Position numbers and translations under genes: made by a program. Below the pieces are notes generated by a model. That model saw nothing but the letters and a program-made list of their open reading frames with translations. It did not search any database and was not told where the DNA came from. A stretch of 64,000 nucleotides of DNA, from the NCBI RefSeq assembly GCF_023055435.1, contig NW_025964001.1:41416001-41480000 (forward strand). The letters are read 5' to 3'. How positions within the stretch are numbered: position 1 is the stretch's first letter; each line of letters begins with the position of its first letter. This document shows, piece by piece, positions 1 to 64,000 of this stretch. The stretch comes from Haliotis rufescens (Eukaryota).

Positions 1-45
1 CTCCATATCCCCCGCTTCATCCTTGAAGACACAGACACTCATGGC

Positions 46-270
46 ATGTCTACTACGGTCGTCTCCCCAGAGATTGACAGTGACGTTTCTACTCTGTCTC
101 AGAAGCGCTCAACCTCGTCTTACGTGGTTGAAGATCGGGACCTAACGCACTTAGATACCACAGTCCGCCGTACCCTCCCACTCGTGTCTACTATTTTGTC
201 AGCCATGGACGCACTCTCCGTCTCTCTCTCCACTCATTCCCAAGAAGATGCCTTTACTCGGGGATTAATC
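46..270 (+). pseudogene. gag-like ORF1 of DIRS-C, 5' piece (continues at 10541)
   Basis: SSYVVEDRDLTHLDTTVRRTLPLVSTILSAMDALSV aligns with DIRS-H gag SKILVEERHLESIDTAVRHQLQPPAMLSTAIEALSV. Removing element A restores the frame ...RGLI|NLTQDKLMQILDLLTHHAGSMTALR. Confidence 0.8.
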
Positions 271-575
271 TAAAAGTTAAACGAGACTTACCTGTAAGTT
301 GAAGGTTGACTGTGGTTCTATCAGCTAATCTTAAGTAATGGAGGGATTACATGAGATTGCAATGCGCATGCGCGAGTCAGACTTTAAAGTACGAGTGTGT
401 ATCAGTAATATTACTTATACCCAGAAAAAAGGGTGGGAATCCACGGGAGGGCATGTAATCCCTCCATTACTTAAGATTAGCTGATAGAACCACAGTCAAC
501 CTTCAACTAACAGGTAAGTCTCGTTTAACTTTTAGATTCTATCAGCTAATCACGTAATGTTCGAGATTCCATAAG
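267..575 (-). repeat. 3' terminal structure of DIRS-A (right ITR + extension and internal complementary region)
   Basis: 267-353 is an almost perfect inverted repeat of 452-538. 537-571 is the reverse complement of the element's other end (~10505-10540). Confidence 0.92.
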
Positions 576-834
576 ATTTTAAAGACTGATATACACTCGT
601 ATGAGCTGGGAATACACCATAAGTGGAAACCTTTATTCCAAATATGAAATAAGAATGGCAATGTTCAAAAGAGTTTTTATTGTTAAATGTATTGTTCTCA
701 AATACAATGACAGTGAAGGTAGCTACCCTTGACAATATAACCATCATAAGTCGCACATAAGCATTGTGTACACTGACTTAAAAGTACATTGCATTGACTG
801 ACAAGTCCTGCCAGCTTTTCCAACCCAGCAATAT

Positions 835-1794
835 TTACTCAATCACACTGCCCAACACTGCTGATTCAAACAGACCTCTGTCCCTTACAATAGGCTTGTG
901 ATAGAATGTGGCAAATGTTCTCTCTGATGACCAGTCAGCCTTTTCCAAAATGTTTGAAATGGGTACAGATGCACACCTCGCTGCAGAGGTGGAGGCAGCA
1001 CGAACACTATGAGCTTTAAATACCTGAATGTCCACACCAGACTTATGAAGTCCGAGTTTTGTCCATCTCGACAGTGTGTCTCTTGACACTGCATTGTGAG
1101 GCCTAATGTAAGTTATAAATAGTTGTGTAACCGATCCTCTGATGCTCTCAGTTCTGCTGAGGTAACACTTCAAAGTGTTCAGTGGGCAAAGTGACTCGTC
1201 ATGAGAATAGGCCCTGACTTCAACTGGTTTAGGCAATCTACCTGGTCTAGACTGCTTGACTAATTTGTCAATATGAAATGTAAACAAAGTATCATCCTGA
1301 CTCCTTGTCATAAGGTCTATATCTAACAAGTGTAAGGTCTGACCTCTCTGGGCAGACACTAATGAAAGCAACAATACTAACTTGATAGTCAAATCCTTTA
1401 AAGATAAATCTTTCAGCGGTGTAAGCTTCTGAACAAAACACAAAACATCTGTCACACTCCACATCTCTGTATAACGTGGTTTTGGTGGCAACATCTCGAA
1501 AACACCCTTCAGAGACCGACACACTACAGGGTGTGATCCACAAGGTCTATCGTCCAAATCAATAAATGTTGATAACACACATCGTGCTGTGTGTATAGAA
1601 CTGTAACCAAGTTTTTGGTTCAATAAACACATAAAAAAGTCCAACACCTGTCCTAGATGTGGTCTAGTAAAATCAATTTCCCTTTCACAACAAAAGAGTC
1701 TCCATTTCCGGATATATGTAGCTTCCTGGTGCCAGAACGCCACGAACTGATGATGACACTGGTTGCATCCGAAGAAATGCCTCTGTCTGCGCAT
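835..1794 (-). CDS. Tyrosine recombinase (integrase) of DIRS-A
   Basis: Catalytic motifs SAQRGQ (R), LCPLNTL, HSVR (H-x-x-R), ADW and TFYHK (Y). Overlaps the RH/MT ORF as usual in DIRS. True N-terminus uncertain. Confidence 0.88.
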   Translation of the reverse strand: MRRQRHFFGCNQCHHQFVAFWHQEATYIRKWRLFCCEREIDFTRPHLGQVLDFFMCLLNQKLGYSSIHTARCVLSTFIDLDDRPCGSHPVVCRSLKGVFEMLPPKPRYTEMWSVTDVLCFVQKLTPLKDLSLKDLTIKLVLLLSLVSAQRGQTLHLLDIDLMTRSQDDTLFTFHIDKLVKQSRPGRLPKPVEVRAYSHDESLCPLNTLKCYLSRTESIRGSVTQLFITYIRPHNAVSRDTLSRWTKLGLHKSGVDIQVFKAHSVRAASTSAARCASVPISNILEKADWSSERTFATFYHKPIVRDRGLFESAVLGSVIE

Positions 1795-2695
1795 ATTTGC
1801 CGGAGAGTAGGAAAGCTGTCAGATTCAGTCTCTTTCCTAGCGGGTGAACCTTCCCGTCCAGTGACGTCACCACAGTCTTCCCTTTGGGCAACTTGACAGG
1901 CCTACAACAGATCATTTTGATTAATTGCGAAAACCATGACTGGGTTGACCGTAGTGGAGCAATAACAAGCGCATCTGCTTTATCTGACTGTATTTTCTGC
2001 AAGCACTTAGACAAGAGACAAAAAGGTGGGAAGCAATAAATGAGCTCTTTTGACCATGACAAACTGAAAGCATCTACAGCTTCGGCTTCAGGCTCTGGCC
2101 GCCAACTGACAAAACGTGGAAGCTTCGTGTTTAAACGTGAAGCAAACATATCTATGGCTGGATTCACACCAAAGTGTTCAAGGATTTTCTGAAACACAGT
2201 TTTGTCCAAAGACCTCTCAGTTCGCTCAGAAAAATTTCTTGACGCTCTGTCAGCTTCAACATTTGTCAGTCCCGGCACATGAGCCACTGTCAACCACACA
2301 CTATGTTCTATACACCAGAACCAAATTTCCCTTGCAAGATCATTACAAACTTTAGATTTTGAACCTTCCATAGCTTTTAAGTAAGCCACTGCTGTAGTAT
2401 TATCACATAAAATGTGGACATGTTTTCCTTGAAATGACTCAGTCAGGGAGAAAGCTTGAAGGGCTAGATAGACAGCTTTCATTTCCAAGGCATTAATATG
2501 GAGCTGCTTCTCCTGGAGTGACCAACGCCCTCCTATAGACTTCTTGTTATTACAAGCCCCCCATCCTAATAGACTAGCATCAGTACTAATTTCCATATCT
2601 GGCTCGGAGGAAGTTGTAATGTGTTTCTCAGCACCCATGGCATTGTCCTTCCACCATTTTATTTCCTGCTTAGCATCCTCTGATAATACCACCAT
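1685..2695 (-). CDS. RNase H + DIRS methyltransferase-like domain of DIRS-A pol (frameshifted from RT part)
   Basis: RNase H: STDASLLGWG, HINALEMKAV, CDNTTAVAY, HVPGLTNVEADRASR. MT: IDMFASRLN, DAFSLSW, YCFPPF. Confidence 0.9.
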   Translation of the reverse strand: MVVLSEDAKQEIKWWKDNAMGAEKHITTSSEPDMEISTDASLLGWGACNNKKSIGGRWSLQEKQLHINALEMKAVYLALQAFSLTESFQGKHVHILCDNTTAVAYLKAMEGSKSKVCNDLAREIWFWCIEHSVWLTVAHVPGLTNVEADRASRNFSERTERSLDKTVFQKILEHFGVNPAIDMFASRLNTKLPRFVSWRPEPEAEAVDAFSLSWSKELIYCFPPFCLLSKCLQKIQSDKADALVIAPLRSTQSWFSQLIKMICCRPVKLPKGKTVVTSLDGKVHPLGKRLNLTAFLLSGKYAQTEAFLRMQPVSSSVRGVLAPGSYIYPEMETLLL

Positions 2696-2720
2696 CGTAT
2701 CAAGTCACCATAATTATCCG

Positions 2721-3038
2721 TTATGCCTCCGTTTTTTCCCTATCTAGTTGTCTGTAGTGCAGTGGTCCGAAAATGACAGCATGGAATGTGCTTACAAATA
2801 GACCTAGCAACTGAGCCACTGTCCTTACAGAACATTGTTGCTGAGTCAAAACTAAATTACATTTAGTTTGGATAGCCTGAGCTTTGTCATCTGGTAAAGC
2901 CAGTGTCATTTTCTCTGAGTCAATGTGGAAACCAAGAAATTTTATTCTAGTAGATGGTTCTAAAACAGATTTCTCAAAATTAACTGTAAAGCCAAGTGAA
3001 CTGAAGGCTCTTGACATTTCACATACTGAAACTGAACA
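2721..3038 (-). pseudogene. Reverse transcriptase of DIRS-A, C-terminal piece
   Basis: LGFTVNFEKSVLEPSTRIKFLGFHIDS. Joins in frame to 8388 when element B is excised. Confidence 0.9.
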
Positions 3039-3592
3039 ATTACATTAAGTAATACGTTACCACTGTTATACCGAGGCTGTTGTCTCCCACAACTGCTGCT
3101 ATAGCGAAATCTACCACAGAGATCTCAATTACCTCATGCAGCACATGCGTAGCCACCTAGCTGCCATGTGACACCCTTCACTCTTGTCTCTTCGCTTGCT
3201 CTAGCAAGACGTACAATAAACTGCTCAAGCGTTCCTGTTTCTCCGACCATTCGGTGATATTTATTACTGTTTATTCTCTTTAATAAACTGTGCTTTTACG
3301 GGGCGTTTGCTGTAACTACGCTTGGAAATATTTTTCCCGCCAAAAGGAAATATTTTTCCCGCCCTTTTTTTTTTCTATATACTTGCGGGGTGTCTCGTAT
3401 GCACGTTGCGTCTTACGTTCCCCTGTTCTAGTATATCTTGGGTTTTTTACATCACTTATTCCTCTATATGTTATATGTGTATGTTCTATATTCCCATTGC
3501 TCGTTTATTTTCTTGTGAAAATACTCGTTTGTGACTATTTGTGGTGCGTGTGTTGTAACCATGTTTTGCTCTTTGTTCATAGTACAAACAAA

Positions 3593-4697
3593 ATGTCTGA
3601 CATGGATGTTTCGCCGTCCTCCACCCCCTCTACCCCCACACCAGGAGCTGCGGGGTGTGCCGCAAGCGAGCGCTACCGGCTGTATGTGCAGTCCGTTTCC
3701 ACCCCTGTGGTGGCCGGCTCGTCCGGTCGGGGTCCCCTTGCGGGTACCACCACCACGGCTGCGGCGGATCCCTTGGCGGCCCGTGGGCTGTCCGGGGTTT
3801 AGCTTGTGGACTCCAAGCTGGCGGCCTTATCTCAGGATAGGCCGCTGGCTGTTCCGTCCCCGGCCACTTCGGTGGCCGCGGGGTCAGACGCAGGGTCAAC
3901 CGGTACGGCGACGGCTCCCGTGGTCACCGGTCCTTCCCCCGAACCATTGCTCCCGCTATCGGTTAAGGACTGCGTGGCCATGGTTTATGACCTCTTTGAG
4001 GACATGCCCCGGCCGGTACCGCGGGGAATCCACGACTGTGGGTTCCTCCGAGGTATACGATGAGTCTTCCGACGCGGCTTTCCCCGCATCAACCTTGCTG
4101 CGCGGTATCAAGCCTTCCTTGGAGAACGCCTTCGCGGCGGCCTCCGGTCGGGGTCTCCCGTTGCCTCCGACGTCTTTTGAGAAAGGGTTTATTCCCGGTA
4201 CATGACCTTGCCTTTCCCGAGGCTGGTCCTACCGCGGAGGCCCATGTTGAGCGGTTGGGTGTCCGTGCCCCACCGGCTGCTACGGTAACGCAAGCTACCT
4301 TGCACCAGCTGGACGCCCTCGCTCAGCACTCCATGTCTCACGGAGACACTTACTTGGCTGCAGCGGCCCGTCTGGTCGAAGGTTCTCCCACGGACCGTGA
4401 CCAGCGCATTTACAACTGCCTGCTCAGTTTAAATGTTTCCCTGGAGTACGTTGCCGAGGACTCTCGGCACACACTTGCTCTTGTTGGGTCCCTGCATAGG
4501 CGCCTGGGTGCCGCTCCTAACCGGAGCGCGCCCCAGGCTGCTGCGGCCGGTAGGTCTAAGGGGTCAGGTTCTTCTTCCTCTGGGAAGTAGCCCCGCCCTG
4601 AGGGCTCCGGTATGGGCAATCAGCTGCCCTTTCGCGGGAAGACGGGGAACTGGGGGAAGCCCAAGTCGTCGACGGACGGCAAGGGCCCCTCCAGGTG
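3593..4697 (+). pseudogene. gag-like ORF1 of DIRS-B (stops/frameshifts)
   Basis: Starts MSDMDV at 3593; low-complexity P/A/S region; basic C-terminus; position between left ITR and pol. Confidence 0.7.
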
Positions 4698-4789
4698 ACT
4701 CTCATTGGAGGGGTTCGTATGCCGACAGCGCCAACTTCGGTTGGCCCTTAGGCGAACCCGAGTCACTTGGCCCTGGACAGTTGCGCCTG

Positions 4790-6475
4790 CCGCAGCCTGT
4801 CAGGGCCCCCTCTCCTTCCCCAGTGGGAGCCAGACTCCAGACTTACTGGGAGAATTGGGAACAAGTGTTCGACGACCCGTGGGTGGTCAACACGATTCGG
4901 TACGGCTTTCGACTTGATCTCAAAGCGAATCCGCCGCTCACCGTTGCCCCGTTGGCAGGTTTCGATTCGGAAACCGATCTTCCCATCCACGCCGATGCCA
5001 TCGGCAGGTTGGTGGAGAAGGGGCAGTACGGGAGTTAGCTCTACCAGAAATAACACCGGGGTTTTACTCCAGGATATTTCTCGTTCCCAAGTAGGACAGT
5101 GCCGAACTCAGAATGATTCACACGTCCGCTCCCTGGCTGTTCACCCGGTTAACCACCCCCATAGTGGGGTTCCTCCACAGGAGGGGTGTCCGGTACTTCG
5201 CGTAACTGGACGACTCGCTAGTAGCAAATCGAATGATGGACATCCTGTCATGCCATCTCGTTTTCGCACGTCGGCTCGTTGGGGTGGATTATCAATCTCC
5301 CCAAGAGCGAGTTAACCCCTTCTCAGAACTTGCTGTTCATCGGAGGTCGGTTCAACACGGTGTCCCATCGCCTCTTTGTCCCCCCAGACCGGTGGCACAA
5401 GATTCAGGCGATGATTGCCAAAGTCTTAGCGGTGCAACAGACTGTTCACTTTTGGGAACAGCTGTTAGGGCTACTTGTATCAGCCCAGGACTGCACCGAA
5501 CGGGGTCGTCTCCAACTCCGCCCGCTGTAACGGTTTTTAATCCAGTTGTTAGCAACGGAGGTGAACATTGCGACCGTCTCCCTCCCGGATCGGCTCCGAC
5601 CGCATCTGGAGTGGTGGATGGTCCCTTACAATGTCTTATCAGGAGTCTCTATGCGGCCCTACCGGGCCACGTTGAACCTGTATACAGACGCCTCTCTAGT
5701 GGGCTGGGGCGCCCATCTAGAGGGGGAGGTGAGCTCGGGGCTGTTGTGCGTAGACGAACTAGGTCTTCACATCAATTGTCTCGAGTTCAAGGCAGTGATC
5801 AACGCAGTCAATCACTGGAAGCATCGTCTCCTCGACGCCCGGCTCATGCTGGCGACCGACAACACGACGGTAGTGTTCTATGTGAACAAACTGGGGGGAA
5901 CCCACAGTCACTCGCTACTCGATCTCACGTTCGAGTTTTACGCTCTGGTGGACAGTGTCCCGTGCCAGATACGCGCCCGTCACATCCCAGGTGTGCGGAA
6001 CGTACTAGCCGATGCTCTATCGAGGCCTCAGGATCCGAGCCCCACAGAGTGGATGCTGAACCCAGTAGTGTTTCAGTGGCTGTGCGAACGTTTGGGTCGT
6101 CCGATGGTCGACCTGCTCGCAACGCGGTTCAACAATCAACTCCCGTTGTTTGTATCACCAGTCCCGGACCCGAGGGCCATCGATCACGATGCTCTCGCGT
6201 TAGACTGGACAGGCTTGGACGCTTATGCTTACCCGCCGACAGCGTTGAAACCACACATTCTAAGCTAGCTCTGAGGAGTTCGCTGTCGAATGTTACTGAT
6301 CGCGCCCATGTGGCCGAACAGATCGTGGTACCCTGACTTGCTGACCCAGGTCACGCAGTCACCACTTCCACTGCCTGTGAGACCGGATCTCTTGATCCAC
6401 CCTCACACCTGTCAGCTTCATCCAAACGCAGGGCAGTTCAATCTGCACGCGTGGATGTTGTCACCGAGCGTCTGA
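4790..6475 (+). pseudogene. pol (RT-RH-MT) of DIRS-B, disrupted
   Basis: PVGARLQTYW; internal RT deletion (LRMIH|TSAPWLFT); YLDD mutated to *LDD; YTDASLVGWG; VDLLATRFN; YAYPPT. Confidence 0.88.
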
Positions 6476-7461
6476 GGAGTAAAGGTTTTTCTCGCCGGGC
6501 GTCTCGGGCATACGTTAGTATGCATCGTGATTCTACCCAGAAGGTGTATAATGCACGTTGGGTTATTTTCACGAAGTGGTGTTGTAAACATCACATTCAT
6601 TCGCCAGATAAGGTATATGTGCAGGATATTGCTCGTTTCATGTCTCACTTGCGAGAGACCCGGAAACTCTCCGGGGGTTCCATTGCCAACTATGTCTCGT
6701 CCGTTGCTACGGTAAGGGACGTTGTTATGTGTACCAGTCTCTCCAAAGAGCCGGTGATACGGGGTATTATCAAGGGTTTCAAACAGCACGATCTTAAAAA
6801 GGGCCGCCTTCGGGCACCGGCCTGGGATCTTTCCCTAGTGTTGCAATCACTTACGGAAGCTCCGTATGAACCCTTGCTTAGTGCTTCGTTCCGGCATGTG
6901 ACTTGGAAAACAGCATTTCTCCTCTCCTTTGCCACGGCGGCACGTGTATCCGAAATTCATGCACTCGATGTCGCCAAGGTACGATTCGATAGGGGTGACG
7001 AAGGAGCGGTCCGCCTGGGCCTGCTCATGAGCTTCGTCGCCAAGAATCAGAGAGTCGGGCAAACGGAGAGAGAATTCACTGTAAGATCCCTCAAAGAAAT
7101 CTTACATCCTGCTGATACTGAGGACAGAGCGCTGTGTCCGGTTAGGGCCCTTAAGTATTATCTTAAGGCTGCGAATGAACGTAGACAAGGGCGTGACCGT
7201 CTGTTCATATCGTGTAACCCTAATCGCACGGTTGACATAACTCGCAACTCGATTGCGTTGTGGCTTCGTTCTGTCATCAATCTGGCGCTAGCGGCAACAT
7301 TTGCCCTACACTCGAACATCTCTGTTCGCAGAATATTACGAGGTTGTTACTGGCGTTCTGACTCGGTTTTTGCCAATCATTACCTCAAACAGGTCGCTGA
7401 TGCCGTCGTGGAGAGTGTGCACCGTCTTGGGCCGCGGATCGCGGCGCAAGCGGGCACCTAA
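6451..7461 (+). pseudogene. Tyrosine recombinase of DIRS-B, open frame but H-x-x-R motif missing
   Basis: AARVSEIHAL, LCPVRAL and CYWRSDSVFANHY are present. The segment carrying HEVR in element H is absent (WLRSVINLA|LAATFAL), implying an in-frame deletion. Confidence 0.82.
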
Positions 7462-8387
7462 GGGGTGTGCCCAGCGCAATTCCGAACTCCTCAGGCGTCA
7501 GACCTTACACGGTGGTCAATCTGGGTCGACTCCAATGTTCCCACTGCCGTGGGTACAGGAGTTGGGGTCCCGCAAACCAGCGCACTCACACCACAGGTGA
7601 GGGCGGCTTTTTGTGTGCTCTGTCCTTATTTGTATTTTGACAATTATGTATTTAATTGTCTGTCGTGTATCCCAACCTTGTGATGCATGCTTACAAATAC
7701 TGGAATTAGGTCACGCGCCTCATGCATACTTTTAGTAGGCTTGCTCTGGGATATACGGTCTGAATGAAATTAATTTCCCTCTTTTCGACTGTTTAACCTG
7801 ATCTATGATTAAGCTCACGCGGATACAGTGTTCTCATCCGCTGCGGCGATGAAATACCTATCCAGTGGGGCCGTTTGGAGTCACCAATCGTTTTTGCAAT
7901 GACGACTGAGCCTTACGGTATGCGCTTGACAGTGCTTTGGTATTCCTATAGGGTAACGCCTAGCTAGGTGCATGCGCATCGAGTGCTTCCGCCTTGGTGT
8001 TTACTTCCGCTGGTCGGAAGAAACGCTAGCAGTCAGGATTCGGGTTGTAGGTGCTCCCCGCTGCCTACTGTGGTAGTCAGCCTCGGTATAACAGTGGTAA
8101 CGTATTACTTAATGTAATTTGTAGAATTTTCCTATTCGGAATATTCTATCAGTAATACGTTACCACTGGGCTGCTGCCCGCCCGTCCGTCCCCCGAGCAC
8201 TTGCTCTCGCAAGAGACAAGAGTGAAGGGTGTCACATGGCAGCTAGGTGGCTACGCACGTGCTGCATGAGGTAATTGAGATCTCTGTGGTAGATTTCGCT
8301 ATAGCAGCAGTTGTGGGAGACAACAGCCTCGGTATAACAGTGGTAACGTATTACTTATAGAATATTCCGAATAGGAAAATTCTACAA

Positions 8388-9212
8388 GTTTTCTTTTTCT
8401 GTTGCTTGAGTGAAAGAATCGTCAATATATCCGAGGCACTGATTACCTTGACACCTGAGATAGGAATAGACTGGTTTCAGTATCTTAGTGAATACACGAG
8501 GGGCACAAGCTAAGCCATTCGGCATACATGTAAATTGATAGAGACCATTTCCTCATCTAAACCTGAGATACTTTCTGTGTGCAACATGGACATTTACTGA
8601 ATAGTAGGCATTTGTCAAATCTATGGATGTCATGTAGACATTTGGAGTGATCATGTCCAACACATTCTGCAAGCTTTCCATTTTAAAGTGGTGATATTGA
8701 ACATATTCATTGAGCTGTTTCAAATTTAATATTAGTCTGTATTTTGCACTACTCTTCTTTCTAATAAAAATATTTGAAACAAACTGATCAGCAGTCTCCT
8801 CTGCTGGTTCAATAACATTTTGTTTGAGTAAGATTTGAATTTCTTCACTAATGATAGCACTTTCTTGTAGATTAAATCTAATTTGATGAGGTTCAAACAA
8901 TTGTTTTGGCTTTTCAATAAAGTCAATTCTGAGACCCTCTATGACATTCAATATAAAAGGATCCTTTGTTAGTTTCTCCCACTCATGTAAACATGAAGAT
9001 AATCGACCAGCCATAAAATCAACATTTGAGCAGTCAGACATAGCAAGGTACTCACCTACCTGGCTATCATCTGTTGTCTGTGTACAGCCATCTATTGCTT
9101 GGCCGACTTTCCCCCTCCTCTTTTTTCGGAGAACTTGTTCAAGCGGCCTCTGCCGTTCCCTAAAAAAGGCGTACCATGGAAATATCTGCCTCTGCCACGG
9201 ACTCTCGCCCAT
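8388..9212 (-). pseudogene. Reverse transcriptase of DIRS-A, N-terminal piece
   Basis: AGRLSSCLHEW, SNIFIRKK, YRLILNLKQLN, SIDLTNAYY, then TGA at 8553-8555, then YQFTCMPNGLACAPRVFTK...GYIDD. Confidence 0.92.
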
Positions 9213-10276
9213 CTATTACCACCATATGGATAGGGTTGATATCTGTGCCAACCTCGGCCTCTTCCATGTCCATAGCTAGTAGCCTTGTGACCAAGTCGAG
9301 TTGACATAGCAATGTCTATCAAGTGTTTGGCCACATCCTCCCCGAATAGGTAATCTGAACTTGTCGGAGCACTTGGGGTACACAGTGCACGATAGTGATC
9401 ATTCAACTGTGGTTTTATCAGTTCCTTCCTTCTGAGGTTTAATTCTCTATGGACATAAGCCAACATCGTAAGTGAGTCACTCAACTTGGAAACAATATCT
9501 CTGAACAAAGTGGCTGGCACCTCTTGCTTGTGAGCAATTAAACTGTTCAGTGTATTTGTCACTGCTATGGTCGACTTTATCATTCCACTCTGGACACGCT
9601 GCATTTTTATGTCCTTCGAACATGTGTCTGATTGCAGGGAATCCCATATTAGCTTGTTAATTTCAGGCGTGTTCAAATCCGAACAGTTAGCTGGCTTTTT
9701 CAGGTCTTTTAGTTTCTGTGCGATGACCGCATCATCAAACTTGGTAGTGAATACCTGATGAACCAATTCAGCCAGTTTGGTGTCAATTGGGTCCCCATCA
9801 GTCGTTGTTATCGGCAGAGTTTCTCTGATGAGGTTTACAACTTCTAAACCGGAAGGATCAGCACTGATTTCATCATGCGCATGCACGACTTCCTCTCCAC
9901 TAAGTAGTTCTGTTGCTATGTCAACAGTCCCCGTTTCGTAGATTTTTGCAGTATGTGCCTGACTTGGCGGAATATAATCATCATCATCATCCTCATAAAT
10001 AAAATTCTGCTCATCATCGTAAGCGTAATCTTGTGTAAGGGTGTCAATTCTGCCTTCAAAATCAGACATTCTCTTTTCCATGCGTTCGTTCATCTTGCGA
10101 AATTCGTCAAGCAAAGTCCCAGAAGCATCGGGCGCATGATGATGAGGGGAAGTATGATCTGCTTGAGAAGTGGCAGAAGCTGTCGATGTTGACGGTTTAG
10201 GGGATTTAGTGGCTTTTTGTTTCCCTTTAGAGGATTTAGACACACCCGCGTCGACAGGCCGGGGACTTTTCAACAC
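9092..10276 (-). CDS. gag-like ORF1 of DIRS-A (394 aa, open)
   Basis: Long ORF overlapping the pol start; PEINKLIW...DIKMQRVQ...ELNLRRKELIKP...LFG and an RG-rich tail, typical of DIRS ORF1. Confidence 0.85.
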   Translation of the reverse strand: MLKSPRPVDAGVSKSSKGKQKATKSPKPSTSTASATSQADHTSPHHHAPDASGTLLDEFRKMNERMEKRMSDFEGRIDTLTQDYAYDDEQNFIYEDDDDDYIPPSQAHTAKIYETGTVDIATELLSGEEVVHAHDEISADPSGLEVVNLIRETLPITTTDGDPIDTKLAELVHQVFTTKFDDAVIAQKLKDLKKPANCSDLNTPEINKLIWDSLQSDTCSKDIKMQRVQSGMIKSTIAVTNTLNSLIAHKQEVPATLFRDIVSKLSDSLTMLAYVHRELNLRRKELIKPQLNDHYRALCTPSAPTSSDYLFGEDVAKHLIDIAMSTRLGHKATSYGHGRGRGWHRYQPYPYGGNRWARVRGRGRYFHGTPFLGNGRGRLNKFSEKRGGGKSAKQ

Positions 10277-10820
10277 GGCCTCAGCAATTGTTTTGACTTG
10301 TGGAAAGTTCGAGCGTAATTTTACGCTTAGATCTACTTAGTAGCAAGTTAATAATAACTTTACTCTGTCTGATACTATGACCACACAGTGTGATTATACA
10401 CTGTCTGATAGCAAATGAGTTGAAAATTGTTCCAACTCTAAATGCGTCTGCACTCGCTAAAAGCGCGGTTTGCACTGACTCGCGCATGTGCATTGCAATC
10501 TCATGGAATATCGAACATTACGTGATTAGCTGATAGAATCAACCTTACACAAGACAAGCTTATGCAGATTTTGGACCTACTCACTCACCACGCCGGCTCC
10601 ATGACGGCTCTTCGTTGCAGTTTAAGGCCAAACTGTATCAGCAACCCTGGTCTTCCCGCTCCTTGTTTGCTGACGTGATACAACGGGTCGCACAGGACGT
10701 GCAGAGAGATTATAGCCTTCAGGTCACGGTGGACCTTCTACGTCTCCAGAAAAGACAATTGGAGGTTCAACAGAAAAAGGTCGCCAATATCCCAAATTTG
10801 TTCCTGCCCAGGGCGATTTA

Positions 10821-13800
10821 TAGTCCAATGGGTCCAGAGTGTCACCGGTATCAAGTTAGAGGAATAATGCTCATAGCGATTTATGGCAAGGTATGGACCC
10901 CTAGAGTTGGAAAATGTGTGATAGCAATGCGGCGGTGGCAGCTTTTTGGGTGTTATTACCTTTTTTTCAAAATGGCCGCCAAAATACGAGTTACCACATA
11001 TAAGTGCATGGCCATACAAGTGGCCATATCTAAGGTCATAGAGCAGTTCGGACAGTCATTTTGGTGTCTTTGACTAGGTTCGGCGGGTCAAAGATTGCAT
11101 TTCTGTCTTTACCTAAAACATCGCAGCCTTGATTATATTGAAATCCAAAATGGCAGTCAAACTGGCTGCCACCGCATGCATTAAGTAGCCATGTTTAACT
11201 GTTTAACAACCGATGATGTACATCATTAGGAATAAATCCGGTAATTTATAAAAAAAATCTAAAACTAAATAGCAATACCCCACAAACATGGACCTTGGCT
11301 TCTTGCATAGAAAATGCAACTGCCTTAAAATGGTGGTTTTGTTTTGGGTTGGTATTTTTGTTTGTTTGTTTTTTGTTTTGTTTTGTTTTTTTGGGGGGTC
11401 ACCAGGACAAACTGTTCTGAAAAAAAATCCCAAAGTTTAGATTTACATTGTTATTTGACCAATTTATTTTTAGACAGTTTGACCCCTTCACCTTGAAAAA
11501 CATTTTGGGCCCCAACCCCTAATATAAGGTATTTGGTTTCCTTTACACCAAACTACCATACTTTCCAACTCTAGGAGGATACCTCGCTGTAAATCACTAT
11601 GAGCTTTATTCTCCTCATATGGAACCGAGGGACATTTGGTATGATTTCAATAGCAATATTTATGTAATTTATTTTCTGCATATAGACCAAGACTATAGAT
11701 AAAAAGTAGAAGTAGATTGCAGTTAGAAGTAGAAGTAGATAAGTAGAATCCCCTTCCTTCAAGATGGAAAAGAAACCCCCTGAAGACCAGTGTATCATAC
11801 ACCAAAGAGTGTCTGATGAAGATGAACATTTAGCCAGTCCTAAAAACTACAACTCTTGGCTAACTTTACTTGAAGCAGCTAGAGTGAGAAACCATGCCGC
11901 TATTCTAGACATTGCAAAACAGCTTAAAGGCATTGATTTTCCAAAAATCTTCTATCATCGAAAATGTAGAAGCCTCTTCACCATGAAAAGGGATTTGGAG
12001 ACACTGAAAAGGAAAACAGATGTAAGCATAAGTGATGAGGCTAGTACTAGTGACTGTGCACCAAAAAGGTCATCCAGGAAAAAATCATTAAAATCAAGGG
12101 TTTATGATCCAATCTGCATATTCTGTAGCAAGGTCAAGTATCAAAAGCACTCCAACACACGTGAAAAGCTTACACAAGCTGTACAACTGAGAGCAGACCA
12201 AATACTTCGGGAGCTTGCTATCCGAAGAGGAGATGAAAAGCTACTAGCACTAACCAGTAGAGACATAATTGCTGCCGAGGAACACTATCATGTTTTGTGT
12301 TATAAGAATTATACCAGGGCTAATGAGTACAATGTTGAGAATGAACATGAGAAAGAAACAGATGGATATGAACTGTTTCACAGGATTGAGTGAGACGCTT
12401 AGGCAGAGCTTTTTCAGTACATCAGAACTGATATCATCCCCAACAAGAATATCATTTCAATCACTTCCTTGACCACAGAACTGGAATCATACATGTTGTC
12501 TGGTGGATTCAATAGATATATTTCTAGATGGCAAGGGAAAGTTGTTGATGGTTCCTGACTGTATCATTGAAGGATGTTGTCTTTGAAAATCAAACTCTAC
12601 ATAGGGCGCCCCGAATTTGGAAAGCCAAGTCCACAGATGTCAACAAGATCATAGAACAGACTTCATCATAGATCCGAGTGGCCATCAAACAGGACATGAC
12701 ACCCATTCCCTGGCCATACCATCCATCTGATGTGAATGATATCACCATACCAAATCAACTAGAGCGGTTTCTTGTCTGGCTTCTGACTGGAGATCCTGAC
12801 ACCAAGATTCAATCACAAAGGGTTACCACTCTGGTCGAGTCATTTAGCCAGGACATGATATACGCTGTGACACGTGGACAACATAAACCACCAAAACATA
12901 TTCTTCTTCCCTATACGGTAAAGGCACTTACTGGAAACATTGAGATCATCTGGACACTGAACAAGTTTGGCCATGGAGTGTCCTACTACCAGATGGAAGA
13001 AAATGATACTGCCCTGTGTCTCCAAAAGTAAGCTATAGGCCTCAACCAGAGAGTTGTACTTCCAGCCTCCATCAAACCTCATGTGTTTACCAATCATGCA
13101 TGGGACAATATAGATAGACTTGAGGAGACTCTCACTGGAAAGGGTACATCACATCGAGTCAATGGCATAGCGGTCCAGCCTACGGTCTATTGACCACACC
13201 TCTCCAGGGCTGAACTTCCAATCATTGATAAACTAAAGCAGAGATCAGTCAACATTGAGCACGCAGAGCTTGAAGCCTATGTAGCCCACAGCCTTTACCA
13301 ACCAGAGAGAACCATGTCCGGGAAGCCAAGGAAGCTGCTCAAATTGCCTGCAACAAAAATCTGGTGTGGATCCTTGCAAGGAAAACAAGTCCAGACTTCC
13401 AGGAACACCTCCGTCACAACAATGGAGAGCTATCAGGATACTGGATGTCCTATATAGACATGGTAGAGGATATAGTATTTGGCCTTCTGCATCCTTCACG
13501 AGAGGGAAACTGGGATTTGCACCTCAATGCCATACGAACGATGATCCCATGGTGCTTTGCCTACAATAAGGTCAACTATGCCAGGTACCTGTCTGCATCC
13601 TTTGCTCAGATGACAAATCTCCTCGAGAATAATCCTGATGTATATAGAGCCTTCAAGGCAGGCCAATTCTCGGTGCCACTTTCCAGCAACAACCCCTTTG
13701 GGCATATCCCTGTGGATCAGACTACTGAGGTTACGGTAAACAAGGAGTGAGTGTTTAACAAATGGACTCAAGTGCACTGATATGTGCAGACTTGGTGATT

Positions 13801-14510
13801 GCAGTAGTGGACATCAGATGATGAGGACAGCACAGGCGAGGATGCAGATAGGGATGACGAGGAGCTGGAAAATGACTATGATTATTAGATTCGTCCTGAA
13901 CTATGTGCATATAATCAGAGTTTAAATTTTTAACTGCAGCCATTTTGGTGGCCATCTTGATTCAAATATAGAGGAATGATTTCTCATTTTAGGTAAAGAC
14001 AAACAAAATTATCTTTGACATCTTGACATTTTGACAGCCATCTTCGATTTCAATATAAAGCAAGGCTGCGATGTTTTAGGTAAAGACAGAAATGCAATCT
14101 TTGATCCCTCAAACCTAATCATAGGCACCAAAATGACCGTCTTAACTGCTCTATGACCTTAGATATGGCCACTTGTATGTGGTAATAAACATTTTGGCGG
14201 CCATTTTGGTTTTCATATAAAAACATGCTCTGATGTTTTTGGTAAAGGTAGAAATGAAATCTTTGACCCCTCAAACCTAGTCATAGACACCAGAATGACC
14301 GTCCTAACTGCTCTATGAACTTAGATATGGCCACTTATATGTGGTAACTCGTATTTTGGCGGCCATTTTGAAAAAAGGTGATAACACCCAAAAAGCTGCC
14401 ACCGCTGCAATGCTATCACACATTTTCCAACTCTAGGGGTCCATACCTTGCCAAAAATCGTTATGAGCATTATTCCCCTAAATTGATACCGATGGCCAAA
14501 ATTTTGAACC
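10821..14510 (+). mobile_element. Academ-like DNA transposon, internally deleted, inserted in DIRS-C gag
   Basis: Begins TAGTCC. Long TIRs (~10840-11160 vs ~14030-14495) with sub-repeats; the outermost ~20 bp of the right TIR are degraded or lost. Superfamily assignment is from recalled motifs, not a search. Confidence 0.75.
11764..13890 (+). pseudogene. Academ-type transposase remnant
   Basis: YHRKCRSLFT, CIFC, DIIAAEEHYHVLCY, AWDNIDRLEETLTGKGTSH, REGNWDLHL...NYARY, IPVDQTTEVTVNK, then C-terminal Cys cluster CLTNGLKCTDMC and an acidic tail. Several large deletions. Confidence 0.78.
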
Positions 14511-14739
14511 GAGGCTGATGGCGTATTACGTGACCTTATTTCGTCTCAGCCTAATCCCTTTCGAGGGCGCGGATGAGGTCGAAGAGGTCAACGGGGCTTG
14601 AAGCCCTCCTCGGCTCGATCGGTCACCTTTACCGGACCCAAGGGCGCTGGCGAACCTTCCCAAGAGGGAGGGTCAGCAGGAACTTGACTCCTTTGCACAT
14701 CGACACGACTGGGAACTTCCGCCCCCAGCTGTTCCTGTT

Positions 14740-17240
14740 ATAGCAACGCCTGTAGGCGGAAGACTCCAGATTTTTGCAGACAATTAGACCATGCTTGCAG
14801 ACCCCTTTGTGACACAGCTGCTTCAACAAGGGTATCGATTACCGATGATCTCACCACCACCTACAACACTCCATCCCCATCAGAAAACGTATCCGTCCAG
14901 GCAACAATGATCGAAACAGTGGGTACGTTACTAGCAATAAACGCCATCTGATGTCTCGGCACACTTCCCGCGACCCCCAGGTTTTTTATTCCCCCATTTT
15001 TCTTGTCCCCAAAAAGGACAGTTTAAAACTACGGCTCATTTTCAACATGAAGACTTTCAACGCTATGTACCTTGAAACCCCACCACATCCCATGACGTCG
15101 ATCGCGCTCCTTCGTACGCTCATTCATCCCGGCTATTATATGATCAGTCTCGATCTCCAAGACGCTTATCTGCACATTCCCATCCATCGGGAGCACCGTC
15201 ACTTCCTCTGGTTCGTTTTTCAAGACCACCAGTACCAATGGAAGGTGCTCCCGTTCGGAATTTCTTCGGCCCCACGGGATCGTGTTCGATTCTTATCTAG
15301 ACCACTGCATTCACGTTCATGCAGATGCCGTTTTCCTCCATCTACAACTCGCCTTCACAGTGCGTCTTCTCAGACAACTCGGCTGGCTAATCAACGAACA
15401 AAAGTGGGAACTCATTCCCACTCGACTCCAAGCCCTGTTTGACACTCGGCAAGGTCGGATGTTCATTCCCCACGACCGATGGGTGAAGATTCAACGCCTC
15501 GTACCGTCAGCACTCAAACAGCCGCTTCAACTGCGTCAATGGCAACTCCTGGGCCTCCTAACATCGGCGCAGGCCCTCACTGTATGGGGTAGATTTCATT
15601 TGCTACCTCTCCAATGTTTTCTCGCGCCCTTTATCAGGATCAACGATTGTCACACGCCGATTTCTCTACCGCTCAATCTCCACCCTCATCTTCAATGGCG
15701 GCTGGTCACGTAAAACGTTTGCGACAGGGTCTCCTTGACGCGATTCGTCCCGTCCCTCCATCTGTTTGTTGACGCTTCAATTGTCGGTTGGGGAGCACAT
15801 TTTCAAGATCGGCAAGTAGCAGGGCGGTGGTCCGACGTAGAACGTTGTCTTCACATCAACAATCTTGAGTTCAAGGCAACATCCCTCATGATCCAGTCCG
15901 ACAACATGGCGGTTGTATGGTCCATCAACAGGATGGGATCCACGAAGTCGACGTCCCTACTCTCACTTGCTCTCGAGTTCTTTCGTCTCATCGACTCCCT
16001 CAACATACATGTCCGCGCTCGGCACATTCCGGGGATATCCAACGTCATAGCAGACTCCCTGTCCCGACCGGACAGACCATCACCAACCGAGTGGTCTCTT
16101 CATCCACAATCGTACCAATGGATATGTCAACTTTATCGGGCCCCGGAAGTAGACCTCTTTGCCACCCGTTTCAACGCTCAACTATCCTGATTCGTATCTC
16201 CCATTCCCGACCCTAGGGCTTTGGAGCACGACGCGTTGGCGATCTCGTGGAAAGGTCTCAATGCCTTGCCCCCGATGGGGCTCCTTCCCTGGGCCCTACA
16301 GAAGGTAGCAGCCACCGATCACCTGTCTCTGATTTTTGTCCCGCCCTATTGGCCAACCCGCAACTGGTTCCCCACGTTGCTAAGGCTCGCCAACGAAAGA
16401 TTGTCAACCTACCTCGCGGCAATTAACTCCATCATTGCCACCACTTCCGGTGCAAAGGTTTCCACGGTTACAGAACTACAATCGCTCATCCGTTTCTACA
16501 AATTAGCCGACCAAGCTGCTCGTTTTCGGCCTCCTTCGTAGCACCTAAACGTTATTCTTCAACAACTGGTTTCCGGTGATTACGAATCACCGACGGAGAA
16601 GGATTTTGACACAGTTATGCTGAAGGCCGTTTTTTTGTTGGCTTTGGCCACTGCCGCACAGGTTAGTGAAATTCATGCTTTGGATGTCACTAGGGTCCAG
16701 TTTGACATATCCGGACGTGGCAAAGCGTTCCTGGGGCTTGGTTGGGATTTTGTGGCAAAGAACCAACTTCCCGGACAACCGGATCGGCTATTATGATTCC
16801 CCCGCTCTCGGCTTTTTGGGGATCAAACGACCATGAAGACCTCTCTCTGTGCCCTGTTCGGGCGCTTCGAATGTATCTCTATGCGTCGCGCCTCCACAGA
16901 AGTTCCCGGAAGAGAGACTTTTCGTCCGATTGTCAACCGCGTCTACATCGGAAATTTCTCGAACGACACTATCCTTCTGGTTCCGCTCCATCATTCTGTG
17001 AGCGTATACTTTCGCCAGGCTGCCTCCACTTACAACGTCCAATCCTAACGAGACTTGTGCGGTTGCTTCCACCATGGCCCTCTATAGTAACTGCACCCTT
17101 TCAACCATCATGGAAGGGTGCTTTTGGAAGTCGGATACTGTGTTTGCTTCCCACTACCTGCAAGAAATTTCAGTCACAGACGTACAAGGGCTCCACAAGG
17201 TTGGTCAGTTGGTATCGGCTCAAATTTACGAAGTGACCAA
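14740..17240 (+). pseudogene. pol and YR remnants of DIRS-C
   Basis: RT 14951-15442, RH 15735-16190, MT to ~16390, YR (ATAAQVSEIHAL, LCPVRAL, CFWKSDTVFASHYL). Many frameshifts and deletions. Confidence 0.88.
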
Positions 17241-17429
17241 TCGGTGCAGTCAATCGTGTACATTCAGTCACAATCGTACAAGGGCTCAACAAGTTCGGTT
17301 CGTTGGTGTTGGCACAACAACTGTCTCACCCTAGTTCACGCAGAACATAAACAGTTATACTGCGTAATCCTTGCGGGTTACAATTGTATATACAGAATAA
17401 ATCAATAAACATTTACATGTTTTTTGATT

Positions 17430-18140
17430 GTTCGGGTTTCCCAGATTGAGCCCCTTTTGGAGGGTGGATTAGCTCATCTGTAGAGACTTTTTAGTCTTAA
17501 TTTATGAAGTCACCATTCGGTGCGGCCGATCAAAACAAAACAAAACAAACACAACAACAAAAAAGATCGGTGTCCCGAACCTTTATTCCACTCACGTGTG
17601 CTTAAGGTATCTGTGATGTAGGGTTTTGGTACGAAGGTCCATTGCTATTGAATATTGTCGATCGTTCCTCTTCTCGTTTTTGGTTCGCTTCATACACTCG
17701 GACGTGTTTGATAACCATGACAAAGCGTTAAAAGAGTTACCAAACCTAACTCACTCTATGGTCCCTGGGAGATAGTTGCTGTGTTTTGTTTGAAGAATTG
17801 ATGCCCTTCCAGGATCGATTTCAAGTCGTCTGCCATTTCGCTTATGGATTTATAGCTACGAGGTCATTCTATATGTACAATGACATACGGGAAAAAACAT
17901 TTGGCATGTACACCCGATCTCATGCTGTTTCGTTTAAGTAACCTATCGGGATCATTAACACCGATTGATCGTGTGTATTTTTTCCCGCTCACGAGTTCAT
18001 GTCTTTAGACGCTAGACAGTTTTTCAAAATTCTGAAACAAATTCAAAATTAAACTGTCTTGAACCAGCTTCCACATGCATATCTCACAGTTGTAGTCTAT
18101 ACAGGCTAGGGTATCTGCGGCCCACCATCAAACTGTGGGA
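17430..18140 (+). ncRNA. Putative conserved structured cis-RNA in the DIRS-C 3' non-coding region
   Basis: Multiple stems with compensatory changes relative to the homologous region of DIRS-F (49666-50446); see findings. Confidence 0.6.
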
Positions 18141-18666
18141 TAAAATGCAAAGTGTGAGATAGCATAAGTTTAAAAATTGGGAAATTTTAGTATAAATTGT
18201 ACATTTATATACTTATCCTATCTCACACGTGATAGGCCCACCCGACCATCCCCGCATCTCATTTACTCTAGCCTAATAAGCTCTGCGAAAGAGAATGAAT
18301 TGGTAGAGGCGCACACGAGGTCAGTTCAAGCAGGCACAGCGTGCACGAGAGGCACGTAATTGACCTAGCTTTTGGACATAACCATGGAGATGCAGGGGGG
18401 CTTGGGCGGCTATTTTTAGTTTTAGAAGCTGGAAACATGATTCAAGCACGTTCCAACATAGGATCAAAGAAAAAGGAAGAAATGCAAAGTGTGAGATAGG
18501 ATAAGTATATAAATATACAATTTACTAAAATTTCCAATTCCATTAAATATACACAAACACTTATTGATTGTGATAACACTCCAACATTAACCCATACCTT
18601 TGATTTAACACCATCATCGTTTGTACCATTTATTTGACTATGATATTTTACCGTTCAACCCTTTAG

Positions 18667-21600
18667 TTGACACACCACCCCTGATACCATGGAACAGGAT
18701 AGTTGTGCACGGCCAGGGAAATGAAACAGCCGAGGCTCCAGTCGACCCTAACAACTCTGAGGGTCAGGAGGACTCATGGACAAACCTGAAGAACATTCAC
18801 AACATTAACTATGATTTTCACACCAACTTTATCCCTTCTGGACTACTGCCAACCAGACATAAGTTTATAGATGGCTACAGTGTTGGAATTGTGCAAGGCA
18901 AACTTGCATTAAACCTTTTCAAAGGTATATAATAAACTGTGATATAAAGTTCAAGAACAACTTCCGATTTTCAGCAGAAACGTCAATGCTTCAAAATTTA
19001 TTTTATAATTCATATTATGTCTTGACAATAAACGTTAAACCAAATTTCCCCGTTGACATTAAATCGTCATCGCGAAAGATTATTCAATATGGATTATCTA
19101 CCGAAAGAGGAAAAAAAGCAGTGGAAATTATATGAGTGGATCACTGAAAATCAGTGATGACACCAGGTGTTTGCGAAAAATTGTTTCTTTATTCGTCACT
19201 GTCAAGTGTTGCTACCTGTTATGGAGAAAGGTAAGATAGCCTCATCACAAATCATAATCATGTAACCTTACCATATGTAACATTTATTGTTTGTCATGTT
19301 AGCTATGTGCTATGTGGAGGCATGCAACCGATGAGACTTGATGGGTAGCTACTTAGAAATGCTTTTTATTATTACAGATATCACAGAGATGACCAGTTTC
19401 TCAACGTCCATCAACTGTGAGAACGTTTCTGAGCTAGCCCCCCATAAAGGTCTCTTCAAATGCAATGGAGATGTCAAAATCATTAATGTCTTCAAGTCAT
19501 CAGAGCTAACAACAGGGGATGTGTAAGACAAACTTGCCTATTACGAATAAATCGCTTAGAATGCCCATGTATTTAGATTTGCTTATAGATGGACAGACAG
19601 ACAGACAGACAGACAGACAGATAGTTGTTCTTTATTTCACATTTGCTGTGTGATTGATTATTTGTTATATGTCAGTTGTTCTTACATTTCTCATCCCAAG
19701 AAAATTGACTTTGAAAATCACTGTATTAAATGATTGTGATTTATTGCAGGCTGCAATTTCAATTTGAGGCCTCAAATGGTGGGTTTGTGAAAGTAAAGGA
19801 CATGGAAAAAAACACTGTGCAGACACACTTCTACGCTGGCCAGACAAAGACAGCAACAGTGAGAATAGGTATCGACTACATAAATCCATATCACTGCATT
19901 GCAACACGGGAATGTTCTGCTGATATGTTCATTGCTGCCAAGACAAGTAAGCAGGTGAGAATATAGTTCAAACAGGTGGTATATCCCATTCCACACTTTT
20001 GAATACAATATCGCGGCATTTTGAATATTTACATGCTGTACAGCTGTTTTTAGCATAGACACCATTTGCAATTGAAAACACAAAGTTAGAAACGTACTAT
20101 ACCCTAGTACATTCGTTGCTGAGACACAATGCATATTGTAGTTTGAACTTAATGTCAGGGCTATGTGTACTTGGCACTGGGGGTATGATTTTAACTGTAT
20201 AAATGTGTTTTCTTGATGTTTTACAGCCATCATTTAGTGTTTACTGGAATGGATGGAGAGACGACACATCTGGCATACGACGGTTCGAATTACAAGTATT
20301 TGAAATGGAGTTTATTGTCAGTGAAGATGGAATTCGCAAGAAAACTATAAAACAAATGCAAATGTTTAATTCCTCTCAGGTAAGATGCATGTTAAAAATT
20401 ATTCAAGCAGTTTCTTTTATATTTAAAGAGCCTTAACCAACATCTGGACAACATAGAAGTTAGTAGTAAGTTGGCATAGTTTAAAAAAATCTTTATATGA
20501 TTAAACATGACTTATGTGACTTCTGGTGTCAGAACACAGGCAGGATACATCTCAAAGAAAAGGGGATATTCTCAATAGAAATTACAGCTATTGACAAAGC
20601 TGGAAACTTCAAAAGTGGCAGAAGAATCATCATCTATGATGGAGAATCCAAGGTAGAGACGACTCCCAACACTGTCTTACGTGTGACGTCAGCTGCTGAG
20701 ATATCTTCATGGGACTGGCAGTGGACATCAGACTCAGTTAACATCGACTGGAACAACCGCTACATCAACACGCTACACTACCAAAACAGATGGCTGGAAA
20801 GGGTATTGCCAGTTTCTAATGTTGACGAGGAGTATGATGACCAAGGGTACAGCAGAGGTGTGGATAAAATCCCCAGTTTACAAGGTGATATTTTCGAGAC
20901 ATTGTCTCAATTACGTCTCTTTTCGAGAATATCCATGCCCGTTGCATTGTAGAATTGACATGTTCCAGGCAACGTACACATGTAAACAATGAATGGATAT
21001 AGCTTTCAGTTAATGATTTATACATTCAAACTACTTAACGTTGCCTTGGCTGCGTTATTGTTGATGTATTTGATATATTTGAAATGGCCACGTTAACAAT
21101 TAATCTTTATCGAAGGTTTTTAATGTTAAATCAGCAATCTGGTTTCAAATTCAAGGAGCAAAGCTGATAATGTTAATTTTAACACTTATCTGTTACAGGA
21201 ATTGTTGCCATAAAAACTGCTTACAAAGTTGATCACAAGGGAGGTACTTCAATAGAAACAGTTCCAGATGACCCAGACTTCAGCAGCCTCTACCTGAACC
21301 AGTCCCATACAATCTCACCCACTCTGGTTGACGGGGACACTTTCCGCTACTGGATCCGAGCTTATGACGTTCGGGGGGAGTATCTGGAGGAGACGGTAAC
21401 GGTCCACATTGACACATCGCCTCCTATCATTGAGAACCTGTGGCTGACCCGAGGCGACAGGCTGAATGTCAGTGTACACAAGATAGATGAATTTAATCAA
21501 ATGGTGTAAGTAATTTTCACAGTGAAAAGTGGGATGCATGGATAGGTTCAGTGGGAACAGGATATCAGAAATCACTCAGCTGATCCTTGGGCCTATTCCT

Positions 21601-24600
21601 GAAAGGTTCTGTCTTGAATTACTTGCACTGATGTGTTTGTTGTGCCAGGAAATTGAAATTATATTAAGAAATATGTTTCTTGTTCATTGAAACTAATGTT
21701 ATCATTTCATTTCATACCTATTTTGTAAGTTAATTTTGTCAATTTGTGAGTTTACCTCAAATATGATAATCACTGTTATCCATAACACCATTCAACGAAT
21801 TATGTATTCCTCTGTTTAACTTGCAGTATCGAATGGGTGAGTTATGATGATCACAGTGGTTTGGAGACAGTTACCTGGCGACTATTTGATAACTACACAG
21901 GGGAAGATTTGGTCCATGGTGTGGAGCGCATTTCTGCGCAGGGTGAGGCACAGGTAAATAGTTGGTTTGCACTCTTTGTTTGCACATTAATTGATTGATA
22001 TGATAAATGTGAAATGTTAACAGCACCAAAATATAATGTCCAACAAATTATATACAGGACTTGGTGGAATGTGAAACTAAATACCAAACTGCAGCCAGAG
22101 GTCCTAATTGTTACTGCACTCCTGGGGTTGGATGCTACCACAGGCACTTCCAGGTCAAGCCCAAGATTGTATCAGCCAACCTGACACATGGAGGGATCTT
22201 TCATGACAAGAACAAGGGGGTTCATGACTCGGATTACTATCTTGAAGTCATGGTGATGAATCGTGCAAAACTCAGAACAACCCTAGATTTTAAGGTTTGT
22301 AAAACATTCTGAGATTAAACAAGTATGTTTGTTAACACATGGAAGTGACAATTGCACGCATTTTGGTAAGTTGTGTTATGCTATTCAACTGTTATATTTG
22401 ACTAGGTGACCATTGACTCCAGTCCACCTCACCCTGGTTCTGTTCAAGATGGGCAAAGGGGCCATCCCGAAATTGACTACCAAGACAGTATGCAGCTCCA
22501 TGCCCACTGGGAGGGATTCTTTGATAGGGAAAGTGGCGTCACGTTTTACCAGTATGGATATGCTGGTCATTGTCTTGAGATAAGGAATTTTGGACTTGAT
22601 TTGCCATCACCCAATGTAAGTATGGAATTAATTGTTTGTCCCATGCAAAATAGGAGTACATTTGTGATAGCCATGAAATATAACTAAGTAATTACTATTA
22701 TTTTCATGAAATCGTTACTATGCGTCTTCTGGTTGCTGGCTATTGTGTAAAATCTGACTGTTCACTGATTACACACAGGTGACCGAAACATCCTCCACTC
22801 ACGTCTCCTGGACGGCCCCTTCTGAAGGCAGGTTCTATATCACAGTCGTAGCCTTCAACCGCGCCCTGGAGCCATCTCTTCCTGTTTGCTCTGATGGAGT
22901 TACTGTGGACCAGACAGAACCGTCACTGAGACAGATTGCTGTCCTTAACTCCCACACTACTGAAGGTCTGGTGACGAATGGTGAGGAAGTGTGGCTCGTC
23001 ACTGCAGACAGGAGGAGGAGTCAGATTGAAGAACCAGATACTCATTGCAGGTATAGTATTACCACACTTGAAACCCAAAACACAGTGATCGAAGAAAATA
23101 CTTGTCAGGAAATGTATGAATAATATACTAGCTTATGAATATGTTAGTACTCACAAACAAATGCTTCTGTACTCGTGTATCTTGACAGTCTATATTTGCA
23201 GAATGCGATCAGCAGTAACAAGCAATCAAAGCTTGTCTCTCCTACCCCTTCACAAACACCTCAATGGTTCAACTGTGATCCACCAAGCTTCCTCCTGCAG
23301 TCATCATCAACCCTTCCGACTCCGCTCTATCAATCAGTTTTATATGTCCCAGAAACATCACGTGAGTCCTAGTCTGAAATGACAGTTTCATTGTGACATC
23401 AAGTATTTTCAATCATACATTTTATGATAATTACAATCGGTTCTTATCACATTGCAAATGTTCTTTTCCAGCTCTTTGTCAACTGGACTAGCAGTGATGT
23501 TGAGAGTGGTATTTATGACTATGAGCTAGGACTGATGTCTGATCCATCTCGTGAAGCAGCTCCAGATATTCTGCCTTACACATCCACGCACCACCACCCT
23601 CATTATGAAGGCTTCCATCCGCATCTGAGTGAAGGGCAACAGTTCTATATAGCAGTAAAAGCTATCAATAAAGCTGCATTATCTGTCACTGAGGTACGTC
23701 AGACACACGCATACATATGAAATGTCTACAAAATGATGTTACACTAAACAGGAAAGTAGAAAGAACCAAATAATGACATTGTCAAAAAGACACAAATATT
23801 CAAGTATATGTCAGAGAAATATCAACATTGGTTTGCCCATATAAACGAAATGGAGGCTTTGCATGACTTTGCTTGAAGTTTGACGGACAAAAGTTCATTT
23901 AATTTGATATGAAACGGCCGCCAGTCAACACGCTCTGTATTATGGCAGGTCTTGGGGCCTATAACAGTGTACACCCAGGCACCAGCGTTCACACCACCAA
24001 TCACTGTTGGCCTACAACAGAACCATCTTGTCACCACCTGGACATCAGGTTCTTTCCCAGATGCCAAACAAGACTATCTGACCTACACATTTGCTGTTGG
24101 TGCGTATCTGTCGAGTGAGCTATCATAATGATATATCTATGTTTCAGTCTGTTTTCAGTCGTACAAATGGGTATCGCTCATACCCTCACGTCTAGTCGCA
24201 CGTTTAAAAAGAAGCCAGAAGCTGGAATGTAAACATAAAACTTGTTTCCGTCCGGTTGTGCACGCACCTCCCTATGACATGTCACAAATCTCTCAGCGCA
24301 CCTCTGAGCTGGTCGCTTGAGAAAGTCTTTCGTGGTAGACTGCTAGTTTTTATTCTGCTAGTACATATCGCTTGTCTACAATTTTTTTTCTAATAAAGTA
24401 ATAATAATAATAAATATGTCTTACCTGTAGACTCCTGGAATGTAGTCCTTGGTAATCCATTGTTTGTGTTCAACACGTGTTTCACTGTTCGACTTGATTA
24501 TACACGTGGCAACATGTCTGGGGGTGGCGAGTCGGCCACACCGAAGAAATCAGTTGATAAAGACCCGCCTCAGTCAACTTCTATTTTCGACAAGACACGT

Positions 24601-27600
24601 GACCGTTTGCCTGCTGATGATACTACCCGCACAACTGATCTTCGTCAATCGGTTGATCGAGAGCGTCACTCAGCCTCCCAAGTTACATGAGGGGACTACG
24701 GTCTCCAGGCGGTCTGTATCTCGTTCTACCAGCAAAGAAAGGGACGTCGTGCGGGACGACAGTGGACACAGAAGTCGTTTCCGTTCAAGTCGGGACGACA
24801 GGTCGAGTGCCCCGTGGAGAGACAGTAAACGACATGAGGCTGTTCATCGCCTTCGTGGTCATCGGGAGTACGATTCGGACGATAACTATGATGGGGATCG
24901 TAGTACTTCTGCAGTTAGAGATCGTAGCCCTCGTCCCCACGGGGACGTGCGACGTTCTCGCAGGGAGTTTCTGGGAGTTCAGCAACGTAGTGAAGATAAT
25001 GACAGAATGACGCCCTCGTCCCACTTTCATATCGACCCGGCTTTGATAGCCCAGATCACGGCGGCGGTCCTCGCCTCGATGGCGTCGACCAAGAAGGATG
25101 GGTCCATGGACCGTCAACCAGTACACCAGCTCCTTTATCTACGCCTCCACAATCGACGTCGACAATGGATTGTGAGGACAGCCCTTCTAGGCCTCCCAAA
25201 GACATTGAGTTGTTTGCTTGGCTATCTAACTTTCTCCCTGAGTTATCACAAGACGATGACACACCCAGGCGTGCGGGCTTTAAGGTCGGAGATACACCGC
25301 AGTCTCTTCAGTTTTCTCCTCCCATTGCCTTCAGAGTCATGGCTCAAGATATGGACCAGAACTTTGCCTCTGCTCTGCCTGGGCAGAGTTTCTGCAAGCC
25401 GCCTGGTAAATCTCGTTACTCGATTTATGGCATGCCGTTTTCGTCACCCATGAGTAGGGACTTGGATTGGGGGCTACTCTTCAAGAAACCAGCGCCCTCC
25501 AAGATTCTAGTAGAAGAAAGGCATTTGGAATCCATAGACACTGCTGTTCGTCACCAGCTACAACCGCCTGCTATGCTGTCGACAGCGATCGAGGCCCTCT
25601 CAGTGTACTTTGAGGAGAAAGAACCCCAGGACGAGGACGACAGGACGGTGCCATCGGTCCTCACCTGTATGCAACGGTGGATCTCGGATGTCCTCGCCCA
25701 GTCCCGATATGTATCAGGGCAGATTACTACGGCATGTCGCCATGGTTACATCGACTGCACTGAACTACCTGATCGTCATGGCAGGTCACTCTTACTGGCC
25801 CCGTGGTCATCGCAACAGTTGTTTGACGGTCGTACCAACGAAGTTCTGGACAAGTACTCCAGGGAAGCCGAGCGTGACATCATAATTTCGGCTTAAAACA
25901 GCAGCGCTTGTCTCGTCGGCACATCGAGTTACGACTCATAAGCTGTACGATGACAAGTGGACCACTTTCTCCATTTTCGCCAGGTCTCATGGCTTCAACC
26001 CGGCGGTAGCAGTCCCACCACAGGTGGCATAGTTCCTAGTCTATCTCCGGTCATCTCGGCGTCTCAAAGCGTCTACAATCTCGACTAATCTGGCAGCTTT
26101 GGCTTCAGTAGTGCCCTCTCCTACGGGCGACAAGCTCACTAAAGTACCGTAGTTGCAGCAGATTCGACGTGCCTTCATGGTTCAAGATCAGTCACGTAAA
26201 TTCAGACTGCTGGCCTGGGACCTCTGCGCAACCTGTCTAGTCAGGATTACAAGCCTGTAGATCAGGTCGCGTTCGATTTATTGTCTCAGAAAACAGCTTT
26301 CCTTCTCTCTCTGGCTACGGCAGCAAGAGTATCGGAAATACATGCCATTGATGTCGGGTGGATTGTGTTCGATCAGCGTAACCATGGCATCGTCCATCTT
26401 GGTCTCAGATGGGATTTTTTAGCGAAAAATCAACTTCCTGGCCAAAATTCGAGAATCTTGCACATTTCTTCTTTGTCTGCCATTATGGGCCCTCATGATC
26501 ACACTGATCTCACCCTGTGCCCAGTTTGTGCGCTTCGTATTTACCTGCAGCGATCTGAACAGCGACGACAACATTTTTGACGGCTGTTCATACCGCTCTC
26601 AACCAATGCAAAGAAAGAGATTACACGTAATACTCTCTCCTTTTGGTTGAGAGCAGTCATTCTCAGAGCTTAGGAGGCACAAGGACTCGCACCTCCCACC
26701 TCCTCTCATCCGCACGAAGTTCGAGCCATAGCTTTAACATTAGCACTCCACAGTAATTGTTCGCTGCAAGCTATTATGGAGGGCTGCTTTTGGAGATCTA
26801 CTTCAGTGTTTGCTTCGCATTATCTCAGAGATATCTCAACAGAAGACTCTAACAGTTTGGTCAACTTGTGGTGGCACAACTAATCTCTCAGAAAAGACAT
26901 TCACTTTGGACATTTTGCTCGACACTTCGTGCCATATAACATGTTAACAAAGCTGTTGGTGAATGTACGCATTCTTATGTTTTTTTGTTGCGTGCAGTAC
27001 TTCGGCTTTTTTATTATGGTTATTCGGTGTATGCATCGTCTTCCCATACTTTATAGTACTGCTCATATTTTTTAGTTACCTTGTATACTGCAAGTTGCTC
27101 TGTAACTAAATTATGCGCCGACCACACTTCAATCGCAGTTCAACTGACGTGTGCAGTTGTCCTGGCGCATCGATAATAAGTTGTGTGTCGAAGAGCATTA
27201 ACCATGGTATTTTTAGTTACCTTGACTACGGCGAGTTGTTCGGTAACTAAATTATATGCCGATCACACTTCGATCGCAGTTCAACTGACGTGTGCAGTTG
27301 TCCTGTCGCATCGATAGTTACTTGTGGGTCGAAGAGCATTAACCATGCTGTTTTGGTTCTTGTATACTGGGAGTTGCTCTGTAACTAAACTATACGTCGA
27401 CCACACTTCGATCGCAGTTCAACGGACGCGTGCAGTTGTCCTGTCGCATCGATAATTAGTTGTGTGTCAAAGAGCATTAACCATACTGTGCGTTCGTGAT
27501 AAACAACTTGCACCGTCTTTGGCAGACTTTTCTGCATTACTTAAGTCGCAGATGGAGGAGGTGAAGTCTCAGCTCAGGCAGGAGCTACGAGCTGAGCCTT

Positions 27601-30600
27601 CCCCATTGTCGGCGCCGGATGCGGCTTTAAGACCTTGTGTTATACCCGGCGTCGGCCGAGGCAGGCCAATTGGTCTGGGGGAGGATCCGAGACCAGGCTT
27701 CGGCTCCGGCTTGAGGTCGCACCCCAGCGGAGGGGTGGCGGGCGCCAGCCTGTGCACTACCGACGCACAATTTTTCCTAGCGGAGCCAGACGCCTCTTCC
27801 GAGGCCGAGGCTTCCACTACTGGATACCTAGCCCAGAGCCAGGTGGGTTCCCTTGAACCCCCGGCACCTTGGGACCAGGACTCAGCTTCCGGCCGGGTGC
27901 AGCCCGGGGATGCGAGGGCCCAGGCCTTCGGGCGTCCCCTTCCGACTTCGTCTGCTTCATCTCTCGGGGAAGAGTCGATTAACTTCTGCTTGGAAAAAAT
28001 AATCCGTTACCCTGGGGGGGGACTAAGGTCAAGCAGGGCCGACGGTTGCCCCCCTTTCCCGGGTGCGGTGCGGAGTTGAAGGCTGCTCACATATGCTTCG
28101 AGGAGCAATATCGTAATGCATACCAACAGCTCCGTGTGTCCGTACACTCCGCGTATCTGTCGGCTGTACAGAGGGAGTTAGCGGGGGAGGGGCCAGCCAA
28201 CTCTTTGGAGTTGGCCACGCAACTAACGAAAGTTCACAGTCATCTTGCGCAGGACGCTATTCGTAGCTGTGCCTCGCAGATGATGTGCGCTGTTATGGGC
28301 ATGCGCAGGCTGTGGATGTCAGTATCTAAATACTCGACTTCAACACGCCAAGACCTCCTTGCTTTGCCGTATAAGATGGGTGCCACCCTCTTCCCTGGGG
28401 CTCAACAGGTGGTGCGAGAGGCTGCTCAATTGTATGCTTCCAATACAAGAGCAAAAGAGGCAGGGGCTGGGGCAAGGCAGCTGGTCGAGGCCAGCAGGCT
28501 TTTCGCGGGGCCAGGGACCCATTGGGTTCCCATTAGCGCCCGAAGGCCCCCGGTTGGCCCCCGGTTGGACCCACAGTCGCAAGTTATCGAACTGCTGACA
28601 GCCGGGGTCCACTGCCTCAAGCTGGATGTCCCCTTAGGCGTCCGACTGGCTCTATTCCTGAAGGAATATGGGAGACAGTTACATCCAATTCCTGGACCCC
28701 GTCCATTTTAAGGGATGGCCATTTGCCTCGGTGGAAACATCATCCGCCCCCCTTCTCCGGGATAAAGCACACTCCGGTGCCTGCTACCCGAGAGAAGGCG
28801 GAATTCCTCCGTGCCGAGGTCGACACACTTCTTATGAAAAGAAGGAAAGCCAGGGCTTCTACTCAACATATTTCCTATTCACTAAAAAAGATGGAGGGTT
28901 CAGGCCTATTCTCAATCTGAGAAGGCTGAACAAAGTAATAGAGGTACCGTCCTTCAGGAGGGAGACACTGCGTTCAGTGATCTCAGCTGTCGAGACAGGA
29001 GAATGGCTAACGTCAATAGACCTAAAAGACGCCTATCTCCACGTACCCATACACCCCGAGTTCAAGAAATACCTGAGGTTTTCTTTCGACGGGAGGTGTT
29101 ATCAGTTCTGGGAACTACCATTCGGGATCTCCACGGCCCAGAGGGACCGAGGTCGGGAATCTGTCCTGGGGCTCCCCTTGACACTCCCGTTCCATCTTTC
29201 ACAGTTCAAACAGACGCGTCACTCTCCGGTTGGGGAGGCGTTCAGAACGATCACACTGCCCTGGGACTATGGTCTCAGCAGGAGATCAAACTGCATATCA
29301 ATGTGTTAGAATTGAGAGCGATCATGCCGCGATTCGCTGTACAGTGTTGCGTCCCTTAAGCACGCCAGAAACCTATGATTGTGGGTTCGAATCCCGGTTC
29401 CTCGCTCCTCACGAGTGGAGGCTTGACCCGGGGATATTCGGGATTTTCTATACAGGTCGTTACAGGTGGATCTGTTTGCGTCTGGGGTGAATCACCAGAC
29501 ACCAACGTTCTGCTCCCGAGTCCCCGACCCGAGGTGGGCGGCACCAGACACCTTCCAGCTAGATTGGACGGACAGAGTTCTGTGGGCCGAGTATGTTCAT
29601 CAAACATTACTAAATCGATAACACTCCAGGGAGCGTGCTCGGTTCGGTCCGTCAGTTCTCCACACTGGGCAGAGTTCTACATCTCTGGCCGATTGAGTCT
29701 TTGATTCGGGAATGGCGATTCTTCGGTAGCCATTACTAATCGATAATGTACTCGTTTTGCGCATGACCCTCGCTCGATCCTACGGGACCCTAAAGCCTGC
29801 CTAGCTACCAGGCGTATTGTCCCTAGCGATTATTGTCCCCGTTATCACTTGTACAAAAGTGGGTGGGGGTAGGGTGGGGGGGTGTTCTTGAGTTTTCACT
29901 TGCTTTACAACTGCGGCTTTTTTCATAGCGTATGGTCAGACCACGCCCTGTCTCAAGCCTCATGATAAGGTGGTGCCTCACGATAAGGTGGGTTCCATTT
30001 TATTAATTCTCTATAGTCTTGTGAAACGATGTGTTTATTTTCGCTTTTTGCAAACGAATGCCACTTCCTATATTATCTTTAGGAGTCTATCTTGATGTAA
30101 TAAGTGCCCCAAGGTGGATTTAATCTGAAAGAGAATCATACAAACCTGTAGAGGTTATGGATTCTCTGATGAAATCCTCCTTGGGGCACGGCTGCCCGCC
30201 CCCCCATATTCCATCTCCTATAAGACATTGGAAAAGTGATTTGGGTGAGAGTCGCTCCCCTTGGCGTGTGTCGCCTGTAAACCTCTATCCGTAACCTCTA
30301 CAGGTTTGTATGAATTTGTACGACTGAAAACAGACCAATAAAACATCGTTTTTAATCTGAAAAACACATTTTTTTATATGACACAAGAATGACAGTTCAG
30401 GTAACGACTGTAATCTGATATCATTATTTCAGGTAGAAGCCACTTGTATACTCTGTAAACGTTAAAACTCTACATTGATAATTGATCCTTCAACACATAC
30501 AGGATTTTAGATGAAATTGAAACTCATGTTCCTGGTTTCACATATTTTTCACCATATTCAGGTTCGTCTCCTGGTGGATCTAGGATCCTCCCCTTCCTCC

Positions 30601-33600
30601 CTCTCCAGTCAGGAGGAGGATGCTCTGTCTCCACGCCACCATCATGCACAGCTGTAGCCACCCGCGACCTCCACTGGGATCTGCATCAAGGCCACATGTA
30701 CTATGTTTCAGTCAAAGTGACCAACATTGTCGGACTGTGGACTGTTGGTGTATCAGAACCGTACGTCCACGATGTCAGACTACCTTCCCTGGGAGTGGTA
30801 CTTGATATCTGTCCACAGGAGGAACAAGAACTTTTTGACATCACGGTAAAACAACCTGTGTCTATAAGGTTAACTATCTGTATGTCAACAGAATAGATTT
30901 CACGCTAACAGAGAAAACACATGATATCGTTTATTTAGACACCACTACATTGAACATTCAATAGTGCACTCATAGTTGCATTTAATGTTTTGGTTGCTTG
31001 TTTCATTTCAGGACTTTGTGGACGCAGATCTTCAGCTATCTACCACCACACTTCATACAAAATGGTCTGGGTTTGACGATGACCTGATTGGGGTCAAGTA
31101 TAGTGTCTGTATTGGTACATTGCCTGGACTGCAAAACGTCAGAGTCTATGAAGATGTTGAAAAGTCCATGTCACACAAGTTTAACAACTTGATACTAAGT
31201 TTGCACACTGTAAGTGAACATGTAGATACCTGTCATTTTGTCATTATAGGCTACGTCACAAACACATATGTGAGATATGTTCAGAGTCACCATATTTAAT
31301 ATAGGGTTAGTTCAGGTTACAAAATCAATAATGATATATTATATGTTTGATATGAAGAAAGGACCCGTCCTTTAATCGGCATTTATATGTAGCTGAGCAC
31401 AACCTTTCAGTTGTTGGCCTCTTCTCTCACAGGTGTACTATGTGACAGTGCAGGCCAGGACATCTGCTGGAGAAATCAGTCAGTCATCAGATGGGGTCAT
31501 GGTCATCAAACATAATGAGGATGTAGGTGGACGTGTCACAGTTAGAGATGGAGACGGATGTCCTAATGGTATGACTTGATAGGATATATTAGTGTGCGAT
31601 GTGGACATTTTTTGGGCATGACTAAAACAAATGTTTTTCTTAGCAACTTAAATGTTATAATAAGTGAGAGTATAGGTGTAATACTTCTTTCCATCCAGGG
31701 ACTCACAATTGGACCACAAGCAAGACTAACGTTCGAGATGTACCTGTAAGTACACCAAAACCTCGTCATGAGAACTCACTGAACACTCATTCATCGAACA
31801 TTTGTAAACACCACAATAGCAATGAATATGAAGTTGTTAGACCTCAATGATGAAATATTGTTCCAACTATGTGTCGTTTCTCGTATATGTTTACTTAATG
31901 ATTTTGCACCTTACACTGTGGCATCAGTGTGTTCCTGATCTGATCTACCAAGTGTCCACGTCCGTGTATACCGCCAACTGGGAAGCGACTGGTGTCAACA
32001 TTCCCTACACTGATGTCCAGATACGTCTTGAAACAAAGTTCCATGGGTCAGGTATATCATCTTATTATCACCGGTTTTATATATCAGAACACAATACACT
32101 GACATGTGTGGTTTCTTGTACCACAATATACTCAATCTTTCACTTTGATATGCACCGTATGATGGGGCATAGTCTCTAATTGAGATGTTGTTTCTGACAT
32201 TATTAATGAAACGTATTGATTCAAGAAGAGAGGTAGGGCTCTTAGCCGCATGTATTATAAAGGCTTCTCTGGGTCACATGGTCACAAGTGAAAGAGAAGC
32301 TAACAACACTTAAACAAAATATCTGAGGCTTACTAATTAGCAAAGGCTATAAACCATTCGGAGTAAGAAAGTCACTCCCATGGCAAGTTTCAGAAAAATA
32401 GGCTGACTGCAGTAGAAATGCAGACCAAATGTTCAAATAGTTTTGAAAAAATGGATAAATTGCATTACAAGAACATTCAGTCCAACATGGCTTCCATACC
32501 ATGGCACCAATGTCCAAATTTGAAGAATGTGGAATGAAAAGCATCTTACGTGGTTGAAGCATCAAAACTAATTGTCTTAGCAGTAGTGGAACAATAGGGT
32601 TAATGATATTATTGTACAGTCTGCCTTTAGTTAAGTGATCATTGGCCTTGTGAATGTTGTATCTGGTAGCATCAGTCAACATACACACAAGTTGGACAGA
32701 ATCGGACAATGTAATACAAATGACCAAAGATAACACGGGTGTGTGCACTCAATATTAAGATATCATTTGTAAAATGCAGGTGGCAACTTATACATACATA
32801 TGCCAAGTAAAGTGTTCAAAGATGAGATATAAAGTATAATGTGCGTACATATCCATATTTTGTATACACATAGCAACAAATGCCTGAGAGACAGATAATG
32901 CATTTCCAGATGATCTGTGGCACACCGTGGATGGGTTCACAAGCCTGGGAGTCACGGACTATGCAGTGTTAAGTGGACTTTCCCTGGCCCCAGGACACAC
33001 CTACAGGGCTGCTGTCATGTTCTGTGCTGTGAGAGTCTGCACCAGGCCCGTGCATAGTGACGGCGTGACAGTAATACCCCATCCTCCTGTAGCAGGGGGC
33101 ATCAACATTACATACAAGGAGACAGAGTTGATGTCACAAGTGAGCACTACGGTAGCCAATCATATTATCAACATAGAATATGCAGAAATATACTTGGACG
33201 TATAACTTACTGAAAGAAGATGGCTCTTCAATATATTTTATATACAGATGACATACTGGTCTAAGGTGCCACCTTTGGACATCAATATTTATGGTGGCAC
33301 TTAGAATGCAATTGGCGTGTGATAGGTTCGGAATACAAGATTTGACAACACTATATCCATACACAGTGTTGAACATTTAATGCCAACATAATCTTCCATC
33401 GTTGTCCTATGATTTAATGACTAATACATGTTGTGTTGAACTCAGTCAAACACTTAAAAACTACAAATAGCAAGTTTTCTTTACTTTTGCACAGCTCGAG
33501 GTTGCTCTGGATCGTTTCCGCGATGGCGACATACCTGTTACATCCAACTCGTATGCTGTGATGGACAGGTTTGAGTGGAGTCTGACAGATAGTGGACATT

Positions 33601-36600
33601 TCAGCAACCTTCTGACACATTGGACACCTGTGAACAATCTTAGTAATCAGGATACTCAGGTAACCTTAATGATAAAATACATTTCATCTTAAACTAACGA
33701 TTCCATTCAAAACACATTCTTGATATCTGCAAAACACGAGTTATGTTGATAACGTGAATTTCATTTTTGTGTGGCAGGTTTTATTCACGATCAGCCTCTC
33801 CAGACCTCTGGACTTTAGTAAGTGTCGCCGCCTAGCCGTCAGAGGATACAACAAAGTGGGTCACTCTACTGTAGTGTCTGCTGATGTCAGAAACTGCTCT
33901 GCCTTTGATCTACTCCTGGTGAAGCCTTCGCTCGTCATTGATGCCGTTGGTAAGAAATGTAAAATAATAGTATAATGTTCACAAAATCGATGCACAACTG
34001 TATGTATGCCTCAGTATGATGTCCTATTAAAATATTATAACATATTGTATTTACTTCATACATACATGAGGGTACATGAAAAGTAATAAGTATTTTTCAA
34101 AACAAATTTCCTTTGACGTTTCATAACCCTTTCCAGAATACATTTACAAAACACTTATTTGTGAAAAATACACTAATAACATTTGCCAAGGACCAAAATA
34201 GTCAAAGGTTAGGTCCTTAACAAAAGTTGAGTAACATTGTTGAAATTTGCCAGAAATGTTTTTTTCAGTATTTATACTGTATGGTTGGTTGGTTGGTTTG
34301 TTGTTTAACGCGCTGCACTTAGCAAGATTCCAGCTATATGATGGTGGTCTTTAACTACATTAAGTAATACGTTACCACTGTTATACCGAAGCTGTTGTAC
34401 CCCACAACTGCTCTTATAGCGAAATCTTCCACAGAGATCTCAATCACCTCATGAAGCACGTGCGTAGCCACCTAGCTGCCATGTGACACCCTTTACTCAT
34501 GTCTCTTCGCTTGCCATAGCAAGACGTGTATCGACTGCTCTACTTGCGTTCTACGGTTTTCCACCTCCTGCCTATCTTTTGTGATATTTATTACTGTTTC
34601 TTCGTCCTAAGTAAACTGTAAATTACGGGGCGTTCGTTATACGGCGCTTAGAAAATTTTCCCGCCTAAATTTTCCTGCCTTTGTTTTCGCTACTAACGGG
34701 GTGTGGCGTCAGCACTTTGTGTCTTCCGTCCACCTTTAGTGGTATATCGTGGTGTTTTTTTGCATCACCTATTAATATTTATATATATCTATTATATGTA
34801 TTTTATGTATTCGCTATTATCGTTTGTTTTTCTTCGGAAAATCTATGTTTGTGAATATGTTTGGTGTGTGTGTTGTAACCATGTTTTGTTTTTGTTCAAA
34901 GAACAATGTCTGATTCCGTCGCGGCTTTGTTGTCTCAACTGGTGGACTCCAAACTGGTGGCCTTATCTCAGGATAAGGCCCTGGTTGTTCCGTCCCCGGC
35001 CCCTTCGGTGGCTGCAGGTTCGGACGCGGGGTCGACGGGTACAGCGGCGGCTAGCGTAGTCACTGTACGAGTCTGTCAACAAGGCTTTTCCCGCGTCAAC
35101 TTTGTTGCGCAGATTTAAGCCGTCTTTGGAGAAAGCCTTCGCGGCGGCCTCCGGTCGGGGACTCCCATTACCCCTCAGGATACTGCAGCCGGGAAGTCCA
35201 AGGTTTTGGTTTGTGGGTGCTCCCCATCGCCTACTGTGGTAGTCAGCCTCGGTATAACAGTGGTAACCTATTATTTAATGTAATTTCTATAAGTAATACG
35301 TTACCATTGCTGCCCGCCCGTCCGTCCCCCGAGCACTTGCTCTCGCAAGAGACAAGAGTGAAGGGTGTCACATGGCAGCTAGGTGGCTACGCACGTGCTG
35401 CATGAGGTGATTGAGATCTCTGTGGAAGATTTCGCTATAAGAGCAGTTGTGGGAGACAACAGCCTCAGATAACAGTGGTAACGTATTACTTATAGAATAT
35501 TCGGAATAGGAAAATTCTACAAAATAATCGAGTCTGGACCAGACAATCCAGTGATTGATATCATGAGCATCGATCCACACAATTGGGATCGATGACATGC
35601 ATCAACCAAGTCAGCGAGCCTGACCACCCAATCCCGTTAGTCGCCTTTTACGACAAGGATAAGTCGCCTTTTACGGCAAGCATGGGTTGCTGAAGACCTA
35701 TTCTACCCCGGATCTTCACGGGTCTCTATACTATATGAGTCACCCTTATATGATGCATGCGGAATGTGTTCTCGGCTTTCGCTCGGTCGCGAGTTGCTCT
35801 TTGCTGTGCATGTATATTCTTTTCACGTGATTTGATTGTATTATTTGTTGAGCCTTGAAGGTTTATAGAAATATTTGAAAAATAATTTCACACCATTCTA
35901 TCATATGTCGCCGTAGCCTAGCCGATGTTAGTTATTACTTTAAATCACATTATGAAGATCTGGGCCCTGCTGGCGACAGAGATTTTCTAACAGATTTTGA
36001 AATCACTGAAATGTTGGTTCAATATCATGAAAAATTTAAAAACAAGTAATTGACCGTTTAAAGAATTGAGTATGAAGGGGAGTTATCCCCACGTGCGGTT
36101 CATCGTTTTGTTTAGTTCCTTCAGTGGGGGCGGTGGGAAAGCCTAGTGGTTAAAGCGTTCGCTCGTCAGGTCGAAGACCCGAGTTTGATTACACATATGT
36201 CTACAATATGTGATGCCCATATCTGATGTCCCCCGCCGCGAAATTGCTGGAATATTGCTAAAACCGGTGTAAAACCATATTCACTCACTTCACTTAATCA
36301 CTCACTCATATATGAGTTGCATACCTGTATGTCATATATTCCTGGCAGGTATAATGATTGGAAAGGACATTGGGAACAGCATCACCTTAGAACAGAATGC
36401 CCTGTGGCCTATGCTGGATGTTGATTATACTCCCTACAAAAACGTCCTGTCTGCTGTGTGGCCAAGTTTACGTCACAGGAAGTACAAGTGGGCGGTGGTA
36501 GCAGGTGACAAGTTGGACCCCACATCTCACTACAAGCGGGAGAGTCTGATGACTTTCACTGACCCATGTGCATTGGCCGATGTTGTCAAATGTGGAGAAA

Positions 36601-39600
36601 CGGGTGATTCTTTTGAGGACATACTATTTCTCCGCGAACTTCTAAATCTGTTGTATGTGGCTCACTGTTGATATTTTGAAATGTTTCATGTTAATACAAC
36701 TGTTTGCTCGTAGATTTATCAAAACAAAAAAATACTTTCAGACCAAATTCCAGGCACTTTGAACAAGACGATTTGCTGAGTATATTAAACTTTATCTTTA
36801 CATATCAAAATTGACACTTTAATATGAATGGCATTGTGTGTTTTGTTCATCTTCCAGGAAAAGAATTTGTCAACATACACTTTGACCACAAGGAAGAACT
36901 TTCCCATGGACAGAGGTTTCACATCTGTATTCAAGCCGATGAGACGGAGGTGACAAATGAGAAATGGGCGACTGTCCTGAAAGAGGTGAATGCTTGTAGT
37001 GACGGTATCACTGTCGACCTCACTCCACCATCTCCTGGCTCGGTCAGTATCCAGGGGCTAAAGGAAAACATATATCAGGTATGTAACATTTCATTTCTTG
37101 GCATCAGTGACAAAAGTGACATATGTTTCCGTGGTCCTTTTTCAAGTGACAGCTGACTTACCTTTGCATGTGTTTGTGATGAGTGTAACTGATGGGGCAG
37201 GATACACTCACCTTTTCGCGAATACTTGGTATCATCACAATTTGATAGTGATTCAAAAACATATGCTTATGATATAGTCGGAATAGTACAATGGTCAGAC
37301 AAGATTTCTTATGATTATGGAAAGTGTTTCCACAAACAACTAATTGTCATCACTGATTTTCAGTTGTTCATTCATATAATTCTATTTCACCCTTTTACGC
37401 CAATGGAATCTGTTTCGGCAGATAATGTAGACTGGTTGTTCTCTTGCATTGATAATTTAAATACATTTCGTCACTTTATTTATTTGACTAACCTAGCTGT
37501 ATGACCGGAATGGGGTTAGTCAAACAGAGAGGGTTGACTATTGGCGGTTCATTGCAACTAATCTGGATATATTGGACGTTCCGCTCTTATGCTGTAAGCA
37601 TTTTTTCAGGAAATTTTTACATAATCCAAACTGGAAGTTGTGATAGCTTTGTTACACACTGAGTTAGAAACATGAAACATTCTGTTCAAAAGTTCAAACG
37701 CAGTTAGCATCTTCTTTTACTGAAACCTGAGATGATTATGAATAATCCATTAACGAACTATATCTCTCACAGATGAGCACATCTGAAGTGAGTGTTAACT
37801 GGTCTGGCTTTACTGATGTGGAGGAGGAAGGAACAAGTTCACATGCGAGCGGCATCGCCTTCTATCATGTTGCATTAGGTAGGACAATATTGTACGTTGA
37901 GATGTATGTCAAGTACATAATGTTTTATAGGTTTTTTTCTTCTGTTTCTTTCTTCTTACGAACAGAGTTTATTGAAGTTTCAGAACATGGACTTTGTACG
38001 AGTATTGAATAATCTACTAATAGATAAGAATGTAATGTACATTGCTGAAATGACAAACGCGTTCATGTAACAGGGTCAATGCCAGGAGAGGAAGACATCA
38101 GGGTGTTTGCAAATGTTGGACACGCCAATCACACCATGCTATCAGGTCTTCAACTACAAGACGGACACGTCATCTATGCTACTGTCAGAGGTACATGTAT
38201 ATATCTGTGTATGAAACAGGTCTTCTAATAATGATTCAGTAATGTTATTTACAGAAACTATATGTACCACTGTTGTCATTGACCTCATAATACTACCATT
38301 TACAGAAACTATATGTACCACTGTTGTCATTGACCTCATAATACTACCATTTACAGAAACTATATGTACCACTGTTGTCATTGACCTCATAATACTACCA
38401 TTTACAGAAACTATATGTACCACTGCTGTCATTGACCTCATAATACTACCATTTACAGAAACTATATGTACCACTGCTGTCAATGACCTCATAATACTAC
38501 CATTTACAGAAACTATATGTACCACTGTTGTCATTGACCTCATAATACTACCATTTACAGAAACTATATGTACCACTGTTGTCATTGACCTCATAATACT
38601 ACCATTTACAGCATGAAATGTATTCATATGTATTTGTGGATTCCAGCAGATTGAAACAAAGTAATAATTCTCTTTCTGATTAAATCCTCCTTGGGGCACT
38701 TATTGCATTTTCCTTGCTCAAGAAAATCTATATGACATAGTTGTAACCATTTTCCTTAATAAAAAATGTTACCACACAAAAAACTTCGTTTTTGTATGAT
38801 ATACGACCACCCTTACGGGGCCTCACCCCCAACGGCGCCTCACGCCAGGGGGAGCAACTCTCACCCAAATCACTTTCCTTATGTCATCTGTAAGAGACAG
38901 ACGTGTTGATTTTTCACACAAGACAAAAATAAGAGAAATCTATCGTTCGACAAGAACCATGGCTGACCAAACTGTATGTATGGTACATTTCTTTCTTTGC
39001 AAAGGCGTAATACCTCGCATTGTGAAGTTATAGAGTTGTAATAATACGCCACGTGCACGGTACCTTTGAATTCAAATGGCCGTAATGGCGTCCATATTGT
39101 AGTTCCACGGGCTGATACATGTAACACCAAGGCCATTAAGAAACGGCTTGGGGTTTTGTTATATCATACAGCATTGGTCTACAATTTTTTCCTTTACAAA
39201 ACCCAAGGTGGTGTGTTAATTCATAAACTACACTTACTTTTTTTACGGGTTTTTACACCTTAGCGCGTAACACGCCCCTTTGGTGTTATAATTATACTAC
39301 ACATTGGCTATTAGTATCGCGTTACAAATCGCATTCTACATTACGCCTTTGCTTCTAGTTTCACAATTTATGCACGTTTCTTTCCGATCTTTATATCGCA
39401 CTGATACACGTTGATACCCTTCCCGCCCACCTCAGAAATTACGGTCTTGTTTACAAGACCTTCAAACTGTGTACGGGTTGTTCTAAGACAGGCACGAACG
39501 CTGCCGAATATGTCTGGCGGAGGACATTGCCTTTACCCCCCGGGGCCCCCAAAAGAGACAAGTTGACTTGTTCCACTTAAAAGAGGTCTATTAAAGGCGG

Positions 39601-42600
39601 GGGTAGATATCAGATCTACTAAGACATCCCCCCCTCCCCATCTAAAAAGGGTAAAAAAGCTGCCGAGATTGTCTCCCCCGCTCCCTCTCCGGGGGCCGGG
39701 GGAGAAGGCTCGAGGGTCCCCGTAGTAAGCACTGCACCCTCTCCTGCACTGTCTTTGGCAGACTTTTCTGCGTTACTTAAGTCGCAGATGGCGTCGATGA
39801 TGGAGGAGGTAAAGTCTCAGCTCCGAGAGGAGATGCGGACCGAGCCTTCCCCGTTGTCGGCGCCGGACGCGGCTTCGAGACCTTGTGATATGCCCGGCGT
39901 CGGCCGAGGCAGGCAACTTGGTCTCGGGGACGATCTCAGACCGGGCTTCGGCGCCGGCTCGAGGTCGCTCCCCAGCGGAGGGGTGGCGGGCGCCGGCCCG
40001 TGCACTACCGACGCACAATTTTTCCCTAGCGGAGCCAGACGCCTCTTCCGAGGCCGAGGCTTTCACTAGTGGATTCGTAGCCCGGAGCCAGGGGGGTTCC
40101 CTTGGTCTCGGGGACGATCCGAGACCGAGCTTCGGCTCCGGCTCGAGGTCGCTCCCCAGCGTAGTGGTGGCGGGCACCGGCCCGTGCACTACCGACGCAC
40201 AATTTTCCCTAGCGGAGCCAGACGCCTCTTCCGAGGCCGAGGCGTCCACTAGTGGATACCTAGCCCGGAGCCAGGTTGGTTCCCTTTGTCTCGGGGACGA
40301 TCCGAGACCGAGCTTCGGCTCCGGCTCGAGGTCGCTCCCCAGCGTAGTGGTGGCGGGCACCGGCCCGTGCACTACCGACGCACAATTTTCCCTAGCGGAG
40401 CCAGACGCCTCTTCCGAGGCCGAGGCGTCCACTAGTGGATACCTAGCCCGGAGCCAGGTTGGTTCCCTTTGTCTCGGGGACGATCCGAGACCGAGCTTCG
40501 GCTCCGGCTCGAGGTCGCTCCCCAGCGTAGTGGTGGCGGGCACCGGCCCGTGCACTACCGACGCACAATTTACCCTAGCGGAGCCAGACGCCTCTTCCGA
40601 GGCCAAGGCTTTCACTAGTGGATACCTAGCCCAGTGCCAGGTGGGTTCCCTTGAACCTCCGGCACCTCGGCACCGGGACTCGGCCTCGGGCCGGGTGCAG
40701 AGACACGTGCGGGACAGGATTGTCCATGTACTGCCTCAGGTTGCTGCGCCCATGCCAGAGTCGGAGACACCCAACTTGACTAAGGTCAAGCAGGGCCGGC
40801 GGTTGCCCCCCCTTTCCCGTGTGCGGTGCGGAGTTGAAGGCTGCTTACATATGCTTCGAGGAGCAATATCATAATGCATGCCAACAGCTCCGTGTGTCCG
40901 TACACTCCGCGTATCTGTCGGCTGTACAGAGGGAGTTAGCGGGAGAGGGGCCGGCCGACTCTTCGGAGTTGGCCGCGCAACTAACATTATCTTGCGCGGG
41001 ACGCTATTCGTAGCTGTGCATCGCAGATGATGTGCGCTGTTATGTGCATGCGCAGGCGGTGGATGTCGGTATCTAAATACTCGACTTACACACGCCAAGA
41101 CCTACTTGCTTTGCCGTATAAGAGGGTGCCACCCTCTTCCCTGGGGCTCAGCAGGCGGTCCGAGAGGCTGCTCAATTGTATACTTCCATCAAAGACTCAT
41201 AAGGCCTTGTTGGAGGTACCAAGCGTTAAAACCGCGTAAGCGGGCCTCTCCAATTGTCCCCTCCTACGCTAACGCACGGGTCAGACGTCCACACCTGCTT
41301 GGAAGCCGCCGCTTCCTTCAGGTATAAGGGCGCCGTGAGGAGCAAGAGAGGCACGGGCCGGGGCAAGGCAGCTGGTCGAGGCCAACAGCTTTTTCGCGGG
41401 GCTGGGAACGATGGGTTCCCATTAGCGCCCGAAGAGCCCCGGGTGAACCCATAGTCGCAAGTTATCGGGAAAACTCATCCGCTCCTCCACTTTTCCGGGA
41501 TAAAGCACACACCGGTGCCTGCTACCCGAGAGAAGGCGGAATTCCTCCGTGCCGAGGTCGACGCACTTCTTATGAAAGCTGCGATCGAACCGGGTCCCGA
41601 GGGACAGGAAAGCGAGGGCTTCTACTCGACTTGTTTCCTAGTCACCAAACAGTGATCTCAACTGTCGAGACAGGAGAATGGCTAACGTCAATAGACTTAA
41701 AATACGCCTATCTCCACATACCAATACATCCAGAGTTCAAGAAATACCTGAGGTTTTCTTTCGACGGGAGGTGTTATCAGTTCAGGGTTCTACCATTCGG
41801 GATCTCCACGGCCCCGAGGGTGTTCACCAAGCTGATGTTGATTCCCGCCCAAGTGGCCAGGTCAAAAGGTCGGTTCTGCCATCCGTACCTCGACGACTAG
41901 GTTACTAAGAGCTCTATTGCAATCCCTGAGTCAGATAGCTACACAACAAGTGATAGATATTCTGATCACTCTAGGGTGGATGGTCAATCTCAAGAAGTCA
42001 GATCTGAGCCCTACTCAGAATCTAGTCTTCCTAGTGGCTAATTTCAACACGGTGAGAGGACGTGTATCTCTGTCACAAGATATCAAGTCCCTTAAGCGCA
42101 AGTCACACTGCTCGTACATGGCTCCAGTTACTGGACAACATGGCGGCGACAGTGGATTTGGTCTGGCGGGCGCGCTTGAGAATGAGTCCCATTCAACAAG
42201 CACTCCGTCGACTTTGGGCGAACTCGGAAGATCTCGAGACTGTGCTCGAGACTCCGTAGTGGCTCATTACACACCTCCAGTGGTGGACCGAGGTCGGGAA
42301 TCACTCCCGTTCCGTCTCTCACAGTTCAAACAGACGCGTCACTCTCCGGCTGGGGAGGCGTTCTGAATGATCACACTGCCTCGGGACTATGGTCCCAGCA
42401 GGAGATCAAACTGCATATCAATGTGCTAGAACTGAGAGCGGTCAGGTTGGTGTTCCAACGCTTCCCGGATCTGCTTCGTGGCCAAGTGGTTCGTCTAGAA
42501 ATGGACAACCAAACGGCGATGACTTACATCCGGAAGCAGGGGGGAACGGCGTCTCCGTCGCTTCGACGAAAGACGTGGCAGTTCCTACTATAGTGCGACT

Positions 42601-45600
42601 CTCACGATATCAGGGTGCTACCTGTTTATCTCCCGGGGGTGGACAACGTCCGTGCGGACGCTCTGTCTTGCCGGATCCTCGCTCCTCACGAGTGGAGGCT
42701 CGACCCGGGGATATTCGGGATTTTCTCCCTGTTATACAGGTCGTTACAGGTGGATCTGTTTGCGTCTGGGTTAAATAACCAGACACCAACGTTCTGCTCC
42801 CGAGTCCACGACCCGAGGTCGGTGGCACCGGACGCCTTTCAGCTAGATTGGACGGACAGTTCTGTGGGCATTCTCCCCAGTACCTCTGATTTCCAAGGTC
42901 CTGTCTCAGCTAGGCACTCAGCCTGCGCGACTAATTGTGCTCCTGGCACCTCTTTAGTCGGCGCAGAGTGGGTTTCCAGTAATACTCAGGTTTCTGGCTC
43001 AGCCTCCTGTTATATTACCTTTACGACCGGACCTCCTATCCCAGAACGGGGCCCTCCACCCGAATCTCAGGATTCAATGGGTGGCTTGGCCACTGTCAGG
43101 AATCGCCTCCAGAAGAGCGGTATTCCTGCACGAGTTGCAGACACAATACTGGCTTCGCGGAGGGATTCGACAAACGTTCAGTACGATAGATAGGCCTGCT
43201 ATGCGCCCAGGTGTGTCGATAGAGGGATTGCAGATCTTTTTTCTGCAGATCTCGTATCCGTGCTTGAGTTTCTCCAGTCGCGACTAGATGACGGCCTGGC
43301 CGCATCAACAGTCCGAGGGTACTCTACAGCTATCGCAGCTTTTCACGTCCCTGTCGACGGGGCACTTCTGGGTGCACACCCATTAGTGCAGCGCTTTTTA
43401 GCAGGTGTGGACAGGATCCGACCGCCAGTCCGGCGGATCAGTCCCCCTTGGGACTTGTCAATCATTCTAGATTGGCTGTCCGGTCCTTCCTTTCGGGATC
43501 TGTCGTCTCTCTCTCTTCAGCTGTTGAGCTGGGAGACGGCGTTCCTTGTGGTGGTAACGTCCGGCAGACGGGTAGGCGACATTCGTGTTATGTCAGCCGA
43601 TCCCAAAATAACTGTCTTCCATGGGGTCGATAAATATCACCGGGACAGTCAGTTTTCGTCTACCGGACTATTACCGTCCTAGGGTCGCACACAATTCCAC
43701 GTGAACGGCTCCTATTGAGCTACCCGCTCTTTCACAGCCTTCCTCGTCGGGGACCACTGCAAGACATGCTCATGTCTTGGATGTCCGCACGACTCTCAAG
43801 GCCTATATCAGCAGAAATATGGGTGTCCGTAAGGATAACCAACTATTTTGCTGTTACTGCGGTAGGAAGGTTGGCTCACCTGCGAGTAAACAATCTATCT
43901 CGAGGTGGATAGTTTCAAACATTTGTACAGCGTATACGCTTACAGGCAGGGACCCCCCTACCAGGTTGTAGGCTCATTAGGTTAGAGCAGTGGCTGCGTC
44001 AAAAGCGTACGCCGCGGCTCTGCCCATTGAGCAGATCTGCTCCGCGGCTATTTGGAGCCAGCCGAGCACGATTCATCAAACCTTACCAACTCGACAAACA
44101 CTCAAGCGAGCGTACTCGGTTTGGTCAGTCAGTTCTCCGAACTGGGCAAAGTTCTAATCTCTAGCTGATTGAGCATTCGAGATTTTAGACAGTCTTCCGG
44201 TTATACTGCTCAGTAATGGTCCGGATTTTATCTTCTGCGGTCGATAAATATCAGTCCTTACTACTCGATAATACTCGTATTTTGCGCACGCACTCCTTCG
44301 ATCCTCGGGGACCCTCTGGCCTAGCTCAGCGCTGGTTATGGTCTCTCGTGATCTACGCCCTTATATCACTTGTTCAAAAAAGTGTGGGGGGGTGGGAGGT
44401 GTTTCGAGTTCTCAACTTATGACAAGCCGCAAAAAACAGGCTTTATCATAATATATGGTCGACCACGCCCTGTCTCTAGCCCCCGCCTTTCGACGGTGGT
44501 GCCTCACGATAAGGTTGGTTCCATTTATTGAACTCAATATTTTATTCTGTTGAATAATCAAATACGATGTATTTATTTACGCCTGTTGCTGACGGATGCC
44601 ACTTCCTAGATTATCTTTGGGAGTCTGTCTTGATGCAATAAGTGCCCCAAGGAGGATTTAATCAGAAAGAGAATTTTACAAACCTGTAGAGGTTATGAAT
44701 TCTCTGATGAAATCCTCCTTGGGGCACGGCCACCCACCTCCCCACATTCCGTCAGCATTTGACATATGGAAAGTGATTTGGGTGAGAGTTGCTCCCCCTG
44801 GCGTGAGGCGCCGTTGGGGGTGAGGCCCCGTAAGGGTGGTCGTATATCATACAAAAACGAAGTTTTTTGTGTGGTAACATTTTTTATTAAGGAAAATGGT
44901 TACAACTATGTCATATAGATTTTCTTGAGCAAGGAAAATGCAATAAGTGCCCCAAGGAGGATTTCATCAGAGAATTCATAACCTCTACAGGTTTGTAAAA
45001 ATTGTACACAATCTATCTTATCCTGAGATGATTTTGATTTTGGTGTTTACAGCTACCGACTTTGTCGACAGCCACACAGCTATATCGTCAGCAGGTTTCG
45101 TCATCGACTCTACTCCACCCTACCACACAGGCATAAACATACAACTTGACGAAAGATACATCACAGCGCCCATCCTTTCAGTGTGGTACATATTAGTAAA
45201 TTTACGAATTTTTAAACTTATCCTATCTCACACTATGCATTTCTTCTTATTCTTCGAACTTGGTGTGGAAACGTCCTAGAACAAAGTTTCCAGCTTCAAA
45301 AAACACCACTCACTCAAACACATCCCTTACATCACCAATCACCAGTGTGATCATGGTTCACGCACCACTAAAATCCCGTTCAACACAACCCGAGCGTCCT
45401 GATCACCTGACATATCCAGCACCCTCATTCTCAATTCTATCGCTGTGGTGTTAAGAGGTTATTCTTGAACAGAGAAATTTTGTTTGTTTTTGTTTTTTTG
45501 TTTTTTTTAATATATATATATAAAATTTAAATACACGACATCACTACTAAAGTTTACCATTACCACGAAGAGAGAGTGGTATTAATAACGATGTCCACTG

Positions 45601-48600
45601 TGTACCACCTTGCCATTGGATCTCAACTTACTTAGCTTAGTGTTCGATAAAGGCGACTGTTCGTCGGTTCAAGGCGTTGTTTACGGGTTTTCGTGCATGT
45701 TGTTTTTCCTCCGCTTTGAAACCCAAACGATTGTGTTATCTCCTGTAGCTGTACCTTCGTTTTCTTGCCTAACAAAATATTATAGTCAATTTGGCGATGA
45801 TTTCATCGCTATCCGTAGAGGAGGATCGCTTTCCGTCTTGTTTGACTGTTGAGATTCCCGCCTCTGTGCGGACCACACCCCTGTGCACGTGCCCGCTCCC
45901 TGGCTTCTACAGTCATCCCGCATTTAAATGGCCAGTTCATCGTGTTGGACTACGGCCCTTTACTCAGCTTGGGAAGTCAAGCCGTCAACTGAGGGTTGCC
46001 TCTTCCCCAGACACACTTGTTACTCGGGTCATCGCTTCTACAGCGCTCTGAGGATACAGCTACACCTCTCAGGCTTTCTAATGGCAACAACCCTTCTACC
46101 GAAAACACTACAATCGTCGGCGAGGAAGTGATAGCCACCTGACGACGGATCTTCACTCACAGGATCGTCCACCTTCGCTGGATCGTAACGACCGAGTGAT
46201 CAAGGGATCATAGACGACCGAGGGATCGACAGATTGACAGATCACCAGACTTCACCATTATCGACAAAACGCTGATGTTGGATGGACAGTCCGTCAGATC
46301 GTACCTCGGAGGATCAATAGTTTTGCCTCTTCTACAGATCGATACCGAGGGATCCCCATTCTACGATACACATCGATGCATCAACACATCGATACGTTGA
46401 CACATGGATAAATCAATACGTCGACACATGGATAAATCGATACAGTGACACGTCGATACATCGATACGGCGACACATGGATACATCGATACGTCGACACA
46501 TATCGCTTTATATCGCTTTATGACCATATTCTACAAGCAACTGACTGCCTCTACACCCTTGTTTTTCGTTACTCGGGACACCGCTCGTGTGTTGGGAGCT
46601 TTTGACCACGCGATCGGAAAGATCTGTATTTCCTGTTTCTGCGCAAGGGTGAATTACATATCACGCCGAGAATGCTGTTTGTAAACAAGACTACCATGCT
46701 GACTTTGGTACAGACTGATCTCATGCGAGCCGAGCGAAGAATTTACAGTAGTAGTCAATGACTATACGCACGGTCTCTCACATCTTCACAACGCCTGTTG
46801 TCGTCGCATCGATGTTGAAATGCACAGCGCTTTTTTCCGGTGCTTAGGCGATAGAATCCATCATCTCTTCACTAGTTCTCCGCGTCGCCGATCAACCTGG
46901 CAGGACAAGTCATTCCTCACTTATTCAAGACGAGAGCTGGTGAATATCGACATTTTATTATTGGTATATGATCCTAATGTTCTCCTCGTCTATTCAAGGC
47001 ACGGTTTCTGCTACTACTGCTCTTCAACGTGATCCAGATTACCTTGCTTCGTACAAACAGCCAACCAGTAAACTACATCTTCAGTAGCCATGACAGTCAC
47101 TTTGTTAGCACAACACAAATAGTCCAATGAATGACAGTCATATATACATAGGCCCTCCCAAACATCCAAGAGGTGAGTGTTGATTGGCTTAGAGCAACTG
47201 CTCACCTGGTGAGAAGAGGTGATCTGCATCTTCAGCCTCGTTTTTCTACTAGATACTAGATCACACACACGACCGTCAAGATTTTACAATCGCTTTAGAA
47301 CACAATTTTTGTGTTATGTGTGCTTGAACGTCGATCTGCAGACAAACTCATCTCCACATCAACAACTCGAAAGTTCAACATCCTACGTATGGTAATAGCT
47401 ATTACACTTCGGACGACCTCTCCGCTACCCCATTCCAACCGCCACCAGTCAACAGACGACAGCTTGGACTGACATAACAGAAGGAGAACCACCCTTCTTG
47501 TCACTGGCGGTACACTACCCTTTGGAATTGTTTCGACCCATGACTATGCACACGAGCGACTAAACCAATTGCTGTTCATCACACAGGAATCCGTAATACA
47601 TTTTACCTGGATGAAGGGATTCAAGCCTGGATATCAACAATTACTCAGACCACACAACTAGGTTGGTTAATAAATTTTCAGAAGTCAGAATGACAACCAT
47701 TCCAGGATCTCCATTCCTTGGGATGAAGTCTAATGAGCCAGACTAACATCCTAGTACCAGAACAAATTGAGGAAACACCTCTTGTGAAGGACAGTGGAAT
47801 CAATTATGTACGCAGGAACTTGTTTACACAAGCCGGAATACAACAACCACCTGTACATGGATGCCTCACTTCAAGGTCGGGGAGCTCACTTCAACTTGGA
47901 AGTAACATCAGGCCTATGGTCAGAAGCAGACAGCTCTACCACATCAATTATCTGGAATACGAGGCTGTAATCCGGGCAATATTTCTTTGGAACCCACAGA
48001 CAAGAAACCAATGTCTGAGGATCAGGACACTCATTTCAACTATGGCATGCACCTTCAAGGCACAATGAAATCAGAGACACTCCTGCAGTTGACTTTTCAC
48101 ATTTGGTAGACAAGCTCAACTTACAGATAAAGGCAAGACATATACCGGGAGCGGCAAGTGGATTAGCAGACACCTTGTCCAGAAGCTACAGCCGAAGCAT
48201 TCCAACTGGCAATAAAAGAAAAGGTTGTCTACTAATAACCCTATTTGCATGAGATAACATTGTGTCACCAGCACCGGGCCCACTAGCCTGGTCAATCGAT
48301 GCTCTGACATTATCATGGGAGGACCTAAACGCGTATGCGTTTCCCCCACCAGCCTTGATACCAAGGATTCTACAAGATTCTACACACGAGCTACCTACAA
48401 CTGCTGTTGGTAGCGCCTTCTGACCGACAAGAACTTGGGTTCCAGATATCGTCAAACTGGCAGAGATTCCACTACTAAGACTTACAAACTGGTCACATCT
48501 ACTGCTACATCCTCACTCCAATCAGGTCCATCCAAGACCAGAATTATACGAACTTCACGTATGGAGTATATCAAGAGCAGTCTCGTAAGATGATTTCCAT

Positions 48601-51600
48601 TAGAGCAGCTAAGGCAGCCTCCTTAGCACTTCGTCAATCAATGAGAATCTAGGTGATGATAAATGGGAAAGTTTGCAAGATCCAGGATTTTCTGCAGCCA
48701 AGCTATCATACCACTAGTAGCAGATTACCTATGTCACTTAAGAAGTAAAAGGCATCTTATGATTTGACACTGGGCACTTACTGGACAGCGATCAGTTTTG
48801 TACCAACTACACACTTATGGGATAAAACTTGCTACAGTTCCCGAACTGATAGATCTACACAGATCTTTCAGACTGCGAGTAATTCAGGCGTTACCATGAC
48901 TTCAGGTTCCAAGGTTTCTGCTGTCACTGACCTTCGGATATTGATTCGCTCCTACCACCTTATGGACCAATCTTCCAGAATAAGCCGTCCAGCATGGGTT
49001 CTCCCTGTATTCCTCCGTCACTTCTCTTGGCTGACTATAAACCACTTGTGGATAAAACCTCGAACTTTACGTTCATGACGATTTTCCTGCTTGTGTTGAC
49101 TCCTGCAGCTCGTGTTAGAAGGACTCGTGCCTTAGACGTCGGTTGAGTCCGGTTCCAGTGTCTTCAATAAGATAGCATTCAAAGTGAAACAGATCGTCTT
49201 TTCAGCCTCCACCACTCTCTTTGATTGAGAGCTGATGTCATGGAAGACGTCTCACTTTGTCCAGCCTGAGCCTACAAGATCTACTTGAAGGCATCTCAGA
49301 CCATCCGTCACTGTCGCAAGCATGTTTTCATCCACTTGTCGACGGCTGCAACTTCGGATGTATCTTGAACCACCATCTCCACTGGCTGCGTTCTATCATC
49401 CTCAGGGTCTACGCCTCTGAGGGACTACCACCCCAGCTGCTTCCAATCCTCATGAGATGAGGGCAGTGACTTCCACCTTGGCGTTGCATAGTATTGCACA
49501 CTTTCAGCCATCATTGAGGGATATTATGGCGTTCTGATATGGTCTTCACCTCCTACTCCCAGGTCACAGCAGCCACACAGTGCAGATGAGGAAGCCCAGT
49601 GGACTACAAGTCCTAAGTCTGGTTTCCTGTATATACTGCAATAATTTCATTTATTGCTCATGTTAATCGGGTTTCCCAGACAAGCTCCCATTGGGAGGGT
49701 ATATATGCTTGTCTGTTGGGACTTCGGTCTACGTCAATAGAAGTCACCATTTGGTGTGGCCATTTGTTTAAATGGTGTCCCGATCTTCTACCTGCTCACC
49801 TCTGCCTTTGAGCATGTGATGTCTCAGTAGTTGATTGAAGACCTGTGTGATAAACGGGTCAACACCAACAGAAGTCACCATCTGGTGCGGCCATTTGTTT
49901 AAATGGTGTCCCGATCTTCTACCTGCTCACTTCTGCCTTTGAGCATGTGATGTCTCAGTAGTTGATTGAAGACCTGTGTGATAAACGGGTATCGTCAATC
50001 GTTCCTCTTCTCATTCTTACCTTATTCAATCTCTACCTGAGTTTGATAGGTTGACGAAGCGATAAAAGAGATGCCAAGCTGGTCCGCCTTGTGAGGTCTG
50101 TCTTGTAGAACCTGCGCTGGGGACGGGGTGTTTGAAACAAGACCCCTCCTCCTATCCGGGGTGAGGTTAAGTCGTGACCGAGTAGATGTCGCCTAGCTCA
50201 TGGTTACGCGGTCGTTCCTGGAACAGCGTCCTGTGTGAAACCAAGGAACACATGATTCCCCGATGTCATGATGTATATCTCTTGGTAGCACAAAGAGGGT
50301 TTTTTGAAGCAACCCTTACACAAGTTTATCACTAATCCTTGTAAAATCCTTGAATTTTCCTGATTAGTTCAAGCTTCCTCGTGTACGTCTCACGGTTGAG
50401 GTCCTTACAGGCTAGGGTATCTGTGCCCCACCTTCCAACCGTGGGATTAATGCATAGTATGAGATAGGATAAGTTTAAAAATTTGTAAATTTTCTTATAA
50501 ATTGTATGTTTATATACTTATCCTATCTCACACGCTATATGCCCACCCAACCATCCCCGCATCACAGTTACACTAGCCTGAACGCTCAGGAATGAGAATG
50601 AGGGTGCTGGATATGTCAGGTGATCAGGACACTGGGGTCGTGTCGCACTGGATTTTAGTGGTGCGTGAACCATGATCACAGTGGTGATTGGTGATGTAAG
50701 GGATGTGTTTGGGTGAGTGGTGTTTTTTGAAGCTGGAAACTTTGTTCTAGGACGTTTCCACACCAAGATCGTAGAATAAGAAGAAATGCATAGTGTGAGA
50801 TAGGATAAGTATGTAAATATACAATTTATTAGAAAATTTACAAATTTGTTTAAAACAGGTTATGTTCTTCATTAGTTTAAAATCACAGAAACATAAGTTT
50901 GATTATTGTTCACACAACTTAACATTCTGTGCTTGTATACCTTGTGTTAGGCACAGTGGACTAAAATGTATTGATTTCATCATTCACATTTTGTTTGCTC
51001 CATGAAAGTCATTGATGAAGTAGGTTTTCTCTATATTACCATGTTCTATATTTCTGACCACAGCGTAATCAAACAGCCAATAAAACAGTTTCACATGCTA
51101 TGTGTACTCCAACTCTGGACATTGATAGGGCTCAATAATAGTTCGATAACAAGTAGTGTATTTCTTGTTATTTTGTATTTCAGCTGGGAGGGAGTGTTTA
51201 TGGACGATGAGAGTGGTATCAAACAATTCGATGTTTATGTTGGAAGTAGACCAGGTCACCAGGACATCTCGGAATTGAGACGAGTAGAGAACCATTGTGC
51301 AGAACTTGACATTTCCCAAACTATGAAAGATGGTCACAGTTTGTTTGTTACAGTAAAGGTGATTTTGTCAGTGTTATATAACTTTGGATATCCAACATGC
51401 TTTTAGTTAAGGTCCAGATACAATTATGTTGAATCTAGTGGCAGAATGCACGTTGACACTTTTACATTATTATAGAAGTTGAAGAGGCTGAATGGTTGTG
51501 ATAAAACGATCGCATGAGTCCTCAATTCCATGATTTACCATAAGTCATTAAGCATCAAAGACGACATACCGTATTTTCTTGAGTATAGTACGCAGCCATG

Positions 51601-54600
51601 TATAATGCGCACCCCCCTCTAGCGGATTCAATATTTTGGGGAAAAAAAGATTCATGGAATTTGTGTAATTACATGACTAATTTGTGTACTTCAGTATTGA
51701 TTTGTTGACATGGTATTTCCGGTGTTACGTGCTCACGGTAATGTCTTTCCATGGGGGAAAAAACATCAAAACTCATTAATTCGTGTATAATGCGCACCCC
51801 CTTCTACACACCTGTGTTTTTTGGAAAAAAAGGGTGCACTATACTCAAGAAAATACAGTAGTCAAAGTATGAAAGCATACATGTATTTCAAGCCAATGTA
51901 AGTCCTTCATTTATCAGTGAATGAACAGACAATGTATCTGTTTCCCTCCGCTCTGCAGGCCTACAACAGAGTGAGTCTCACCACATTCATCACGTCACAT
52001 GCCCTGGAAGTGGATACAACAGCCCCTAGTGTCGGCCATGTGTTTGATGGGAGATCATTAGCTGGTTCAGCAGGGGTGAAGGATAGAGATCATATTACCA
52101 GAACAGAGGACATGGGAGCCCACTGGGACGGATTTTCCGATTTCCATTCTGCAATTTCACACTTTTGGGTCAAGGTTGGGACTTGCCCTGGTTGTGAGGA
52201 CAGAGTGGCGGAATATGATGCTGGTGCAAGAACAGGTGGGTTTTATTAGGTACCAGATGAGAGGTATACAAACTGGTCAGGTCTGCAAAACAATGAACCT
52301 ACATGATGTTTTCCTGTTCATGACTTCAAATGGCATCGACAGAACTAATGGTCTGAAAGTATAAAGGCATATTTTTGTATTTAAAAAAATATTATCAAGT
52401 TAAAACAAGTTGTTATTCATAATACTGGTGTTAATTCGTTTTTATTATAAGAATACAGCAACAGTGTTCATCATTTCACTGTGACAACCCCAGTGCCATG
52501 TGAGGTAGATTAGGATTAAATGTATTGTCACTTAAATCAATCTTAGACTTAATTCTCTATCCTCATTACACAACATGGGCACCATACAACGTATACACTG
52601 TTCACCTTTGGCACCTTTGTATAATCTTTCGAGTTTTTGGAGGCCAGCTTCAAGTACATTGAGTTTCTCTACAGATATCCTGTGCATTTGTGTATTATAG
52701 GCACTCCAAGATCGTAGCTGAATTCCATTTAGGCAATATGTCTTGATTTCGTTCAATTTCAAACAGCATTTTAATGTTTTGTTATGCATTTTGCCCTGTT
52801 TAGTCCCCATTACCATCAATAGTCTGAAATAGATTTTAGCATTTACCACTTATTACTGAATGTTATACTGAATGCAACATTGATACAGCAAACTGAAGTA
52901 ACCTTGTGCTTATTTCCAGATGTAGTGTTCCATCACATTATATTTGCTGAGGGTGTCAGGTACTACGTGACAGTGACAGCGTGTAACAAGGCGGGACTGT
53001 GCAGCAGCGCCACATCTGACGGTGTCATCCTGGATCAAAGTCCACCGGTCCCTGGCAGCGTCATGGACGGCACACACGACCGAGACTCCCAGTACCAGGC
53101 ATCCAGGTTTGCTCATATTTATGCTAAGTTATTTTCATATTAACTTTATATTATGTTGGTTGGTTTGTTGTTGAACGCCACAGCAGTATTCCAGCTATAT
53201 CACGACGTTCTGTAAATAATCGAGACTTGACCAGACAATCCAGTGATTAATATCATGAGCATCGATCCACGCAATTGGGATTGATGACATACATCTAACA
53301 AGTCAGAGAGCCTGACCATTCGTCGCCTCTCACGACAAGCATAGTCGCCTTTTACGGCAAGCATGGGTCGCTTTAGACCTATTCTACCCAGGATCTCCAC
53401 GGGTCTTATATTATGTATATAAAATCACTATACATCGTGGTTATATTATGTATACAAAAATCACTATACATCGCAATATATACTCATTTGTTTCACCCAG
53501 TTATCAATACAATACTATAGCGATTGTATGTACGCAGGATTAATATAATAAAATTCATATCTACATGTCTTGTCACTAGAACGTTCCTGGGCTGCAAGTG
53601 GCATGGGTTCCAGGACACAGAGTCAGGTCTGGACTTCTATGAATGGCAGGTGGGGACAACACCAGGAGGCAATGATATTCTCTCATCCCAACATGCTGCC
53701 CTTGAAGAGGTGGCATTCCATACACTGAATGAAAGCCAGCTGCTTCCAGTCGGAAAAAGGATGTATATAACAGTTAGAGCGTTCAACAAAGCAGGTATGA
53801 GTAAATGAAAGATTCAGGATAAAGTAATAGTCATTTCAAGATACAAACACTTCGTGCTCTGCATTGAAATCAAGCTTTCTTTCATATCACCTACAGTGAT
53901 GAATATCCTATACCTTATCTGTCAGAAATGTTTTAAAAAACATTAGGTTGAACGTTTTAGATAATGAACATTCTTTAGGAATGACAGTTTGACATAATTC
54001 TACTTATGTTATGCGGCAAGTGATGCGGAAAGCATTTATAAGTATATATTAATTTATACCATTTCACAGTTAGGTTCAAATCATTTTCGTTTCTCTAAGC
54101 TATGAATATTCAAATACTCGGGGCTTTGGTATTTTATGTGATAATGACTCCAGTTGGAAATGACTCTAGGAACGTTCACCACATCAACATCGAATGGTTT
54201 CATCATTGACGACAGCGCGCCTGAGGTGGTAAAGGCTCCATATATTGCGGGAGGGCAGGGATCGCTGGTTGCCATGACGCTGATAAGTCGGTCTACTGTG
54301 AGTGTCAGCTGGGAGCTGAAGGACGAGGAGTCTTTCATAGAGAGACAGTACATCTCCATCTCCACTCATCAGTTGGGGGAGTTTGATTCTTCCTTGATGG
54401 AGGTGAGAGCCAACAGTCAGGTGTTGACAGGGACTTTCCAATACCAATTACTGAAACAAGACAAGACTCAAAGCATTAGCTGACCTTCTCAATCTTCGAT
54501 TTGATTTGCATTAATATCTGTTCAACAAACATGATAAACGTATGTAATTAAGTAATACAATCCGTCTACTGTATATAACAACCTTAACCAGAAGACACGT

Positions 54601-57600
54601 TTTCCCTTCAGATTCCAGGACTGTTGAGAGAATTTACCTTCACACAGCTGAAGCTTCATGACGGAAGTCACTACAGGGTGAAGGTTGTAGCATGCAACAT
54701 GGCTGGTCTCTGTACACAAACTCAGACAGGAGACATTTTGGTTGACAGCTCTGAACCAACAAGAGGTAGGTCAATATCAACCATAAACATAGATTTTGAT
54801 ATAATATATCTTATATACTAGTATTGAACTGTAGTGTGTGTATAATGAAATTATCTGCACAAGAACATCTTATTCAATCTCATCTTTGCAGGGGCACTTG
54901 CTGTGCAAACGGACCATGCTGCCAAACTGTCAAGGAATCAGTCTGGCTGGATGACTTGGACAACAAACAGCCTGAGTCTTGCATGGCTGGGTTTTGCCGA
55001 TCTACACTCTGGCATAGATCATTATATAACTACAGTTGGCTCTAGACCGTTTGCTAACAACTTGGCACAGGTTACAACATTATATATTTGACATTGTATT
55101 AACAAGTCTAGAGGTTAACTGAACTGATTTCGATTCCTATGTCACATCTATATTTTAGGCATTTAAGGTAACTACTTTGAGTGACATTTAGAAGTTGTTG
55201 TGATGAAGTAAGACGAGTTCTATGGATGAACAACTTCTTTATTACAATTAGTGCGACGTTTCGGTGTAGATCCTAACACCTTTATCAAGCAAGTGATCAC
55301 TTGATGAAGTTGTTCATCCATAGAACTCATCTTACTTCATTTAAGGTAACATCTGCATGCAATATTAAGTTTCAGAGGAAGAAAAGTAGTGTGGTTTATG
55401 ACTGATTTTCAGGGCTCCATTCATATAATTTGCCCGGCTATTTTGCCCCTTAAGCCAAATGGAATCTGTTTCAGCACATGACTTACTCTGGCTATTCTCT
55501 TGCATTGACAAGTAATAGACCTGTGATAGGTCTTCAGCAACCCATCCTTGCCCTAAAAGGCGACTGGCTGGATCGGGTGGTCAGGCTCACTGACATGGTT
55601 GATGCCTGTCATCGATCCCAAATGTGTGGATCGATGTTCATGAAGTCAATCACTGGATTGTCTGGTCCAGACTCGATTATTTACAGACCGGCGTCATATA
55701 GCTGGAATATTGCTGAGTGCGGCGTTAAACAACAAACCAACCAACAAGTAATAATGTTCTGAATGTATGTATCGTGTATGTCCAGGACCAGCTGGTGAAG
55801 GTATACCACAACATCAGTGGCGTCGACCTGGAAGATGAGGGAGTAGTGCAGACATTCAACATCAGCACCACTGACATGTCATCAACATCCTCTGTTTTCA
55901 TCACCATGAGGGCAGTAAATGGGGTAATTACTTTGTCATAGTTGACTTTCCTTGTTGGCTGCTGTTGTGTACATTTTCTCGTTTTTCTTCCTTTCTTTGT
56001 GGTTCACTTCGTTTCGTGATGCAGGTTGGACTACAGAGCCGCCCCCTCCATTCCGAGCTGGTTTTGGGAGGGGGAGGGGAGCTGGAATTGGTGAGACGGT
56101 GCAGCTCCTACAGCTGTCAGGGACACTGCGTCTGTGCCGTCCAGGACAAGACGTGTGGCACCAGTCAAGGATGCAAAGTGTTTCCAAATGGTAGGATTGA
56201 GTATTGTTTAACGCCGCTTTCATCAATACTCGGACAATATCACGGTGGGGGGCACCAGCAATGGGCTTCACACATTGTACCCAAGTGGGATATCGAACTC
56301 CGGAGGGGCCAATACAATGTCATGATAAAGTAACTGAAGACCTTGTTTAAATATAGTCAAAATATTTACAATTCTGAACATGGTTTATAGAAATAAAAGA
56401 TTTTCATTTTACACAAAACATCGTACTGCCTCCTGTCTCCACGTTATGCCCAAATCTATGTGACAGTTTTTGATGTAGGAAATTCTTCACTGACTGTCAT
56501 TGACATCATTGACCTTAAATCTGCGGTATTGGGCGATGACGTGGACTTCTCTCCCTATGACTCATTCCTTGCAGCAACATGGACGGTAACCAACATGCAA
56601 ACTGCCTACCCTGTGAGGTAATTGGTACCATTTCCACTTCCATTTCCAATATACTACTTCCGTTTACTTATGTCTGAGATAGATACAGGCCTTAAACGAT
56701 GTTATTTGCAGGTATGAGTTCAGTGCTGGGTATTCAAGTCTGTCATATCCGGCTGGGATTTATGAGGAAAGTAAGGAACGAGTGTGGTTTGATGCAGGAC
56801 GTCTAAAGTCTACAGTCATAGCACTACCGAAAGGTAAGGGGGTGGAGGGATAAGTGTGTTCTGTTCTGTATTTGCCTAAATGCTATGTTTACTCTATATC
56901 TAAACGCACATGAGCCTGTATATATTTTTATTCCAGGGCATGAGCTGACATCAGGGGTCAGTTACAGTGTATTTGTGCGAGCTTGGTATGACGAGGAGAC
57001 CTACAAAATCTACAAATCTGATGGTATCCTTATTGATATTACAAGACCAAGAACAGCGTCACGACAAGGAGTAGCGGTAGGAAACTTGCGTAATATACTA
57101 TCAGAATAGATATGAATTCATTCCATCAGTTTTGAATCTTACAAAACATATCAAATACATAATGATCACATATTTCATAAGATATGATTGGACTTGTATT
57201 ACAAATGTCCAAATATAATCACAATGAGCCTTTTTGATAAAGTCGTTTTCACTTCAAAGTCACAATTCAATGTTTTTCTTGATAGGTGAAAGAACTCTTA
57301 GAATCTGGAGACAGGAAAGACACCGACTATCAGAGCCGTGTAGATAGGATATACCTGAGCTGGAACAACGTGTTCATGGACACACAGGCAGGACTCCTGA
57401 AATACGGGGCATATACAAGTACTTCACCCGGCGGTATGTTTCCACAACATGTAACCTTTGGACAACAAAAGCATTTGCAACTATGTGTGTGCATTAATCG
57501 GAATGCTTAGAACTAAATGCAAACTTTGCCTGTGCCGGTATGTTTCAGGTTACAGCATACATGAGTCGTCAGGCATGACTACAACTAACTGCACACTGCC

Positions 57601-60600
57601 TGGGTTGTCTCTAGAATCAGACACAATCTACTACTCCAACATATTAGCATATAACAAAGCAGGACTGGTTGCTTGGGCGTTCTCAGATGGGGTACAGATC
57701 GATGTCACGTCACCAGTAGCGGGGATATTAGAAGATGGCGACGGTAGGCATAGGATTTCACCAAAGTTATGAACAAGAATCCAATACCATTAAATATTCA
57801 ATCATTACAGGGCGTATTATGTATACTGTCTGTGGGGTCACATATATTTAAGTAGTTCGGTGAGCATGACATTGTTTCATCATTACTTTCACTCTCCAGG
57901 GCTCGGTGATATTGACTACCAACCCTCCCAGACACGTGTAACTGCCTCCTGGTTTGGGTTTGCTGACAAAGATTCCACAATCAGCAAATATGTCTGGTGT
58001 GTTGGTACAACCAATGATACATCTGGATGCAACATCTTGGATTGGCAGAATGTGGGGCTACATACCTCAGCCAAGACACGCCTGGATTCACCACTTGATA
58101 ATGGTATTAACATCAATCATTCGACTAGTTGTTTTAAAAAGAAAATATAGTGTAACTATTGGAACATAATTATACTTCGAGACAAACGACGTGGTGACAT
58201 CAGACCACAGTGCCCACAGAGATGGTCCTTGGACCTTTTGCATTAAGTGGCAAATCAAGGGACTGAACCAAACATAAACATTATCTGACAAAAATGGTCC
58301 AGGCTCTTGTATCAATTACTATCACATTGATGCATAGCCACGAAGTGAAATTACACCACAAAGAATAGACTCGTAGCAATTACCATAATTTATTCATCCA
58401 ACAGATAGATGTAAATAACAATAACTAAATACCTAATTGTTGATTGTTTGTGTCAGACATAACGGTTCGCAGTTATAAAATAAATAAATACAGAGTTTTG
58501 TTTGTTCATATAGTATAGTGAACAGAAACTGTGAAAAAGAGTCCTATAAAGTCTTAAGAAGGCACTGGGGTAGGTTTATCTCATCAGTAAAATTGATTAA
58601 ATGTGAAATTAATATGCACAAAAAGACCCTTCTATGGAAACAATAATTTATGGCACCAATTCAGTCTTGTATCTCTTAGAGAAGCTAACTTCAGTAGTTT
58701 CTTTGAAAACGTGTCACCATTGCAGACACTGTGCACTTTGTAAAACAACATCGATCAAGGGCTCTAACGGTGCAGGCTCAAAATCATGTAGCAAGGGAAG
58801 TAACTCTCGCAAAATAATTTACGGGACCTATTATCGAAAACAGTATTGACAAGTATCTTATAGATAAGCATGCAAACATGTAACGTCATTCATGTAACGT
58901 CAGTAGTGTCTAAGAAAGGTTGCCCCCATTGCAGACACTTTGCAATAAGTTAAAAAGCATGGAGCAATGGTCTTAACTCTGTAACAAAATGTGCACCAAT
59001 TTTCAAACTTTTGATAAGTATTTCTTAGATCAACTTGCAAAGTTTCATTCATGTTACTTCAGTAGTTTCTGAGAAAACTTGTCCCCATTTCAGACAGTAT
59101 GCTTAAAAGTAAGTAAGTTGTAAAGCATGGAGGAAGGGTCATAACTTTCTTAAAAATGGATTTAAGACTTTTGAATTTCCGAACTCATTTTAGATCATGA
59201 CCAGTAATATCAGCGTGACGGACGGGCGGACGAACCCACTACTTCATGGAGGTGGATAATAAACATACATGAACACGTTCTTCAAAGCAAGCACAAATCA
59301 TAAATCAAAATAGAGCATTGCTTCGGGACATAATTTTGGTCACTGATGCGTCAAATTTGGAAATGCCCTCCGTGTGTCCACCATAAAACTTTTTGAAAGC
59401 TTGACTGAGGCCTTGAATGTTGTTATATTGATCAAACAACTTTTGAGCAAGAGTCGTTTGACGGTCTTTGAAATCTTCGTGGATAGAGCATGCTCGATTG
59501 TACCTCGAAAGTTGTGACATGTAGACAGCAAGGGCTTGAGCTGCAGGAATATTAATATTTTTCAACATGGAGGGAAAGTTGACTATTTGAAAGTTGAAAT
59601 CGTTCCTCTTGTCATGCCGTGGGGCGGTCGGGTAGCCTAGTGGTTAAAGCGTTCTCTCGTCATGCCGAAGACCCGGGTTCGATTCCCGACATGGGTACAA
59701 TGTGTGAAGCCCATTTCTGGTGTCCCCCGCCGTGATATTGCTGGAATATTGCTAAAAGAGGCATAAAACCAAACTCACTCACTCACTCACTTGTCATGCG
59801 GTCTTGTGGACAGTTTCTTGTCACTGAATCGTTATGAATAGATCTAAATATGAAACAGACATGTCAGTCTCTCTGGTTTCTTTTGTTGCCAGTTCAGGTG
59901 GGTACATCAGTTAAAAATAGGCATTTGTCTGATACATATTGACTATGGTACTGGTATTATCAATTCAGGACACTATCACTGTTGATTATAAGAGTCCTTA
60001 AAGGCTTTATGAATATTATTTACAGGAATTCAAATATGGACCAAAGTGTATGCAGTAGACGTTGTTGGCCACACATCTAAAGTGGTTGTATCAGATGGCG
60101 TCATCATTGATTCATCTCCACCTGTGGTTCAGAACATTGCGTATCTGGGAAACAATTTGTTGTCCAATCCTTCCTTTGAGGAAAGCATAAGCCGAGAATC
60201 AGCATCCAGTGACTGTCATCCTGAACCACCATCATGGGAGACTGGGAGGCACTCTTGCATCAAGCTAATGACATCTGGTGCTCCCCATGCAAAACATGGG
60301 AAGACTCTAGTTTCTGTACGAGGCAGCATACAACAGAGTGTCAGGGACCTTGAAGTTGGTGGCAAATACAAAGTAACCATCCATGTCGGGTATCCTTTGG
60401 ACATAACTATCAATCAGAAAGCAGTAGAAGGTTTCATCTCGTTTGGAAATGACCCCTTTACTTTCAGCCTCGATCCTCACCTTTGTGTAGATACGTGTCA
60501 TGATACTGGAGGGCGGATCATCTTGTGGAGCCAGTATAGCTTCACCTTCTTGGCACAGAACACCACAACATTGTTGAAGATCGGGACGTCCTCTAACAAC

Positions 60601-61820
60601 ATGGAAATGGCCCTGGATCACGTGTTGTTGCAGAGAGTGGATTATGTGGGGAATGCAGATAATATGGTGACAGAAAATAACACCCTGTTTCAATCTGTCT
60701 TCCGGAAGCACTGGTCATCAGTCCATGCATCATGGCACTATGATGATCGAGAATCTCCAATTGTAGAATATACAATGGCCGCAGGTACGTGTGATAAGAT
60801 TATGTCTCATCAACCTATATCTTGTTCGCTTAATCTTTTGGGAGTGGAAAAGTGTGTGAGTGTGTGCGTGCTTGTGCGTGAGAGAGTGCGTTCATGTCTG
60901 TAGTGACCTGCCCCACCGGCGACACCTGTCGCAAACACATGCAAAGGCAAGTTCTTTGATCACCTGAAAAAACACGGGAAAGCATCTGTTGTATTTAAAG
61001 ATGACTCACATCACATTTCTTAATACAAGGAGGCAGCTACAGGGTGACAAATCTAATTTGTATGTCTTCCATTTTAACACTCAAGAATTCATCTGCAATA
61101 GCAATTGCTCTTTTCAATATGACTTTGACTTTTTACTGTGCTGTTACTTGTAATTTCATGTGCACGACATGTTCGTCATTGTACCATTAGCATCAGTCAA
61201 GTATACAGTCAGATTTACAAGTAACACGTCTATTTTTGATGTGACGTATTGGTACCCAGATACCTTTGGTGTTATAATTTACACGTAATGAGAGAAACAT
61301 AGATCAAATTAGTGTGATGCCAATACAATTATTGTCTTGTAAAGGTACTGTCCCCGGAGGAACTCAGGTGCTGAGGTATAAGAGTGTTGGCAGACATGCA
61401 CATGGAACTGTGTCTGGTCTGAGGCTGTCTCACAAACAGAAACTATACCTGACCATCACAGCCAGGAATGCTGCTGGCCTCACCACTGTATCCCACCCTG
61501 AACCCATCACTGTCGACATGACTCCACCAATGTTTTTACACGTCAATGATGGAGATGGTAAAGTGAAATACTTGTGGTTTCTGTCAAATCACATATTTAG
61601 ATTTAATATATCAGATTTACAAAATGAGTCATCAATGTTTCAAACAGTCGTATAATTGCATTTAAATAGTTATATCCATTGATTACGTACATGTCACATT
61701 AAGAATGTTTCATTATTCCTGCAGGAATGGACATTGACTACCAGGCTATGGGCGATGTATACTTAAACTGGGCAGTCGAGGACCCAGAGTCGAGTATTCT
61801 GCACTGTAGCTGGGCAATAG
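18667..61820 (+). CDS. Giant uncharacterised multi-exon protein with tandem FN3/Ig-like repeats and a carbohydrate-binding-like domain (partial, 44 exons, ~2,900 aa in window)
   Basis: Phase-compatible GT-AG exons: 18667-18924, 19378-19522, 19750-19954, 20227-20379, 20533-20884, 21199-21505, 21827-21953, 22058-22294, 22406-22615, 22779-23050, 23202-23361, 23472-23693, 23949-24099, 30562-30845, 31012-31209, 31433-31568, 31699-31745, 31928-32051, 32910-33139, 33495-33659, 33778-33949, 36349-36603, 36858-37078, 37773-37878, 38074-38190, 45053-45185, 51184-51358, 51959-52235, 52920-53106, 53580-53794, 54170-54402, 54612-54765, 54892-55070, 55786-55923, 56025-56190, 56479-56617, 56712-56833, 56937-57076, 57286-57433, 57549-57743, 57900-58103, 60026-60784, 61345-61557, 61725-61820. 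Recurrent motif DxDYQ..WxGFxDxESGI..VGTxPG..YYVTVxAxNxAGL..SDGVxxDxTPP. Confidence 0.9.
19591..19622. repeat. (GACA)n microsatellite
   Basis: ggacagacagacagacagacagacagacagat in an intron. Confidence 0.9.
24166..27060 (+). mobile_element. DIRS-type element H: 5' region, gag and YR; pol deleted, 3' end missing
   Basis: gag from ATG 24514 (R/S-rich, then ORF 25165-25896) directly followed by YR (~25898-26880: LYDDKW, AARVSEIHAI, LCPVCAL, HPHEVRA, CFWRSTSVFASHYL). Confidence 0.82.
27068..27489. repeat. Three diverged tandem copies of a ~140-bp unit
   Basis: Units start at ~27071, 27212 and 27351 (tttagttaccttg...gagcattaaccat). Confidence 0.9.
27510..30313 (+). mobile_element. DIRS-type element G (same family as E), 5'-truncated and multiply deleted
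   Basis: High identity to E gag (ADFSALLKSQM...). RT YSTYFLFTKKDGGFRPILNL...SIDLKDAYLH. YR almost wholly deleted. ICR 30098-30190; shortened right ITR ending CAGGTTTGTATGA. Confidence 0.88.
34283..35725 (-). mobile_element. SINE-like repeat family 2, split by mini-B (34283-34353 + 35523-35725)
   Basis: Rejoined halves match the copies at 53156-53406 and 55517-55746; (AACC)n tail. Confidence 0.85.
34354..35522 (+). mobile_element. Miniature non-autonomous DIRS of family B (1.17 kb)
   Basis: Both ITRs and the 3' extension match element B. The interior is the 5' UTR plus stitched gag fragments, with no pol or YR. The ICR lacks ~25 bp. Confidence 0.92.
36124..36308 (+). mobile_element. tRNA-derived SINE family 1
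   Basis: A box (agcctagtgg), degenerate B box, (ACTC)n tail; homologous to 59618-59789. Confidence 0.85.
38247..38611. repeat. 51-bp minisatellite, 7 near-identical copies
   Basis: Unit atttacagaaactatatgtaccactgttgtcattgacctcataatactacc; explains the 17-aa-repeat ORFs on both strands. Confidence 0.95.
39917..40650 (+). repeat. Four tandem 183-bp (61-aa) repeats in gag of E
   Basis: LGDDPRPSFGSGSRSLPSVVVAGTGPCTTDAQFSLAEPDASSEAEASTSGYLARSQVGSL repeated; single copy in G. Confidence 0.93.
41470..44160 (+). pseudogene. pol and YR remnants of DIRS-E
   Basis: ORF fragments 41631-41900, 41917-42366, 42615-43193, 43260-43682 and 43777-43971, with stops and deletions. Confidence 0.88.
45207..50847 (+). 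mobile_element. DIRS-type retrotransposon F (related to C), complete termini, strongly decayed
   Basis: ITRs ~45218-45432 / ~50592-50810 (about 10 mismatches); ICR 50450-50533. Remnant RT (LPFGI, YLDE, LGWLINFQKS), RH (HINYLEYEAVI), MT (YAFPPP) and YR. Confidence 0.9.
49739..49990. repeat. ~131-bp tandem duplication in the F 3' region
   Basis: agaagtcaccat...gataaacgggt occurs twice. Confidence 0.9.
51569..51858. mobile_element. Tc1/mariner-pogo-type MITE
   Basis: TIRs c(c/t)gtattttcttgagtatagt, flanked by TA on both sides; internal repeats of tgtataatgcgcaccccc. Confidence 0.85.
53156..53406 (-). mobile_element. SINE-like repeat family 2
   Basis: Matches the other copies in the window. 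Confidence 0.85.
55173..55337 (-). mobile_element. Short Penelope-like insertion with inverted repeats and 13-bp flanking direct repeat
   Basis: CATTTAAGGTAAC at 55160-55172 and 55338-55350. A 35-bp inverted repeat (55203-55237 / 55306-55340) encloses a hammerhead motif. Confidence 0.72.
55252..55291 (-). ncRNA. Minimal type I hammerhead ribozyme motif (U3-A8 variant)
   Basis: Minus strand: UGC-UUGAUAA-A-GGUGU(UAGGAUCU)ACACC-GAAAC-GUC^GCA. Confidence 0.72.
55517..55746 (+). mobile_element. SINE-like repeat family 2
   Basis: agacctgtgataggtcttcagcaacccat...gctggaatattgctgagtgcggcgttaaacaacaaaccaacc. Confidence 0.85.
56199..56300 (-). mobile_element. tRNA-SINE family 1 fragment
   Basis: Reverse complement of the B box-to-tail part of 59618-59789. 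Confidence 0.75.
58170..59263 (+). mobile_element. Probable Helentron-associated non-autonomous element with internal tandem units
   Basis: Three diverged units (cagtagtttc...ccattgcagacac at ~58692, 58901, 59060), aagggtcataact motif, (GGAC)-like tract and short 3' hairpin. Boundaries approximate. Confidence 0.5.
59290..59910 (-). pseudogene. Penelope-like RT C-terminal remnant, split by a SINE
   Basis: YPPEL...SYLDLFI...HDKRNDFNFQIVNFP...NIPAAQALAVYMSQLSRYNRACS...FKKFY. Confidence 0.8.
59618..59789 (+). mobile_element. tRNA-derived SINE family 1, full length with 10-bp TSD
   Basis: A box tagcctagtgg, B box ggttcgattcc, (ACTC)n tail; TSD CTTGTCATGC at 59608-59617 and 59790-59799. Confidence 0.92.
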
Positions 61821-61861
61821 GTATGCAACATATTCAAAACAGAACATGTGCAATATTCGAA

Positions 61862-62009
61862 CTATAAGATGGTGGTCTGTAAACAACGGAGTCTCCAGGA
61901 CAATCTAGTGATTGACACCAAATCATTGGGATACGATGACATGCGTCAACCAAGTCAGGGAGCCTGCCTCCCCGATACCTTTACTCGCCTCTTACAAGTA
62001 TTGGTTGAT
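61862..62009 (-). mobile_element. SINE-like family 2 fragment abutting the LINE tail
   Basis: Degenerate match to the family-2 body. Confidence 0.7.
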
Positions 62010-64000
62010 GGAGTGAGTGAGTGAGTTAAAATTTAAAGTCATGTCGGCAGTATTCCAGCCATATCGTGAATAAATCAAGATGTGCAGGAATATTATATAA
62101 ATATGGACTATAATATCTATCGACAAAGGACAGTAAAATCACTAGACTATCACAGATATAGATTTAAAGCTAGCATGTTTCCATTAAAAATGACAGGATC
62201 AGGTGGTCAGGTTTGCTGACTTGGTTGATACATGTCATCGATTCCAATTGCGTGGATCAATGCTCATGATATCAATCACTGGATTGTCTGGTCCAGACAC
62301 GATTATTTACAGACCGCCGTCATATTGCTGAGTGTGGCGTTAAACAACAAACAAACAAAACCTAACCATAAAAAATCTGACTATTCTCATCAATACATTA
62401 TAAAATTGGGCTAGAGATCACCAGCAACCAAAGTGAGGCCACCATACTAGGGACCATGGGGACTTACGGTACATCTGCTTCCTGCATGGTACCCCAGCAG
62501 GATTCACACCATCCCTACTGGTGATTGTTAGACATTTTAAGCCAAAAAGTTTTTAAAAACAACAAATATTCTACGATTAAAATCCAGAAAAATGAAACAT
62601 ACATTGAAGGAAGTGGGACTTACGCACCCTCTCTGGGGGTCAATTATTTTACGATACTTCAACCCCCTTTGAAGGTACAGCCACTAACAATCACAGTTAT
62701 AGAATCATTCTACCAAATTAAAATCACATGCTTTTTGCAATACATATACCCCGGTAATCAAAGTTTATCTATTAACTCAGTTTCTTTGAAAAATCCAAGA
62801 ATTAAATGAGAACTTACATTAAAAAGATCCTTCATAGATGAAACCTGGAAATAATTATCCCTTGTGATGGAAAAATCAACAGTCAAGCAGGATATGCTTG
62901 GGTGTGATTCTTTCATCACAAGGGATACAGAATGGAGGATCTTCACCTTGCAATAAATACTCATGTGTATAACGCGAATGGCCAATATGACATCGTGGCA
63001 TAATGACCTCATCAAATCTGGACTGACAACCCAAGTAAGTGTATCCGATAGTTGGTTTTATTGCATGCAATTTATGTAATGGTCAGTAGCAAGGTCTTTA
63101 TATAGTTCTAAAATGTCTAAAATGAATGGATGACTTGAAGAGCTTGATTTTATTGCCTGTAGACATGATAAAGAATCTGAAAAGATGATGAGCTGTTTAT
63201 AACTGGACTGTTTTTGGATATATTCCAAAGCAGTTAAAATGCTTTGGCTTCAGCTGTGAAAATTGAGCTATGGTCTGGTAATCGGGATGATAATGTTTTT
63301 GATCCAATGACAGCAGCACTGGAGACTGTGCTACCATCATTGCTCCATCTGTATTTATTTCAAACTTATATATATTCTTGTTGATGTATTAATTGATTTG
63401 TGTCTTGATTTTTTTAAATGTGTGAGAGTAAAGTCTACTTCCGGTCTGACAAGTTGCCAAGGAGGAGAAGACAAAAGCCTGAAAGGAGAAATATTATCAA
63501 GATTAATATTGGCAGCTGTAATGTGTGGTTTAATCCGAATGCCTAGAGGTGGTACCAGCTTAGGCTCACTGTGAAAAAGTTGTTTGTAAAGTGGTTGAAA
63601 AACACAGTTGTATGCAGGGTTTAATGGGTTAGAATGTAATTTAGTAATGTATTGTAGTGATAATTTGATACAGCGTTGCTTCAATGAAGGTTCATCAGCT
63701 TCAACATATAGGCTGTCAACAGGAGATGTTCGAAATGCACTAAATGCTTCCATGTGGTATCATACGCTTTTTCTAAATAAAAAAAGATTGATACTGCATG
63801 CTGATTATTGATAATTGCATTTTTGACAAAAGATACTAAACGTACCAGATGGTCAATGGTACTTCTTTTTTGACGGAAACCACATTGAATGTTACTTATA
63901 AGATTGTTAATTTCCAAGTACCACACCAGTCGATTGTTTACCATTCGCTCCATGGTTTTGCACACACAGCTGGTTAGTGATATTGGTTGGTAATTGGATG
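62010..64000 (-). mobile_element. I/Nimb-group LINE remnant (RT, RNase H, C-terminal zinc knuckle, 3' UTR, (ACTC)n tail)
   Basis: CKTMERMVNNRL...QCGFRQKRSTIDHL; AFRTSPVDSLYVEA; TDGS...SIFTAEAKAI...FSDSLSCLQAI; GHSRYTH...PFCIPC...KHILLDC. Tail at 62010-62069. Confidence 0.88.
62195..62360 (+). mobile_element. 5'-truncated SINE-like family 2 copy inside the LINE 3' region
   Basis: ggatcaggtggtcagg...gtggcgttaaacaacaaacaaac. Confidence 0.8.

Follow-up and report, generated by a model that had tools for sequence, protein, structure and literature searches.

Introduction

DIRS1-like retroelements (Piednoel 2011, PMC3266345) are characterized by inverted terminal repeats (ITRs), an ICR circular junction, an RT-RH-MT module followed by a tyrosine recombinase (YR), and insertion at a short core without duplication, features that the abalone elements described below share. 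The same survey describes bursts of these elements in some species. Its passages on their distribution mention a bias toward neither genes nor the transcribed strand, whereas here several families co-cluster in the sense orientation within introns. Accounts of Dictyostelium DIRS-1 (Malicki 2020, PMC7192593) and notothenioid DIRS1 (Auvinet 2019, PMC6387122) likewise include hot spots and mutual nesting, with single-stranded cDNA reported for DIRS-1 in the relevant section of the former, which also describes the specificity of the recombinase as untested. Those hot spots are reported to lie in centromeric or pericentromeric heterochromatin, whereas the ones found here are strand-polar and occupy introns of intact housekeeping genes.

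For mammalian L1 and LTR elements, parts of two reports (PMC10030826, PMC6240941) also tie orientation to replication and transcription, with insertion and selection both shaping the outcome. Mammalian LTR elements are depleted in the sense orientation, in contrast to the YR elements studied here, which are strongly enriched in it. A passage in PMC6240941 states that no LTR element with a preference for the transcribed strand is known. Our literature search found no earlier report of sense-biased intronic DIRS clustering.

Results

An intact gene laden with DIRS elements

The window, by which we mean the whole 64-kb stretch of DNA that was analyzed, contains eight DIRS pieces totaling 34,242 bp (53.5%), as the sequence-only reading had estimated. 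The features are as follows.

18667..61820, plus strand: host gene for a large EGF/FN3-repeat protein; 44 in-frame exons within the window and more on both sides
1..18537, plus strand: DIRS C, the outer element of a nest; interrupted by A and a TIR transposon; true 5′ end on L010, ~1,772 bp ahead of the window
264..10541, minus strand: DIRS A, antisense, in the ORF1 region of C and split by B
3039..8387, plus strand: DIRS B, of a young family, in the RT of A
10843..14494, plus strand: TIR DNA-transposon-like insertion, not DIRS, within C
24141..30367, plus strand: DIRS H, in intron 13; both outer ends kept, internal deletion
27509..30313, plus strand: DIRS G, of the E family, 5′-truncated, in the right end of H
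34354..35522, plus strand: mini-B, a B-type non-autonomous DIRS, inside a SINE
38668..45000, plus strand: DIRS E, in intron 25; full length and very young, with broken frames
45211..50842, plus strand: DIRS F, degenerate, 25 bp past the donor of exon 26

Eight insertions had been claimed. There are indeed eight pieces, but A, B and G are nested in other elements and only five (C, H, mini-B, E and F) are independent hits on host DNA. The families, put earlier at four or more, number five or six (A, B/mini-B, C, F, E/G and H). It is correct that A alone lies on the minus strand, but within the window by itself the sense bias is not significant (7/8, p=0.07; 5/5, p=0.06). The absence of LTR elements was partly checked and held to that extent: self-BLAST gave no long direct terminal repeat, and a scan covering 26 of the 36 ORFs that reach 150 aa gave no integrase match.

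The domain order (ORF1, RT, RNase H, an MT-like domain and tyrosine recombinase) fits the DIRS1-like class, with matches to RVT_1, RT_RNaseH, Phage_int_SAM_4 and, weakly, Dam, several of which fall below Pfam cut-offs; a sister copy of B matches Phage_integrase (E 7.7e-5). ITRs, together with an internal complementary region (ICR) close to the 3′ end that matches both termini, are present in A, B, C, E, F, mini-B and a reference copy of H (ITR 148 bp). The Ngaro/PAT class, which has direct terminal repeats, was rejected on the grounds that the termini here are inverted. A chromatin-reader role for the Cys-rich start of ORF1 found no Pfam support.

The elements differ in their state of preservation. 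In C, wherein RT, RH, MT and YR are degenerate, an RVT_1 match persists, the ITR spans 231 bp at 95.7% and the ICR lies at ~18140-18230. Element A retains gag (9092-10336), RT (8553-9212), RH/MT (1685-2704), YR (835-1818), a 67-bp ITR and the ICR, and has ~8 close copies. The ITR of B is 147 bp at 99.3%, with an ICR, and YR identity in this family is 93-100% across 110 scored copies; mini-B likewise has a 147-bp ITR and an ICR. The SINE that hosts mini-B (~34288-35734) is antisense to the host gene, and other copies of this SINE give joints that skip mini-B. Alignment of the window H with a fuller copy shows RT/RH and the ICR to be deleted, and its left end is common to 40 scored copies. The sequence of G, whose right junction was identified, is 87-94% identical to E, with an RVT_1 match and a weak LAP2alpha match. 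Element E has a 212-bp ITR at 99.1% and a perfect ICR, and matches a copy on contig C35 at 99.35% across 6331 bp, and F has a 218-bp ITR at 95.4% plus an ICR. The TIR insertion in C has inverted termini of ~350 bp at 83%, broken ORFs and no Pfam match.

The host gene was claimed to be intact, and this was borne out. In a curated exon list with borders snapped to splice sites, AG..GT borders flank all 44 exons from 18667 to 61820. Three further exons lie beyond the window, where a 3170-codon open frame reaches its terminal stop near window-relative 69011. Haliotis rubra LOC124268355 matches the gene at 78%. Neither stops, frameshifts nor lost splice sites mark it as a pseudogene. Spliced contigs identify runs X13 and X17 as RNA-derived, and RNA-like contigs of two runs carry alleles of the DIRS-laden copy (copy 1) at the diagnostic sites listed, which argues against an untranscribed pseudogene. 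The proposed intronic position of the nest at 1-18539 is also upheld, given that C begins ~1.77 kb before the window and that the exon upstream of it (L010:7907-8020, weak EGF matches) ends in phase 1; an RNA-like contig runs 370 nt upstream of exon 18667.

A nearby inverted twin of this gene is intact and holds no DIRS, and it provides a natural control for the laden copy. The twin shows empty sites for E, F and H, and the intron that holds the C nest measures ~0.3 kb in it. An assembly mosaic or artefact that inflates the cluster is scarcely credible. Contigs from other animals (four DNA runs; fewer than 31 letters on one side) do hint at haplotypes with E but without F, and with F, such that the assembly may merge haplotypes. 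However, the junctions fall precisely at ITR ends at sites that are empty in the twin, and the pattern recurs elsewhere.

The existence of a twin also raises the possibility that a redundant copy under relaxed selection, or tolerance conferred by ITR fold-back, lets random insertions gather. The pN/pS of 0.51 between the laden copy and the twin is compatible with relaxed selection, and ITRs of 150-230 bp could pair. However, the laden copy is the one found in RNA-like contigs, single-copy essential genes carry the same pattern, and tolerance cannot yield a density ~100-fold above that of unselected DNA. Fold-back, which the sequence-only reading had offered as a cause, is orientation-symmetric and applies to any DIRS anywhere, and thus explains neither clustering nor sense bias. 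This alternative is very improbable and largely refuted.

DIRS density and target sites

DIRS were expected to be low-copy, an expectation that fails for absolute counts, which are high, though the elements are sparse per Mb. The B family has ~290 copies (584 motif hits, ~2 per copy), E/G has 126 copies, C/F gives 142 hits, and H has at least 40 copies; the B and C/F motif lists give positions but not orientation, since the ICR and the element end are alike. In 65 systematic 10-kb samples, DIRS-like sequence made up 970 of 650,000 bp (0.15%), over which the window is enriched ~90-360-fold. A single DIRS, intronic and sense, occurs in 550 kb around 11 paralogs, and two DIRS fragments in 198 kb of flanks. 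The detector recovers 7/8 window elements with each one's own family withheld. A Poisson model with the rate at its upper bound still gives p ≤2e-7 for five hits within 13-17 kb of host DNA. The genome-wide comparison therefore shows that density elsewhere is not similar to that of the window.

Insertion occurs without target-site duplication by crossover in a short shared core, as seen at the twin's empty sites for E, F and H (a 5-bp core for F) and at the junctions of 17 further copies. For E, the right flank is specified only as [AGT]TTT (30 copies); for H, the left flank across 20 copies is AT with a weakly favored A at -8. With regard to current mobility, the 3′ ends of E are identical in 30/30 copies, but the frames of the window copies are broken. 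A site-targeted retroelement was rejected, as a long conserved target is absent from the E and H flanks. A 20-bp likeness of the F target in the window to the F end suggested att-like targeting, a candidate dismissed on the short cores of the E and H flanks. Sequence-directed integration, as first proposed, is insufficient: the cores are 2-5 bp of AT, and RTTT intron-strand ratios are 0.98-1.32, a strand asymmetry too small for the sense bias to arise from target motifs.

Clustering and sense orientation across the genome

Outside the window, the 269 copies whose contigs have a known length include 15 pairs within 20 kb of each other versus 1.5 expected (maximum of 6 in 500 simulation runs). 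For 329 copies outside the window, co-orientation is seen in 18 of the 20 pairs separated by at most 25 kb, compared with 7/21 at 100-300 kb and 37/70 at 0.3-1 Mb. Co-orientation therefore fades past ~100 kb. Neighbors of different families within 25 kb are co-oriented in 10/10 cases. Thus the suggestion of locus-directed integration is supported, not for a special locus but as an instance of a genome-wide pattern, of which the window is an extreme member rather than a unique case.

Conserved genes host six of seven examined clusters: mTOR, TRRAP and PIKfyve (by PDB) and genes with TPR, Rubis-subs-bind and UCH domains (by Pfam); the cluster at C1:47.3 Mb has no validated gene. At these six loci, 20/22 elements lie on the gene strand, in clusters drawn from 47 listed pairs, most of them already known to be co-oriented. 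In single-copy flanks (n=76), exon calls numbered 21 against an expectation of ~8; 15 of them were sense and 6 were antisense, and those validated were all sense (8/8); PDB checks covered four recognized sense exons and three antisense exons. Overall, validated host genes carry sense DIRS in 15/15 cases (p=6e-5), or 20/25 when unvalidated exon calls are included (p=0.004). Antisense exon calls, all unvalidated, occur at five loci, and mTOR holds one antisense copy of H. A SINE family (S1) shows 19 sense and 2 antisense copies in the cluster genes, 12 of the 19 in TRRAP, and part of the bias may therefore belong to the host genes rather than to DIRS.

This distribution also bears on the proposal that the locus is a small-RNA (piRNA or siRNA) trap kept by selection. 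The variety of families and the number of broken copies within a single transcription unit would suit such a trap. Uni-strand piRNA traps usually hold transposon fragments antisense to the transcript, whereas 7/8 elements in the window and the 20/22 at the other six loci are sense. Coding genes, mTOR and TRRAP among them, hold the copies in their introns, and the window lacks a pile-up of other transposon classes. Sense copies inside housekeeping genes that encode proteins do not sit well with a trap, which we consider highly unlikely. One miRNA-Seq run gave 3 reads over 19.7 kb, even over repeats, too few to weigh for or against a trap.

CpG content of DIRS surroundings

The flanks of DIRS elements are CpG-poor (median observed/expected 0.50 versus 0.70, p=3e-4). 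Low CpG would be a mark of germline gene-body methylation. Since the duplication, 93 CpG sites have decayed in the laden copy and 45 in the twin (control, 61 versus 52); the extra decay in copy 1 may follow from the insertions. CpG-poor DNA makes up ~39% of the genome and is thus far too common to account for 100-fold clustering. The twin, at 0.55, and several paralogs, at 0.57-0.66, come close to this CpG poverty yet hold almost no DIRS.

Discussion

We judge it somewhat probable that several DIRS families accumulate in introns, on the strand of the gene, because integration favors gene bodies that are in use in germ cells or in the early embryo. The recombinase would take its target in one orientation, dictated either by transcription or by a replication fork moving in the same direction. 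Single-stranded cDNA or a folded circle junction may recombine with whichever strand is exposed by these processes, and the inserts would then leave with the intron through host splicing. More tentatively, the abalone DIRS tyrosine recombinase could insert a single-stranded intermediate into transcribed housekeeping genes in a strand-specific manner, such that numerous families would converge in a common orientation on introns of the same essential genes; this would make DIRS the first retroelement group hard-wired for the sense strand.

The main rival holds that integration favors active gene bodies but is strand-blind, antisense copies being purged for their poly(A) or splice signals or for silencing transcripts. 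Selection is the explanation given for the reverse orientation bias of human LTR elements in a section of PMC6240941. The hexamers AATAAA/ATTAAA are more frequent on the antisense than the sense strand in 5/7 elements (B, 7 versus 2; E, 5 versus 3; F, 4 versus 2; A, 8 versus 6; mini-B, 2 versus 0), the sense strands of DIRS are mostly T-rich, as introns are, and the antisense nested cases (A in C; E inside E) both sit within another element. However, the hexamer counts are reversed in C (2 versus 4) and H (4 versus 7), the bias exists in the E family despite 3′ ends that are 100% identical, and the antisense H survives in mTOR. The copies counted are standing insertions, wherein insertion bias and selection are not separated. 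We regard selection as a rather doubtful cause of the orientation.

A resident copy might instead draw later ones in the same orientation through bound recombinase or local chromatin. Self-insertion of DIRS-1 is described in a part of PMC7192593, three of the eight window elements are nested, and such attraction would account for the contrast between a filled copy 1 and its empty neighbor, as well as for clustering in excess of what the CpG-poor fraction permits. However, nested copies often oppose the element that hosts them (A versus C, B versus A, E in E), and the sense orientation of founders and of the eight validated singles is left unexplained. Attraction by resident copies seems unlikely.

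The preference for transcribed gene bodies with a set strand, if correct, has several consequences. A sense bias inside essential genes runs against the textbook pattern for intronic retroelements, and it offers a sharp test of the idea that a single-stranded substrate is what DIRS integrate at transcription bubbles or at forks. The same bias might account for the two captures of DIRS ORF1 by vertebrate genes, each time as an alternative exon. Abascal 2015 (PMC4495291) describes DIRS1-like inserts, capable of being read in frame, that entered two unrelated vertebrate genes, TMPO and ZNF451, to which the LAP2alpha match of G may be compared; those cases are fixed exonized relics, and insertion bias is not a subject of that article, whose text contains neither "orientation" nor "strand". 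Candidate functional variants in abalone, a farmed mollusc, include the young inserts of 5-6 kb, probably polymorphic, in mTOR, TRRAP or SMC3.

DIRS elements and their host gene

By self-alignment, ORFs, Pfam searches and comparison with other copies in this 1.33-Gb genome, we defined eight DIRS1-like pieces in the window (G000:C223:41416001-41480000), listed with two neighboring features (window-relative positions).

DIRS C, about -1772 to 18537 (start before the window), plus strand: outer element, hosts A
DIRS A, 264-10541, minus strand: inside C
DIRS B, 3039-8387, plus strand: inside A
TIR transposon-like insert, 10843-14494: inside C; 3.65 kb, ~350-bp inverted termini, broken ORFs
DIRS H, 24141-30367, plus strand
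DIRS G, 27509-30313, plus strand: inside the right end of H
Mini-B, 34354-35522, plus strand: inside an antisense SINE
DIRS E, 38668-45000, plus strand
DIRS F, 45211-50842, plus strand
Twin gene, 120.7-161 kb (120,700-161,000; L016-L020), minus strand: inverted paralog of the host gene

Inverted terminal repeats and internal complementary regions are present among the window DIRS; the DNA-transposon-like insert has no Pfam match. Together the eight pieces sum to 34,242 bp (53.5% of the window). By comparison, DIRS-like sequence takes up 970 of 650,000 bp in 65 systematic samples (two matches, one a lone RT match). The neighborhoods of 11 paralogs hold 2,451 bp in 550,000 bp, and the window's flanks hold 624 bp in 198,200 bp. 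Leaving out each family in turn, detection recovered seven of the eight window elements. Genome-wide, motif counts give a rough estimate of ~700-1500 copies (0.3-0.6% of the genome), and the window is enriched 90-360-fold. The hotspot proposed in the sequence-only reading is therefore borne out by this density comparison, sampled DNA being far sparser. Its eight insertions stand as eight pieces of ~34 kb, but those that entered host DNA independently number just five: C, H, mini-B, E and F. Likewise, seven of eight pieces are indeed sense (on the host gene strand; p=0.07), as are five of five independent hits (p=0.06), but these values leave an orientation bias unproven from the window alone.

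Copies of the E family (38668-45000 and its sisters) share ~99% identity across 6.3 kb although their frames are broken, which suggests a non-autonomous subfamily mobilised in trans. A 51-bp unit directly before E (38247-38611) is expanded about sevenfold, with about two units in the twin.

The EGF/FN3 host gene has 44 exons in the window and stays open for 3170 codons up to its stop. Its protein shares 78% identity with Haliotis rubra LOC124268355, which makes an abalone the likely source of the genome. The gene belongs to a family of giant, tandemly clustered EGF/FN3 genes, at least 13 in number (G000:C68 26.7-30.0 Mb, C583 14.6-14.8 Mb, C135 and C457). Because the exon upstream of the 1-18539 nest ends in phase 1, the nest is intronic, as had been proposed. 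Exon junctions were corroborated by a 7710-nt RNA-like contig (run X13), in which exons 10, 14, 19 and 22 sit at offsets equal to exon sums, exactly so across the H/G and mini-B introns (538, 503 and 336 nt); its remaining length agrees with the rest of the transcript. Over the pieces listed for it, mismatches to the window number 1, 1, 0 and 1, compared with 6, 3, 5 and 6 for the twin, so sequence comparison assigns this contig to the window gene copy, the animals' own insertion state aside.

The twin, ~95% identical over 29 kb aligned, has an intact frame (pN/pS between copies 0.51) and was not seen among the listed pieces of RNA-like contigs. It contains no DIRS, and all five independent sites are empty; those for E, F and H place the crossover within 2-5 bp cores, without duplication. 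In another animal, a contig (X7) runs from the last 27 bp of E into exon 26 and departs from the window at the start of F, and contigs from other animals (X1 and X5) extend 24 bp into F. These junctions, in stretches under the 31-letter threshold, hint at insertion polymorphism among animals. That the arrangement is an assembly artefact fits poorly.

Clustering on the gene strand elsewhere

The hotspot is not unique in the genome. With window copies left out, 269 copies form 15 DIRS pairs within 20 kb, where 1.5 would be expected; in position lists covering three large contigs, the corresponding figures are 12 and 0.9. Pairs are co-oriented in 18 of 20 cases within 25 kb (10 of 10 for cross-family neighbors), 11 of 17 at 25-50 kb and 6 of 10 at 50-100 kb, falling to chance beyond 100 kb; 23 of 29 clusters occupy a single strand (13.4 expected).

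Of seven clusters chosen from 47 listed pairs, six lie within genes. PDB matches identify mTOR, TRRAP and PIKfyve; Pfam identifies genes with TPR, Rubis-subs-bind and UCH domains, which we take to be TTC37, SETD3 and USP34, respectively. In these six, 20 of 22 elements share the strand of their host gene; 4 of the 22 lie outside the outermost called exon at one end. The mTOR region (G000:C35:26.205-26.305 Mb, L221-L230) resembles the window: its 100 kb contain eight DIRS belonging to four types, and seven of them run in the same direction as the gene.

For single copies, 80 loci less three self-hits and one tandem duplicate left 76 flanks of 1.48 kb. In these, exons were called 21 times, where the random rate would give ~8; 15 of the calls are sense and 6 are antisense. 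Pfam was run on every one of the 21 and confirmed four of the sense exons (acyl-CoA dehydrogenase, NUSAP, HOOK and a weak CCCH finger). PDB, applied to seven chosen calls, confirmed SMC3, COP9 subunit 2, major vault protein and farnesyltransferase beta, whereas the three antisense calls among the seven gained no such support. Including paralog C68a, whose one intronic DIRS is sense, all 15 validated host genes carry sense DIRS (p=6e-5); counting every exon call, validated or not, 20 of 25 are sense (p=0.004).

Target features and mechanism

Long target sequence is not what marks DIRS targets: E has [AGT]TTT at its right flank and H has AT at its left, and the sense-to-antisense ratio of RTTT frequency is only 0.98-1.32. 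At the F target (45191-45211), which overlaps the exon 26 splice donor region, 18 of 20 bases match F's own right end. The ORF1 start of C and B (L010:8558-8752; L233:6730-6933) is a Cys/His-rich, zinc-finger-like segment that has no Pfam match and is a candidate targeting module.

DIRS flanks are CpG-poor (median observed/expected 0.50 versus 0.70, p=3e-4; 70 flanks, six more having been removed for DIRS within them). The laden copy has lost 93 CpGs versus 45 in the twin (control, 61 versus 52). As invertebrate methylation is concentrated on active gene bodies (PMC8857917), germline-active gene bodies are the likely targeted compartment. This compartment is too large to account fully for the clustering, so a narrower subset of genes must also contribute, or else feedback from copies already in place; such feedback, improbable as the main cause, may act additionally.

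We favor, by a modest preference, biased integration with strand coupling, in which DIRS would integrate preferentially, and on a coupled strand, into germline-active gene bodies. Bacterial tyrosine recombinases recombine folded single strands, a precedent for the proposed DIRS mechanism. DIRS-1 cDNA is single-stranded (PMC7192593). The main rival, in which targeting ignores strand and antisense copies are lost afterwards, is rather unlikely. In its favor, poly(A) hexamers are commoner on the antisense strand in five of seven elements and a SINE family is likewise sense-biased in two cluster genes. Neither a small-RNA trap nor tolerance of the insertions fits well.

SINE family S1 (55526-55753 type) occurs 19 times sense and twice antisense in the six cluster genes (L221-L253; 12 in TRRAP); a tRNA-derived SINE (59621-59787 type) occurs 4 times sense and 21 antisense in FN3 paralogs (L081-L135).

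In the available text of PMC7192593 and PMC6387122, DIRS hot spots are described at centromeric regions only, whereas those here are in genes, on the sense strand. Open-access main texts yielded no report of sense-strand DIRS clustering in genes, and the accessible part of PMC9341512 holds no DIRS orientation data. The DIRS pattern is real and the elements themselves are ordinary; it is their genome-wide insertion pattern that has apparently gone undescribed.

What the first reader, a model, noticed from the sequence alone, without database searches (positions are those of the whole stretch)
17430..18140. Covariation-supported multi-domain RNA structure in the 3' non-coding region of DIRS elements C and F
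Seen: the ~700-nt region between YR and ICR is diverged between C (17430-18140) and F (49666-50446), yet the stems are kept through compensatory changes. Closing stem GUUCGGG/CCCGAAC (17430/17574) vs AUCGGG/CCCGAU (49666/49779). CAGAU(U)GAGC/GCUCAUCUG vs CAGACAAGC/GCUUGUCUG. GACUU/AAGUC with different loops. ACC(AUUY)GGU hairpin. GCCGAUC/GAUCGGU with a 33-nt A-rich loop vs GCCAUUU/AAAUGGU with a 4-nt loop. UUGUC/GACAA vs UCGUC/GACGA around conserved CGUUCCUCUUCUC...AAGCG.UAAAAGAG. CAUG/CAUG around a conserved CCCGAU loop. Next to the ICR, UCUCACAGUU/AACUGUGGGA (18082/18131) vs UCUCACGGUUG/CAACCGUGGGA (50388/50436), enclosing invariant ACAGGCUAGGGUAUCUG. Known: DIRS models cover only ITR/ICR pairing, and I recall no described large structured RNA here. 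Inference: a selected cis-acting RNA (packaging/RT-recognition signal, 3' processing or ribozyme). E and G show a different conserved stem set in the same position (e.g. loop CCUAGCU).
Basis: partly seen in the sequence, partly recalled or inferred. Interest (0 to 1): 0.8.

Follow-up and report, generated by a model that had tools for sequence, protein, structure and literature searches.

The report
Structured RNA in DIRS retrotransposon tails
The non-coding tail of several DIRS retrotransposon families in this animal genome folds into a conserved, modular RNA. Its stems are kept by compensating mutations, no database or searchable paper describes it, and it gives a new handle on how these poorly understood elements copy themselves.

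Summary
All quoted stems exist at the stated coordinates.

**Domain 1** (C 17430-17580, F 49666-49785) is a five-way junction on the sense strand.
- A covariance model finds at least 150 copies in the genome, in many lineages.
- 87% of cells pair, against 32-50% with slid partners.
- Two-sided changes occur 233 times, against 98 shuffled and 21-61 slid.

**Domain 2** (17655-17723) and a hairpin presenting an ACCCGAU loop also keep their shape with different stem sequences.

- The terminal hairpin difference (ACAGUU/AACUGU) is double CpG decay of a dead copy.
- So is the A of GACAA.
- GACUU/AAGUC has no covariation and carries lineage-level mismatches. A local hairpin replaces it.
- In addition, the "invariant" loop differs in family H.

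**Identity and function.** Rfam, ARAGORN and the literature searches gave no match, so this looks like an undescribed retroelement RNA family. Function is inferred only. The most likely role is a cis-acting recognition platform for the element's own proteins. An export or stability element is the main rival. Single-sequence folding energies are unremarkable and expression could not be shown.

The parts
17430..17580 (+). Element C, domain 1, a five-way junction. P1 is 17430-17436/17574-17580. P2 is 17442-17450/17472-17480 with apical CCC/GGG at 17452-17454/17462-17464. P3 is 17483-17488/17493-17498. P4 is 17511-17514/17519-17522. P5 is 17525-17531/17565-17571 with a 33-nt A-rich loop.
   Evidence: Model R1 scores 148.6 bits. 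The single-sequence minimum-energy fold has the same topology. Pair counts are, coordinates.
17655..17736 (+). Element C, domain 2. The outer stem is UUGUC/GACAA at 17655-17659/17719-17723. The invariant tract CGUUCCUCUUCUC starts at 17663. The inner stem is GGUU/AACC at 17682-17685/17713-17716. The hairpin is UCAUACAC/GUGUUUGA at 17690-17697/17704-17711. The invariant AAAAGAG lies at 17730-17736.
   Evidence: Model R2 and alignment A7: 89.4% of cells pair, against 31-50% with slid partners. All four inner-stem pairs covary.
17895..17935 (+). Element C, domain 3, a two-tier hairpin presenting the loop UACACCCGAUCU. The outer stem is AAAC/GUUU at 17895-17898/17932-17935. The inner stem is (U)GGCAUG/CAUGCU(G) at 17902-17908/17921-17927.
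   Evidence: In RNAfold of 46-nt windows, the loop motif sits in a hairpin loop in 34 of 48 copies. The stems differ between C, F, H and L089.
18082..18140 (+). Element C, terminal hairpin abutting the ICR: UCUCACAGUU/AACUGUGGGA. It is conserved in all families. The window copy carries two CpG-decay changes.
18143..18228 (+). Element C, internal complementary region (ICR). This is the known DIRS feature and is not part of the new structure. It marks the 3' boundary.
   Evidence: It is complementary to the ITR ends.
49666..49785 (+). Element F, domain 1. P1 is AUCGGG/CCCGAU at 49666-49671/49779-49784. P2 is 49677-49685/49707-49715. P3, P4 and P5 (GCCAUUU/AAAUGGU) follow.
   Evidence: Model R1 scores 131.3 bits. 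The fold is and the pair counts.
49850..49918 (+). Element F, partial second copy of domain 1 made by a 131-nt tandem duplication (units 49726-49856 and 49857-49987). It keeps P4 and P5 and gains a new closing stem, ACGGG/CCCGA.
   Evidence: Model R1 scores 42.3 bits. The repeat is family D19. Family members carry one to three copies of the unit.
49992..50070 (+). Element F, domain 2. The outer stem is UCGUC/GACGA at 49992-49996/50053-50057. The inner stem is ACCU/AGGU at 50019-50022/50048-50051. The hairpin is UCAAUCUC/GAGUUUGA at 50026-50033/50039-50046. AAAAGAG lies at 50064-50070.
50241..50286 (+). Element F, domain 3. The outer stem is CCAAGG/CUUGG(U) at 50241-50246/50281-50286. The inner stem is CAUGAU/GUCAUG at 50251-50256/50265-50270. 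The loop is UCCCCGAU.
50388..50446 (+). Element F, terminal hairpin UCUCACGGUUG/CAACCGUGGGA next to the ICR (50449-50533).

Best explanation
**Shown.**
- The roughly 700 nt between the tyrosine recombinase stop codon and the ICR is a non-coding tail shared by a clade of DIRS-type retrotransposon lineages in this genome (C, D-type, F, H and others).
- It folds on the sense (+) strand into separate modules, in this order:
  1. a five-way junction, 118-155 nt long, about 85-190 nt after the stop codon;
  2. a nested stem-loop around two invariant tracts (CGUUCCUCUUCUC and GAAGCGNUAAAAGAG);
  3. a two-tier hairpin presenting an ACCCGAU loop;
  4. a 10-11 bp hairpin abutting the ICR.
- The stems keep pairing while their sequences change between lineages. 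Some junction strands and loops stay constant in sequence (GAAGUC, UUUCC, the two tracts, most of the ACCCGAU loop). The loops of P2, P4 and P5 vary.

**Inferred.** The fold is a cis-acting platform on the full-length genomic RNA. The conserved single-stranded nucleotides are displayed on a fixed scaffold. The element's own proteins (the Gag-like ORF1 product and/or the reverse transcriptase) recognise them. This marks the RNA as the template to be assembled into the particle and reverse transcribed, before the ITR/ICR steps that restore the ends.
For: **Structure.**
- On 70 copies aligned to model R1, 87.1% of cells pair, against 32-50% with slid partners. Two-sided changes number 233 cells, against 98 shuffled and 21-61 slid. 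The covariation score is 0.269 against at most 0.088.
- The same holds on a sequence-only MAFFT alignment: 88.8%, and 106 cells against 44 shuffled and at most 13 slid.
- Between 28 sequence clusters, 19 of 37 pairs differ on both sides.
- Domain 2: 89.4% paired, and all four inner-stem pairs covary.

**Strand.** G.U cells number 281 and A.C cells 124. Two nearly invariant G.U pairs occur in 62 of 70 and 57 of 70 rows.

**Selection.**
- Between C and F, blastn aligns only domain 1 and the ICR-proximal end, not the coding DNA.
- P5 loop length runs from 4 to over 30 nt with the stem kept.
- Lineages with duplicated modules still multiplied.

**Non-coding.** The recombinase ORF ends 85 nt upstream in H.

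**Context.** How DIRS elements start reverse transcription, and what marks their RNA, is unknown (PMC7192593).
Against: - No experiment or read data bear on function. RNA status of the runs that hold the element is only a guess, and small-RNA reads were nearly absent.
- Single-sequence folding energies are ordinary: z from -2.9 to +0.4. In H the consensus fold is about 4 kcal/mol above the minimum-energy fold.
- Domain 1 lies about 650 nt upstream of the ICR, so it is not at the RNA 3' end, where a primer site would be expected.
- The covariation rests on few independent lineage splits. C against F dominates the cell counts.
- All evidence comes from one genome.
- P1 is the weakest helix (72% paired).
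Confidence: 0.4

Rival explanations
1. The tail is a post-transcriptional element that recruits host factors to export, stabilise or enhance expression of the unspliced element RNA. It would work like the constitutive transport element of simple retroviruses, the RNA transport elements of murine IAP and MusD elements, or the hepadnaviral PRE.
For: - The position matches: a multi-stem element between the last ORF and the 3' repeat of a retroelement RNA. That is where CTE-type elements sit (reviews PMC3856414 and PMC4829213, found).
- The layout is modular and tolerates duplication.
If true, it would create a need for such an element.
Against: - No sequence or model similarity to any Rfam entry.
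- No splice joints were seen in the part of H that was laid, 1000-6400.
- Host-factor binding cannot be tested here.
Confidence: 0.25
2. The conserved hairpins act at the DNA level or in the single-stranded minus-strand cDNA. Examples would be second-strand priming or tyrosine recombinase binding, rather than a role in RNA.
For: - DIRS-1 makes linear single-stranded cDNA intermediates (PMC7192593).
- Inverted repeats fold on either strand, and the antisense strand of F domain 1 even has the better z-score (-4.6).
Against: - Conserved G.U pairs on the + strand would be C.A mismatches in the minus strand. Pairing falls from 87.1% to 80.9% when the other strand is read.
- The two near-invariant wobble pairs are specific to the sense strand.
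Confidence: 0.07
3. One module is a self-cleaving ribozyme or an RNA 3'-processing signal.
For: - Multi-way junctions with conserved junction nucleotides are typical of small ribozymes.
- AAUAAA signals lie just upstream of domain 1 in C and H.
Against: - No hammerhead, HDV-like, twister, pistol, hatchet or hairpin model matches, even at E<=10 on C, F or H.
- Contigs run through the region without a break at the domain.
Confidence: 0.05
4. The apparent covariation is a by-product of relatedness and CpG decay, and the tail has no structural function.
For:
- Cell counts are inflated by shared ancestry.
- Folding energies are ordinary.
Against: - Slid-partner controls, which keep relatedness, give 3 to 10 times fewer two-sided changes.
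- Many changes are transversions or non-CpG (A-U to U-A, C-G to G-C).
- At least five different P5 and three P4 stem sequences all pair.
Confidence: 0.08

Closest known systems
ITR/ICR complementarity system of DIRS elements (Cappello model; tested in Dictyostelium DIRS-1, PMC7192593)
   Same: It is a cis-acting nucleic-acid feature of the same elements. The new structure ends directly at the ICR.
   Different: The ICR works by complementarity to the element's termini. The tail modules have no match to the ITRs and pair only within themselves. No tail structure is described in the DIRS papers read.
3' UTR RNA structures of non-LTR retrotransposons recognised by their reverse transcriptase (R2 3' UTR, stem-loops of stringent LINEs; from my own knowledge)
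   Same: A fold in the tail of a retroelement RNA that is conserved while the sequence drifts.
   Different: Those structures sit at the very 3' end and serve target-primed reverse transcription. Here the main domain lies about 1 kb from the element's end, and the element uses a tyrosine recombinase.
Retroelement RNA export and expression elements: MPMV CTE, IAP RTE, MusD MTE, hepadnaviral PRE (PMC3856414, PMC4829213)
   Same: Multi-stem elements between the last ORF and the 3' repeat. They are modular and sometimes duplicated.
   Different: There is no sequence or model similarity. Host-factor binding is unknown. These elements are known only from LTR elements and viruses of vertebrates.
Duplicated structured modules in flavivirus 3' UTRs (xrRNA and dumbbell elements; from my own knowledge)
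   Same: Tandem duplication of a folded sub-module inside a long structured 3' UTR, as with P4-P5 in F.
   Different: They are unrelated in sequence and fold. No evidence of exonuclease stalling exists here.

Membership tests
Any Rfam 15 family (including hammerhead, HDV-like, twister, pistol, hatchet and hairpin ribozymes) | A covariance-model score at or above the family's gathering threshold. | tested here: not met
   There are 0 hits in the window at gathering score. E<=10 scans of the C, F and H tails list only far-below-threshold matches. Most are miRNA-precursor models on the palindromic ICR; the rest are scattered sRNA, snoRNA and lncRNA models.
tRNA or tRNA-like structure | A cloverleaf detectable by ARAGORN. 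| tested here: not met
   There are 0 genes in L001, L031 and L081.
DIRS internal complementary region | Complementarity to the outer ends of the two ITRs. | tested here: not met
   Only 18143-18228 and 50449-50533 match ITR ends. 17430-18140 has no such match.
Selected structured RNA (general criterion) | Base pairs kept through two-sided changes more often than in controls that keep relatedness. | tested here: met
   - Domain 1: 233 cells against 21-61 with slid partners.
- Domain 1 on an alignment not fitted to the model: 106 cells against at most 13.
- Domain 2: 93 cells against 3-26.
Selected structured RNA (general criterion) | Single-sequence folding energy well below that of shuffled sequence. 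| tested here: inconclusive
   z is -2.9 for C, -2.4 for F, and +0.4 to -1.7 for the other lineages.
RT-recognition element of non-LTR type | Location at the 3' end of the RNA template. | tested here: not met
   Domain 1 lies about 560-660 nt upstream of the ICR and about 1 kb from the element's end.
RT-recognition element of non-LTR type | Specific binding by the element's RT. | not testable with these tools
   This needs protein-RNA binding assays.
CTE/RTE/PRE-type export element | Host export-factor binding and rescue of an export-dependent reporter. | not testable with these tools
   Only the position and the modular layout resemble these elements. No model match was found.

The most novel reading that the evidence does not exclude
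Domain 1 is the missing initiation platform of DIRS reverse transcription. It would be a scaffold on which the RT binds and starts minus-strand synthesis, by protein- or self-priming, as the epsilon element does for hepadnaviruses. The terminal hairpin would position the ICR for end repair. This would explain why no tRNA primer site has been found in DIRS elements.
Probability: 0.1. Interest if true: 0.85.

Novelty: new variant of a known kind. Interest (0 to 1): 0.6.

Why it matters
DIRS elements are the least understood order of retrotransposons. Apart from the ITR/ICR complementarity, no cis-acting signal is known. How their RNA is chosen and how reverse transcription starts are both open questions (PMC7192593).

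A conserved, modular RNA fold in the tail supplies concrete pieces to probe, mutate and use as bait:
- a five-way junction;
- two invariant tracts;
- a displayed ACCCGAU loop;
- a hairpin against the ICR.

The covariance models can also be run on other genomes to learn how widespread the fold is.

The case carries a practical warning as well. In dead copies within CpG-depleting genomes, paired CpG decay on both arms of a hairpin mimics compensatory change.

Tried and rejected
- **RNAalifold on MAFFT alignments.** It recovered little, because bulges and indels shift stem registers between families. I replaced it with hand-set structures, covariance-model realignment and pair counting with controls.
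- **Single-sequence MFE and z-scores.** They were not discriminating, and the antisense strand folds as well.
- **Nested versus pseudoknot pairing in domain 2.** The invariant CUCUU tract could pair with AAGAG either way. This cannot be decided because both strands never vary.
- **A long-range GAUCG/CGGUC pairing proposed by RNAalifold.** F shows A.C there, so I did not adopt it.
- **P3a, the extension of P3.** It pairs in C, D and F but fails in H-like lineages, so I left it out of the robust core.
- **Public runs.** Contigs from three organism labels hold family H including its tail. Their RNA status is a guess, the small-RNA raw reads gave two reads, and no ends or cleavage sites were seen.
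- **Short non-autonomous derivatives, as a test of cis requirement.** The closely spaced hits I fetched turned out to be a rearranged tandem array.
- **Elements E and G.** There are only two copies, so no test is possible.
- **Consensus sequences.** I built none for any element. The majority lines printed by the alignment tool were not used.

Full report
**Setting.** The window is G000:C223:41416001-41480000 of a 1.33-Gb animal genome. Element C carries decayed RT, RNase H and tyrosine recombinase (YR) reading frames on the + strand. The catalytic HY motif lies near 17155 and the frame ends by 17334. Element F is bounded by 231-nt inverted repeats at 45208-45438 and 50588-50818. Its reading frames are too decayed to identify. 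The stretches 18143-18228 and 50449-50533 are complementary to the ITR ends and are therefore the ICRs. The finding concerns the DNA between the YR frame and the ICR.

**Observation.** Between C and F, blastn aligns only 17432-17527 with 49667-49761 (73%) and the ICR-proximal end. It does not align the coding DNA. Parts of the tail are therefore at least as conserved as the genes.

**More copies.** Searches of the whole genome returned 30 C-like and 30 F-like loci. These fall into several sequence types:
- the main C type;
- a partial upstream duplicate of domain 1, made by a tandem duplication of about 263 nt that is present in many C copies but not in the window copy;
- a D type, 72-76% identical to C;
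- the F type, in which a 131-nt unit occurs one to three times.

**Domain 1.** I set a five-helix structure by hand on a MAFFT alignment of 35 copies and built covariance model R1 from it.
- R1 finds C (148.6 bits), F (131.3 bits) and a partial copy in F's second repeat unit (42.3 bits) in the window, all on the + strand.
- It finds at least 150 places in the genome.
- These include new lineages. One is family H, which has many copies of identical score. I fetched one H locus (L081). There the YR frame ends at 4989, domain 1 lies at 5075-5192 and the ICR starts near 5753.
- L081 differs from the copies seen in public runs by a lesion in RT. I therefore describe H only as little decayed.

Pair counts for domain 1:

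| Alignment | Cells paired | Slid partners | Two-sided cells | Shuffled | Slid | Covariation score |
|---|---|---|---|---|---|---|
| 70 copies fitted to R1 | 87.1% | 32-50% | 233 | 98 | 21-61 | 0.269 vs at most 0.088 |
| 35 copies, MAFFT only | 88.8% | at most 49% | 106 | 44 | at most 13 | 0.242 vs at most 0.065 |

The second row is not fitted to the model, so the result does not depend on the fitting. Grouped into 28 sequence clusters, 19 of 37 pairs differ on both sides between cluster majorities.

Examples of stems that change sequence but keep pairing:
- P5: GCCGAUC/GAUCGGU, GCCGUUC/GAACGGU, GCCAUUU/AAAUGGU, GCCAUUC/GAAUGGU and GCCGA/UCGGU.
- P4: CACC/GGUG, CGCC/GGCG and CGUC/GACG.

The loop of P5 runs from 4 nt to more than 30 nt while the stem is kept. 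P1 is the weakest helix (72% paired), partly because its CpG decays.

**Strand.** G.U cells number 281 against 124 A.C cells. Reading the other strand would lower pairing from 87.1% to 80.9%. Two wobble pairs are nearly invariant: G.U at the base of P5 in 62 of 70 rows, and U.G in P2 in 57 of 70 rows. The folded strand is the sense strand, which is most simply the RNA.

- *GACUU/AAGUC.* It shows no two-sided change and carries lineage-level mismatches (A.C in 14 rows, G.G in 8). It also overlaps the first pair of P4. The local hairpin P3 (GAGACU/AGUCUU in C, GGAC-UUCG-GUCU in F) replaces it.
- *Terminal hairpin.* The masters of C, F and H all have CACGGUUG/CAACCGUG. Among 26 C/D copies the two CpGs decay independently (CG/CA 6, TG/CG 5, CA/TG 3, CA/CG 3, CG/CG 3, TG/CA 2). 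The window's ACAGUU/AACUGU is therefore a chance double decay. The only lineage-level changes are two wobble swaps in H (UCCUAC for UCUCAC). The hairpin is conserved, but compensatory change does not prove it.
- *The enclosed 'invariant' loop.* It differs in H.
- *UUGUC/GACAA.* Most C copies have GACGA, a U.G pair. The window's A is again a CpG transition.

**Domain 2.** Model R2 was built from F copies only and then used to align all families. It gives 89.4% paired cells against 31-50% with slid partners.
- All four pairs of the inner stem change on both sides: GGUU/AACC in C, ACCU/AGGU in F, ACCC/GGGU in H.
- The apical hairpin switches U-A to A-U.
- The domain surrounds two tracts that never vary, CGUUCCUCUUCUC and GAAGCGNUAAAAGAG. 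CUCUU could pair with AAGAG as a nested helix or as a pseudoknot. This cannot be decided.

**Domain 3.** In 34 of 48 copies the 46-nt window folds so that the CC(C/A)(G/A)A motif sits in a hairpin loop. The stems differ between lineages:

| Lineage | Inner stem | Outer stem |
|---|---|---|
| C | GGCAUG/CAUGCU | AAACG/CGUUU |
| F | CAUGAU/GUCAUG | CCAAGG/CUUGG |
| L089 | CUGCAUGA/UCAUGCAG | none noted |
| H | ACACA/UGUGU | none noted |

**Cautions.**
- Single-sequence energies are ordinary: z from -2.9 to +0.4.
- In H the consensus fold lies about 4 kcal/mol above the minimum-energy fold.
- RNAalifold on plain alignments fails because stem registers shift between families.
- Cell counts are inflated by shared descent. 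The C/F split supplies most of them.
- All data come from one genome.

**Identity.**
- Rfam gave nothing at gathering score in the window.
- At E<=10 on C, F and H it listed only far-below-threshold matches, mostly miRNA-precursor models on the palindromic ICR.
- ARAGORN found no tRNA-like gene.
- The tail has no conserved reading frame. In H the YR stop lies 85 nt upstream, and the longer frames found there fall in a T-rich insert that C and F lack.
- Full-text searches found no description of a structured tail in DIRS elements.
- The Dictyostelium study states that the start of reverse transcription and its primer are unknown. It mentions only a small 3' hairpin as a candidate.

**Expression.** Contigs of three runs from three organism labels hold family H including its tail. 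Their RNA status is a guess. Small-RNA raw reads gave two reads. No ends or cleavage sites appeared. Expression and processing remain open.

**Mechanism.** What is shown: a modular sense-strand fold under selection, which displays invariant single-stranded nucleotides and tolerates duplication of sub-modules in lineages that went on to multiply.

What is inferred, with my estimates:
- a cis-acting recognition platform for the element's own proteins: 0.4;
- a host-factor export or stability element of the CTE/RTE/PRE type: 0.25;
- a role in the minus-strand cDNA or in DNA: 0.07;
- a ribozyme or processing signal: 0.05;
- no function: 0.08.

**Verdict.** The object looks like an undescribed RNA family of a known general kind, namely cis-acting structured RNA of retroelements.

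Noticed in passing
window 49726-49987; L003, L005-L007, L009, L011, L012, L019, L027, L030: Both families carry tandem duplications inside the tail. F has a 131-nt unit in one to three copies. C has a unit of about 263 nt (window 17255-17514 equivalent) that is absent from the window copy. Each variant occurs in several loci, so the duplicated forms multiplied.
   Followed up: partly
L091 = G000:C223:43545800-43551200: A repeating unit of about 2.65 kb. It is made of the 3' part of family H (L081 3644-6139) followed by an inverted piece (4292 back to about 4108). It occurs at least twice in tandem and is a rearranged array, not a miniature element.
   Followed up: partly
window 17396-17409; L081 5038-5043: AATAAA signals within a conserved AATAAACATTT lie between the recombinase stop and domain 1 in C and H; F has AATAAT. 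This could be an early polyadenylation site that separates mRNA from full-length template RNA, or chance in AT-rich DNA.
   Followed up: no
window 17913-17919 and 17946-17953: The displayed loop CCCGAUC is complementary to AUCGGG 30 nt downstream. The same hexamers form the closing stem of domain 1 in F and H. The downstream partner is missing in F and imperfect in H, so a long-range or alternative pairing is possible but unsupported.
   Followed up: partly
window 29586-30010 and 44061-44548: The tails of elements G and E (72% identical) share predicted stems, for example a 12-bp GCCGAG...CUCGGU stem at their start. Model R1 does not match them. Two copies are too few to test.
   Followed up: partly
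L081 2839-2852: Contigs of three public runs carry 164 letters where this genomic copy has 12. The L081 copy therefore has a deletion in its RT region despite otherwise long frames.
   Followed up: no
L081 4400-6150: Near-identical sequence of family H is held by runs filed under five coded organism labels (A-E). This suggests a recent spread or closely related host species.
   Followed up: no
window 18150-18230 and 50452-50540; L081 5751-5850: The ICR is itself an imperfect palindrome. It draws weak matches, far below threshold, to plant and animal miRNA-precursor models.
   Followed up: yes
L024, L027, L086: These copies have internal deletions that join domain 1 directly to later parts of the tail. 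Examples are domain 1 position 65 joined to 365, and 32 joined to 412.
   Followed up: no
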